From Lytechinus pictus (taxonomy: Eukaryota): DNA of 64,000 bases. Every line of letters begins with the position of its first letter. The first letter of the stretch is position 1. Shown in pieces: positions 1-64,000 of this stretch. The notes under the pieces are model-generated. The model was not told the DNA's origin, did not search any database, and saw only the letters and a program-made list of their open reading frames with translations. The stretch covers positions 24,740,001-24,804,000 of the forward strand of contig NC_087250.1 of the NCBI RefSeq assembly GCF_037042905.1, given 5' to 3'. Both the position numbers and the translations under genes were made by a program.

Positions 1-1621
1 GCCTGCAACTCTGCCGCTGCAATCGCCAAACAGAAGCCTAGCTCCAACTCCAATTAAACTTGGCAGCATGCTCCCATTTCTTAGACGGCACCATAATCAA
101 CATAATGCAGCTTTTCTGATTTCTGGTTTTAGGTTGGGTTTTTCATTGGGTTTCACAGGCGAGCGTCGCTCTGTGTTCTCGCGTAATTTGAAATCTGCTA
201 GGGAGCATAGGGACATGCTGTTGGAGAAAGTTGGTAAGGAAGTTAGTTTAGGGAGAATGTCGGGTCCTTTCCAAGACCCGCCTTTCGATAACTTTCGCTG
301 CTCCCCGGTAGGGCTCGTCCCCAAGCGAAATCCGGGAGAATTCCGTCTAATTCAGCATCTATCTTCTCCTCGGGGGGCTTCGGTTAATGACCACATTGAT
401 TCCGATTTGTGTTCCGTGAATTACACTTCATTTGACAAGGCGGTTGATCTCGTTGCTCGCTTGGGAGCTAGTGCTCTCATGGGAAAAACCGATATAAAAT
501 CCGCTTTTCGCTTACTACCAGTGAATCCCTCCGATTTTGACCTTCTGGGGTTTTGCATTGATGGCGCGTATTACTTTGATAAATGCTTGCCAATGGGCTG
601 CTCAATTTCATGTGCCCATTTTGAGCGTTTTAGCACTTTTCTTGAGTCATGTTGCCGTGAAATTGCGAATTCAGAGCAAATTTTGCATTATTTGGATGAT
701 TTCTTTTTTGTTGGCGCAACACGGCAGGAATGTCGTTCCTTGATGTATCATTTTAAGGCGATGTGCGAGGTTTTTGGCGTCCCGATAGCGGAGGAGAAGA
801 CTGAGGGGCCCGTTCCCACTATCATATTTGTAGGGCTTGAAATCGACGCGGCTGAGCAGAGAGTTCGGGTACCCAAGGAGAAAGTAAACGTGTTACAGGC
901 AATGCTCATTGATTTTGTTAAGAAAGATAAGCTCTCGTTGCGGCAGTTGCAGTCGCTAATTGGCAGCCTTAATTTCGTGTGTAAAGCCGTGGCTCCCGGA
1001 AGAGCCTTCCTAAGGAGACTTATCGATCTTACTAAAGGGGTCCGCACCTCAAACCACCGGATAAGGCTTTCACGCGGCGCAAAAGAGGACATGCAGGCCT
1101 GGCTTACGTTTCTGTCCGATTTCAATGGCACAGTTATGTTTTCACACTCAACATGGGTAACTAATGCTCATTTTCAGTTCTTTACTGACGCTGCGGGTAG
1201 CATTGGCTTTGGTATATCCTTCCAGGATAAGTGGGCTCAAGGGAAATGGCCAGCTGAAATACTGGAGAAGAATTATTCCATCGCTTTTCTAGAGCTTTTC
1301 CCAATAGTAGTCGGTATACGTATGTGGGGGGCTCTTCTAGCTAATTCTAAGGTCTTATTTTGGTCAGATAATCAAACAGTTGTTCATGTTGTTAATTCCT
1401 TAACTTCGAAATGTCCTAGTGTAATGAAACTGGTTCGTTTGCTTGTAGTTCTTTGTTTGGAACATAATATTATGTTCAAAGCACGTTACGTGCCAGGCTC
1501 TCGCAATGAAAAGGCTGATGCCCTCTCTCGTTTTCAGATGGACAGGTTTCGCAGGTTAGCACCAGGCGCAGATCTGGCTGGCAGCAAGCTTCCCGCCCAT
1601 CTTTGGAGCAGCTTCATATAG
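1..1621 (+). CDS. Reverse transcriptase-RNase H (pol) of the YR retrotransposon; frame is open from upstream, first ATG in window at 68
   Basis: RT motifs KTDIKSAF, LPMG, YLDD. RNase H motifs FTDA, LELFPI, SDN, ADALSR. No methyltransferase tail, as in the Ngaro group. Confidence 0.93.
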   Translation, partial: PATLPLQSPNRSLAPTPIKLGSMLPFLRRHHNQHNAAFLISGFRLGFSLGFTGERRSVFSRNLKSAREHRDMLLEKVGKEVSLGRMSGPFQDPPFDNFRCSPVGLVPKRNPGEFRLIQHLSSPRGASVNDHIDSDLCSVNYTSFDKAVDLVARLGASALMGKTDIKSAFRLLPVNPSDFDLLGFCIDGAYYFDKCLPMGCSISCAHFERFSTFLESCCREIANSEQILHYLDDFFFVGATRQECRSLMYHFKAMCEVFGVPIAEEKTEGPVPTIIFVGLEIDAAEQRVRVPKEKVNVLQAMLIDFVKKDKLSLRQLQSLIGSLNFVCKAVAPGRAFLRRLIDLTKGVRTSNHRIRLSRGAKEDMQAWLTFLSDFNGTVMFSHSTWVTNAHFQFFTDAAGSIGFGISFQDKWAQGKWPAEILEKNYSIAFLELFPIVVGIRMWGALLANSKVLFWSDNQTVVHVVNSLTSKCPSVMKLVRLLVVLCLEHNIMFKARYVPGSRNEKADALSRFQMDRFRRLAPGADLAGSKLPAHLWSSFI

Positions 1622-2523
1622 AGAGAGAGCATCTGTTGTTTTCTTCGCGGGCGCCCGGCACTCATCATACTTATAGGAACGCTTGGTCTGTGTTTAAGCA
1701 GTTTCGGCTGCAATATCATTATGATATAAGTATACGTCCTGACGTTGAGCAGGTCGCTCAATTTATTGCTTATCTCTCCTGGAATGGGTATGCGGGGGCA
1801 ACAATAAGTACATATATATCAGGCCTGGCTTTTACGATGCAAACATTGGGTTGGCCTGATGTGACTGACGCGTTTGTAATCCGGCGGCTGGTAGACGGGT
1901 GCAGGCGGAAAAATGCTCGCCGTGATACCCGGTGTCCCATAACCCTGCCTATTCTCAAATCCATCCTAAATTCATTGACTCACGTATGCGTTAATACGTA
2001 TGATCTGGCATTGTTTCGGGCTGCCTTTCTAATCGCTTTCTTTGGTTTTCTTCGAGTAGGGGAGTTCACGTCTCGATCTAGACATGAACCCGTTCCTTTA
2101 TCAGAAAAAGATGTTATTATTCAAGGGATGGGTAATCAAGCAAAATTGCGCATTGTGATTGCGAGGTCTAAAACAGATCAAACTGGACGTGGATGCTCGA
2201 TTTTAATTCCACAGAATGTTATTTCGTATTTATGCCCACTTCGCGCTGTAAATGATTACCTCGCTCTGCGGAGCTCGGTCGGCTCTGCCTTTTTCCGTCA
2301 CTTTGACTCGTCACCCCTAACGAGGCACCAATTTGGCCAAGTTTTAAAGCGTGCCATTAGTTTTTGCGGGCTACCCGTTGCTCATTTCTCTTCCCATTCT
2401 TTCCGTATTGGGGCGGCAACTTCTGCAGCCATGGCAGGTGTTCCCGATGTTTGCATTCAAAATATGGGGCGCTGGGCTTCCAACACACACAGATTGTATA
2501 TTCGACAACCTCTCCCCCCTTAA
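1603..2523 (+). CDS. Tyrosine recombinase (phage-integrase family) of the retrotransposon
   Basis: Catalytic set present: GFLRVGE (R), RSKTDQ (K), HSFRIG (HxxR), GRW, LYIR (Y). Overlaps the end of pol. Confidence 0.93.
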   Translation: MEQLHIEREHLLFSSRAPGTHHTYRNAWSVFKQFRLQYHYDISIRPDVEQVAQFIAYLSWNGYAGATISTYISGLAFTMQTLGWPDVTDAFVIRRLVDGCRRKNARRDTRCPITLPILKSILNSLTHVCVNTYDLALFRAAFLIAFFGFLRVGEFTSRSRHEPVPLSEKDVIIQGMGNQAKLRIVIARSKTDQTGRGCSILIPQNVISYLCPLRAVNDYLALRSSVGSAFFRHFDSSPLTRHQFGQVLKRAISFCGLPVAHFSSHSFRIGAATSAAMAGVPDVCIQNMGRWASNTHRLYIRQPLPP

Positions 2524-3439
2524 TTTAAGCAATTTTGCCAGTATGTTTATCACCCTTCTATGTTTAATACCAGTTTGTGCACAATTTAATATCGACCTAA
2601 TGTTTATTTGTTTTTGTTTTTTGACAACCCCTAACGAGCAGTAAATATTAACCTTACTCTCTCTCTCTCTCGCTTGTTGCCATGGTGACGCAATAGTTAT
2701 CTTACCCGTTAATAGTTCCATGGGCGCAGGCAGAATTGCTCGCCCACTGTTAGTAGATTGTGGTCTTTGCTACACTTATCGTGTTTATGGTAACTATGTA
2801 CCCCCCCCCCCCCCTTTTTAGAATGTACAATTGGTGCCGCTGTTTCTTTCCTTTTCTCTCTTCCATGTGCAGTTATTTGGAGTCTCAACGTGGGTTGTGT
2901 CAGCATTCCACGGAATCGTAAGAGAGGAAGGGGACAATTCACGTTTCGCTGACGCGGGCAGTCCCGCTCTAGTTGGGGGCGGGCCCTCACTACTCGGCAC
3001 GTGGCCGGGTCCTAAAACTCAATACATCCGCGAACAGGAGAACACTTGATTTCTTTGTCGCGGAGCGAAATCACTAGAGTAACAGCTGTTTTACCTCCGT
3101 CGAGGACTCGCTGGCTCGGACGTCGCGAACAGTTGGAACTTTTTTATGAGCAGATGTTATGACCTGAATACCTTATCCAGAACTCACACGTGGTTTCATC
3201 AGATCTCACGTCCTTACTACAAACTTCACTATTTACTGACTAAGCCCCGCCCCCCCCCCCGCCTCTCCTTTATCTTAGTGCACTAGACTCTTCGCAAGTG
3301 GACTGAATGAGCATGAATCCTCCTAGATGGTTTAATTGTGCGTCCCTGTTCGTTTAATGCACCCCCCCCCCCCTTTTCCCCGCTTCTTAGCGTGGACCTT
3401 GTAAATACAGCATGGTTTGAACTATTGGCATCATATTGT

Positions 3440-4651
3440 CCCACTGGGCAATTTGTTACCGATTACCAATTTTACCGGTTATTACCGGTAATATCACCCG
3501 GAAATTTGAGTAACACCAAATATTACCGTTATTACCATGCTATTACCGAAATTATAATTCCTGTTGATACCTGTTACTGTTATCACCCTGATGAAACCGA
3601 CATTTACCGAGTTACAACAGGGTGACGATGGGTAATAAGGGTAATGTTGAATGACTTTGATTGGTTATAACATTGCAAACTTTAGTAATAACAGTAATCT
3701 TACAGCAATCCCAGCGAAATTGTCAAAGTCCAAAAAATTACTGTTATCACCCTGATGAAACCAACATTTTACCCAGTTACAAACAGGTTGATAAGGGGTA
3801 ATGGGTAATGTTGAAGCGCTTCCATTCCCAGACAGCAAAGTATCTGGATCACATACGGTTCTTATCTGGGATATCTGGGTCCCATATGGGCCCACATGGA
3901 ACCCAGATGAAAACATATACTTGAACCCACATGGTGCCCAGATAGGACTCAGATGGAAACGAGCCCTCCAACCCATGCGGAACCCATTAATATTGGGTAA
4001 ATGGAGTAATATCAGATGGTAATATCAGGAAAATGCTGGGAATATTAGTTACTCATGAATATTCATTACTACAATAAATGGCCAAAATTTTAGCTAATAT
4101 AGCTGTAATAATTAATGTGTTTATGTTTATGCAATTATTCCACCCAGAAAATTTTCAGAAAAATGTGTAGTTTATATATCATATTAGTCATAATCATGAC
4201 ATTAATTTTAGAAAAATGTTTTAGGGTTGAATAATTGTTAACCATAATTTGTCAAGTGTTGTAAACTCGCTCAATATATAGAAGTAAATGACAGGGTTTG
4301 GTGGATAGGTGTAGGATAGGATTAGGATTAGGATGTAGGATTTTAGGATAGGATAAGATGATATGGCTTAGAGTATGGAGTTGTAAAAATGTGCTTCAAT
4401 GACCCTAATGACACTAATTGTTTTTTTAATGAGCCGACATTAATTGGGTAATATTGGGTAAACAGAGTAATATGAGGTGGTGATATCATTAAAATGCTGG
4501 AAATATCGGTTACATCATACTGGGTAATATTGGGTAAATGGAGTAATATCGGGTCCGGGTAATAACGGGGAAAGATTGGTCTACTATTTCCCCGTTACTA
4601 CCCACTGGTGTTACCGTGACCCGGGTAATATCGGGTAAAATGCCCAGTGGG
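3440..4651. mobile_element. Non-autonomous DNA transposon (CCC termini, CMC/EnSpm-like) inside the retroelement 3' region
   Basis: TIR CCCACTGGGCA at 3440-3450 and 4641-4651, GT duplicated on both flanks, many TTACC/GGTAA subterminal repeats. Removing it restores a 16-bp stem. Confidence 0.75.
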
Positions 4652-7600
4652 GTGTTGTGGCGGCGGGCTGACGATGAGTCATCCCGTTTGGCGGCATTCC
4701 ATTTTTTGCCACAACACATTATGATTCTTCACTTATTTTGGGCTTCCTGAGATAATATTTTTCATTTATTTAGACCAATTTCGTATATTCCACTCCTCAT
4801 GTTATAATGTGAACGGGGCTTGGTTCGTCACCCGATTTGGATGAGGCCACCAGCGAATTCCATTTCGGACCGAACATTAACGTTGCCTCGTTCACATTCT
4901 AGTTCAGGGCCGTTGGTGGGGCTTCTGAGCACTAGTTTCTGTTTTAAAAGTTTTCCTGCATAAGCTCGTGTTGCAAACGGGAATCTTTGCTTCGTAGCTT
5001 TGCAGATGGAATTTTACGTTGCCCACATTTGGCCAACATGACAAACTGGTGTCTTTGTCATGAATGTGGATGGACTGTTTTAATTGTCAATTGAGGAGAT
5101 TGGTTTAATAACTTTAATTTTTCGCATATGACACATCTCAGGAGGCTTTACGTTTATATTATTATGTTTTGATTGTTGCATTATATTATGTTGGCTTTAT
5201 TTGACAACACATCATTTTGCATTTTGGTTTACATCATTTGGATGATGCTTTTCAGAAACAATTTTTATTAAACTCCACGGAAAATGCATTTACTCGCCTC
5301 TCGTGTATTTTGTCTGGGTTGAGATAACCAGATTGCACAATTTTTCCTTTTACAGAAGGTACCTGAAAATTTGTTATACGTTATTTAGTAAAAATGACCA
5401 AATAGAAAAAATCCAGGGGCGGTATTCTGAGGTCATTTTATCTTTAGAATATTTTATTTTATCTCTTAAAATGAAATTGGTATTCTGAGATGACATTTTA
5501 TCTCTCAGATAAAATTTAAAATTTTATCTTGCGTATAAATTTTATCTTGCGTATCTATGATGATACGCAACAGAACAGTGGCTGCGTAGACATACCCATC
5601 GCGTATATGGACCAAGCCCCCGAAGCTACCGCCATTTTGTTTAATCCATTAGAAGCTAAAATAAGCCCTCATTAATATTAATTTCGTACGATGCTCCCTC
5701 GTCAACTGTGGTTTTGTACGTGTATTGCGCACATCAGCGCAATGACAAAGGTCAACTTGGCAAATTCATTAATGTATTCATTTTGTTACGCGCTCGTTAC
5801 GCGAAGGATTCAGCGAATCAAGCAAGCGCAAATCTGAGACGATACGTTGCGCTCTATAAAGTATCGATATCACAAGCGATATCACTTAAAAACAAAGCAT
5901 TGTTTGTATTGCGTCTTATAGGCCTTTGCTAATTCCAAAAGGGAAGATGAAAAGAGTAGATCAAGTCGTGATTAGAGAGGTCTCTACAGCTTTTGCCACC
6001 CCTAAATCGTAGTTACCATACTTGTAACTCATGATGAAACGGGCCCCAATTTATCATGTTTAATACGTTTCCTGTCCCCTTTATTCTCCAGCATTTCTTA
6101 CTCTGTTTTTTTTTTCCATTTAATCATTTTCCCACTCAAAATTCTTTTGTGCCGCCTTTCTCCTACATTATGTAGAGCTCATTTTCAAAAGGGGTTAGGT
6201 CCATTTTTCACCAAACTTGATTTTTATGTCTTAATGTATAGATTTTTAGTAGCTATATAAGATGATACCATAGAAAAGTTGAAATTCCTATTAAAAAGTG
6301 AACTAATATGGCAAAGAAAAATCACCTTTTTTTCAAAAGGGGTTAGGTCCATTTCAGTTTAGTTGCTAAAGGGGTTAGGTCCACACAGACTTTTTTGGAA
6401 ATAATATCTTTAAAAATATGAAGACAAGTAGATATCTTTTATACACAATTTTATGTTCTCATGGTAGGGTATCATGAAAATTCAGTTTCGCATAAGAATA
6501 TTGCAATATGGGAGAATTAAAAAAAAATATAGGATTAATTACATTATCTACACTTAAGTCATAATATACAATGTTTATTAAAATTTCATTCAAAAGATGT
6601 CGATGAGCCTAATAGTTAATATGAGCGATGCATCCAGGATTTCATAAAAAGAGCATAAAAATCTGTGATATTCTGTTTATTTTTTCCACAAAAGTTTGTA
6701 ACTAAAAAAAAAATGGTAAATTCCTTTCAAATTTGCTGACAAGAAATAATCTACTGGTGTGAGAGCACTCCTCATAAAAAAAAGGGGGGCATAATTCCAG
6801 AATCTCCCTAAAGAGTGCCTTTCCCAATCAATACATTAGTGAATCATTCTCAAAATCTAATATTGTCTACTGTCACTGTGGTTAGAATTCAATCTATTTT
6901 TTTGAAATATAGTCTATTTATATATTTTTGCAGAGGTAACCCATTTCAAAACTTTTTAAAAAGTAAGATAACAATAAATGCAACTTAATATCCATGCATA
7001 ATTATTCAAGCATTATGAAGACTTGCAATCATGGTAACTTTGCCCAAACCCATTGCAGCTACCATAAAAACCTTGATTTCTTGCTCAGCCCTGTTACCAT
7101 GGTAATTGTCATAATGACAAGATTACAATAGTAATAACTTGTTTATGAAATGAGGTCCAATATACTAACATTATTTCTTAATCCTCTGATCACCTTTATT
7201 AACATTTATCTTTGCATGATTTTTATTTCAAAATATAAATTTTTGCCTTGTATACAATAGGCCTTTAAACTGGAAATTATATTTAATGTCATATAAACTA
7301 CTGAGAACTAGTAGAAGTATTAAATATCAATAAAAGGTGATACATTTGCCCATTGAAAAAAAAAAAAATTGTACTTGTATTTTGTGTGAAATTTTGTATA
7401 CCGGTACTTTAATGTCATTGCCCGTTGATGAACCTGAACTTGTACTGCACTCTATTCTACAGATGTGCAGTTTAAAGCACAATCAATGCTTTGTTGATAT
7501 ATCTATTCAAATTAATTCATTTTTTAATGTGTTTAATTGCAATGAAGTTACTACTTTTGATTAACTTGGCCTTCATATTTCTTCCGTCTTGGCACTTGTT

Positions 7601-9677
7601 GTGGTACCGGTGTACTGGTACTTAAACAGCTTGGGAAGTGGGAAACCTGCACGGTAAAAAAATATAGAAAATAATAAAATGAGCTGCTGATGTAAATTAT
7701 TCTCACTCATCATGTCCAGTTTATTAAGAAGATTTAAACACTATTTAATACTCTTCAGTGTTAAAACACGTTTAGCACATGTAGTCACTTTTCTCCTACA
7801 TCCAGACAAATTTATAGATCAAATATTTATCAGATGATAACTTAATATCATGTTTTTATGTACATGTACAAGTACATAGACAGAAGGTATAGATAATTAG
7901 TATGCATTGGTGAAAATGGAAATACTGGTGAATTTGAATTCAAGCAAATATCAACTCTCAATGGAGCTTTAATTTTACATGATATCTTATCTTGGTTCAG
8001 CTCAATTGGCCATAGCCCCCCTCCCCAGGGGGGATATTTATTTATTTAGACTTTTTTTTTGGGGGGTGATGAGCTTAGATATAGCCTGTATTATTATTAA
8101 AACAACAAAGATTGTAACTCACACTTGCTGATCTGCATGGTTCTCACTTTTGTCTTTCTGACTGGGTGTGAACTGCTAAGAACTTGGTCCCATTGGATCT
8201 GCAAATTAAATTTTTTTTACAGTCGAGAGTTTTAGAGGAGATAAATAAAATTACTCTTCTTAAACAATATTTTAAAAATTTCCAGCTGCCCATATCCTTG
8301 GCCTATGAATATTCCAAACTAGAAAAAATATCTGGTCCAAAAACTTCATTCTCTCTCGATCATGAAGTTTCACAGAGAGGCATACCAGGTACCTGACTGT
8401 TTATTAAAGTAAAATGATTCCAACCACATATTGCTCCAGCTGTATAGCTGAATCAGGACCTGGTCTATGCTGGTCCTGTATATAACTAAAGAATCACATC
8501 ACATTTGAATGAAGTAAACACTAAGAACATTTTTTTAATACCACCCCAGACCAGGCCTAGGCTAGGGCATCCTGTTCAAATAGAAACTTGATTTACGTCT
8601 AGGACTAGGCCAAGCCATTTCATTCAAATCTAACAAATCAATTGGATTTCAACACTGATTACTCTGAAGTAAAAAGTTTCTGAATAAACGAATCTGCTGA
8701 GAATTTCCCTATACTTATTCATATGAAGATGAAATAGCGGGGACGGACTAGGCCTAAACTTCAACTTTCAAGCTTGAAGTTTGGGCCTAAAGGCAAAGCC
8801 GCCTAACGTAGTCCGCCCCCGCTATTTTCATACACCATGACATCGACCATCTCGCTAGCCGGCTAGCACCGGCGATATCATCAAAGGCCAGATCCCGCTC
8901 TGACCAAAATTGACAGTTTGTCGTTACTAAAACATTTTTACTAAATAACGTATAACAAATTTTCAGGTACCTTCTGTAAAAGGAAAAATTGTGCAATCTG
9001 GTTATCTCAACCCAGACAAAATACACGAGAGGCGAGTAAATGCATTTTCCGTGGAGTTTAATAAAAATTGTTTCTGAAAAGCATCATCCAAATGATGTAA
9101 ACCAAAATGCAAAATGATGTGTTGTCAAATAAAGCCAACATAATATAATGCAACAATCAAAACATAATAATATAAACGTAAAGCCTCCTGAGATGTGTCA
9201 TATGCGAAAAATTAAAGTTATTAAACCAATCTCCTCAATTGACAATTAAAACAGTCCATCCACATTCATGACAAAGACACCAGTTTGTCATGTTGGCCAA
9301 ATGTGGGCAACGTAAAATTCCATCTGCAAAGCTACGAAGCAAAGATTCCCGTTTGCAACACGAGCTTATGCAGGAAAACTTTTAAAACAGAAACTAGTGC
9401 TCAGAAGCCCCACCAACGGCCCTGAACTAGAATGTGAACGAGGCAACGTTAATGTTCGGTCCGAAATGGAATTCGCTGGTGGCCTCATCCAAATCGGGTG
9501 ACGAACCAAGCCCCGTTCACATTATAACATGAGGAGTGGAATATACGAAATTGGTCTAAATAAATGAAAAATATTATCTCAGGAAGCCCAAAATAAGTGA
9601 AGAATCATAATGTGTTGTGGCAAAAAATGGAATGCCGCCAAACGGGATGACTCATCGTCAGCCCGCCGCCACAACAC

Positions 9678-10889
9678 CCCACTGGGCATTTTACCCGATA
9701 TTACCCGGGTCACGGTAACACCAGTGGGTAGTAACGGGGAAATAGTAGACCAATCTTTCCCCGTTATTACCCGGACCCGATATTACTCCATTTACCCAAT
9801 ATTACCCAGTATGATGTAACCGATATTTCCAGCATTTTAATGATATCACCACCTCATATTACTCTGTTTACCCAATATTACCCAATTAATGTCGGCTCAT
9901 TAAAAAAACAATTAGTGTCATTAGGGTCATTGAAGCACATTTTTACAACTCCATACTCTAAGCCATATCATCTTATCCTATCCTAAAATCCTACATCCTA
10001 ATCCTAATCCTATCCTACACCTATCCACCAAACCCTGTCATTTACTTCTATATATTGAGCGAGTTTACAACACTTGACAAATTATGGTTAACAATTATTC
10101 AACCCTAAAACATTTTTCTAAAATTAATGTCATGATTATGACTAATATGATATATAAACTACACATTTTTCTGAAAATTTTCTGGGTGGAATAATTGCAT
10201 AAACATAAACACATTAATTATTACAGCTATATTAGCTAAAATTTTGGCCATTTATTGTAGTAATGAATATTCATGAGTAACTAATATTCCCAGCATTTTC
10301 CTGATATTACCATCTGATATTACTCCATTTACCCAATATTAATGGGTTCCGCATGGGTTGGAGGGCTCGTTTCCATCTGAGTCCTATCTGGGCACCATGT
10401 GGGTTCAAGTATATGTTTTCATCTGGGTTCCATGTGGGCCCATATGGGACCCAGATATCCCAGATAAGAACCGTATGTGATCCAGATACTTTGCTGTCTG
10501 GGAATGGAAGCGCTTCAACATTACCCATTACCCCTTATCAACCTGTTTGTAACTGGGTAAAATGTTGGTTTCATCAGGGTGATAACAGTAATTTTTTGGA
10601 CTTTGACAATTTCGCTGGGATTGCTGTAAGATTACTGTTATTACTAAAGTTTGCAATGTTATAACCAATCAAAGTCATTCAACATTACCCTTATTACCCA
10701 TCGTCACCCTGTTGTAACTCGGTAAATGTCGGTTTCATCAGGGTGATAACAGTAACAGGTATCAACAGGAATTATAATTTCGGTAATAGCATGGTAATAA
10801 CGGTAATATTTGGTGTTACTCAAATTTCCGGGTGATATTACCGGTAATAACCGGTAAAATTGGTAATCGGTAACAAATTGCCCAGTGGG
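9678..10889. mobile_element. CMC/EnSpm-like non-autonomous insertion, same as 3440-4651
   Basis: Mirror copy with the same TIRs and 2-bp duplication. Confidence 0.75.
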
Positions 10890-11800
10890 ACAATATGATG
10901 CCAATAGTTCAAACCATGCTGTATTTACAAGGTCCACGCTAAGAAGCGGGGAAAAGGGGGGGGGGTGCATTAAACGAACAGGGACGCACAATTAAACCAT
11001 CTAGGAGGATTCATGCTCATTCAGTCCACTTGCGAAGAGTCTAGTGCACTAAGATAAAGGAGAGGCGGGGGGGGGGCGGGGCTTAGTCAGTAAATAGTGA
11101 AGTTTGTAGTAAGGACGTGAGATCTGATGAAACCACGTGTGAGTTCTGGATAAGGTATTCAGGTCATAACATCTGCTCATAAAAAAGTTCCAACTGTTCG
11201 CGACGTCCGAGCCAGCGAGTCCTCGACGGAGGTAAAACAGCTGTTACTCTAGTGATTTCGCTCCGCGACAAAGAAATCAAGTGTTCTCCTGTTCGCGGAT
11301 GTATTGAGTTTTAGGACCCGGCCACGTGCCGAGTAGTGAGGGCCCGCCCCCAACTAGAGCGGGACTGCCCGCGTCAGCGAAACGTGAATTGTCCCCTTCC
11401 TCTCTTACGATTCCGTGGAATGCTGACACAACCCACGTTGAGACTCCAAATAACTGCACATGGAAGAGAGAAAAGGAAAGAAACAGCGGCACCAATTGTA
11501 CATTCTAAAAAGGGGGGGGGGGGTACATAGTTACCATAAACACGATAAGTGTAGCAAAGACCACAATCTACTAACAGTGGGCGAGCAATTCTGCCTGCGC
11601 CCATGGAACTATTAACGGGTAAGATAACTATTGCGTCACCATGGCAACAAGCGAGAGAGAGAGAGAGTAAGGTTAATATTTACTGCTCGTTAGGGGTTGT
11701 CAAAAAACAAAAACAAATAAACATTAGGTCGATATTAAATTGTGCACAAACTGGTATTAAACATAGAAGGGTGATAAACATACTGGCAAAATTGCTTAAA

Positions 11801-12721
11801 TTAAGGGGGGAGAGGTTGTCGAATATACAATCTGTGTGTGTTGGAAGCCCAGCGCCCCATATTTTGAATGCAAACATCGGGAACACCTGCCATGGCTGCA
11901 GAAGTTGCCGCCCCAATACGGAAAGAATGGGAAGAGAAATGAGCAACGGGTAGCCCGCAAAAACTAATGGCACGCTTTAAAACTTGGCCAAATTGGTGCC
12001 TCGTTAGGGGTGACGAGTCAAAGTGACGGAAAAAGGCAGAGCCGACCGAGCTCCGCAGAGCGAGGTAATCATTTACAGCGCGAAGTGGGCATAAATACGA
12101 AATAACATTCTGTGGAATTAAAATCGAGCATCCACGTCCAGTTTGATCTGTTTTAGACCTCGCAATCACAATGCGCAATTTTGCTTGATTACCCATCCCT
12201 TGAATAATAACATCTTTTTCTGATAAAGGAACGGGTTCATGTCTAGATCGAGACGTGAACTCCCCTACTCGAAGAAAACCAAAGAAAGCGATTAGAAAGG
12301 CAGCCCGAAACAATGCCAGATCATACGTATTAACGCATACGTGAGTCAATGAATTTAGGATGGATTTGAGAATAGGCAGGGTTATGGGACACCGGGTATC
12401 ACGGCGAGCATTTTTCCGCCTGCACCCGTCTACCAGCCGCCGGATTACAAACGCGTCAGTCACATCAGGCCAACCCAATGTTTGCATCGTAAAAGCCAGG
12501 CCTGATATATATGTACTTATTGTTGCCCCCGCATACCCATTCCAGGAGAGATAAGCAATAAATTGAGCGACCTGCTCAACGTCAGGACGTATACTTATAT
12601 CATAATGATATTGCAGCCGAAACTGCTTAAACACAGACCAAGCGTTCCTATAAGTATGATGAGTGCCGGGCGCCCGCGAAGAAAACAACAGATGCTCTCT
12701 CTCTATATGAAGCTGCTCCAA
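11801..12721 (-). CDS. Tyrosine recombinase (copy 2)
   Basis: Protein identical to 1603-2523; R-K-HxxR-W-Y residues intact. Confidence 0.93.
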   Translation of the reverse strand: MEQLHIEREHLLFSSRAPGTHHTYRNAWSVFKQFRLQYHYDISIRPDVEQVAQFIAYLSWNGYAGATISTYISGLAFTMQTLGWPDVTDAFVIRRLVDGCRRKNARRDTRCPITLPILKSILNSLTHVCVNTYDLALFRAAFLIAFFGFLRVGEFTSRSRHEPVPLSEKDVIIQGMGNQAKLRIVIARSKTDQTGRGCSILIPQNVISYLCPLRAVNDYLALRSSVGSAFFRHFDSSPLTRHQFGQVLKRAISFCGLPVAHFSSHSFRIGAATSAAMAGVPDVCIQNMGRWASNTHRLYIRQPLPP

Positions 12722-14553
12722 AGATGGGCGGGAAGCTTGCTGCCAGCCAGATCTGCGCCTGGTGCTAACCTGCGAAACCTGTCCATCTGAAAACGAGAGA
12801 GGGCATCAGCCTTTTCATTGCGAGAGCCTGGCACGTAACGTGCTTTGAACATAATATTATGTTCCAAACAAAGAACTACAAGCAAACGAACCAGTTTCAT
12901 TACACTAGGACATTTCGAAGTTAAGGAATTAACAACATGAACAACTGTTTGATTATCTGACCAAAATAAGACCTTAGAATTAGCTAGAAGAGCCCCCCAC
13001 ATACGTATACCGACTACTATTGGGAAAAGCTCTAGAAAAGCGATGGAATAATTCTTCTCCAGTATTTCAGCTGGCCATTTCCCTTGAGCCCACTTATCCT
13101 GGAAGGATATACCAAAGCCAATGCTACCCGCAGCGTCAGTAAAGAACTGAAAATGAGCATTAGTTACCCATGTTGAGTGTGAAAACATAACTGTGCCATT
13201 GAAATCGGACAGAAACGTAAGCCAGGCCTGCATGTCCTCTTTTGCGCCGCGTGAAAGCCTTATCCGGTGGTTTGAGGTGCGGACCCCTTTAGTAAGATCG
13301 ATAAGTCTCCTTAGGAAGGCTCTTCCGGGAGCCACGGCTTTACACACGAAATTAAGGCTGCCAATTAGCGACTGCAACTGCCGCAACGAGAGCTTATCTT
13401 TCTTAACAAAATCAATGAGCATTGCCTGTAACACGTTTACTTTCTCCTTGGGTACCCGAACTCTCTGCTCAGCCGCGTCGATTTCAAGCCCTACAAATAT
13501 GATAGTGGGAACGGGCCCCTCAGTCTTCTCCTCCGCTATCGGGACGCCAAAAACCTCGCACATCGCCTTAAAATGATACATCAAGGAACGACATTCCTGC
13601 CGTGTTGCGCCAACAAAAAAGAAATCATCCAAATAATGCAAAATTTGCTCTGAATTCGCAATTTCACGGCAACATGACTCAAGAAAAGTGCTAAAACGCT
13701 CAAAATGGGCACATGAAATTGAGCAGCCCATTGGCAAGCATTTATCAAAGTAATACGCGCCATCAATGCAAAACCCCAGAAGGTCAAAATCGGAGGGATT
13801 CACTGGTAGTAAGCGAAAAGCGGATTTTATATCGGTTTTTCCCATGAGAGCACTAGCTCCCAAGCGAGCAACGAGATCAACCGCCTTGTCAAATGAAGTG
13901 TAATTCACGGAACACAAATCGGAATCAATGTGGTCATTAACCGAAGCCCCCCGAGGAGAAGATAGATGCTGAATTAGACGGAATTCTCCCGGATTTCGCT
14001 TGGGGACGAGCCCTACCGGGGAGCAGCGAAAGTTATCGAAAGGCGGGTCTTGGAAAGGACCCGACATTCTCCCTAAACTAACTTCCTTACCAACTTTCTC
14101 CAACAGCATGTCCCTATGCTCCCTAGCAGATTTCAAATTACGCGAGAACACAGAGCGACGCTCGCCTGTGAAACCCAATGAAAAACCCAACCTAAAACCA
14201 GAAATCAGAAAAGCTGCATTATGTTGATTATGGTGCCGTCTAAGAAATGGGAGCATGCTGCCAAGTTTAATTGGAGTTGGAGCTAGGCTTCTGTTTGGCG
14301 ATTGCAGCGGCAGAGTTGCAGGCGTGTGAGCCATGCGCTGCTGAGGAGCATTTTCCGCACCGGTGAGCATAACGACAGGCGGTGCGTTGGCATGACCCAG
14401 CGTTAAAGGCGAAACAGACTGGTGAGGAGCGGAAGGGGGCAGGCGCGGCGCCAGGGGCCCGAATTGCCCCTTGTCTGTTGGCATATCCTGAGGATGGGAA
14501 ACTACCCCGCCGAAACGACCGGTCGTATGGCCGAAAGGGCTGGTTACCCCCAA
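12703..14553 (-). CDS. Reverse transcriptase-RNase H (copy 2)
   Basis: YLDD and RNase H acidic residues present. Overlaps the 3' end of gag in another frame; true start uncertain. Confidence 0.93.
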   Translation of the reverse strand: MGVTSPFGHTTGRFGGVVSHPQDMPTDKGQFGPLAPRLPPSAPHQSVSPLTLGHANAPPVVMLTGAENAPQQRMAHTPATLPLQSPNRSLAPTPIKLGSMLPFLRRHHNQHNAAFLISGFRLGFSLGFTGERRSVFSRNLKSAREHRDMLLEKVGKEVSLGRMSGPFQDPPFDNFRCSPVGLVPKRNPGEFRLIQHLSSPRGASVNDHIDSDLCSVNYTSFDKAVDLVARLGASALMGKTDIKSAFRLLPVNPSDFDLLGFCIDGAYYFDKCLPMGCSISCAHFERFSTFLESCCREIANSEQILHYLDDFFFVGATRQECRSLMYHFKAMCEVFGVPIAEEKTEGPVPTIIFVGLEIDAAEQRVRVPKEKVNVLQAMLIDFVKKDKLSLRQLQSLIGSLNFVCKAVAPGRAFLRRLIDLTKGVRTSNHRIRLSRGAKEDMQAWLTFLSDFNGTVMFSHSTWVTNAHFQFFTDAAGSIGFGISFQDKWAQGKWPAEILEKNYSIAFLELFPIVVGIRMWGALLANSKVLFWSDNQTVVHVVNSLTSKCPSVMKLVRLLVVLCLEHNIMFKARYVPGSRNEKADALSRFQMDRFRRLAPGADLAGSKLPAHLWSSFI

Positions 14554-15376
14554 AAGACGAAAACGCTGCTCGACCGGGCGTCGAAGCTACTGTCAGCCAT
14601 AGCTCGGTGTCTATGACAGCCCAGGAACGATGTGGATGACAGGCCTGACGTAACCGAAATTGAATGTCATAGGCCCGACAATTGAAACCCCCAAAACGCA
14701 CAATAGAGCGAACGATATCCATATACTTGAGGAGCTCGCGCGCACGCATACAGTGTCGCTCCAAGTATATAGACGCGTAAATAATGAACGCAGATGTCCA
14801 CTGTTCTATGCTGGCGATCACCGGAGCCTTGCTTTGGGGGCGAAGCATTAAAGCGGACCCGGTGGCACAAAGGCTGAAGGCCTGCAACTGGGAACTTTCC
14901 TCACTTAAGCTTTCCCTTTTTAGTAATCCACCTAACTCTACAAATTCACCTTTCCAAATCTTCTCCTTAACACTGGAAGGCACCTCCCCGCCCAAATCAT
15001 CACACACACAGCTAAGCATATCTGGCTGCGCAGACAGCGTAGGAAAAGGAGGGTTGGGGGCTGGTGTAAAATTATCATGACTATTAAGCCCCTCAACTAC
15101 ATGGGCAGGAGGGATAGAAGGAGAAGCTTGGGATTGAATTTGGGGAATGACCGGATCTTGTGGAGAAGTCACAAGAGGCCAGGAGCCCCCCATTGTCCCG
15201 AACTCACCGTTGGTTGTCGACGCCGAACTTCCAGCAGCTGGGCTCTGCGTAGAAGTAAAAACTTGGCCGACGTCTGTCTCGAGGTCGACAGGAGAAGGCT
15301 GGCTGGCGGCATCTCGGACCGAACGACGAGTAGACTTCCTCTGACTTAACTTTTTGCCTGGCTTAACCTTGGGCAT
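14267..15376 (-). CDS. Gag-like ORF1 with a C-terminal Cys/His zinc-finger region
   Basis: Likely start MPKVKPGKK at 15376 (frame is open to 15619). KEKIWKGEFVEL, YDIQFR and CFAFNAGSC..C..AHRC..C...H....C resemble Ngaro-group gag. Confidence 0.82.
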   Translation of the reverse strand: MPKVKPGKKLSQRKSTRRSVRDAASQPSPVDLETDVGQVFTSTQSPAAGSSASTTNGEFGTMGGSWPLVTSPQDPVIPQIQSQASPSIPPAHVVEGLNSHDNFTPAPNPPFPTLSAQPDMLSCVCDDLGGEVPSSVKEKIWKGEFVELGGLLKRESLSEESSQLQAFSLCATGSALMLRPQSKAPVIASIEQWTSAFIIYASIYLERHCMRARELLKYMDIVRSIVRFGGFNCRAYDIQFRLRQACHPHRSWAVIDTELWLTVASTPGRAAFSSFGGNQPFRPYDRSFRRGSFPSSGYANRQGAIRAPGAAPAPFRSSPVCFAFNAGSCQRTACRYAHRCGKCSSAAHGSHACNSAAAIAKQKPSSNSN

Positions 15377-15737
15377 GATTGAATAATGCAGGGGTGGCGA
15401 AATTGAAAAGTCCTTAGAGCAAACTGTGACTCCTAACAGCTCAAAAGTCCAACAAACGGATATAACACAAATATACAGGTATGTTCCTAGATAAAAGAAT
15501 AAATTCTCAACTGCGAAGCGTTCTTTAAGATATATGAATGGGTAAAAAAGACAATTAGAAGGATCACAACTAAAGAGTTCAACGAAATATAACAAAAATA
15601 CAGGAAGTATGTTGCACAAGACAGGTGAATTGAGATGGAAGATGCTTTCAAATCGACTCCACGAAGAAGAATGCTAACTTGTTAGAAATTGGCTTTTGCC
15701 CCCTCCCGAAATTACCACGTCAGCTAACGCGACGTAG

Positions 15738-15853
15738 CATTTTTAGCCACGCCTCCTTGTAATGTCCGAAAATACCAAAATTCGCAACGCAACATTTTTT
15801 GGCCACGCCTCCTCGTGAAGTCCGACAAAATACCATATTTGGCATCGCAACAT
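15738..15853. repeat. Imperfect ~57-bp tandem duplication in the element's 5' leader
   Basis: Two units of CATTTTT..GCCACGCCTCCT..GTCCGA..AATACCA..CGCAACAT. Confidence 0.65.
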
Positions 15854-17581
15854 ATCTCCGCCAGGGCAAAGGAATTCGCCTGACCAGGCTCCTTCCTTGT
15901 AAAACACCTGTTACGTACCGCTGGCGGGCTATGTTGTTGTCCAGCTAGTCTGACCTGAGATAACCTCTCATTAACTCGCTTCGCGCGTTAAGAGGTATTA
16001 ATTACACATTTTCCCGAATTTTTGTAGGAAAATTGCCAGTATTTGAATCTTTTACCTGACGTTTTTCAGCAAAAACCTTCAAGAAAGAATTTTCAAGTAA
16101 ATATCGAAGTCTTACACAATTAATATATGGATATTAAAAATTCTTGACGGAAAATATTATGTGAAGTGTTTAGAAATTTGCAGAGATTTTGCAAACATTT
16201 ACCCCAAAAAAATTATACTTAATTCTTTTATCAAATACATCACTGATGAGTATTGAAGTGAATGCTGTGAAATTGTAGCATTCTGAAACTTCTCATTAAA
16301 AATTATTGAAATTAGCAGAAATTTTGAATGAAAATACTAAAGATATTTTATTTTTCAGAAAGTATCACCTATAAATTTTCAAGTATTCTGTGAAAATTCA
16401 TTCCCAATGATGTTGTAAAAATTCTTGATTGAAATCATTAAAAAAAATTGCTGACAGTACAAAGAATAAAAAAAAAGATTTTGCATAAAAACATTAAAGT
16501 ACTGTCGATTAAAATTAGCTGCTGTGAAAATTAGGGCGCCTTTCATTGCGTTATTTTGGAAAACCAATTTTGGTAAAATCGTATGAAGATTTTGAGGAGA
16601 TTTTAAGGCGTTTTATGTGCTCATTAGTTCATTTCGTATTTTCCGTTTCGCATTATCACCACCATCATTATAATCATCCGCGATTGTCATCACCACATTA
16701 ATAATCACATTTAGCAATGGTCAAAATTTATTCCTATGATGTCTATGATGAAGATTATCAATCATATCTAGAAGATTCATTCCATACATATTAGCCGACA
16801 CTGAATGAAAAATCATGACAGACAACCTAATTCGTCCGCATGACGAATTAAAATCTAGTTATTATTATTATTTATGGATATTTAGAGACGCCAAAACAAA
16901 AAGTACCATAAGCATAGGCGGATCCAGGGGCGGGGGCTCGCCCCCCCCCCCTATTGGCGGGGCAAAAAAAAGGGGAAGAAAGAACAAAAAATAAGGGAAA
17001 AGATAAAAAAGAAGGGAAAAGAGAGGGGGAAAATGAAGGGGAAACATAAGAAGAGGAAGAGGAGTGAATAAAATAAAAATTTTCATATCACTATAAAAGA
17101 AAATTGCGCTCGCATTGCCTGTTAGATGATTTACATATCTTGAATAATATGGAGCTCAAAATGTATTTTGAAATCAACATAAATAAAAAAAATATTTCAG
17201 CTCGGAAATCGGACTTTCATTATTTTGCTTGATTTACAAATTGATTTTTAAAATGTGTTCTGTAAAAATTATGTTTTATGATCTGAATATTAAAATTTCG
17301 GCTCGCAATTTGCGCTCGCATTGATTGTTGAAAATACATGTATATTAACTCATGCATCTAAACTGCTTTAAATGTCCAGTTTTCAGGCCATAATATTTAC
17401 AGATTTCGTATTCTCATATTACGTATATTAGTTTAATAAATAAGATATTAATTTAATAATCAAATTATCATTTTTTTTTCAGAATGGACTATCGACAAGT
17501 TTCATCTTGCGCTTAGGAAGAGAAATGGGAAGACATAATCATCATTTTCATTTGATGACATGATGTTCTTAGAATGTCCAG

Positions 17582-17740
17582 GTGGGTGTTTCATAAAGCT
17601 GTTCGTAAGATAAGAACGACTGGTGATCCTTTCTTATGGAAAATGATATATTCATTGGCGATGGTTTAGCGCGTAAGAAAGGATCACCAGTCGTTCTCTA
17701 AGTCGCTCTTAACTTGCGAACAGCTTTATGAAACGGCCCC
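17582..17740. mobile_element. Short palindromic MITE (PIF/Harbinger-like)
   Basis: GTTTCATAAAGCTGTTCG ... CGAACAGCTTTATGAAAC inverted arms. Confidence 0.6.
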
Positions 17741-17784
17741 CTGGTCCTATGTCAAGACTCAATGTAATAATAATGAAACATATA

Positions 17785-18198
17785 GGCCCGAATTCACAAA
17801 GGTGGTTTTGAAAACCCACTGTTGAGTCCATGGTTTATGCATATTTCCTGTATAAATTACGCTTAATTTAGCGCGTATTTGGCGCGTGTATTAAAAATTG
17901 TCCAATTCTGATGCGCGCTTTTGTCACAGTGCGCCATATTGACGCCTGTTGCCATGGTTATCCATGCTATTTTATTCATGAGTCCACTCTTCAGAGAGTG
18001 GAATCGTGAATAAAATAGCGTATCTAACCATGGTAACAGGCGTCAATATGGCGCACTGTGACAAAAGCGCGCATCAGAATTGGACATTTTTTATACACGC
18101 CCCAGATACGCTCTAACTGAACGTAATTTATACAGGAAATCTGCATAAACCATGGACTCAACAGTGGGTTTTCAAAACCACCTTTGTGGATTCGGGCC
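17785..18198. mobile_element. 414-bp near-perfect palindromic MITE (PIF/Harbinger-like)
   Basis: GGCCCGAATTCACAAAGGTGG ... CCACCTTTGTGGATTCGGGCC; the two halves are reverse complements; ATA on both flanks. Confidence 0.8.
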
Positions 18199-21100
18199 AT
18201 AAGGTCTTTTTTTGTTAATGTGATCCATATTCACCAAAAAATTTTCCTACAAAGTGCTTGAAATACAGAGCTTAAATTGACCCTTCTCAGATCGGAATAT
18301 CAAACATTTTAAGCTTACGCTTCTCGCTCACTTTATTGATTTTCATAGTAAAAAAAAAAGGCATTTAGAATGCCCACTTAGATTCTATGTCGAAATCTGA
18401 GACATGCGCGCATGTTTATTCAGATATGCAGCTTGTTCCCTACTTAAATCATTATCCAGTTTCATATCACAATATTAAAAAAATTCTCCTCGTACTTTGC
18501 GCTCGCAATATTAATGTAGGAAGATTTCCAATTATTCATCCTTTTCACGATTTACAAATCATGAATAGAATCTCGAATTTTTCCGCTCGCGCTCGCATCA
18601 ATATTGTTTAGTTACATACTTATCCTTTTCATGATTACAAAAAGTGCTTAGAATTTCCATTCTTCAGGTAGAAGTTACCAAATTTTCATTATTTATTTGA
18701 TTGTTAATATATGTAACGTCTTCAGGGCTAACTACAAGCAATCGTTAATAGATCCATTTTTGATCAGGTAAAAACGTGTATATAAAAATTCTGCTCGCGC
18801 TTTGCGATAGCTGTAATAGTTGGATACACATCTCGTTTAGGATCACAAACATTGCCCAGAATGTTTAAATTTTAGGACAAAATACAGGATATACCAAAAA
18901 ATAATAATAGCTCGCGCTTCGCGCTCGCACTATTTAGATAAGGCTTATGATATTTTTATATATTTATGTTGAATCACAAGAACAAAGCTTAGAAGTGACC
19001 CTTTTAAAGCAATAAACAAAAATCAACTTCGAGCGACCAATTGGCGATAAATGTGGCTGAAAAAAAATCCGCCTCCCCCCCCCTATTAACGAAGGCTGGA
19101 TCCACCCCTGTGTCACTATATAAGATTTTTGCTCGCGCTTCGCACTCACACTGTTAGGAGATTTACATAACTTGTTCAATATGGAGCTTAAATATCAAGT
19201 TTGAAAGTCAATATATACAAAACATAATTAGTTCACCTCGGAAAATAAATTTTCATTATTTTGTGTGATTTACTAATTGATTTTAATAAAGTGCTCTGTA
19301 AAAATGTCAGTTTTATGGTCTGAATATTAAAGTTGTCTGTTCGCGCTGCGCGCTTGAAAATTTGATTTATCAGGTACTTATTATTTTTGTGTATTCCATA
19401 AAGTTTTCAAAATATCCCTTTTCAGGTCTGATTATCAAAACGTATCAGCTAGCTCTGCACGCTCGCATTTTGATTGGCGAGTTATGTATGTGTCAATATT
19501 GATTACACAACAAACTACTTAAAATCCTTTCTTCATGACAGTATATCAAAAATTTCGGCTCGCGATTTGCACTCGCATTTATTCCGCGCCCTCGATTATG
19601 CATTAACAAATAAGATATCAATTTAATAATTAGATTGTGCATGTTGTTTCATCTCGCGCTGAGCAAGAGGAAAAGGAAGATAGTAATCATTATCATATGA
19701 TGGCATGTCCTAAGGATGTCCCGGTCCTATGTCAAAAATCAAAGTAATAATAATGAAAAATATCAGCTCATCATTAAGTGTGATCCAGATATCCACCTCA
19801 CAATTTTTCTACAAATTGCTTGCAATATAGAGCTGAAATTGACTCTCAAGTTTGAGATCGGAATACCAAAAATTTTCAGCTTGCGCTTTGCGCTCGCATT
19901 ACTTGATTATTGATATATTTAATGTCTTCCTGCCTAAGTGCAAGCAGTCCAGACATGTATGGCCTGCCTTTTCAAATAGTTCAAAACGTATATAAATTTT
20001 TCTGCTCGCGCTTTGCGCTCGCATTATTGATGTAAGGAAGATCCTAAATTACTCATCCTTTTTCAAGAAATGAATAGAGTGTGTCGTTGTTAGGTCTAAA
20101 TCTCGGAATTTTGGGCTCGCGCTTCGCGCTCGCATCAATTGTTAAGTTATATACCAATTACTCATCCGTTTCATTATTTCCAAAAAGTGCATAGAATCTC
20201 CAATCTTTAGGTTAAAGTGTCAAAAATTTTCAGCTCGCGCATGGCGCTCGCATTATTTGATTGTTGACCTATGTAATTTCTTAATGGCTAATTGCAAGCA
20301 GTAGGTAGCCTACCTTTTCGATCAGTTCAAAACGTCTATCAAACAATTCTGTTCGCGTTCGTAGTATAGTTGCATACACGTCTTTTTCAGAATAACAAAC
20401 ATTGCCTAGAATGTCCAAACTTAAGGAAAAATATACATAAAATTTATGTAAACAAGGATTATGATATCATACATTGTTATATATAAGAAAAATTGTAAAA
20501 GTAATTACATTCATTTATTTAGTTATCTTCTCTTTAAGGATATTCATGGCATGGAATGATAAAGAACATTCCATGATGTTTTTGTAAAATGTTATTCAGG
20601 TCTCTCGCCTGCATGAAGGCCAAGGATTTTTTTAATTTCTGAATAGAGATTGCTTTACAATAGACTTGTGTTGGTAGTGGAAATGAACAATAGGCTAAAA
20701 GCTATTTTGTTGACACTGTTGATTTCAATGAGGTCATTCAACGTGTTAAAGAGTGTTAATGTAGACTGCTCTAGAAATGGGAAGAATTTTATTTTTGTAG
20801 ACAATACTAGAAAATTCCAGAATAGTGAATAGTAGGAGTTTCTAGAATAGTGAATAATTTGTATATAAGCTGGCAGTATCATATCATATCATATCACATT
20901 AGATCTCATCAGATCATATCAGATCAGATCAGAGCTAAGAGTTTCACGCCAGAATTTAGGTCAGAGCAGACTTTATTTCCACCTGGAATATTTATCTTCT
21001 GTGGAATTATTTGCACGCTATCAATGAACTGTTTGCAGTTATTTTGAGAGAGAAATTGTCAGTTCTCATCGAGATCATCAACCTGTTTAATAAACACTCT

Positions 21101-22206
21101 TCAACCAATGGATTGCTGAAATTGACTGTTAATCATCATCAACATCGTCTTCACAGACATTTCAAACTCATCACAGTCACTCTTGTTATTCATCGTGCTT
21201 CAACATCAGTTACATCATCGCCATCATTGTGAACTTTAATTTAAGGAATCTTCGCCGGTTCCATGACAATTGCTCCGCCGACAATTGCTACGCAAAATAC
21301 GACAACTGCTCCGCCGACAATTGCTCCGGACAGTTGCTCCGCCGAAAGTTGCTCCGTCGACACTTGCTCCGCCGATATTTGCTCCGTCGACACTTGCTCC
21401 GCCGATATTTGCTCCGCCGATATTTGCTCCGCCGATATTTGCTCTGTCGATATCTGCTCCGATTATACGACAATTGCTCCGCCGATATTTGCTCCGCCGA
21501 AAATTGCTCCGATTTTACGACAATTGCTCCGCGACAATTGCTCCGCCGATATTTTCTCCGCCGAAAATTGCTCCGATTATACGACAATTGCATGAACATC
21601 TTATTTCTCCAATGATACAAATTGCTTGTTGTTGTTTTGTTCTTGTTAAACGTTAATGTTTTATTCATCTCATTCTCCCCCTATCATCACAGCTCCCTGC
21701 TGCTGCCACTTGACAAATTGTAACGGAGAAGGGGAATGACACACTCCTCATTGAAATTGTGAATCTGGATTTTTGTTCATATATCATTATCATTGGTTTC
21801 ACTCCGGTCTTGAGCGGGGAGAGAATTTGGGGGGGGGGTGCTGGACACAATATCTCTTCTATTTTCAAGCAACTTATACACCATACATTCGCGCGGGCTC
21901 TCTCTCTCTTTTTCTCGTTTTGTTCTTTCACGTTGTTTATTTTCATTGGTGACTGCTTGATTTATTGTATATTTATCAGCATTATAATTATACATATTTT
22001 TATCAATAATTTTTATTTACGTCTTGGGCCAATTACCCTTGCACCATTTTTCTTTCAATTTGTTTCAAACGAAAGTATGATCATCACTGGCGTACAGATG
22101 GGGGAGGGGCGTGCTAGGGGCCACGGATCCCCCCCCCCCATTCTCCCTACCAATGAAAAAAAAGAATAAAGGAAAGGAAAATAAATGTGGTGAGTTACTA
22201 GCGTTG

Positions 22207-22520
22207 TGGAGCGTTGTGGCCCAGTGGATTAGTCTTCTGACTTTGAAACAGAGGGTCGTGGGTTCGAATCCCAGCCGTGGCGTAATTTCCTTCAGCAAGA
22301 AATTCATCCACATTGTGCTGCACTCTACCCAGGTGAGGTGAATGGGTACCTGGCAGGAATTGATTCCTTGAAATGCGTGTGCGCTGTAATCTTAGTAATT
22401 ACGGTTGCCAAGCTACAGCTGGGGTAATAATATCCAAGTCCTTTGGAAGCACATAGAGACATTATTCATAATGTGATATGCGCTATACAATAACTGTTTA
22501 TTATCATTATTATTATTATT
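22207..22520 (+). mobile_element. tRNA-derived SINE
   Basis: A box TGGCCCAGTGG, B box GGTTCGAATCCC, LINE-like GCGCTAT...(ATT)n tail. Same family at 32761. Confidence 0.75.
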
Positions 22521-23074
22521 ACTATAAAACTACACTTCGGTTGTATTTTTGTTCTATTCTGTGCAATAGCGACAATATAAACATATTTTAATAACTGAAT
22601 ATGTATCTCCCTCATTACGTCTAAACAAATATTGTTATTTCTAAAAGACAATAATATATATACCAGTAATAATACAGTTACAAATTCATGAAACCCAATA
22701 CGCATCTAACTGAATTTATAATGCGAGCACGAAGCGCGAGCTGTTATTGACTTGGAAAGGGGACATTTATACGTTTTTTTTTCAATTGTAAACATGAAGC
22801 ATATATCTTGGGGGGGGGGATATCTCGTAAAAGAAATGAGAGCGCGATGCGCTAATTTAATATTTTTGAGTTTATTTACCAGAAAAGGGACATTTTGAGA
22901 TCGTGAACTTGAGACATATTCAAGGAGTGGACCAAGCTTTCGCCACTAGGGTTGGGGGGGGGGGGTGGAAAAAAATTTTCATCCTTATTTTCGCCGATCA
23001 GCCGCTAAAAGCGGAGTTTTATTATTTTGTTTAAGGGTTAGTCCTAACTAAAGACTAAAGTTTAAAGTGGAACC

Positions 23075-23530
23075 GTCGTGGTGTGGTGTAGCAGTTCTGA
23101 CTCTTGGCTTGTACTTAAACGGTCGTGTTTTCGAATCCCACCTTAGTGTAGCATCCTTTGGCAAGTCGTTAATCAACACTTTGCCATTCTCAACCATATC
23201 AACCCTGGTGCTAAATTGTAAGATGTGAAAGTTACTGTAGCTTGTCCTGCATGTCCTGCATTGTGTGCGCCTCATCGCCGGTGACAGGCTGGGATACTCC
23301 CCACTTCCCCAGGGAGTGGAGGATGTGCATACGTTGTGTGCGGGAATAGCTGATTAAAATGATGACCGGGGTGATAAATATGTAAGCGCTTAGATACATA
23401 CAATGTCTTATGCGCATTATAGATAACCAGATGATTGTTATTGTCATTATTATTTTTATTATTATTATTATTACTATTTTCATCAAAATTACTATTATCA
23501 TTATTGTTATAAGTAGTAGTAGTATTATTT
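23075..23530 (+). mobile_element. Degenerate tRNA-derived SINE with (ATT)n tail
   Basis: TGGTGTAGCAG..TTCGAATCCC head, AAGCGCTTAGA..GCGCATTATA tail, then microsatellite. Confidence 0.5.
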
Positions 23531-26500
23531 GTATTATATTTCATTCTCCTTCATTTCATCTTTTAAAATATTTCAAAATATTTTGATATCCGTTCCAGAA
23601 ATTAATCAAAAGGACACGTATCTCGCCAATTAAATTATAGGGGAGCTAAGCTGAAACTTTTTTTCATTGGTTATGAAAACGGAATATTAAAAAAAAAAAC
23701 ATGATGATGTTCCGTATGTTACTAAATAGCGCAATATGCGAGCTGGGATTATTTATAGGCCTACTGGTATGACGATCACAGTGGCATAATGCGCCAAAAA
23801 TGGCTGATGGAACAACAGTTCTAAAAAGGATGCGAGCGAGCAAAGCAAGCGAGCAAAATTTTTGACATTTTTAATACAGAAATCTATTTTTTTTAAAGAA
23901 ATTGACATACTATTCAGAAAATAATATACCATTTCTTCCTTTCCATTTCATTTTCTTTCTTGTTCTCTTTTTTTCTTGGTCGTGAAAAATTTGGGGGCAC
24001 ATGGCCCCCCAAGCCGCCCCCATCTCGCCAGTGGACGCCCATGATATTCCCTGGAACTTGGTGCGCCCCACTGCGATTTTTTATCTAGGAGCGTCGAGGA
24101 ACGTAAGATGGGATGTAGGCATGCGTGTTAGACCGCGTTGCCGGGGAGGGGGGTCATTTTCATTACACAGCGTGTACGTCTTACGTGAAGACAAGGCGTT
24201 GGTACAGTGCATACACCATGGAAATAATCGAAAACATCGGGGGGGGGGGTCAAACTCGGACATGAAGGGTTTCTTTATGTAAAAAAAAAAGAAGCCGACA
24301 AACAGGACAAATTCGCTAGCAGTGCGAATTTCAGCGGAGTTCCCATTGTAGTTGGGCAATAACAACAGATGGACCACCAGCTTATGGCAACCCTCAGGGG
24401 CGTGTTGTCCATAAAGGCAGGGGCTGAAAAGGGCGGCGCAAGATATAAACTCTGGCCCTACCACGCAGCTGATCGGAGACCATTTACTCGGTGCAACGGA
24501 TGATGTAAGGGCAAACATTTGGTCCTTGGCAATGGCAACCCGAGATGTGCAACGGCAGAGGTAATGTATGATGTTTAAAGAAAACAACAAAACAACAACA
24601 ACACTACAACATCCACAGTCATGAAGATGATAATGATGTTGATAATGATGACGATAATAATATCAGTGGCGTAACAGGCGGGGGGCAGGCTGCCCCCCTG
24701 GCGGATTTCACAGGGAAAATAGAAAAGGGAGGGAGAAAGAAAGGGAAAGGGAAATGAAAGGGGAAATTAGGGAGAGGAGGAAAAGGAAAGGGAAAGGGAA
24801 AAGAAGACGAAGATTTTTTTTTAATGGAAAAGGAAGGAAAGCGGAAAAAGGAACAAAAGAAGAACATTTGAGAAAGATCAAATCATTCCGAAATAGGCCT
24901 AATAATGCAATAGCATGATGGGAAATAAATTAAAAGATGACAAAATGGCAAACAATAGCGAGAAATTAAGGTAAAATGGAATTAGTCAAAAGCTGAATTG
25001 GAAAACAAAGAAAAGGGACCAGAAAAAAACAACTTGACACGACCGGGCCGGCCGAGGATTGAAAATAAAGAGCGGGAAAAAAGATGGACTGCATACAACA
25101 TTGTGCTATAGGGCCTAAGCTTGCTAAATTTTATGCAAATAAGCTACCGGGGCTTTGCCCCAGACCCCACGCAGTAGGGGCTCTTCATCTATAACCTTCA
25201 AATGGTTCTATAACGCCCCCCTGTAGGGACCCTTCCTACATTAAGCTTTACGTTCAATCACTGGCGTACAGGCGCGCGGGGGGGTCTTGGTTCCACACCA
25301 AAGAGGAAATAAAATAAATTATAGGAGAAAACGTATAATGAACTAAATGGAAACAAATTATATGAAATGTGTTGTTTGTTGAATGTAATGTAAAAACCTA
25401 TCACATAATTAGGATTTAATTTCAATACGCAATTTTTTTCCAGCTCGTTTGGCTCGCTGGCGACTTTTTACAAATTTTCCCACATTGCTATGTTTTGCCC
25501 CCTAAAATGTTTGGTTCATTACGCAAATGGGTTGAATAAATGTGTTGTGTAAAAGCTATATTCTGTTTATACCCGTGATTTGATTAAAAATAGCGGCAAA
25601 GTGCGAGGTTTAAATGGCTTGGTATCAAGTTCCGGGGGCTCCGCTCCGGACCCCAACGAAATAGCACTGCCGTATATGAGTATGGAAGGGATAGGCCATG
25701 GCCCCCAAAAGTTCTACAATCAAGACAAAAAAAATTGAGGAAAGAAAAGCAAAGAAAAAGTGTAGGATATGATTTTATTTACTGAATATAATGTCAAAAA
25801 AATCCCAAAGTTAGATTCTCATGAAAAGGTGATTTTTTTTTCTCGCTCGCTTCGCTCCCTCGGGACTTATATTAAGCAACTTTTTAGCACATGTGCCATA
25901 CCATGCCCCTCGTTTTTTTTTTTTTTACTCTTCACGCTACTGCCGCAAAGAATCCTGTTCACAGTGGCGTACAGACCACAAAAAAAAGAATGGAAATAGA
26001 GAAGAGTGAAATATGATTCTCTGGATATCATGTCAAAATCCATCAAAAAATTTGTTTTTTGTATTAAAAATATCAAAATATTTGCTCGCTCGCAACTTTT
26101 TTTTTAAAGATAAATTCTACTCGATACGCAATATCTGGTCCTCTCAAAATTGTCGCCTCATGACACCATTACGCCTGTTCATACCATGATATGACCGGGA
26201 AATTTTTGGCTCTTGCCCCCCCCCCCCCCCTGGCCACCGACCCCTTTTACGCCGCTGCCCCCCCCCCCCCCCCTCACCATGAATAAGAATTAAGAATATC
26301 TATCCCTCCTTTGTGCTTACCCCTTTTTTTATATTTCTCTATATGTTATGCATGTATCACCTTTTTCCAAAACCGTGTACAAAAACGTAAAAAATGACCA
26401 TATGATTGTGATTTTTAGCATGGTAATTTCCCCGCTTTGAAAACCGTTCCGCGGCCCCTGTGTATGTCATATAATATATCATGCAAGCATAGTTTAATTT

Positions 26501-27442
26501 TACTTTGCAATATATTATAATATACAAATTTGTAAATTGACGCCTTCAGCCTGTGCTACAATTGTTATGCGCATGAAAGTACAAAATAATTGTCGCATTA
26601 TCGGAGCAATTTAGGGCGGAGCCATTTTCGGCGGAGCAGTTGTCGGCGGAGCAAATATTGACGGAGCAGATGTCGGCGGAGCAGATATCGGCTGAGCAAT
26701 TTATGGCGGAGCAGATGTCGGCGGAGCAATTATCGGCGGAGCAATTGTCGTATAATCGGTGCAGATGTCGGTGGAGCAAATATCGGCGGAGCAATTGTCG
26801 CGGAGCAATTGTCGTATAATCGGAGCAGATGTCGGCGGAGCAATTATCGGCGGAGCAATTGTCGTTGGAGCAATTTTCGGCGGAGCAAGTGTCGACGGAG
26901 CAAATATCGGTGGAGCAAATATCGGTGGAGCAAATATCGGCGGAGCAAGTGTCGACGGAGCAAATATCGGCGGAGCAAGTGTCGACGGAGCAACTGTCGG
27001 CGGAGCAACTGTCCGGAGCAATTGTCGGCGGAGCAGTTGTCGTATTTTGCGTAGCAATTGTCGGCGGAGCAGATGTCGGCGGAGCAATTGTCGGGTCACC
27101 ATCTTCGCCAGCCAACTTGGATTTTACTTTAGATTATTATCACAATTTCAAGAGACGTAAGATTAATATTTATTTATGTTTTGTTTATGACTGTCATTTC
27201 CTGTAATAAAAAAGGAAATCAAGTTTAAATTAATTTTTTTTTTCATTGTTATTTGTTGCAGTATCATAACAATATTTATGTTGATTTACAAGAATAATGC
27301 TAAGAAGTAACCATTAGGACTACCCCTTCAGAGAAACAAACAAAAAAAATGTTCGAGCGGCCGATCGGGGAAAATATGGCTGAAAACAAATCCGCCCCCC
27401 CCCCCCTAATGGCGAAGGATGCGAAGGATGGATCCGCCCTTG

Positions 27443-27800
27443 ATAAGGCGTACAATGTATGAATGATAATGTAACATTTGCATTAATAACCACTATCAGT
27501 CATTCGAGATCAAAAGGGAATTTAATTACCGAGGAAAAGGATATGTCTTAAGGGAAGATTTGAAGCCAAGAATACTGGAAGCATTTCTTATTGGAAGAGG
27601 GATTGCATTCCAAGTCTTGACAGCTGATACAGCAAAACGTTTTTTTGGCAGAATTGTAGCGATGATTTAGAATCCCTCCTGTAGACTATACTTCACACAC
27701 TTCTGTTTTATTCGTCATGGATACGAGAGCCCACCAGCATAAGTCTGCATCCGATCAGTTTAGTAATGTTCAGACTTAGGGGGCGTTGGAAGAAAGTATT
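27443..27800 (-). pseudogene. L2/CR1-type LINE 3' fragment (its tail continues at 16861-16912)
   Basis: Minus-strand translation FAVSAVKTWNAIPLPIRNASSILGFKSSLKT. Same family at 49394-49790. Confidence 0.7.
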
Positions 27801-27807
27801 TGCGATC

Positions 27808-28206
27808 AATTGCCAATTTGTCTACTACCAACTCGTCCACCCACCACATGGTCTACTTTCATTTAGGCCAATGCCATTCCCTCCATCAACATTTCATCTA
27901 ACAACCATTTGGTCCAAATTAACCATTTGGTCCAATCGTCACTTCGTGTATGACCATTCGTCTCATAACCAGTTAGTCTAATATCCATTTCATTCTCTTT
28001 CATTCTGCAACATTTGATGTTTAGTCCAATTAGAACCAATGGTATATTGACTAAATGGCTATTGGACCAACTTGCTAATAGATGGAATGTCAGTAGACTA
28101 AATGAAAGTAAACCATGTAGTGAGTGGACGAACTGATGGTAGACCAAATGATAGTAGTCGAGTTGGCAATTGGACGAATAGGCATTAGACGAATTGGAAA
28201 TAAACC
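27808..28206. repeat. Inverted-repeat element built from GTCTA/TAGAC short repeats
   Basis: CCAACTCGTCCAC..ATGGTCTACTTTCATTTAG mirrors CTAAATGAAAGTAAACCAT..GTGGACGAAC. Confidence 0.5.
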
Positions 28207-29541
28207 GATTTAGGACCGAAATAGACATGCAAATGATAAAGTTTCTTGCAACGCCCTGTTAGACTAGGCCAACTATTGATTTATACGCAGAACAAATAGT
28301 TATTTTTCTGTTCATCATTTTCATTTATTATTCAATTCACTTCAATTCAATCTTTATATCACAAATAAGATTAAAACGTACAAGGGCTGGCTGCATTAAA
28401 TAAATTTAAGTGTTTGGCTTTCTACCAGGTTATAACAAAACATACTGAATTGTAACATTCATTTACTTAACTTTTCAATTAAACTGGATTCGTGTCAGTT
28501 ACACGTAATATTCATTTCAGTTTTTAGTATACGGTATTAGAGGTTCTTTGCTCAGGATATACACAATCAATTGAACACAAATGTATCCTCTTTTGAATTA
28601 GCGCCGGAATAACATGGTAACATGCAGTATTCAATTTCAGTTTTGTACTAGAAGTTATACAAGATCAGCTGCATTAAGTGGGTTATTTTTTTTAACCCAA
28701 CTATAGATCTCCGAACCTACTTTCCTTTAAACTTACAAGCGGAATTATATCCCCTATATAGTTCAAAATGATTAAGTATATGACATATACAAACTTTCAT
28801 TGTTTTCTACGGCATTGCGATTAACACATACCTTCCTCCATTATAAAGTTTCGAAGCAATGACGTCAGTTGCCATGGTGTCATGGCGGCATGGCTCTAAA
28901 CATAATGAACCCGCCGAATGGAAGCGTGTGTTTCTCATTTCAGAAAATGGCTGCTATCAGAATTTGAACGCTTGCAGTCTATTTTTAAGACAAGCCAAAG
29001 TCATACAAATGTCATGAATGTGTACAGACGATCGTCAGCTGCGACTCTGTTTAGATCCAGCACTACATGACACCATGAAAATTGACGTCACACTTCGGTA
29101 CTCTATAAACCAACTGGTTTTCTTTTTTCATCGTGGCAGATTTTGTTCAAAATATAGTGGAAACAACAAAAGTCTAGTATACGCAAAGAAGAATTCACAC
29201 ATTGGTCATGACTATTATCATAATAAATCTTGTAATTCATAAATCCTGTAATTCATAATGACATTCCAGAAAACCAATACGATTTGATTATTAAGTCTAT
29301 GATACATTACAACTTAAGTAAAATAATGTATATCCACATCAAACCTAAATTCTCTTGACAGATAACGCACAAAGCTCTACCAAAAATGCTGTTGCAATAT
29401 AGTTGCATTTTACTCTAAAAACCTACATAGAATATACTTACTGTAAAAATGTATCTAATAGTTTCAAAATGTTATGATAATGGGCTACATTAATGTAGCT
29501 TTTATTTCACTCATTTTATTTCTCACAACCCCCCCCCCCCC

Positions 29542-29575
<34 letters not shown>

Positions 29576-29964
29576 ATGTAAACAATCATCAAATACCATG
29601 AGACCATGCATGGTGAGTCTGTTGAAACCCTATTAAGCTATTAAGCCTACTGTTTTTTTATTTATTTATTTATTTGGTACACATTTCCACGAGTTGAATA
29701 TTTTTTTCATTGAAGTTTCAGTTTATAGCCTAATAGTAATAACAATGTGACAATAACGTTTAATGCAACATTTGAAATGCATGGAAGTGTAAGAACGAAA
29801 TATACGTTTTCTTAAAACGTTAGATACTTTGTACAATAAAAAAGATGTAAATGATGACATTCGGAACGGTTTTACTCAAGTAGCATCACGTCTTCAAGCC
29901 TTGTCAATATTTGGTAACATACAATTATAATAAAAAGAAGAATATGAAACAGATACTAGATGTA

Positions 29965-32900
29965 CACAGGCCTATATTATGAGAGGCCATGTATTCATAA
30001 GGTGAAACAATTAAGCCAGTGTAATGATATGATACAAAAATAAGTACTGTGGGTCTATATATCAAATATTTACATTTTTACACATCAAACATGAACAATC
30101 ATTTTTAGGCATAGCAGCTTCATCACGTTCAACATTGATATTTTGTTGTAAGTATTGCAAGTGACTTTTTCGAAATCTTTAACTTTGCGAATATTGACAG
30201 ACGTTGAGTGTAAAATATGCAGAGTCTTCATGAATGCATATTATGAATACTGATTCACGTATGCCTGTTTCACTCAGGGGCCATCCGTATTCATCCAGCT
30301 ACTACGAAAATATGTTTAAAGAAAAACAAAATATATTCTGAATTTCGATGAATATCATAACTGCTATACACATTTATACTAATGATCTTGGGCACATAAG
30401 AAAAGGCATAAAAAGCAAAAAGGGAAAAGACACAAAAAAGCTGGAAAGGTTTATGTTATCCTAACAATCATTGAAAACAAACTCTTTATACAATATTCTT
30501 TGTCATGCCGTGCAACTGTCATGGCTGAATTTGTTGTGATAAGCCACAACTGCATAGGACAATCGGCCTCGCTCCCGTTAATAAACCTCATTGTTATTTC
30601 GATTTTTAAACACCTAAATACTGGAATTCTGTTTAATTTTTCAAGTAAATAAAATGTCTTTGGATAATAATTGCCATACATTATGTTATCGACAAACATG
30701 CAATTACAATGTATACAATGGTTGATGAAACGCCTTAAAATAATCGTGAAAGATTAATTATTCATTATGAATCGCTTTCATTTTGATTCATATTTCTCTT
30801 TCTGTATCAAGCCTTTTTTTTTTTTAATCTTTCTCGATTTTTACATGTACATAACATTCATCTGTTACCGAGATACACTCATACAATATACATGACATAG
30901 AACACAAAATACCTACTATACAAAATATATAGAGAAAGTAAATCAAGATATTGATTAAATTAGTTTTGTTCGCTGTAAACACGTATAAATAGGCCTATTA
31001 TGAGAGGTCATGTATTCATAAGGCGAAACGCTTAGGCCAGTGGAGTGATATGATTAAAAATAAGTACTGTAGGCCTATAATACTCATTAAATATTTACAT
31101 TGGCTCACATTAAAAATGAATATGCATTTCAGGCATAGCAGCTTCATCACGTTCAACGTTGATATTTTGCTGTAACTTGTAAGTATTGTAAGTGACTTAA
31201 AAAAAAAATAACTTTGCGAATATTGACAGACTTTGACTATGAAATATTCAAAGCCATATTAACAACGAAAATATAGAGTAAAGTATTTATGAATGCATGT
31301 TATGACTATTGATTCACGTATGGCTGTTTTACTCAGGGGCCATCCGAATTCATCAACCTTCTACGAAAATATGTGTAATGAGAAAACAAAGCATTTAAAT
31401 CTGAATAACTGCTGTACACATTAATGCTCTCACGAGCTCCAAAGAAAAGGCATAAAAAGCAACAATAAAGCTGGAAAGATTTATGTCATAATAATATTGA
31501 AATCAAACGCTTTATACAATATTCTTTTGCATGCCCTGCGACTCTCATGACTGAAAGTTTTGTGAGAAGTCACAATTGCATAGGGATATAGGCCTCGTTC
31601 CTGTTCACAAACATTATTGTTATTTCGATTTTTTTTTTACATCTAAATACTCCAATTCTGTTTAACTTTTCAAGTAAATAAAAGGTTTTTGCATAATAAT
31701 TGTCATACATTATGTTATCTACAAACATGTACTTACAATATATACCATGGTTGATAAAACGTCTTAAAATATAATCATGAAAGATTAATTATTCATTATG
31801 ACTCGCTTTCATTATGATTTTTATTTCTCTTTCTGTATCAAGCCTTTTTTTAATAAAAATGTTTCTAGATTTATACATGTACAAAACATTCATCTGTTGC
31901 CGAGAAACATTCATACAACATACATGACATAGAACACAAGAATACTTAATATACAAAATCTATAGAGAAAGTAAATCAAGATATTGATTAAATTAGTTTT
32001 GTTCGCTAAAATAATTAAGCGTAAAAGTCTGCTTAAATTCTGGATTTGAAATACTGACTTTCTTGCATCGAAGTTACTGCATATATCTTATTCATCATGT
32101 TCATGTTAACAGGACCATGCTGAAAACACGTATGAATAGAATTATTATGAGAGGCCATGTATTCACAAGGTGAAACATTTAGGCCAGTGTAATGATATCA
32201 TACAAATAAAAGCACTGCTGGCCTATATATCAAATATTTACATTTTCACACATTAAAATGAATATGCATTTCAGGCTTATCAGCTTCATCACGTTCAACG
32301 TGGATATTTTTTTGTAAGTATTGCAAGTGACTTTTTTCAAAATGTTTAAACTTTGCGAGTATATATTGACAGACTTTGACTCAAAAGATATCCAGAGCCA
32401 TTAACAACGGAAATTTAAAGTATTGTCATTATGAATATTGATTCAGGTATGGCTTTTTTACTCAGTGGCCAAGCGAATTCATCCACCTTCTACGAAAAAT
32501 ATGTGTAATGAGAAAACAAAACATTCAAATCTTAATAACTGCTGTACATATTAATGCTCTTATGGGCTCAAAAGAAAAGGCATAAAAAGCAACAAAAAAA
32601 AGCTGGAAAGATTTATGTCATCATAATAATATTGAAAACAAACGCTTTATACAATATTCTTTTGCATGCCCTGCGACTCTCATGACTGAAAGTTTTGCGA
32701 TAAGTCACAATTGCATATGGATATAGGCCTCCTTCCTGTTCACAAACATTATTGTTATCGTGGAGCGTTGTGGCCCAGTGGATTGGTCTCCGGACTTTGA
32801 AACAGAGGGTCATGGGTTTGAATCCCAACCATGGCGTAATTTCATTCGGCAAGGAATTTATCCACATTGTGCTGCACTCGACCCAGGTGAGGTGAATTGG

Positions 32901-33545
32901 TACCCGGTATGATTTATTCCTTGAACGCTTTATAGCGCATATTAATATGGCGGCTTAGCTACAGCCGGGGTAATAATATGATACCAAGTATCAAAGCGCA
33001 GTTGAGTATATACACATATTAAACTGCGCTATATAAATGGACATATTATTATTATAACTATTATTTCGATTTTTTACACCTAAATACTGGAATTCTGTTC
33101 ATTTTTGAAGTAAATAAAATGTCTATGAATAATGATTGCCATACATTATGTTATCGACAAACATGTTATTGCAATGTATACCATGGTTGATGAAACGTCT
33201 TAAAATATATTCATGAAAGATTAATTATTTATTATGACTCGCTTTTATTAGGATTCTTATTTCTCTTTCTGTATCAAGCCTTTTTTAAATACAAGTGTTT
33301 CTAGATTTATACATGTACAAAACATTCATCTGTTACCGAGATACTTTCTTACAACATACATGACATAGGAAACAAGAATACCTAATATACAAAATATATA
33401 GAGAAAGTAAATCAAGATATTGAATAAATTATTTTGTTCGCTAAGATACTTAAACCTAAAATTATGCTTAAATGGATTTGAAATAATGCGCTTTCTAGCA
33501 TTGAAGATACTGCTCATATCTTATTCATGTTAACAGGACCATGCT
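29965..33545. repeat. Three diverged tandem copies of a ~1.0-1.15-kb unit
   Basis: ATTATGAGAGG.CATGTATTCA.AAGG.GAAAC recurs at ~29977, ~30997 and ~32144 with colinear downstream sequence. Confidence 0.85.
32761..33055 (+). mobile_element. tRNA-derived SINE inserted in the third tandem unit
   Basis: Near copy of 22207-22520; absent from units 1 and 2. Confidence 0.75.
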
Positions 33546-35918
33546 AAAAAAAAAGAGTTTATCTGGACATGTTATCTTGTGTGAATATATTCTTACACTT
33601 TATAAACACTGAGTAAAATATTATACCCAATATTGGGTAGAAAGGGAACATGCATGTTTGCTGTGTATTTTTTAAACCCATTTTGGGCAATTTCAACGCA
33701 ACATTGCGTAAAATTTACAAAATATTTATATTGTTTTACCCAACCAACATGCATATTCCCATTTTACCCAATAGGCCTATTTGGTAAACCATTTGTTAGA
33801 GAGTAATGAATGAAGTAATGACGTTGCATCGCGTATATAAATGTAAGTAACAGTTATGTACACAAATCGCAGCTCCTTGTTCGTGTAGTTAATAAAAACA
33901 TGAGAAAGCAAGTGTAGCTTTTATGTTTTTTTTTATTCATTCATATTTGGGGGCTCTACGTTTAAAAAAGACTAAAACCAAGAAATATAATTATAGTAGC
34001 ATGTTGATGACTATACTATCATGTATTCGTATAGAAGCAAATTATGTATACACTATTGGTTTAAATACATGTATCTATTTACATGATAGTAATTTACTAT
34101 ATACTGTATGTACATGTACTGCATAGAAGGGTATAAATGTAAACTTATATGGACCAGTAATGAGTTTTAATTTGTAGAAGAAGATCCTAAACAGAATTCA
34201 TTCATTGGTAACAATGAGGAAAATGCAATAAAACTAATATAAGCATGGCAGTTCTCAAATTGAAAACATATATCTACAGCCCTACTCGAATAACTAGATA
34301 GACACGTACATGTTCCCCAGTTCTATACAAGGGGGGGGGGGATAAAAGAAAACTTCGGCCTGTGAAATTTACAGGTGGCTTTTAGGCCTAATGGTTAAAT
34401 GATAGTCATATAGAATGGAGTTATTTACATTGCGTTGTCTCTATTATCTAGAAAGAATATGCATGTATTAACAGAAACACCGTTATTATCTTTAAAACAA
34501 TTAGACATAAGCCCATATTAAATAGTTGTCATAGCAACTTAACAATAATGTATTTAATTTCCCATATCAAATGCAATGAATGAAACGCTCGTAAGTTTTA
34601 ATCTTATGACATTTTGAATATAATATGAACAACGATCATTTCTCAGGTTTTAATGAATTGAATAATATATATTTTTAAACTTATAATATATCTTTTTTTA
34701 ATATCATAGAACACAGTTTGTATTTTAATTATGTCTGATGTATCAGAGCAAATTTTTCAAACGTCCATTAGACTATTCTAAACATTTGAAATAAAATCAT
34801 AAAAACTATTATAACTTTGCAAGGAGATTATAAATGTATATACCGACATACCAAACAATATATAACATATAACACTATCAAAACAAGATTAGTATATCCT
34901 TGTTCAGTATGGGCTGTTTTTATCACTAAAACATATGTACAGTTGAAAAACATGACGACTGAAATAAGAATATAGAGCTAAAGTAAATATATACGTCATT
35001 GTTTTTATATGTTACACCCAGGAGAGAAATCAAATGCTTAATTCAAATCTAATTGTAAATTTTAACAATATTACACACTTATTCTAATAGCTTAAATATT
35101 TTGTATTGAGAGTTTAAAAACCATATTTTTACTGGACAAATAAGAGGAATAAAAACTTTGGCCTGACATGATCAATTATGTGTCTATATGCAAATGGTGT
35201 TTTTTTTTTCATATGAAGGGAAACAATGTTAACTAGGCCTACATACTTATAATCAAAGAGTCTATACTGATACAGAACAAATACGATGCCTCGGTGCTTT
35301 TACACTTTTAAGGCTACCGCGTACAGATTTGTCTGCTACCCGATTTTGGAGTAAAACGTAGTACCATTTGATGTTAATATGGAGACATGAAATATCTTAC
35401 TGTGTTATTTTATCAATCATCGTACAAACACCTATGTTCAAATCTGTGACTTTGCTATTTTATTAATATAAAAACGAATTCAATATCTGGTCGTATTGAT
35501 GTTATAGTATTCAGACGACTGGCGACGATTTGAAACTAATTTGGCCTTTACTCAAAAGTAAAGGCTTGAAATCATCCACAATTGCTATTTTACTATTCTT
35601 CTAATAAAAATATACTTTTCATTCACGTTTTTACAAAATGAGGAAAATGCGATTTTTTTTCTTCCAAAGTCGGATCATAGACCAGTCGCAAGGTGTGCTG
35701 TGGCCTTAGGTGATATGAACCTATTTTGGTTGCAGAATTTCATAAGACTTAAATATTCTTCCAAGCTATCTCCACATTCTATTTTATGGTACATATATTT
35801 TTACCTCGTAATTGTTTTAATTTTGAATGAAATAAATTGAATTTTAATTGAATTTTCGAATTGAATTGAAAAAGTTTGTCCATATTCGGAGAACAAGATG
35901 TCAGAAATGGACCTAAGA

Positions 35919-36216
35919 CTAATTTTTGTCAAAGAGGATTTCAGCTTCATGTCTTAAGCCAACAGCTCCCAGGCAAGTTTGGAGTTTCTCAACCTGCTCA
36001 CTGGGTCGGACATGCCGTCTCCAATGCTCTAGCATTTCTCGAAGACCCGATCTTGAGACACTCCTAGCCGAGGAGTCTGCTCTGACCAAGTATTTCTCCA
36101 CCGTTGAGTAAGAGAAACCAAGTTTGTAGCCAAGTTCCCGAGCATCCTTAATCTCACATACCAAATCGGACAGGACCTGTAGTATGTTGTTTGATGCAAA
36201 CCTCTTTCTGTCTCGT
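35919..36216 (-). CDS. Terminal exon, death domain 5
   Basis: VLSDLVCEIKDARELGYKLGFS...EMLEHWRR..KLQTCLGAVGLRHEAE then stop; TTGCAG acceptor. Confidence 0.8.
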
Positions 36217-39200
36217 CTGCAAGATAGGAAGCGATGACGAAATATCTTAATAGTTAAGGAAATACATGCCCCTACTGACCTACCTGCATTTGTCTACTAT
36301 CTACATGATCTAAACGCAAATTAAGCCTTAGGGTAAGTTTTGGTTCATAATCACACCCCATATGAATCATTAGAGATCATTCCCTTCGGAGGTATCCCGG
36401 GGGGGGGGGGGGCGTCAAATGTATTGCTGTACACATGAGTGACCAAATTATTCATAAACACGCCCTAATCGAGTTTTTCTCTGTGCGCAAAATAAACCCT
36501 AAACAAGTTTTTCGCGGGCTTCATTTTCACAATTTGGCCCCTAAACGAGTTGTCGCCAGAATATGACCCGGGGGGGAAACATAACCTAAACACGTTTGGC
36601 TAGTCTTTTAAAAAAAGCTTTGGAAAAAAAACATACCCTAAAAACGTTTGACCCCGTGATTGACCATTGACCAGTCTTTTTCAAAACCACTTAAAAAAAA
36701 AAAAGTGTTTTTGATACCCTTAACAAGTGCACGCGCGGCCCGCGTCCAGGGCTGAAAAACACCCCTTTAACCTTCTTTTTTTTGGTCACGCACGTGTACA
36801 GCAATATATTTGACCGCCCCCCCCCCCCCCCCGGGGGGGGGGGCGCGTTTCCGTTTTACACCCTGGCGAAGGCAATCTCCGCAAAAATAGCTACAAAGCG
36901 ACTAGTGAAGAGTCTAAATTTGTTTACATTATCAGCTGGGCGCGCGATGCAAAAGTCCGAACCGAAGATATCTGCAGAATATGTGCAATGAATGCAACTG
37001 AGCTATACTATTGCAGCTGAGCTTAATGCTATATTGTAAAGATGGAAAGGAATAACGATGGTAGATATATTATATTCGACTGTGAACTAGATGGAGTTTG
37101 AATGATAATAGGAAATGTTTATTTTCCAACAAGGAACAAGGCAAATGAGCAAATAGATTTCCTGAAAAAAATCAAAATGTTTTATCTCAGTCATGTATAG
37201 GTGGTGATTTTAATATGATATTAAATGATAAATTAGATCATATCGGGTCAACTATACAGGTGAAATCTAGATTTAATACAGAATTTTTGGAGTTCATGGA
37301 CAAATTTCAATTAATAGATATTTGGAGGAAAAGATATTCAGGAAAACAACAGTTTACTTTCAGACAGAAGACACCACCTATTCAAAGTAGGCTAGATTAT
37401 TGGATAATATCAGGAGAAGTTGAAACATTGGTGTTGGAATATGACATTTTACCGTCTATAGCTCCAGACCATCATCTGGAATCTTGCTTAAAGGTCAAGT
37501 CCACCCCAGAAAATGTTGATTTGAATGGATAGAGGATAATCAAACTAACATAACCCTGAAAATTTAATCAAAATCGGATGTAAAATAAGAAAGTTATGAC
37601 ATTCTAAAGTTTCGCTTATTTTTTACAAAATAGTGATATGCACAACCCATGCAATGACATGCAAAAATTAATGAGAGAGTTGATGCTGTCCCTCACTCAC
37701 AATTTCTTTTGTTTTTAATTGTTTGAATTATACAATATTTCCTATTTTACAAATTTGACAATATGGAACAACATCACTAAACCATATAGTATTAAACAAT
37801 ACTAATTCCACATGTTCAGAGAGGAATCAATCGTTGTTTCACTTGACAATGAGGAGAAAATTAGAATATTTCATGTTTTATATAATAAAATACAAAAGAA
37901 ATAGTGAGTGAATTACGTCATCAGTATCCTCATTTGCATACCGACCAGGATGTGCATATAACTGTTTTGTGAAATCAAGCGAAACTTTAAAATGTCATAA
38001 CTTTCTTATTTTACATCCGATTTTGATGACATTTTCAGTGTCATGTTTGTTGGATTTCTCTTTTTATTCAAATTAACTTTTTGTTGGGGTGGACCTGTCC
38101 TTTAAGTGAAGCGAGGTCCTTCATACTGGAAATTCAATAACAGTCTATGTTATATGATAAAGAATATGTTTCTGCTATGAAATGAGATTCTTGGAAAATG
38201 CAATACAGAAATGTCTTTTCTAATTACTCATTGCATTGGGGCTTTATTGAATAAAAAATTAGAGAGTATACTCGAAAATATTCTAAAGAAAAGGCATGAG
38301 AAAGAAATAAGCAAAAGCTGATTTTAGAGCCCAAAAAGAAAGATTTAGAACAGCAAATTGCTGTGAATAACTCTGATGTTTTGCGGAAAAATTTGGAGGA
38401 AAAAAGAGAACTCCTTAAGAAGTTATTTGACTTTGGCCTTGATGGTCTCAAAGTAAGGTCACGTGCGGCCTGGAGTGAAAAAGAAGAAAAGAATTTTGCA
38501 TTTTTTCAACAACTTGTGTTATCAAACAAACGTAAATCTGAGATTCATAAATTCATATAGGTGAAGATAATCAGATACATAGCGAAAAAGGAGAAATTTT
38601 AAAAATCATCAAATTATTCTACAGTTCCTTATATTCTTGTAAGGGAGTTTGCAATGATGTTGAAAATTTACTGGAAAAAATCCCTTTCCTCCAAGGTATA
38701 TTACTAAATTATCAGAAGACAATAAAAATAACTGTGAGGGTAAATTAAGCAAAAGTGAATATTTTGAGGCTTCGAAAAGCATGCCACTTAATAGGCTCGG
38801 TGTAAAAATGTCAGAGGTAAAAATGGCAAAGGTAAAAATGGCAAAGGTAAAAATGGCAAAGGTAAATATGGCAGAGGTAAAAATGGCAAAGGTAATAATG
38901 GCAGAGGTAAAAATGACAGATATATAAATGGTCAGTCTTAAACCCCCATGCCGAAAATCCAGAAGCCCTTCCATGCATACAGTAGATTAGAATAAGAACG
39001 GTTCTGAGAAGAGAATTGGAATTATAATGTTTGACTAATGGAAAGGGAAACATTTTTAAATGATACTGTAGATCTTCTGCACCAAATTGATAACACTTGA
39101 GTTGGTATTTCTTATATTTTCCTGGACTTACATGCACGGCCTTCTCATGTTAAATTGCTCTTCTAATATTCATATTTGAAGCACACTTTGGATCCCAAGT

Positions 39201-42200
39201 ATTATACTTAATTCATTACAGGGGAAATTCACACTTACAAAGTTTATTGTAGAAATAGCAGCAACTAATTAAACTGATATTGGTGGGGGTTTTAGGGAAT
39301 CCATCAAATATTTAAAAAGCTATTAGAATTTTACATTTTAACGGCGACGTCATTTGCGAGCAGTTTTTCTCACATATGGTGTAATGAAAAATAAGAATGA
39401 AATATCATTTTCTAAAAAAAATAATAAAATGGTTTTTATTGTACCCTAAGTATATCAACATACAAATCATTTCACATCCGCTCCTGAAATAATTTTTTGG
39501 GCAATCATGAACCACTGATTAAAAAATTGAAAAGTGTTGGTGCATAAAATACGGGGCAGCTGCTAGTATATGACCTCTGTCAATTTAACCTCTGCCATTT
39601 TTACCTCTGCCCATTTTACCTCTGCCATTTTTACCTCTGCCATATTTACCTCTGCCATTTTGACCTCTGCCATTTTGACCTCTGCCATTTTGACCTCTGC
39701 CATTTTGACCTCTGCCATTATTACCTCTGCCATTATTACCTCTGCCATTTTTACCTCTGCCATTTTTACCTTTGCCATTTTTACCTCTGCCATTTTTACC
39801 TCTGCCATTTTTACCCGGCACCACTTAATAAAGCCCCAGGTAATGATGGTTTAACCACAGAATTCTACTCCATTTTTTGGTGTGTAATTGATGACCTATT
39901 GGTTGATTGTTTAAATGAAGCTTTTGAAATAGGTGAATTGTCTGCATCACAGAAACAAGGAGGAATCACTCTAAATTAAAAAGTAGGTAAAAACCCTCTA
40001 TACATTAAAAACTATAAACCTATTACATTATTAAACACCGATTATAAGATCCTCACCAATTAAAGAGATTCTCCCCAAAATTATACAGGTTGACCAGGTT
40101 TATGGGTAATTAATAATCGAAATAAAGGCGAAGCAGTTCGTTTTATTGATGATATTTTGTTTCAGGCTTTGAATAAAAATATAAAAGGCTATTTATTAGC
40201 GGTGGATTTTGAAAAAGCATTTGACTCTGTATCGCATGAGTTTATATACAAAAGGTATTAGAGATGTTTGGATTTGGTGTATCTTTTAGAAAGTGGATCA
40301 AAACTTTGTATAGTGGGGCATGTAGTTGTGTTATGAATGGTGGCTTCACAACTGGTTATTGTGGTATACAGAGGGGAGTAAGACAGGGAGATCCCCTCTC
40401 GCCTTACATTTTATATTATCTATTGAATTTTGTCAAATGTTATAAGAAATGATACAGGGGTTAGAGGTATTTTATTGGCTCAGAATGAAGTCAAACAAGT
40501 GCTGTATGCTGATGATGTATCGCCGAGATGAACGGTCCTTAGAAAGACTTGAATTACTTTTGATGTTTTTGGTAAATTAAGTGGTCTCATATTGAACAAG
40601 GATAAAACAAATTTAATGAAATTAGGAACTAGTACAAACCAGGACTCTGTCCCAAAAGGATGGAATATGGTTAATGTAGTGAAAATGTGGGGAATATATT
40701 TTACCATGGATGTGAAGGTCAAAGAAGAAATGAACTACAAAGAAATATTAAGCAAAATAAAAAAGTTATTGAGTTGGTGGAAGCAAAGAGATTTGACTAT
40801 ATTAGGGAAAATTCATCTTCTAAAAACTTATGCACTTTCAAAACTGATTTATGTCTCATCTTTGATTGTGGTCCCGAAGTTCTATGTGGAAATAGAAAGA
40901 ATCACATTCGAATTTATTTGGAATGGACAAGATAAAATTAAAAAGAAACACAATGTATCAAAACTATGAAAATGGAGGTTTTTATTAAAGTACAACGTGT
41001 AATGTGGATGAAAAGATTAATATATTGTAACAATCAAATGAAATGGAAAACGCTGTTCAATATTTTATGTAAATCAATTGGTGGTGTGTTCATTTTTCAA
41101 TGTAATCATAATACCGCCAAGATCAAAGCAAGGTTACCAACATGTTGAAATGTTAAGAGTTTGGCAAGGAATGGAAGAATGTAGGACAAAGGAGAATGAT
41201 TGTGTTTCAAACACTATAATATTTAATAACAAACATGTATGTATATTATACATGATATATTGATAGCAAAATGGTATTTGATATAGAACTCTATATACTC
41301 ATAACATATATAAACTTATTCATTTGATTGATGGAAACGGCCACTTAAGGCCAGTATCTTACTTTTCAAACTGCGGTTTGGACTTTAATAATATTTTAAA
41401 AATATATGGTATTAAGATGCTCTGCCAATTGGATGGAAATGTTAATTCAGGCTTAATCCATTACAAAGTAATCAGTCCCATGACGACCATATCTCTTTAG
41501 AACTATTGCGAAGAAATGTAATTCTAGACAAGATCTGTTTAAAGCAATTATATTTTATTAACGGTTTAAAAAAGACGGATGACATGCATAAAATCAATCA
41601 CATTTTTTCAGGTTTAACAGTAAAACAAATTCGGCATATTTTCATGAGACCGCGTTTTTCTACCGTGCATTGTATAGTGAAGTTCAGTTTAAACAGCTGC
41701 ACGGGGTTATTATTTACACAAATGATAAACTTCATACAATAGGTTATATTTCATCTAATAATTTTTTGTTTTGTTACCAAGAAGTTGAAACTCTTGATCA
41801 CTTATTTAAAAGTTGCCCAAATGTTCAAGCACTTTGGAAAAATATTGGACATGAATTAAGGTTAAAGGAATTGGAGAATCTCTCCATGGAAGACACTTTG
41901 TTAGGGATTGATGGAAGTTCAAATAGGATAAAATGTTTAAATACAGTAATTTTAATAGTTAAAAAGGAGATTTATTCTGCAAGGCAGGAAGCTGTTTTGC
42001 CACCTGTTGGAACCATAATAAAACCTTATAGAAAATATAGAAAAGAGGAATATAAGATTGCACAAGAGAGGAATTAATACATTGGCAATACATATCCAGA
42101 GATGGGAACAGGTTGATTTAGAGTAAGGAATGGATGCGTATATTTCATTTTTATTATTACTTTTTTTTTCTATTTTTTATTATTAAACAATGTTTTGTAA

Positions 42201-45200
42201 TAGTCTTATGTGTGATCAAATGTTACCTTTAATAATTATTTGCAATATTTATTTCGTCTTGTAATGTTTTGTGATACATGTATGATATGTTTGATTATAA
42301 ATATATTGAAATAAAAAATTGTTTCAAAAAAATAATATACAGGTTCAACACGAATGTTTGCCTTGATCATTATTTTGCTTTAGCCGAATTTCTGGTAATT
42401 TGCCCTCTCACTATAATGGAAGAAGAGGATGACATTCCATCACCGTTGTTGGTCGCCGTCGTAGTCGTAGTCGTCATATCCACGTAGTTGTTAATGTAGT
42501 TATACTTTTTATCATGATTATAGTATTAGTAGTATACTTTATTATCATGAGCATCATTTTGAAACTGTTATAAGATTGTTAATTATAAATTGCATAGTTT
42601 GTTATCAATATTATTATTATTATCATTACTATTATTATTATCACTATTACTATTATTATCAATATTATCATTATTATTGTTAGCGTCATTGTTATGAACA
42701 GTATTAGTAGTAGTAGTAGTAGTGGTGGTAGTAGTAGTAGTAGTATAGTATTAATTATTATTACATTTTTTGTTCTTCTTAGTTCTTCTCCGGCCTTCTT
42801 CTTCTTCTTATCATCATCACTGTATCATTATTACATGTATTATTATTATTAGTGAGTAGTAGTAGCTATAGAACTAGTATATTTTAATTCATCGTTTAGA
42901 ATCATTTTGGAACAATAAAGTGTGGAAACAACTGGACTTTTACATGATGTAGATTCTCCCCCTTCTCCGTTTTGTACTATTGTCTTATCATTATTATTAC
43001 CGCTTACTAAATTAATTTTGGCTATTGCTCGAATTCTAGGTTTTTCACCTCCTTGTGTATACAAACGCCACTGCAAAACATGTTCGGATTTAATTCATAT
43101 GACTGCTCTCTGTGTACATGAAGGGCCGTGTAGGCGCTGAATAGTAGATTGCATGCGGTGGTGTGGGGAGACTCGCCAGTGTCTGACGCTCATGTCTAAC
43201 CAGCGACGTGTGTAGACTCTTCACTAGTCGCTTTGTAGCTATTTTTGCGGAGATTGCCTTCGCCAGGGTGTAAAATGGAAACGCGCCCCCGGGGGGAGGT
43301 ATATTGCATATCTTTGCAAAGTAGATTGATCAGCTGGAAACAAGAAATAATTCTTACACTCTAGATTCCATGATTTACATTGAATCCATGTTATCATTAA
43401 AATTATGGGAATACTAGGGGGGAAATATCAATGATTGTGTATACGTACGTGGGGGAGATGGCATAGTCTGGTTCAGCTGGTATGAGAGAAGTAAATGAGA
43501 ATATAAGAATAAAACGAACAAAAGTAAAGAATTGTTATAAAATGTACATTGGAATCTCTCTGATCCGCATCAGTGACGGCGTGTTAAACTCAACTTCAAA
43601 TTTATTTAAAGCATTCAAACAAGAGATATATTACACAGTTTAACACAAAATAATAAGACATGGTAGCTTTGGGACCTCATAGTAGCGCTTGTGAAGGGGC
43701 CCCTTACATAGAACATTAGAACAAGAATATGATGAAAAATATTTACAATGATAATATAGAGAGTAAATACAAAAAATACACATACACACACACACACATG
43801 GTTTATCAAGATTCAATTCAAGATATTTTGTAATCTCTGAAATAAATATTTACGAGATGAATTTTTTAATATAGGTAGTGTTGGACTTGATCTGATGCTT
43901 TGTGGTAACTTATTCCATACAAACTATTACAAAAGAATTCAAAGCAGTCTTTGTTCTTGCCAGTGGTTGGTGAATAAGATTTTCCTGGCGCGTATAATTG
44001 TACATAATATTATGGACCTTTGAGTTAACAACAAAGGCATATTTTAAAAGGGAACAGTTTTGTGATGATTGTTAAAATACTAAGAAGCATGACGTCATAA
44101 TTATGTCTTGGTTGAATAAATTTCTTCCCCCCCCCCCCTCTTTTCCCTCATTATTTTGTTGTGGGTTCCCTTTCATTTTTTCTTCTTCCACTACTTGAAA
44201 TATAAACAGGGGCAGTCTCCAATGATGTTATATAAACAATTTCACTAATTTCAATTGTGTTTGCTATCTATCTATAGGCTTACAAATGGAACGCCTTTGG
44301 CATTATCACATGAATTATACGATTCAATATAGCAGCAGATAAATAATTATTCATACATAAAATAAGTTCATTGACTTTTAACCTTAACCATGTGACCACA
44401 ATCTAAATTCCAAGGATTTAAAATAAATCCAGATCGGCTATAAATATTGACCAGCCAAATATTAGATTTTATTAGATTTAAACCATTAGGATTTAAACAT
44501 AAAGCTAAAAGATTTGATTATAATTCATGTGAGATTTAAAAGTTAATCCTAAAGATTAAAAATAGATCCAAAATTTGGCTGGTCACCGTTCACAGCCGAT
44601 CTGGATTTATTTTAAATTCTTGGAATTTAGAGGGCATGTTTACTTTTTGAAAAGTTTTTTTTTTTGTTTAACTGAAACTCTTGCTGGATTGGGGTTTCAT
44701 TGACATCGGTAATAAGACTTTCAAACATATACCTTCTTTAGAGATTGTAATTTGATGTTCTGTGAGCACTGATGCACCCTGGTTAATACGAAGACATGCT
44801 TTAACTTTTCTCTCATTTGCTGTAGAGGGCGGTAGATCAAAGGTGCAGGAATGGCATCCTCCGACGAGCAGGCAATGAACAGGAACCTATAAAAAGAAAT
44901 ATATTCTGACTTTATTGCACTATGTAATGTTTGTATGTTTTTTTTTCTGGTGTATGGGCACGGCCCTGGCAAGCAGAGGTGCTGAAGCACCCCAAACAAT
45001 TCCTTGTGAGGGCTGCATTATTATTCTCTATAGGCAGCGCTCCCAGGCATTCTTGAATATGGCTTGCGCCTCGGAATAGTTTGCTAGATAGATGGCGCGT
45101 GATAAATGCTGTGTTTATTGTTAAAATTGAAAAAAAAAATTACGTAACCAAATTACCTTGTATTTTGTATTGAAACTTTCTATTTTTTATTTATTTAGTT

Positions 45201-48200
45201 ATTTTTTGCGTCTTGAATTTCTCGGGACAAATTTAATTTACATTTTGGAGTTAAAACTCTTCTTTCTTGTTTTTAAATTTACATCAGCACCTCCAGTAAA
45301 AAAAAATAAAAAATCCTTCACAGGGCCGTGTGAGCAGGATGTCACGTCAAACACACACATTCGCACGCACCATACGCGCACGCTATTACTCAAACGATAA
45401 CAGACATCGGTGAATTTGTGTCTGACCTACTGAACGTAATACAAATAAATCTAGATTTACCTCATGAAAAAGAAATATATATATATTACCCAATAGACCA
45501 GTCGGATCTACTTCAAAAACTGTTATTAAGTAAAGGATTCTTACCGTTTCATGGCCCGTCTGTAAGTCTGACAGACACCAAAGCTTGATTTCATCTTCCG
45601 ATGATTGAAGATTGAATTTGAAAACAGTCGTTTCTTGATATGACTCTTTTGACAGAGTCTCGTGACGTTTGCTGACGTCCTGCGCAAAAAATAATCCGAG
45701 GATATTTAGAAAGAAAATGTTCGCTCAATATAGCAATAACCTATAGGCATACACATCGTGAATATTCAGGCAGCATTGCAGCAATACATATTTAATTCTT
45801 TTTACCTAGTAATGTATACTTGACATTAACTAACACACTGATATACCCAATATGACACGAAGCAAAAATGAGGGAATATATTTTTTGTCCATTCACTTGG
45901 CGTCTTATGAGTTAAGGGACAAGGTAAAGGATATACGTACTGTAAGGTATTCGCTGTAGGGGTGAGCGACACGAACACAGAGTCTCGGTATTTGGGAACA
46001 GTAAGTATGAAACACCGTACATGTGAATTGAACACCATGGACATTTGTTGATGACAATGCACATAACTGAAGATGACACGTAGAAAACTCAATCTTGTCT
46101 TCCGTGATCTTGAAACTCGATGTCTGTGGGGCTAAAGTCCTGTATCCAAATGTACCTACATGGACGAAAGAAAGTAACGCACATTGTCAATGTCTTTCCC
46201 GCCACCAAATCTCTTATTCCTGCATTCATTACATAAATCCTACATCGGGAATGTAGATTTTAAAAACACATATGGCCACAGGACATTGTGTATCGCAGGT
46301 AGCCAGGTAGTAATACTCGTGAAGTTTGAAGCGATGAATAGCACATGTAGTTAGGCCCTCACAATTTTTTTTAAATGTAATTACAGATTAAAGATTGTGT
46401 TATCATTTTGCTCATGGACGACAATATTGAGAGCCTGTGTCAATTTGACTAACACATTTTACACAATAGCTATAATATTAAATGCTTGACTGGTAAAATA
46501 GAGTTTGATTGTCTTATCTTTTCCAACGAAGGTACTTTTATGTGTAACGAACATTTACATTAGAGTGAACATGCCATAGGTCGTCATACAATTTAGAAGT
46601 GTAGGTGGTCTATGGATACAAAGATACTCTCTCTCTCCTACACATTTTTAGTGTGTCTCGTCTCTCGATCGGCCAAACCAATCTCTCTCTCTTTCTTATG
46701 CTGGCTTGATTCTTTTGAAAATAGTAATTTTGCTGTTCGATAATAGGCCTATTTATCATATGCGTCTGTCATGTCTGAAGGGGAAATTATAAATAAAAAA
46801 ATACGAGACATCGGATGAGTATATAGAAATAATTGTACCTGGTTTTAATTTGGTATAAAATTTAAAGCACACCACATCTTTATCCCCTTCACATCGCTCT
46901 GAAGTGACGCAGTAAGGAAGAGAAATAGAAGCAGGTTTGAGAAGTTCTTCAAAGAACGAACATTGGATGATTGGTGTTATGAGAATCTCTCCATTTCCCA
47001 TAGGGAACTTCGGTGAACTTCGTCTTGGAACGGTAAGGATAACAACTGATGCCATTCCTTTGGGGATTGCTCCTGGAGGGATGGATATTCTGATATCAGG
47101 TTCATCTAGCTTCAACTCACCACCATCATGACCAATCATCCCATGCGAATGGTGATCCAAGAAGCCTGGGTGGTGATCCATTGCTACGAGTAATAAAAGT
47201 AACGCACCAAACATGACAAAGTGACACGTTTTCATCAACATATATTTTCATCAATATATAACAGAAACACGTGAGCATCTGCTATAAAAAAAAAAGATCT
47301 AGTCAATATGTATTTGGATTTTGACGATCAGGAAGCGATCTAGGAGATCGGAGTATACACCCCCTCGATTTTCGAATATATAGGGCCATTGAGTGTGGGT
47401 AGTCCCACCCCCCCCCCCCCCCCCCCCTCCCGTAAATGGACCAAATCCCGCGAAACATCCGCCTCTGATCGTAAGGATAATAGAAGGCTATCTGGGAGGG
47501 GCGAAAGTTTAACTGATAATTTGCCAGACAATTATTTTCTGACACAAAATCACGATTTTTTTTTACTGGTTGAATTATTTTATGGGAATTTAATATCTAA
47601 GCCTACCTATTCCAATATTTTTGGCAGCATCGTTGAAATGGAAAGCATGGGCAATTTCGAGAAGCCTCTGCCTTCTTCCTCCCTGCTTGACCCATGTTTG
47701 TAGCATACAAAGAACGGCATTCTGTCGTATTAAGTTAGGTTCAAGTGTCAAAGACGAACACATCAGCCGAAGAATTTCAGATGCTGACTGGTCAAGCCGT
47801 TGGGAGAGGACAAGAAGATCTGGAGTTGTAAAAATCTCCTTAGAGATTTCTTCAAGACCTTAAGAATGAATGGAAACACGAGCATGCCCATATTGATGAT
47901 TTTTTTTTAATGATATTTAAAGCTAAAAACATTATACGATCAGGGACAGGTTCTTATTAACCATTAGTATTCAAATAAAAGTTAGTATCCAAATAATAGA
48001 GTACATGAACTATGTACTCATGAAGTGACTGGGTAAAATACCATTTCACAACCAAATAAGGATTTTCTCTTTTTTTGTTGAAAACTTTGAGTATCCTCAA
48101 ACACCACCAATAACGACTAATGAAAATATCATTGTATGAAAAGTGCAATACATCATGCTCATCAATTTTTGCCACCTTTTTTTTAAAACAAATCACTTAT

Positions 48201-51200
48201 CAAAACGCAACTGATATAAGATTGGTTAATAAGCCGAAGAAAATTGTCTACACAATTAGGAAACACTATTACATTAACATGAAAGGTGGTCTAATTACCT
48301 TTACTGCCGTCCTGGATGTTGTAATCATGAAGAATCTTTGTTATCTTCTTTTCCCTTTCATTGCTTTCTAAACGTTTTCTCCATCTATTGAGGAGTTGCC
48401 TTGCTAGTTTCTTCATTGGTGCAGGGTTAGACGGAGTTATACAACCCACTATGTCTTCGTCATCTACGCGTAGAGCTTTACCCAATTCCCACGCCAAAGA
48501 CAGACTCGTTATCGGTAGAGCGACGCTGCACAATTCCCAAGTAGTCGGTGAACCTCCACATTGGTCCTTATCATCACCGGCCTCCTCTACATCTAGGATT
48601 GCTATTTATAATATCAAGTCAAAGATGATTTTTTTTTCTCCGAGAATATATCTTTCAGTTACGTATTTTTCTTGAAAATTATTCTCCAGTTCGTTCCTAT
48701 TCTTTCGTGATATTGTTTTCTCTCTCTCTTGAATCCTAATAACGTAATTATGATGATTATCACTTATCATTACCATCATCGTCATAAGTTAACACCCATT
48801 ATTTACCTACATGAATATCCCTCCACCCCTGTATATCTCCCCCCCCCCCTTCTCTCTCTTTGTGTACGTAGGCATGCGGGATGAGGTTGGGAAATAAAAC
48901 ATACTTGACTCTGCATATCTGATGACCTCCAAGACTTCAGGCTCATTGCACTCATTCCCATCTGTCATTTGTTCATGAAAGGTCTCGTCGTCATCTATAA
49001 CACCATATTCTTCGTCGTCGTTGTCGTCGTAGTGGTCAATGTCCTTCTCCTCCATATTTTCTTCCCCATGGTGGTGATCGTCGTGCTCATGTTCTTTCGA
49101 TTCTTCTCCTCGTTTTCCTCCTGTAGGAGCATTATATACATGGAATAAAATATTTTATTGTTGCTTGCATTATGATCAACACACAACGACATAATAAATG
49201 TTGAATGACATTGTTGATAACAATGATTCTTAGCATAGATTATTACCAGGAAAGAGAATTAAATTCCCTTTGCAAGGGCCACTCAATAAATAGTTTGATT
49301 GCTTTGGAACATGGGCATTGTTTTCTGGAGTGTTGGACGATAACGTAATTACCATTTTCAGGAAATAAAAAAAAATATCCAAATTTTAAGTCAATGTATG
49401 AATAATAATGTAGCATTTGCAATAATTACTACAATATTTAAGATAAAAACGGAAATTAATTATTGAGGAAAAGGGTATGTCCTAAGGAAAGATTTGAAGC
49501 CGAGAACACTGGAAGCATTTCTTATTGAAAGAGGGATAGCATTCCAAGTCTTGGCAGCTGCTACAGCAAAACTTTTTTCGGCAGAGGAGAGTTTTGACAA
49601 GGGAATGCAAAGTCTGCATGTGTCAGTGATTGAACGAAGATTACGAGAGGGTGTGTATAATTTGATGGTATTATTAAGATTAATTAATTGATTATTAAGA
49701 TTAATGTTAAATTATTATTTATAAATTGTACGCGCTATGGTACTTTTTGTTTTTAAGCGCCTCTAAATATCCATTATTGTATTATTATTAATTTTAAGTC
49801 AGGAAAATTGAAGAGAATTTAACAAAAATTAGATGTAAAAGAAATATGTATTTTCAATTCCCTCAACGATTATTAAAAATATCTTTGAAGACAGATTTTA
49901 CAAACAGTTAAGAAAAAGACATTTCTGTTACAATCCAATGCTTTTGCCATGTATTGTTTGAGTTAACATAGAAAACAAATGTATGATTTCGTAGACGCCA
50001 ACCTTTTAAGTCATGTGCTTCAGAGGATCGATTTACAGACTCCCAAACCCTCTTTAATGTCTCCTTTGCCTCAGGTAATGATGTTTGGTCTGCTTTCCAG
50101 CTTGAGAGCATTTGGATGTTAGCGTCTTTCCTATTGTATAATGTCCTGTACTCGATGTGCTGTAGCTCTGATTTGTCAAATCCGAGTTTTTCGCCAATGT
50201 CGAAGAACTTCTCTGCGCTGATATGACGGGCAATTGCTAGCAGTGTGGTGTCAGGAATCTCCCTGTGAAATTACAGAAATATCACCAGAACATTTAATGT
50301 ATATTGAACCATAAATGAATATGATTTAAGTGATAGCATGGAGTGACTGCCTCTTGAAATGTGCATTAACTCAACGATACCACTTGAAGTTCTTTAAAAT
50401 TATGATACGATAGCCGACATATCTAGTAGATTTAGACATTCTATTCCAAACATGTTAAACGCTGATAATTGGTGATAACTTAAAAGTGATGGCAGGTAAT
50501 CATTAACTGATAAGTGATAATAGGATGTTACTAATTATTTTTTATGTTGGATTTGTGTGTTTTTATAGAATAGAATAATACATTAAATATACAAACTTAC
50601 TGAGTAGCTTCGATGTCTTGATGTAGGTAGCCAGACAAGTGACGCAGCAACAATTGGAACGAAAATGAAATAACAAGCATGAAAGGAATGAGAATTGAAT
50701 TCAAAATTGAAAAATAGATATACATAGGTTTGATATTAACGGTCTTGTGGTTATGCATTTTTTTTATTAGAGAATCATCAAGATATTACATAAATAATAC
50801 TCCACCTTAGATATGAGGTTTTGTGGATTTTGTCACGCAAAGCTGTATGAGGCTTTTCCAAATATCACCGTTTCATACAATATCAATAAATGATGAAATA
50901 TTCTTAATACATTAATGATCACTGATTATCAATCAACTTTGTTGAAGACTCTAATGAACTTATTGTAACAAAATGAAATGTTCATTTAATATTCAGCATG
51001 GTTTCGTAACAGTGAAGAGCGCAGTACAATGTTTGATCCATGTATATAGTTGCATAGGGGATTTCAGTAATCGTTCATGTAATCGATTGTGTAAAGTATT
51101 TTATTTAGAATATATTTCAAACCATTATTTGCTGAGAAATAACGATGTATGATGTGTGATTATGATAAGATAATCACTTTTAATTGTTCTTTACTGTTCG

Positions 51201-54200
51201 TGTATAAAAAGCAATGACTATTACCATTGCTGCCGTTGAAAAGATTAATTTTATGACTCTGTTTTTAAAAGAAGATTACATTTTATAGTATGACATTCTC
51301 CCTCCTTCTTCACCGAGAAAAACAAAAACTATGCCCAATTTCAAGCCATTCAAATTTCATGACAGTTAAGAATACCCGACAGTTAGTGGATTTAGCACGA
51401 AATTCTGATCACGTGTAAGAAACTTGCAGGACACGATGCTCATGATAACGATAGTAATGTATAAGGAGTAAAAACTGTCATGCTTGATCGTTATTTGGTG
51501 TTATTATACGAGAGCTTAAAATGCGTGGTCGAAATAAATAGAAGTAGGAAAGTGTTGGAAGACTGACTGGAATGAGTGAGAATACTGACTTTACTGAGAT
51601 ATAATTGGTACTTGCCTTTCATATTTTTATCTGTGTTTAAAATCTTAACCTTATCCATACCTGAAAAAGATATATGTCCAGTTGTTGAATCTAATGATTG
51701 CATTAGTAAGATGAGCTTGTTCTTTGCTTCAGGAACAGTCGGTTGCCTCTCTCTCCATATAACAAGCATGTCGTAGGTAGCCTGCTGTCTGTCTTTAATT
51801 CTTCTGTACTCGATGCGATCTAACTCAGCAATGGTAAAACCAAGAGCTACGCCCAAATCATAGAACTGGTTGACGGTCATTGTCTGGGCTATTGTAAGGA
51901 CATCGGCGTCTGTTAGGAAGTCACTGTGCTTGGCTTCTTCCACTGCCCTGTAAAATGTTAAGTGAATGTAACAGACCGAGCGAACGCCAAGTGCCTAAAC
52001 CGAATTCAGCAGTATTCTTCACGTCGTTACCCCCCCCCCCCCCCCATCAAATGCTGATTAAAACATTCATATCCATCAAAGGCTTCATTTATTAGAATAT
52101 AATAGGAACAGGTTTTGGTCATAGCTTTTGGTGCACCACCATACGTGTGATCTGCGGCGAATTTGATAGAGAATTCCAGCGTAACAAGCACGGGTCAACA
52201 CTATCTTTTGATTAAACACAAGCAGTGTGGGACGTCATGGTCTAGCGGTTATGTCCTCGGCTTTCTACTCCGGGACGCGGGTTCGACTTACGAATCACAG
52301 ATATTTGTTCGGAGTTGATTGCACGTTGTGATGTGCATGCGTGTAAAGGCCCCCTCACACCTAGCCGAATTGCCTGAAATAAGCCTTGCGATGGCTGGCA
52401 AAAGGCTTTTTTTTTATTCGTTTTCATTGGTAACTGATAGTAAATCGTATTTACCCTTTGCGTTTGGGTTCGTACACCTTCTGAACTAATTGCTGCAATT
52501 ATTCAAATTCGCGCGGAAATTTTGAACATGTTTAAAATTTCCCGACGAATTGAAAAATCGTTGGTCATCTGTTTGAATTCGCATCTCTTATTTAGTCTGC
52601 GGTAATCGTTCGTGGTTTATTGTCGCGCATAGTCCCTCATCGCGCTTTTGCCAAAGTGGACCGATCTCGAAAGATCCATTAACGAAGCAACACGATGACA
52701 AAAACGAACAAGAACGCCCGATCTATTCCTTCGTCTTCGTTTCTAATCGCACGCCATATCAAACCATTGCTCACTGTTCGTTTGTCTTATTAGGTTAAAT
52801 CAACACTTCATTTGCCTTCGGCTGCAATTTACTCAAAGAGGTGAACCGAAAAATCGATACCGTTCGCATGTTATATTTATCCATTCGTTGAAAAAAATTG
52901 ACAATAGTTACTGATCGCATGATTTGACGAAAATTTTATTTGAATTCGTTGAATTTGCGTACATTTTTCCATTCTTCACCCTTAGTCCGCCTACATTCGG
53001 TCAGGTGTGAGGGGGCTTTTTAGCAAGACACCAACGAAAAGCTGATTACCTCTCCTTTTCCCGTTTCACTGCAAGATCACCCTCCCTCTCTCTATAAGAT
53101 TATTTAAACATTTTATGATCAAAGTTAAGTAATATATCAAATTATGTCGTTCCCTTGGCATAATTATATTGATTCATACTACCTACCTGACGAAGGACGT
53201 GGCCTCGTAAAATAATTCGTGTGTCCGTCCTTCTGGCATGTCTGGGTATAAAAACACATCAAACGTTATGTTTGAATTTATATGATCTTGATATACCTGT
53301 GACATTTCGCCTTATCATTCACTGACAATAAAGGCATTCAGCCTTATCGATTATTTTCATTCAAGAAACAAAAATGTCAGATTTTCCTTTATAATGGGCA
53401 GCAAAATTACTTATATGATCGAAAACCTATACATATTCCATGTGCCTTTTCATATCATTTTCTATAAAAATTGGAAAGTTAGCTTCTCCTACTATCTTTT
53501 TGATGAAATTGATTACATAACAATAAACGATGGTACAAAAATACCTGTGTATCTGATGACGAAAACAATGGATTGTGACACTTCGAGATTTCCGGCCTGT
53601 GTAATTGTGATGGTAATTCTTGTAAAGTCTTCATCATCCCCTTGAGGAGAAATGGCAAACATTACATTCTGACTCATCTTGGTTCGAATGTCCTTGGAAC
53701 GAAGGATCTGTATAAAAAATATATATATATATATATATATATATTCAGTTGAAGTAATAAATATTTGTTTCGAATGACTTGCGAGGTGCTGGTTCAACAT
53801 CCGTTTTGCAAGCTTGAAATTGTTAAAATTACACGATTCCATATTAAGTTGTCACTACGCGATGGTTTTACATTTCATGCTGCAAATGCCTGATTAATGC
53901 TGATTATTAAAAATAAACATGTTTTCAAAACGGGCCATTGCCAAAGAACGAAGCTATGGAAAATGATCAGAACACAATAGAAAGCTAATCTACTAACGAA
54001 TCACACGTGTTTCCTTTAATGCAGTCACATTGTAACCAAGAAATGTGTGTGCATGCAAGAAGCGCGTGGTATTTCAATGGTAAAAGGTAGAAAATTTGCA
54101 TAATTTATCATCAAGTCGAATTGTACTCTTCATCTTTTACACATTAGGTCCTCATTGGTAGCCAATTTTATACCCTTAGACTACGATTCATGTACCACGA

Positions 54201-55214
54201 TGCGACATGCTTTTACCATTGATGCATCATTCACTTACTATTCATTTACCATTGGTATGCAAATGAGGTCTACCATTTGTCCGTAAAATGCAAATAAGAA
54301 TGAATGGTGCTTCTCAATGGTGAATGATTGGGACCCAATGGAATATGGTGTATGGTATATCAATGGTATTGTGAATGGTGTTCCAATGGTGCTCCCGAAT
54401 GGTTTTCCAATGGTATGCTATTGATTTTTTTTAACCCAAATATTTGACTAACTTACCAACTTTTCTACATAAGTTTTTTTTTAATATGGACATCCCACTT
54501 CAGTTTATTGTCAATTATAAATCTGCGATATTTAACATCAGAAGACCGTTGTATTGCAATATCATTAATATTTAACTTTAAAAAAATAAATTTTACTTAA
54601 CATATGTCTCGAGCCTAGGATTAAAGATATGGTTTTTATCAAAATTTAACGTCAATTTATTATTGCATATCCATTTATGAATAAACGACTACATAATTTA
54701 GCTAATTTTTAATACTTTTAACATCAAAATCAGAAAAATAAATAATAGTCTCGTCCCTATAGAGTTAAGCAGAAGAAAAATGTAGGGATAGACATATAAA
54801 GTTATATCATTAATACATATGATAAATAGCAAAGATCCCAGAATAGAACCTTGTGGGACTGCCCCAGTATATTTCCCCTGATCAGCAGCGTGCATCCACT
54901 GATCTGTAATTCTAACTAAAAAGTAAAGGTGGAGTGTTTACTCCTAAACCAAAACTGAACTTCAGATAAGAGTTTATTATTTTCAAAAAATAAAATTTGA
55001 TTAATATATATATATATATATATATAGGTAAGTAAGTAGTGATAATACTGCAATATCTAATAGTGCTCGACTGTGTAGGAGCTGAGTATAAATAATTTAT
55101 TGGTTGGATTGCTTAACTAAGCTAGTCGTACAGACTGTTTCATCCTAAGGGTCATCAGCGATGAGCCTTAGGGTGAAACAGTCTGTACGACTAGCTTAGT
55201 TAAGCAATCCAACC

Positions 55215-55270
<56 letters not shown>

Positions 55271-55285
55271 TATATACTGTATATA

Positions 55286-55319
<34 letters not shown>

Positions 55320-58300
55320 AAGGATGTGTCTTTGAGGTAATTGTGTAATACTGTCAGATAAGCTGGATTAACTTTATTTTCTGCCCCTTTCACTCCCTTC
55401 TTACTTACGTCCTGTAAGTTCTAAAGTAGTTCCTGTAACTTAAACATGGGTTATGTTTATTTTTTGCTGTAACATAATTACAGAACATAATAGCGGTGAT
55501 GAAGAATTCTTGATCTGTTAATGATACCTTTCTTTCAATTTGTTCCTCCTCATGATAGCAAGTCAATGTGACGTCATTAAAATTCGCTTCAACGCTGAAT
55601 GGAACAGAGCGATGCCCTTTACGGAATAACTGCTGCATATTCTCCTCTTGTATGTCCTGTTGAACGGGGATTATAATTGCTTTACATGTATCTTTATCAT
55701 AATGTCAATGACTACATGTAGTAGGAATTTAGGGTCGCTTGTACATCAGGTATAGAAAATAATACAAAAAATAGAAAATAAAAATTATATGAAAAAAACA
55801 GAATACAGCAAATTTTGTTGTTGTTTTCTAATTCACGAATATCAACCCAGTCGAAGTCCTCGTTCACAAAAAAAGATCTTCTCTCTGAAATACGAGTAAA
55901 GTCCAGGAACTTTGGTGATAGAGCTTTTTGTAGAATAGCATCAAATTATGGAATAACTGACATCATTATATAGATCAATAAACAGATTCAAATCTCTTTA
56001 TAAAACGTACCTTTTTTTAAACCCTAATAATGTATAAATAGGGGGTTCATTCAGCCTCCCCCCCCCCCTCGACATTTTTTTACGATAAATCCGCCGCGCA
56101 AAAGTTTTTGACTGCGTCGCTAGCAGCTTTTTTTTTTCAAAGTCTCGCGCAACTTTTGAGACCAAATTTCCGACCCCCGGGTTGGGGGGGGGGTCCGTAT
56201 TTATGCAACAGTTCGTTGTGCATGTAGACCCAAAATTGCTCGAAAACGTGAATTTGTGTACAAATTCAATGCAAATAGTGTTTTTAGCCAAAATTCATGA
56301 TTTTATCATAATTGTTTTTATCTTGCTGATTAAAATCAATTAATTTAATCCTGCCTATGGTCAAAATAAAGTCCCCGAAAATTTACATTAAAAAAAACAA
56401 TAATAGACAAAAAGTCTAAAAATAAAGAAATACATACGAATTTTAGAGAACAATAAAATACATAAAGTAAATTGAATGTGTCTTTAATGCATTTAATCAG
56501 ATTCCTATAAAGAGTATGTGAACTAAAAATTAGCAAAATTAGGGGCATTATGTAGTTAGTTAGCAAACGTTTGATTTTACGCATAAATTAGCATAATTGA
56601 TTAGCAATGAGATTTTTTGCAGAATTTGATTTAATAGTTTTGTAGTTTATGCCATGGGTAATGCGCGAACCAATTTTCGTTGCGATTGCGCGATCGACGA
56701 CTGTCTTCTTAGGCGTCGAAATAGCCCAGTCTTTTAGGGATTAAGAAGCACATGTACTAGCCCTATACAAAATAATAATTCTTCCACACGCATATAGACT
56801 AAATGGTATTATGAATCCCTAAGACGTGCTTATTATTATTACTTTTCATTCATACCTTGTTTGGTGATGTAAATAATAGTATACAATACCGATAATATAT
56901 AGAGCTTACTGACCATTTCAATCCCAGGAATGTCGGCATGCACATGAAGGCTAACCTCAAACTCTTGCCCCCTCTGTATATAGTCTGGGATGTATGGAGT
57001 GCATAGAAGCCGGTGTCGGATCACATGTTGTTTAAGAGGAATCAGAACCCACCAATCAGCACAGTGACCAATGTACAGCTCAAGATGACTCTTATAAACT
57101 TCGGAGTACGGTGGTTGGTCCGGTGAACTGGATGACCTCATTCTGACAGTTTTGGGTAGGTCTTATTTTAAAAAAGAAATAAATTAAATATAGATTTGGG
57201 AGTATCATGTAAGTAAAGACTGACGACATTGTGACTGGTGTTGCTACTCTTTCCTTCAACACAATTCGTGTTGTGAACACATTGGCGGCGGAGCAGATGA
57301 TTATCTTTTGTGTTTGGGGGGACGCAACAATTGATATCAATTTTTGCGTCCCCCCAAACACAAATGATAATCATCTGCTCCGCCGCCAATGTGTTCACAA
57401 CATTATAATTTACCCCGCACTACCAACACTGATATCATCAACATAACCACAACTGCATAATATGATAAGCAAAATGAACTATTTCTTACAGGCTAGCAAT
57501 GAAGTCGTTTCTGGATGCCCTGACTAGCACATTAATGGTGTGGAGCTCATCCGGCATCTTGCAACAAAATTTATCAAATTTATTTTATTTCAGCCCAGTT
57601 GAAACTGTAGTGAAGTATATTGGTGACATAAATTGAGGAAACAGAATTGAAAACGATGAAGAAATGACATAGAAGAAGCATTTTCTGTGATTTAAGAATA
57701 AATATCGTATAAATTAGCATAAATAATTTTTTAGTCAAAATTTCTAAATTATGTGTAGAACCTTGTTGAGCTCTCAGATCGAACAACAAAGATCAAAATC
57801 ATTCAACAAAAAATAAGCATTTTATGTTAGTTTTGAAAAATATGCATAAATAAGCATATTTCACGAGTTTCAAAATTCTGTGTAAAAAAGCTACTCAAAA
57901 GTTTTAAAATTATTTGTAAAAGTTTTGTGAAACTCATGAAGCTCTAGATCTACCAGATGGAAGGAAAAAAAATCAAAATCGGTCAACAGATAAAGTAGGA
58001 GAAGCGTTTTATGTGAATATTTAAAAATATGCATGAATTTTATCAACTTTTTCAAAAATCTTAGAAAAACTTGTGTATAGTCGTTTATTTTCCTTCTTGT
58101 CAAAAAGAGATATACTGTACCATAAACAATACGGGTTTAGACAGAACTACAGTACTTACATGGCTCTTTTAGATTTTACTAATATTGTTGCTAAATCATT
58201 TGAAAATAAAAGAGTTGTTTTAGGTATATTTTTAGATTTAACCAGGGCATTCGATTGCATAAGTCATGAAATACTTTTACAAAAATTGCAATTTTATGGG

Positions 58301-60627
58301 ATTAGGGGTACAGTACTTCAATGGTTTTCTAGTTACTTGAACAAAAGAACTCAGTATGTTTGTGTAAATAATGTATCTTCTGAAATCACACATAATACCT
58401 ATGGTGTCCCTCAGGGATCAGTATTGGGTCCCTTATTATTTTTGCTGTTCATAAACGACATTCAATATGTAAGTAGTATATTACAATCAATAATTTTTGC
58501 GGATGATACAAGTTTATTTCTATCTGGTGAAAATATTGATACATTGTGTTTTACTTTTAATACAGAACTTAAAAAATTTGATACTTGGTTTAAAGCAAAT
58601 AAATTAAAATAAAATGCAGAAAAAACTTCCTGTATGTTATTTCAGCCAAAAAATAAAAATATCGATACTTCTTGTATAAAAATATATATCAACTAACAAA
58701 TTATATCGATTGTAAATTCTACAAATTTTTTTAGGAGTTAAAATTGACAATAAATTGACATGGAAAGAGCATGTATCTTATGTATCATGTCAAATATCTA
58801 AAGCTATTGGTGCAATGAATAGAATAAAGAAAATTGTTCCTTTTTATATCCTTCTTAAATTGTATAATAGCATGATCTTGCCATATCTTAACTACTGTAA
58901 TATAGTATGGGGTGGCTGTGCAAAGACCTATCTTAATAGAATTTTCATTCTTCAAAAACGAGCAATACGAATTATGTTTAATTTACATCCTTACTCACAC
59001 ACTGCTCCTGTCTTTAAAAAATTCAGTATATTAACAATTTTTGATATACATAAACAACAGATTGGCATATTTATGTTTTCGTACTCCAAAAATATACTTC
59101 CGAAGTTTTTAGAAAATTGTTTTGTATATAATAAAAATGTATGTAAATATGCGACTCGTCAATCAAATCTTTTCTATCTACCAGCGCTAAATTATAATTT
59201 CTCAAGAACTACCATTTCTTATGCAGGTCCTAAGTTTTGGAACAAATTACCACAAGAAATCAAAATATGCCCAACTTTGAATATGTTTAAAAGAAAACTA
59301 AAAAATACCTAGTTGAAAATGAATCCTAGAATAAAGTTAACAAAATCTTGCCTGGGGGGGGGGGGTCCAGGATGTCTGGTTGTCTTTTGTTATTTCATTT
59401 ACACTTATATTTTTGAATTCCATGTGTGTCTATTTCTTTTTCTATTGTTTTGTGTTATACTTTGTATATATTGAAGAAACATTTTATGTAAATTTTTATT
59501 ATCTTTGGGAATAACCCTGATAGGCCTTTGGCCTTTGTCAATTCCCACCACATTATGATTCTGAACTGAATATGTTTCTTTTTAATGTTTTTTTTTTAAT
59601 TGTATATATCTATTTGCATATGAATTTGTACTTGTGTTTTTAATCAGATGTGGAAATAAAATTGAATTGAATTAATTTCGCATACATTAGTATAACATTT
59701 TTTCTAGTTAAAATGTCAACATTCTTTGTATAATTTTGGTGAACCTCACGAAGCTATACCAGATGGAAGGGAAAAAAACAAAACCGATTAACAAATAAAG
59801 AAGCATTTTTTTTGGGGGGGGGGTGTTGGTGAATTTTGAAAAAGGCGCATAAGATAACATATTAAATGAGTTTCAAAATTCTGTGTAGAAGTTTTGAATC
59901 CCCCACCCAGTGCTATCAAAGCAAACGGAATTTAAATCGGACTTGAAATGACGAAGAAGAAGCATTTTGAAATGGTGGACAGACGACGGACGCCATGGCA
60001 CGGCGTAAGCCCATCTGGCCCTTCGGGCCGGACGAGCTAAAAACCAGTCGATATAACTTGATAGAGACCAAGCATGCTCAGGGCAACGTGTCACCATCAT
60101 TATCATCTGACAGGCTGTCTTCATCATCGGCTGTCATTTTTTTTTATTATGATTCACTAACAAACAGAGGCCTGTGCAGTGGTAGACAGTATGGTAATTT
60201 TAGAGAGTCAGAACTTATCAGTGGTTACAAGATTAATGAATCGGTCCCATGAAGACACCCCAGTATCCTACATTTATTAACTTACCACTCACAGAATCCC
60301 ATACGCGGTACACGATGTCTGGTTTCACCTGCTGTGGATTGATGACAAAGATAGAGTGTGGTATAGTTATTTTAACAGGTTGGTTGAAGATCACGGTTGG
60401 AGGGTCACACCTGATCCCACAGCAGGCCATTGATTCACTTACTGGGATGTCAACACCAGGATTGTCTCTTATGATGGCCAGTGTGATCTGACAAGAGTCA
60501 TCATGTGGAACTGCTCCAGGAGGAATGTACATCGATATCCCATGGTCTTGTAGTTTGATTTCCTGACTGGTATTACTTTTTACTTCTGCAGAAACCTCGG
60601 GAGAGGTGAATGGCCTATTAGTGAGTT
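35919..60627 (-). CDS. Multi-exon ZU5-UPA-death-domain protein (UNC5/PIDD/ankyrin-type supramodule, duplicated); >=1145 aa, 5' end unresolved
   Basis: 17 GT-AG exons splice into one open frame (3437 nt, all phases consistent): 60286-60627, 56914-57161, 55528-55656, 53545-53707, 53187-53241, 51661-51947, 50601-50616, 50003-50262, 48905-49120, 48299-48592, 47607-47858, 46839-47183, 45941-46155, 45545-45679, 44733-44886, 43449-43476, 35919-36216. Confidence 0.8.
37492..38101. mobile_element. Kolobok-like MITE inserted in the LINE
   Basis: TTAA|AGGTCAAGTCCACCCCA ... TGGGGTGGACCTGTCCT|TTAA. Confidence 0.75.
38794..39822. mobile_element. Second TU/Foldback-type element, 15-bp unit GGCAGAGGTAAAAAT
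   Basis: Inverted repeat arms ~38800-38930 and ~39570-39815. GG...CC ends. ACTTAATA duplicated. Removing it restores the LINE frame MPLNKAPGNDG. Confidence 0.85.
42600..42870. repeat. (ATT)n/(TAG)n/(TTC)n microsatellite cluster
   Basis: Direct inspection. Confidence 0.7.
44402..44629. mobile_element. Palindromic MITE
   Basis: CTAAATTCCAAGGATTTAAAATAAATCCAGATCGGCT and AGCCGATCTGGATTTATTTTAAATTCTTGGAATTTAG arms. Confidence 0.65.
44733..46155 (-). CDS. Exons 45941-46155, 45545-45679, 44733-44886: end of ZU5 and UPA-like domain, module 2
   Basis: In frame across canonical splice sites (GTFGYRT..., DVSKRHE..., VPVHCLL...); phases match module 1. Confidence 0.7.
46839..47183 (-). CDS. Exon, ZU5 domain 2
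   Basis: GMIGHDGGELKL..IRISIPPGAIPKG..ITPIIQC..LLKPASISLPYC, a ZU5 signature. Confidence 0.85.
47607..49120 (-). CDS. Exons 48905-49120 (acidic/His-rich linker), 48299-48592 and 47607-47858 (death-like domains 3 and 4)
   Basis: AWELGKALRV..QLLNRW and LCMLQTWVKQGG..LLEIA; phase-1 junctions consistent. Confidence 0.72.
49394..49790. pseudogene. L2/CR1-type LINE 3' fragment with internal inversion
   Basis: 49394-49670 matches 27453-27650 on the same strand; 49728-49790 matches the tail at 16861-16912 in reverse orientation. Confidence 0.6.
50003..50262 (-). CDS. Exon, death domain 2
   Basis: IPDTTLLAIARHISAEKFFDIGEKLGFDKSELQHIEYR..QMLSSWK. Confidence 0.8.
51661..51947 (-). CDS. Exon, death domain 1
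   Basis: LTDADVLTIAQ..FYDLGVALGFTIAELDRIE..YDMLVIWRE. Confidence 0.85.
52347..53018. mobile_element. Harbinger-like non-autonomous element interrupting a tRNA-SINE head (52229-52345)
   Basis: TIR AGGCCCCCTCACACCT..CCGAAT and ATTCGG..AGGTGTGAGGGGGCT; SINE A/B boxes lie upstream. Confidence 0.6.
53187..57161 (-). CDS. Exons 56914-57161, 55528-55656, 53545-53707, 53187-53241: end of ZU5 and UPA-like domain, module 1
   Basis: Consecutive in-frame splicing DLPKTVRMRSS.., DIQEENMQQ.., ILRSKDIR.., DMPEGRT.. Confidence 0.72.
54600..54880 (-). pseudogene. CR1-type LINE RT fragment
   Basis: GAVPQGSILGSLLFIICINDI. Confidence 0.6.
55030..55224 (-). mobile_element. Penelope-like pLTR remnant forming a 133-bp palindrome with a hammerhead-like core
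   Basis: Inverted arms 55092-55224. Minus strand reads CTGATGA-N10-GAAA-CAGTCTGTA, then AATAAA. Flanked by (TA)n. Confidence 0.5.
56021..56740. mobile_element. piggyBac-like MITE
   Basis: TTAA|ACCCTAA ... TTAGGGA|TTAA. Confidence 0.5.
57269..57402. repeat. 134-bp near-perfect palindrome (MITE)
   Basis: TGTTGTGAACACATTGGCGGCGGAGCAGATG ... CATCTGCTCCGCCGCCAATGTGTTCACAACA. Confidence 0.85.
57515..60043 (-). mobile_element. Helentron/HINE-like non-autonomous element carrying a CR1 insertion
   Basis: Minus-strand start TTTTTAGCTCGTCCGGCCCGAAGGGCC hairpin followed by CGTC repeats. Subterminal inverted repeat AGCTCATCCGGC at ~57545. Confidence 0.5.
58073..59673 (+). pseudogene. 5'-truncated CR1-type LINE (RT and 3' UTR)
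   Basis: HKQYGFR, FLDLTRAFD, GVPQGSVLGPLLF, FADDT; stops and frameshift at ~58612-58750; (ATTGA)n tail. Confidence 0.88.
60286..60627 (-). CDS. Exon, ZU5 domain 1
   Basis: LQDHGISMYIPPGAVP..CDPPTVIFNQPVKITIPH; GTAAG donor. An alternative acceptor near 60586 is possible. Confidence 0.82.
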
Positions 60628-62338
60628 CTGAAGATACAGGAAGTGAGCAATTAGACCAATGGTGCATACATTCCCAACGAAATACATGCATTAATGTGTT
60701 TTGAATGAATTAGAGCTCCAGAAGAGTTACATTTTAAATTAAATCCGTTTGCAGAGTTAATCTTCATCTTAAGAGAACATTCACCATTAGACTTACTCAT
60801 GTATTTGTCATTATCAAGTCCTCAAGTTTTTATCATCTTTAATAAATGTATATATAAACTATATATCCTTTATTACCTCGTCTTCATTTAAAATAATGCT
60901 GGTTGAAAGAAAAGAGCAACTAGATCCAATGCTAAAAGGGTGGAGAACCCGTTTTTCAACCAGCGAGATATCTACTAACTGTTGAACGGCACAAGGACAA
61001 TCATGCCACATGACAAGAGAAGGAGAGTTCCTCTCTGTATGCAATCGATTTAACTAATTAACTAACTGTACTTATTAACTACCTCCTCGACATCGAACTT
61101 GTCTCCTGAACTGCCATTGCGATGGACTGACACAACGAAAGTAACAGCATATACCTAGCTGTAGGCATGGTAGGCCTCCCTCAAATATGATGATTACGAC
61201 AGTGACAATGAAAGGAGATATGGAATTAGACCAAGAAGACAGACAGAAGATGTGCCGTCCAGACGGAAGAAACAGATGGACGAATTAACAACGATCGCGA
61301 AACGACACCACCAACAACAGAGACAACACCTGGGGAGTGTTTCATAAAAGGACTTATCGGACAATTTATCCTACAAGTCCTGTTATATCCGACAGTTAGC
61401 ATAGTAGCAGTGCTTCTAAGCCAATCAAAATAAAGAAGAGTTTTCAGATCTGACAACTTGTCAGACAGAAATATTGATGAAATGCTCTCCAAATGACACA
61501 TTGTACTCCGACAAAGGTAACGACGATGACGATAAATAGACTGATATGAACATGGAGTTGACAGAGAAACTGCAACCAACTATTATGACTTCCATGAACT
61601 TAACCATGTTAATGCCAGGATTAAACAGAAGGAATACTGTCAGACTGTGTTCAGACAGAGGAATATTTATGTTTCAATTTCTTTGATGTTTCATGCCTGT
61701 TTAATATTCCTTTTGCTTTAAATTTACTTCTGATATTTGGATGGCTCTGGGAAGTCACACTGCTTTATGTATTCTTTTGTGAAAGTGCGTGTATGATAGA
61801 ACACAAAAAAATTATGGTACAATTACAATTTCACTTATTTTAGATATTACAGGTTGTATGAATTGATAATTTTACCAAGAATCTTTTTTGTTAGCATAAT
61901 AGTGTAAGAATGTAAAACTGATAACTGATCCTCTGTATATCCATATGAATTAATTATGTTTTAAGTCTCATAGTTCATTCACAACTGGTTTTAGTATTGC
62001 TGATATTTCCTCTCATATATGTAAGTGTAATAGTTAATGCGAAATTATCAAAAATGTTCAAAAAGAATATAAATAAAAAATTTCGAAGGGTTGACAAGTC
62101 AAATAAGCATGAACTGCATTGATAAAAATGATAACATGCAAGAGTTGATCATCTGATATGATTCATGTTTCATTTGAATCGATAATTTAGGAAAAGATAC
62201 ATTATGGTATCATCAAAGTAGATATTACAAAAGATTAACTTAGGTATTTCAGTCGAATATATAATGTCAAATGATTACAATAAAAAGTTGATAAGAGTAC
62301 ACCTATGTAATAGTAGGACCAATGGTTACTGGTGGCAG

Positions 62339-64000
62339 CAGTGGCGTAACTACGGGGGGGGGCATGGGGGGCACGTGCCCCCCCCCCCCCAATCGGCTGG
62401 AAGAAAAAAAAAACCGGGGAAAAGGAGAAAACGAGGGAGAAAGGAAGAGAAACGTAGTGGGAAAGAAGAAATCATTGTCCATTATAATGCTATATTATAT
62501 TATGTTATGTTATATTACATAATGTTATGTTATATTACACAAGAAACATTTTTTTTCATAACTATATGAAACATTATTTTGCTTAGGCCTATGTCTTCAT
62601 TTTTTCTGGTGCTCGCATAGACTGTTTAACGAGATATATAATTTTGTTGTACTAAAACCTCCCGTTTTCAAGTCGATATACACCAAATATATTTCCTCGC
62701 AATTCGATTTATTGTTGTTTGTACTGACATACAGCTGTATGCTTCTAACTACTTAAAGTGATTGCCCCATTTTAAGGTCTTAGTATAAAACATTTCCTGT
62801 CCGTGCTTACGTTTGCATTAGTGGATTGGTGAGATGTCTGCTCTTCATGAGTTCCTAAAATCAGTCCTTAAAATGTGCATTTTTTCTGATCTGAATACCA
62901 AAATTTTCAGCTCGGACTTCGCGCTCGCATCATTTGCTTAGTGAAATACATGCGGTCTTAGTGAATTCTTACAAACAAGCCTGAGAATGCCTCTCTTCAG
63001 GTCTGATTTTCCTAATTTTTAAGCTCGCGCTTCGCGCTCGCAGTATTTGATGAGTGAGATGCGTATAATCATGATTATAATGACTTCAAAAAGTGCTTCA
63101 TGTGTTTAAATGTAATTCTAAAAAAATCAGCAATCACTTGGCACTCGCATTAGATCACTATGGTTAGATATGTATACTCTTAATGGATTCCTAAAAATAG
63201 TCCTTAAAATATCCATGTTAGGGTCAATATATACACAAATTTCAGCTCGCGCTACGCGCTCGCATCATTTGGTTAGCGAAATACGTATGGTATTCATTAA
63301 TTCCAACAAACAAACCTCAAAATGCTGGTCTGACTTTCCTAAATTTTCAACTAGCGCTCGCAATAATTTATTAGTGAGATGCGTATGTTAATCATGATTA
63401 CAATGACTTCATGTATTTAGATGTAATTCTAACCAATTCTGGTGCTCGCATAGACTGTTTAACGAGATATATAATTCTGTTGTACTAAAACCTCCCGTTT
63501 TCAAGTCGATATACACCAAATATATTTCCTCGCAATTCGATTTATTGTTGTTTGTACTGACATACAGCTGTATGCTTCTAACTACTTAAAGTGATTGCCC
63601 CATTTTAAGGTCTTAGTATAAAACATTTCCTGTCCGTGCTTACGTTTGCATTAGTGGATTGGTGAGATGTCTGCTCTTCATGAGTTCCTAAAATCAGTCC
63701 TTAAAATGTGCATTTTTTCTGATCTGAATACCAAAATTTTCAGCTCGGACTTCGCGCTCGCATCATTTGCTTAGTGAAATACATGCGGTCTTAGTGAATT
63801 CTTACAAACAAGCCTGAGAATGCCTCTCTTCAGGTCTGATTTTCCTAATTTTTAAGCTCGCGCTTCGCGCTCGCAGTATTTGATGAGTGAGATGCGTATA
63901 ATCATGATTATAATGACTTCAAAAAGTGCTTCATGTGTTTAAATGTAATTCTAAAAAAATCAGCAATCACTTGGCACTCGCATTAGATCACTATGGTTAG
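62339..64000 (+). mobile_element. CAGTGGCG-terminal non-autonomous element with GCGCTTCGCGCTCGCA repeats and an internal 833-bp tandem duplication
   Basis: Left end CAGTGGCGTAACTACGGGG. The sequence from 62604 is repeated almost identically from 63437 to the window end. Confidence 0.65.

Follow-up and report, generated by a model that had tools for sequence, protein, structure and literature searches.

A locus on the minus strand of the sea urchin Lytechinus pictus (contig NC_087250.1), lying at 35919..60627 of the 64,000-nucleotide stretch analysed here (the window), raises the question of whether two ZU5-UPA cassettes and several death domains (DD) belong to one gene, and of what a protein of this composition might do. 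Sea urchins are known for large, expanded families of innate receptors. Every domain of the protein is already known; their combination in an urchin family is unstudied. A literature search found no description of the architecture of ankyrin (ANK) repeats, double ZU5-UPA and multiple DDs, which agrees with the first-pass annotation in not recognising it from characterised proteins, with the qualification that RefSeq already predicts it, paralogues included.

Gene structure and transcripts

The 17 exons (Table 1) join, as had been proposed, into one stop-free frame of 1,147 codons, and the translation is identical at 1147/1147 positions to residues 156-1302 of the RefSeq-predicted protein XP_063957337.1 (LOC129280412). 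The gene is real, already predicted in RefSeq, and unstudied. The RefSeq model carries 155 extra N-terminal residues with ankyrin repeats, encoded by exons beyond the window, in the place where Ig, TM, LRR or NACHT exons had been suggested. A Pfam scan of this full model, whose 5′ end may be incomplete, detected Ank, ZU5 and Death only, and neither LRR nor NACHT. No transmembrane segment was found in the 1,147 residues (highest hydropathy window 1.26), and the caspase-type site D-x-x-D-[GSA] is absent from all of them. Within the window there are no ankyrin-like or other family exons elsewhere, and Rfam and tRNA scans gave 0 matches.

All 12 module exons are bounded by AG/GT ends, and the two series of exon sizes reported earlier (exons 1 to 6 and 12 to 17) were recovered in full, with entry phases 1,1,0,0,1,2 in both modules. 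For exon 1, a phase-2 acceptor at 60614 was set aside, the RefSeq model taking the phase-1 site at 60627. Transcript contigs fix exon 7 at 16 nt and the exon 10 acceptor at 48601, ruling out a 37-nt exon 7 candidate (50842-50806) and an acceptor at 48592. Introns 1 and 16 contain large retro-element insertions.

Table 1. Exons of the Lytechinus pictus gene, in window coordinates
Exon	Length (nt)	Content	Position	Strand	Evidence
1	342	ZU5-1, N-terminal part; internal exon	60286..60627	-	Pfam ZU5 E 3.2e-12; 100% identical to RefSeq residues 156-268; ankyrin exons upstream beyond window
2	248	ZU5-1 end with degenerate cleavage site H-C-A (relatives: H-F-S); UPA-1 start	56914..57161	-	Identical to RefSeq model
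3	129	UPA-1	55528..55656	-	
4	163	UPA-1 end	53545..53707	-	Depth 0 in 4/4 runs, in the bin with 116 nt of exon 4
5	55	UPA-DD linker	53187..53241	-	In RefSeq model
6	287	DD1	51661..51947	-	Pfam Death E 5.1e-6; contigs unspliced into intron 5 upstream, to 51992 and 52045
7	16	Micro-exon	50601..50616	-	Letters between joint 50262/51661, runs X1 and X5; same residues in relatives
8	260	DD2	50003..50262	-	Pfam Death E 5.8e-4, below cut-off; contig joints
9	216	Acidic, His-rich linker, predicted disordered; ends in conserved x-I-I-x strand motif	48905..49120	-	Contigs and sequence
10	303	DD3, probable divergent death fold	48299..48601	-	hhalign to pooled DD profile E 4.9e-4; contig joints
11	252	DD4, probable divergent death fold	47607..47858	-	hhalign E 7.1e-4; contig joints
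12	345	ZU5-2	46839..47183	-	Pfam ZU5 E 5.4e-14; exon 11/12 joint in X1 and X5
13	215	ZU5-2 end with H-L-Q at cleavage-site position; UPA-2 start	45941..46155	-	
14	135	UPA-2	45545..45679	-	Contigs; fold match on relative
15	154	UPA-2 end	44733..44886	-	Contigs; fold match on relative
16	28	Linker with EPDY motif	43449..43476	-	Motif in 20/23 family rows; contigs
17	298 (to stop)	DD5	35919..36216	-	Pfam Death E 1.5e-5

Transcript contigs from two studies contain 10/16 junctions (exons 6-16), among them the splice that joins the death-domain block to module 2. No junction among exons 1-6 appears in the 15 of 28 contig joints listed, and the stretch compared with the contigs stops short of the exon 16/17 junction. 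Runs X1 and X5 are taken as transcript-derived since they skip GT-AG introns; neither is on record as RNA. In both, the contig shown enters exon 6 unspliced from intron 5: the X1 contig, of 2,777 nt and spliced, begins inside the intron at 51992, and that of X5, identical to the window, ends there at a homopolymer run, at 52045. Raw reads are very thin: one junction has 4 reads, all with a single start. In X1, a variant segment has 23 non-synonymous and 11 synonymous codons among 38 sites listed, a ratio that suggests weak constraint on ZU5-UPA-2.

Because both contigs reach back into intron 5 and the exon 4 bin is uncovered, a shorter, sensor-less transcript is possible. The main product might then be a protein of ~800 aa (DD1-DD2-acidic-DD3-DD4-ZU5-UPA-DD5) started from intron 5, an adaptor or decoy for ankyrin-bearing paralogues that may coexist with the full-length form. 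The first in-frame Met of exon 6 is where an earlier RefSeq model of this gene id (XP_054772414.1, 799 aa) starts, and several models from other species start there too. Family models, however, break at many exons (1, 6 and 8), so that the starts they have in common may reflect errors of annotation. Transcription starts cannot be read from contigs, in which minor forms are lost, and the same picture would arise from intron retention or from coverage that fades toward the 5′ end. The Met in question removes helix 1 of DD1, and the current RefSeq model links all exons. As the main product this short form is rather unlikely, and the full-length, ankyrin-bearing protein is preferred here.

ZU5-UPA modules, death domains and linker

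The two ZU5-UPA-DD cassettes described earlier are borne out by Pfam matches above cut-off to ZU5 (PF00791) on exons 1 and 12 and to Death on exons 6 and 17. Pfam UPA has no match in the 1,147 residues; the ZU5-UPA fold is supported in both modules by the predicted models of relatives (~90% and ~43% identical), which align through ZU5 and UPA to 3g5b, 7jkq, 6m3q and the NLRP1 UPA. In neither model, each built from a shallow alignment (38 and 60 rows), does DD5 fall onto 3g5b together with ZU5-UPA, and so neither reproduces the closed state.

The comparison with a PIDD-type supramodule holds for the fold and fails for the autocleavage residue. In alignment columns, the nucleophile position is Ala in 30/30 family rows of module 1 and Gln, Glu or Ile in 31/31 rows of module 2, with Ser, Thr or Cys in 0/30 and 0/31 respectively, and the nearest outside ZU5 families retain HFS. 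A Ser-to-Ala change abolishes the cleavage of NLRP1 and CARD8 (PMC3210808). Judged by sequence, both ZU5s have lost the autocleavage nucleophile, and the modules are predicted to be non-cleaving.

Of the five death-fold domains that had been counted, three are firm. DD1, DD2 and DD5 are death domains by profile or fold: Pfam Death is above cut-off for exons 6 (5e-6) and 17 (1.5e-5) and just under it for exon 8 (6e-4), and a fold search on a relative's model supports DD5. DD2 is, by profile comparison, a close duplicate of DD1 (hhalign 99.3% probability, 35% identity). DD3 and DD4, which have no match in Pfam or in sequence searches of solved structures, are probable, weakly supported divergent death folds. 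The DD3 model in a near-identical relative is helical (pLDDT 82-90) and that of DD4 has six helices; for DD4, a profile search against PDB sequences gave nothing meaningful, Atlas Death-cluster leads score 0.86-0.88, and one relative's copy matches Pfam Death at E 0.008. Between the modules, the acidic, His-rich linker noted earlier holds 29 D/E and 7 H in 72 aa. Across the family, conservation is seen in DD1 and DD2 and in the motifs EPDY and H-C-A.

Family and origin of the cassettes

The gene is placed by sequence comparison as one copy of an expanded sea-urchin family in which the domain order is ANK(n)-ZU5-UPA-DD-DD-acidic linker-DD-DD-ZU5-UPA-DD. The whole double module occurs in 6/172 relatives, the six coming from three urchin species, and is thus a family trait, kept at 40-65% identity. 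L. variegatus XP_041452873.1, L. pictus XP_063960372.1 and S. purpuratus XP_030843541.1 match XP_063957337.1 exon by exon in domain order, whereas Diadema XP_071479624.1 and XP_072164167.1 end after ANK-ZU5-UPA-DD-DD and an acidic tail. Among named proteins the complete architecture is confined to Lytechinus and Strongylocentrotus, in line with the lineage specificity claimed at first. The many diverging paralogues, with homogenised ankyrin repeat arrays, are all automatic predictions, labelled 'uncharacterized' in RefSeq and 'Netrin receptor UNC5' in UniRef, and the neighbouring models are in many cases fragmentary or short of exons.

The two modules align beyond chance (profile-profile alignment, 94% probability, E 1.2e-7, 251 columns, 18% identity), and three intron positions are in register (exon 2/3 with 13/14, 3/4 with 14/15 and 4/5 with 15/16). 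An old internal duplication of the cassette had been proposed from exon sizes and intron phases, but common intron positions alone do not establish it, since the ZU5-UPA tree places module 1 nearer than module 2 to stand-alone HFS-type ZU5 families (AU p=0.049, with outgroups biased toward module 1). The deep nodes of a 127-row ZU5 tree, run in quick mode only, are not resolved. Fusion of two old cassettes would fit these sequences at least as well.

Comparison with known systems and proposed function

UNC5b (PDB 3g5b) and UNC5CL share the ZU5-UPA-DD supramodule, whereas the urchin protein has two cassettes and three extra DDs; UNC5CL retains autoproteolysis (PMC10084454), the nucleophile being missing from both urchin ZU5s. 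UNC5 netrin receptors have an Ig-Ig-TSP1-TSP1 ectodomain and a TM segment, where the urchin model has ankyrin repeats and no TM. PIDD1 and the NLRP1/CARD8 FIIND resemble it in combining a repeat sensor, ZU5-UPA and death-fold output, with fold matches to 7jn7/7jkq, 7crv/7crw and 2of5, and differ in that the urchin protein is without LRR or NACHT and has H-C-A and H-L-Q in place of an HF/S or SF/S site.

About even weight is given to the reading that the protein is a cytosolic, ligand-gated, multivalent death-domain scaffold, which may have an intracellular immune or cell-death role. The ankyrin array would bind a protein ligand, the non-cutting ZU5-UPA modules would keep the death domains next to them in the folded-back state of UNC5b, and ligand binding would open the chain; the clustered death domains could then nucleate assembly with DD adaptors or kinases of the FADD/RAIDD/MyD88/RIPK type and thereby drive NF-kB or caspase signalling. 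Variable positions are common in ankyrin repeats generally, and variability in the urchin arrays was scored without a control.

Canonical ankyrins suggest a structural adaptor instead, one that would connect membrane proteins, through its ANK repeats, to the cytoskeleton or signalling partners, its DDs being inert surfaces. At its front the protein has the domains of an ankyrin in the same order, with ZU5, UPA and DD following straight after the ANK repeats; the ZU5s are non-cleaving, and the models match ankyrin-B/G/R domains in fold. Canonical ankyrins, however, have a ZU5-ZU5-UPA cassette after 24 ANK repeats, followed by a DD, and only one true ankyrin gene exists in echinoderms (both PMC5135030). 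The urchin protein lacks the ZU5 tandem, with one ZU5 per cassette, a second cassette and five DD-like units, and its variable, homogenised repeat arrays and multigene expansion are unlike a housekeeping adaptor, which makes this role improbable. It is quite improbable, too, that this copy, as a member of a birth-and-death cluster, is mostly expendable, with an intact sequence and weak transcription but no role of its own: the fragmentary neighbouring models, low read depth, high non-synonymous share and intron insertions fit such a copy, but all 17 exons keep one open frame, and the architecture and motifs are conserved between species. A PIDD/NLRP1-like receptor that releases UPA-DD fragments by self-cleavage has the FIIND-like fold and the HFS of outside families in its favour and is scarcely credible in view of the replaced nucleophiles.

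The ligand-gated scaffold may be extended, speculatively and with considerable doubt, to a system of NLR-independent cytosolic receptors in camarodont urchins. On one chain, these would combine a fast-varying ankyrin sensor, two dead ZU5-UPA 'locks', recruited from ancestors that differed but could cleave themselves, and a signalling platform pre-assembled by five death folds. An isoform of this locus made from intron 5 (DD4-ZU5-UPA-DD), lacking the sensor, would assist the array-bearing paralogues or act as a decoy for them. A multigene family in which variable ankyrin arrays are joined to multi-death-domain output, hidden in databases under its current labels, would be a further candidate innate receptor system. 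This copy offers a testable handle on it, with transcript-supported exon joins in its output half, ZU5s predicted to be non-cleaving despite cleavage-capable relatives, and a possible short isoform.

Gene model and transcript evidence

Three-frame reading of candidate regions with splice-site scoring placed the gene on the minus strand and recovered all twelve module exon sizes of the first-pass annotation, together with its mirrored intron phases (entry phases 1,1,0,0,1,2 in both modules). As had been claimed, the 17 exons join in one frame of 1,147 codons that runs uninterrupted to its stop. The five death folds proposed there were recovered in part: among 14 single exons scanned, Pfam placed ZU5 on exons 1 and 12 and Death on exons 6 and 17 above cut-off and on exon 8 below it, with no Death match on exons 10 and 11 and no UPA match. 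The locus is a real gene, already predicted, as XP_063957337.1 (Lytechinus pictus LOC129280412, 1,302 aa, an automatic prediction reached by cluster look-up) is identical to the model at 1147/1147 residues. Its 155 extra N-terminal residues have no counterpart anywhere in the window and carry Pfam ankyrin repeats instead of the upstream Ig, TM, LRR or NACHT domains that had been suggested; since it seems to begin mid-repeat, the array may be longer. Earlier models, of this gene or of neighbours nearly identical to it, are fragmentary: one of 283 aa covers exons 1-4, and others of 683, 799 and 820 aa come from the remainder.

Four runs were aligned on 43400-62500: contig sets X1 and X5, from two studies and with no RNA label on record, plus two raw RNA runs of which about 6% was used. 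A 2,777-nt X1 contig shows GT-AG splicing across exons 6 to 16 and extends 521 nt further, which fits exon 17 and the 3′ UTR coming next (exon 17 lies outside the aligned stretch). X5 contigs without differences from the window match the X1 joints, and raw reads show the exon 8/9 joint only (4 reads, one start). Ten of the 16 predicted junctions are supported, nine through joint tables and exon 12/13 through contiguous record positions; they include exon 11/12, which links the DD block with module 2. Three observations speak against the full model: none of the 15 joints displayed (of 28) connects two exons of the 1-6 range, all four runs have zero depth in the bin 53592-54228, where 116 nt of exon 4 lie, and exon 6 continues unspliced into intron 5 in X1 and X5 (to 51992 and 52045, the latter contig ending at a homopolymer). 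Exons 1-3 and 5 lie in bins too swamped by repeats to be informative, and contigs are evidence of presence, not absence. That a short isoform beginning in intron 5 is the dominant product, which is compatible with a full-length form, is a tenable though unlikely reading.

The double-module family and its origin

Among 172 family proteins (from three word-based searches, one phmmer search and cluster members), 12 carry module-1 ZU5, DD3/4 and module-2 ZU5 on one chain, six of them with DD5 too. The named double-module proteins belong to three species, L. pictus, L. variegatus and Strongylocentrotus purpuratus, and the architecture is a family trait, not one unique gene. N-terminal Pfam Ank stretches number 19 and 29 in two long relatives, P0167 (1,907 aa) and P0153 (2,135 aa). 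Two Diadema proteins are ANK-ZU5-UPA-DD-DD with an acidic tail and without module 2, possibly the older form. Within-protein repeat likeness is 60-76% in five of 12 relatives examined (each having five or more clean repeats of 33 residues), in which variation, scored without a control, peaks at positions 5, 10 and 13. These positions are located on the binding face of the ankyrin repeat, and ankyrin repeats generally vary there. That the protein is an ankyrin-like structural adaptor is considered improbable. Two motifs, EPDY (20 of 23 rows) and x-I-I-x (a predicted strand in one of two models), are conserved in otherwise variable linkers and form a possible intramolecular latch.

The old internal duplication of the cassette that had been proposed would agree with the homology of the modules (hhalign 94%, E 1.2e-7, 18% identity) and with three introns in register, which may however be ancestral to all such cassettes. 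The modules form separate clades, each spanning species. A tree built on 38 rows and 282 columns places module 1, with weak support (84), beside families bearing the HFS autocleavage site, and constraining the two modules to group lowers the log-likelihood by 6.9 units (AU p=0.049). Because a module-1 query supplied the outgroups and module 2 sits on a long branch, the result is taken as no more than a hint. Fusion of two old paralogous cassettes fits no less well than internal duplication. DD1 and DD2 clearly represent a tandem duplication (hhalign 99.3%, 35% identity).

Differences between the X1 contig and the window are patchy: exons 6, 8 and 15 have none, but exon 12 has 25, exon 13 has 15 and exon 14 has 8. 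The 38 displayed sites (exons 10, 12-14) alter 34 codons; 23 of the changes are non-synonymous, of which 13 give the residue of related RefSeq models. The pattern marks the contig either as a recombinant allele or as a mosaic assembled from alleles or paralogues. With the frame open throughout, a dispensable copy is improbable.

Exons, motifs and repeats of the window

The 5.4-kb inverted duplication is either very recent or an assembly fold-back.

Coordinates of features in the window
Feature	Position	Strand	Remark
Exon 7 (micro-exon)	50616-50601	minus	set in spliced model
Exon 8 (DD2)	50262-50003	minus	set in spliced model
Exon 9 (acidic linker)	49120-48905	minus	set in spliced model
Exon 10 (DD3)	48601-48299	minus	set in spliced model
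Exon 11 (DD4)	47858-47607	minus	set in spliced model
x-I-I-x	~48912-48926		ends acidic linker
EPDY	43449-43476		before DD5
Inverted duplication, 5.4 kb	1-5396, 8933-14323		99.9% identical (mismatches 0, three gaps); bears DIRS-like retro-element
DIRS-like RT ORF	12703-14586		
DIRS-like tyrosine recombinase ORF	11801-12805		
DIRS-like gag ORF	14267-15673		probable
Intron 16 inverted repeats	36839-43290		78 nt, 99% complementary, spaced 6.3 kb; flank broken non-LTR retro-element
zf-RVT match	41595-42074		in that retro-element
Inverted arms, 15-nt tandem repeats	38802-38931, 39573-39815		of another element splitting it
Reverse-transcriptase fragment, intron 1	58037-59312	plus	two frames; Pfam RVT_1 E 6e-23
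Near-perfect palindromes	57269-57402 (intron 1), 55087-55229 (intron 3)		arms 67-70 nt, 0-3 nt apart
Tandem duplication	62604-64000		spacing 833 nt; 99.8% identity across 564 nt to window edge
Related 15-nt tandem arrays	21265-21591, 26602-27094	opposite orientation	~5 kb apart; resemble transposon ends

Autocleavage and proposed function

Self-cleavage of PIDD, NLRP1 and CARD8 occurs at an HF/S or SF/S site where ZU5 ends, and Ser-to-Ala blocks it (PMC3210808), whereas both modules here lack a nucleophile at the predicted site. The nearest outside ZU5 families read H-F-S-E/D-W-W, but module 1 in plain register reads H-C-A-D-W-W, with Ala in the nucleophile column in 30 of 30 rows. In module 2 the column holds Gln, Glu or Ile (31/31 rows) in our own reading of the register. 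The structure models support this reading, as they show the same turn joining the final two ZU5 strands, while hhalign puts this short stretch in a different register. Neither ZU5 module is predicted to autocleave, and a self-cleaving receptor is scarcely credible.

Within the literature searched, no published description of this domain architecture was found; the 2006 sea-urchin genome companion papers (immunity, apoptosis), which those searches did not return, could mention such proteins in domain tables. The architecture is a variant of the ZU5-UPA-DD kind. In UNC5b, UPA and DD are folded back onto ZU5, which keeps the DD inactive (PMC9162469). For the gene studied here we propose, with evenly balanced confidence, a non-cleaving scaffold that the ankyrin array would gate and whose several DDs would nucleate DD assembly. 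Since three relatives (P0027, P0034 and P0166) carry a different ZU5-UPA-DD cassette after the DDs, with HFS intact, cassettes appear to have been exchanged within the family, pointing to swapping between cleaving and non-cleaving forms.
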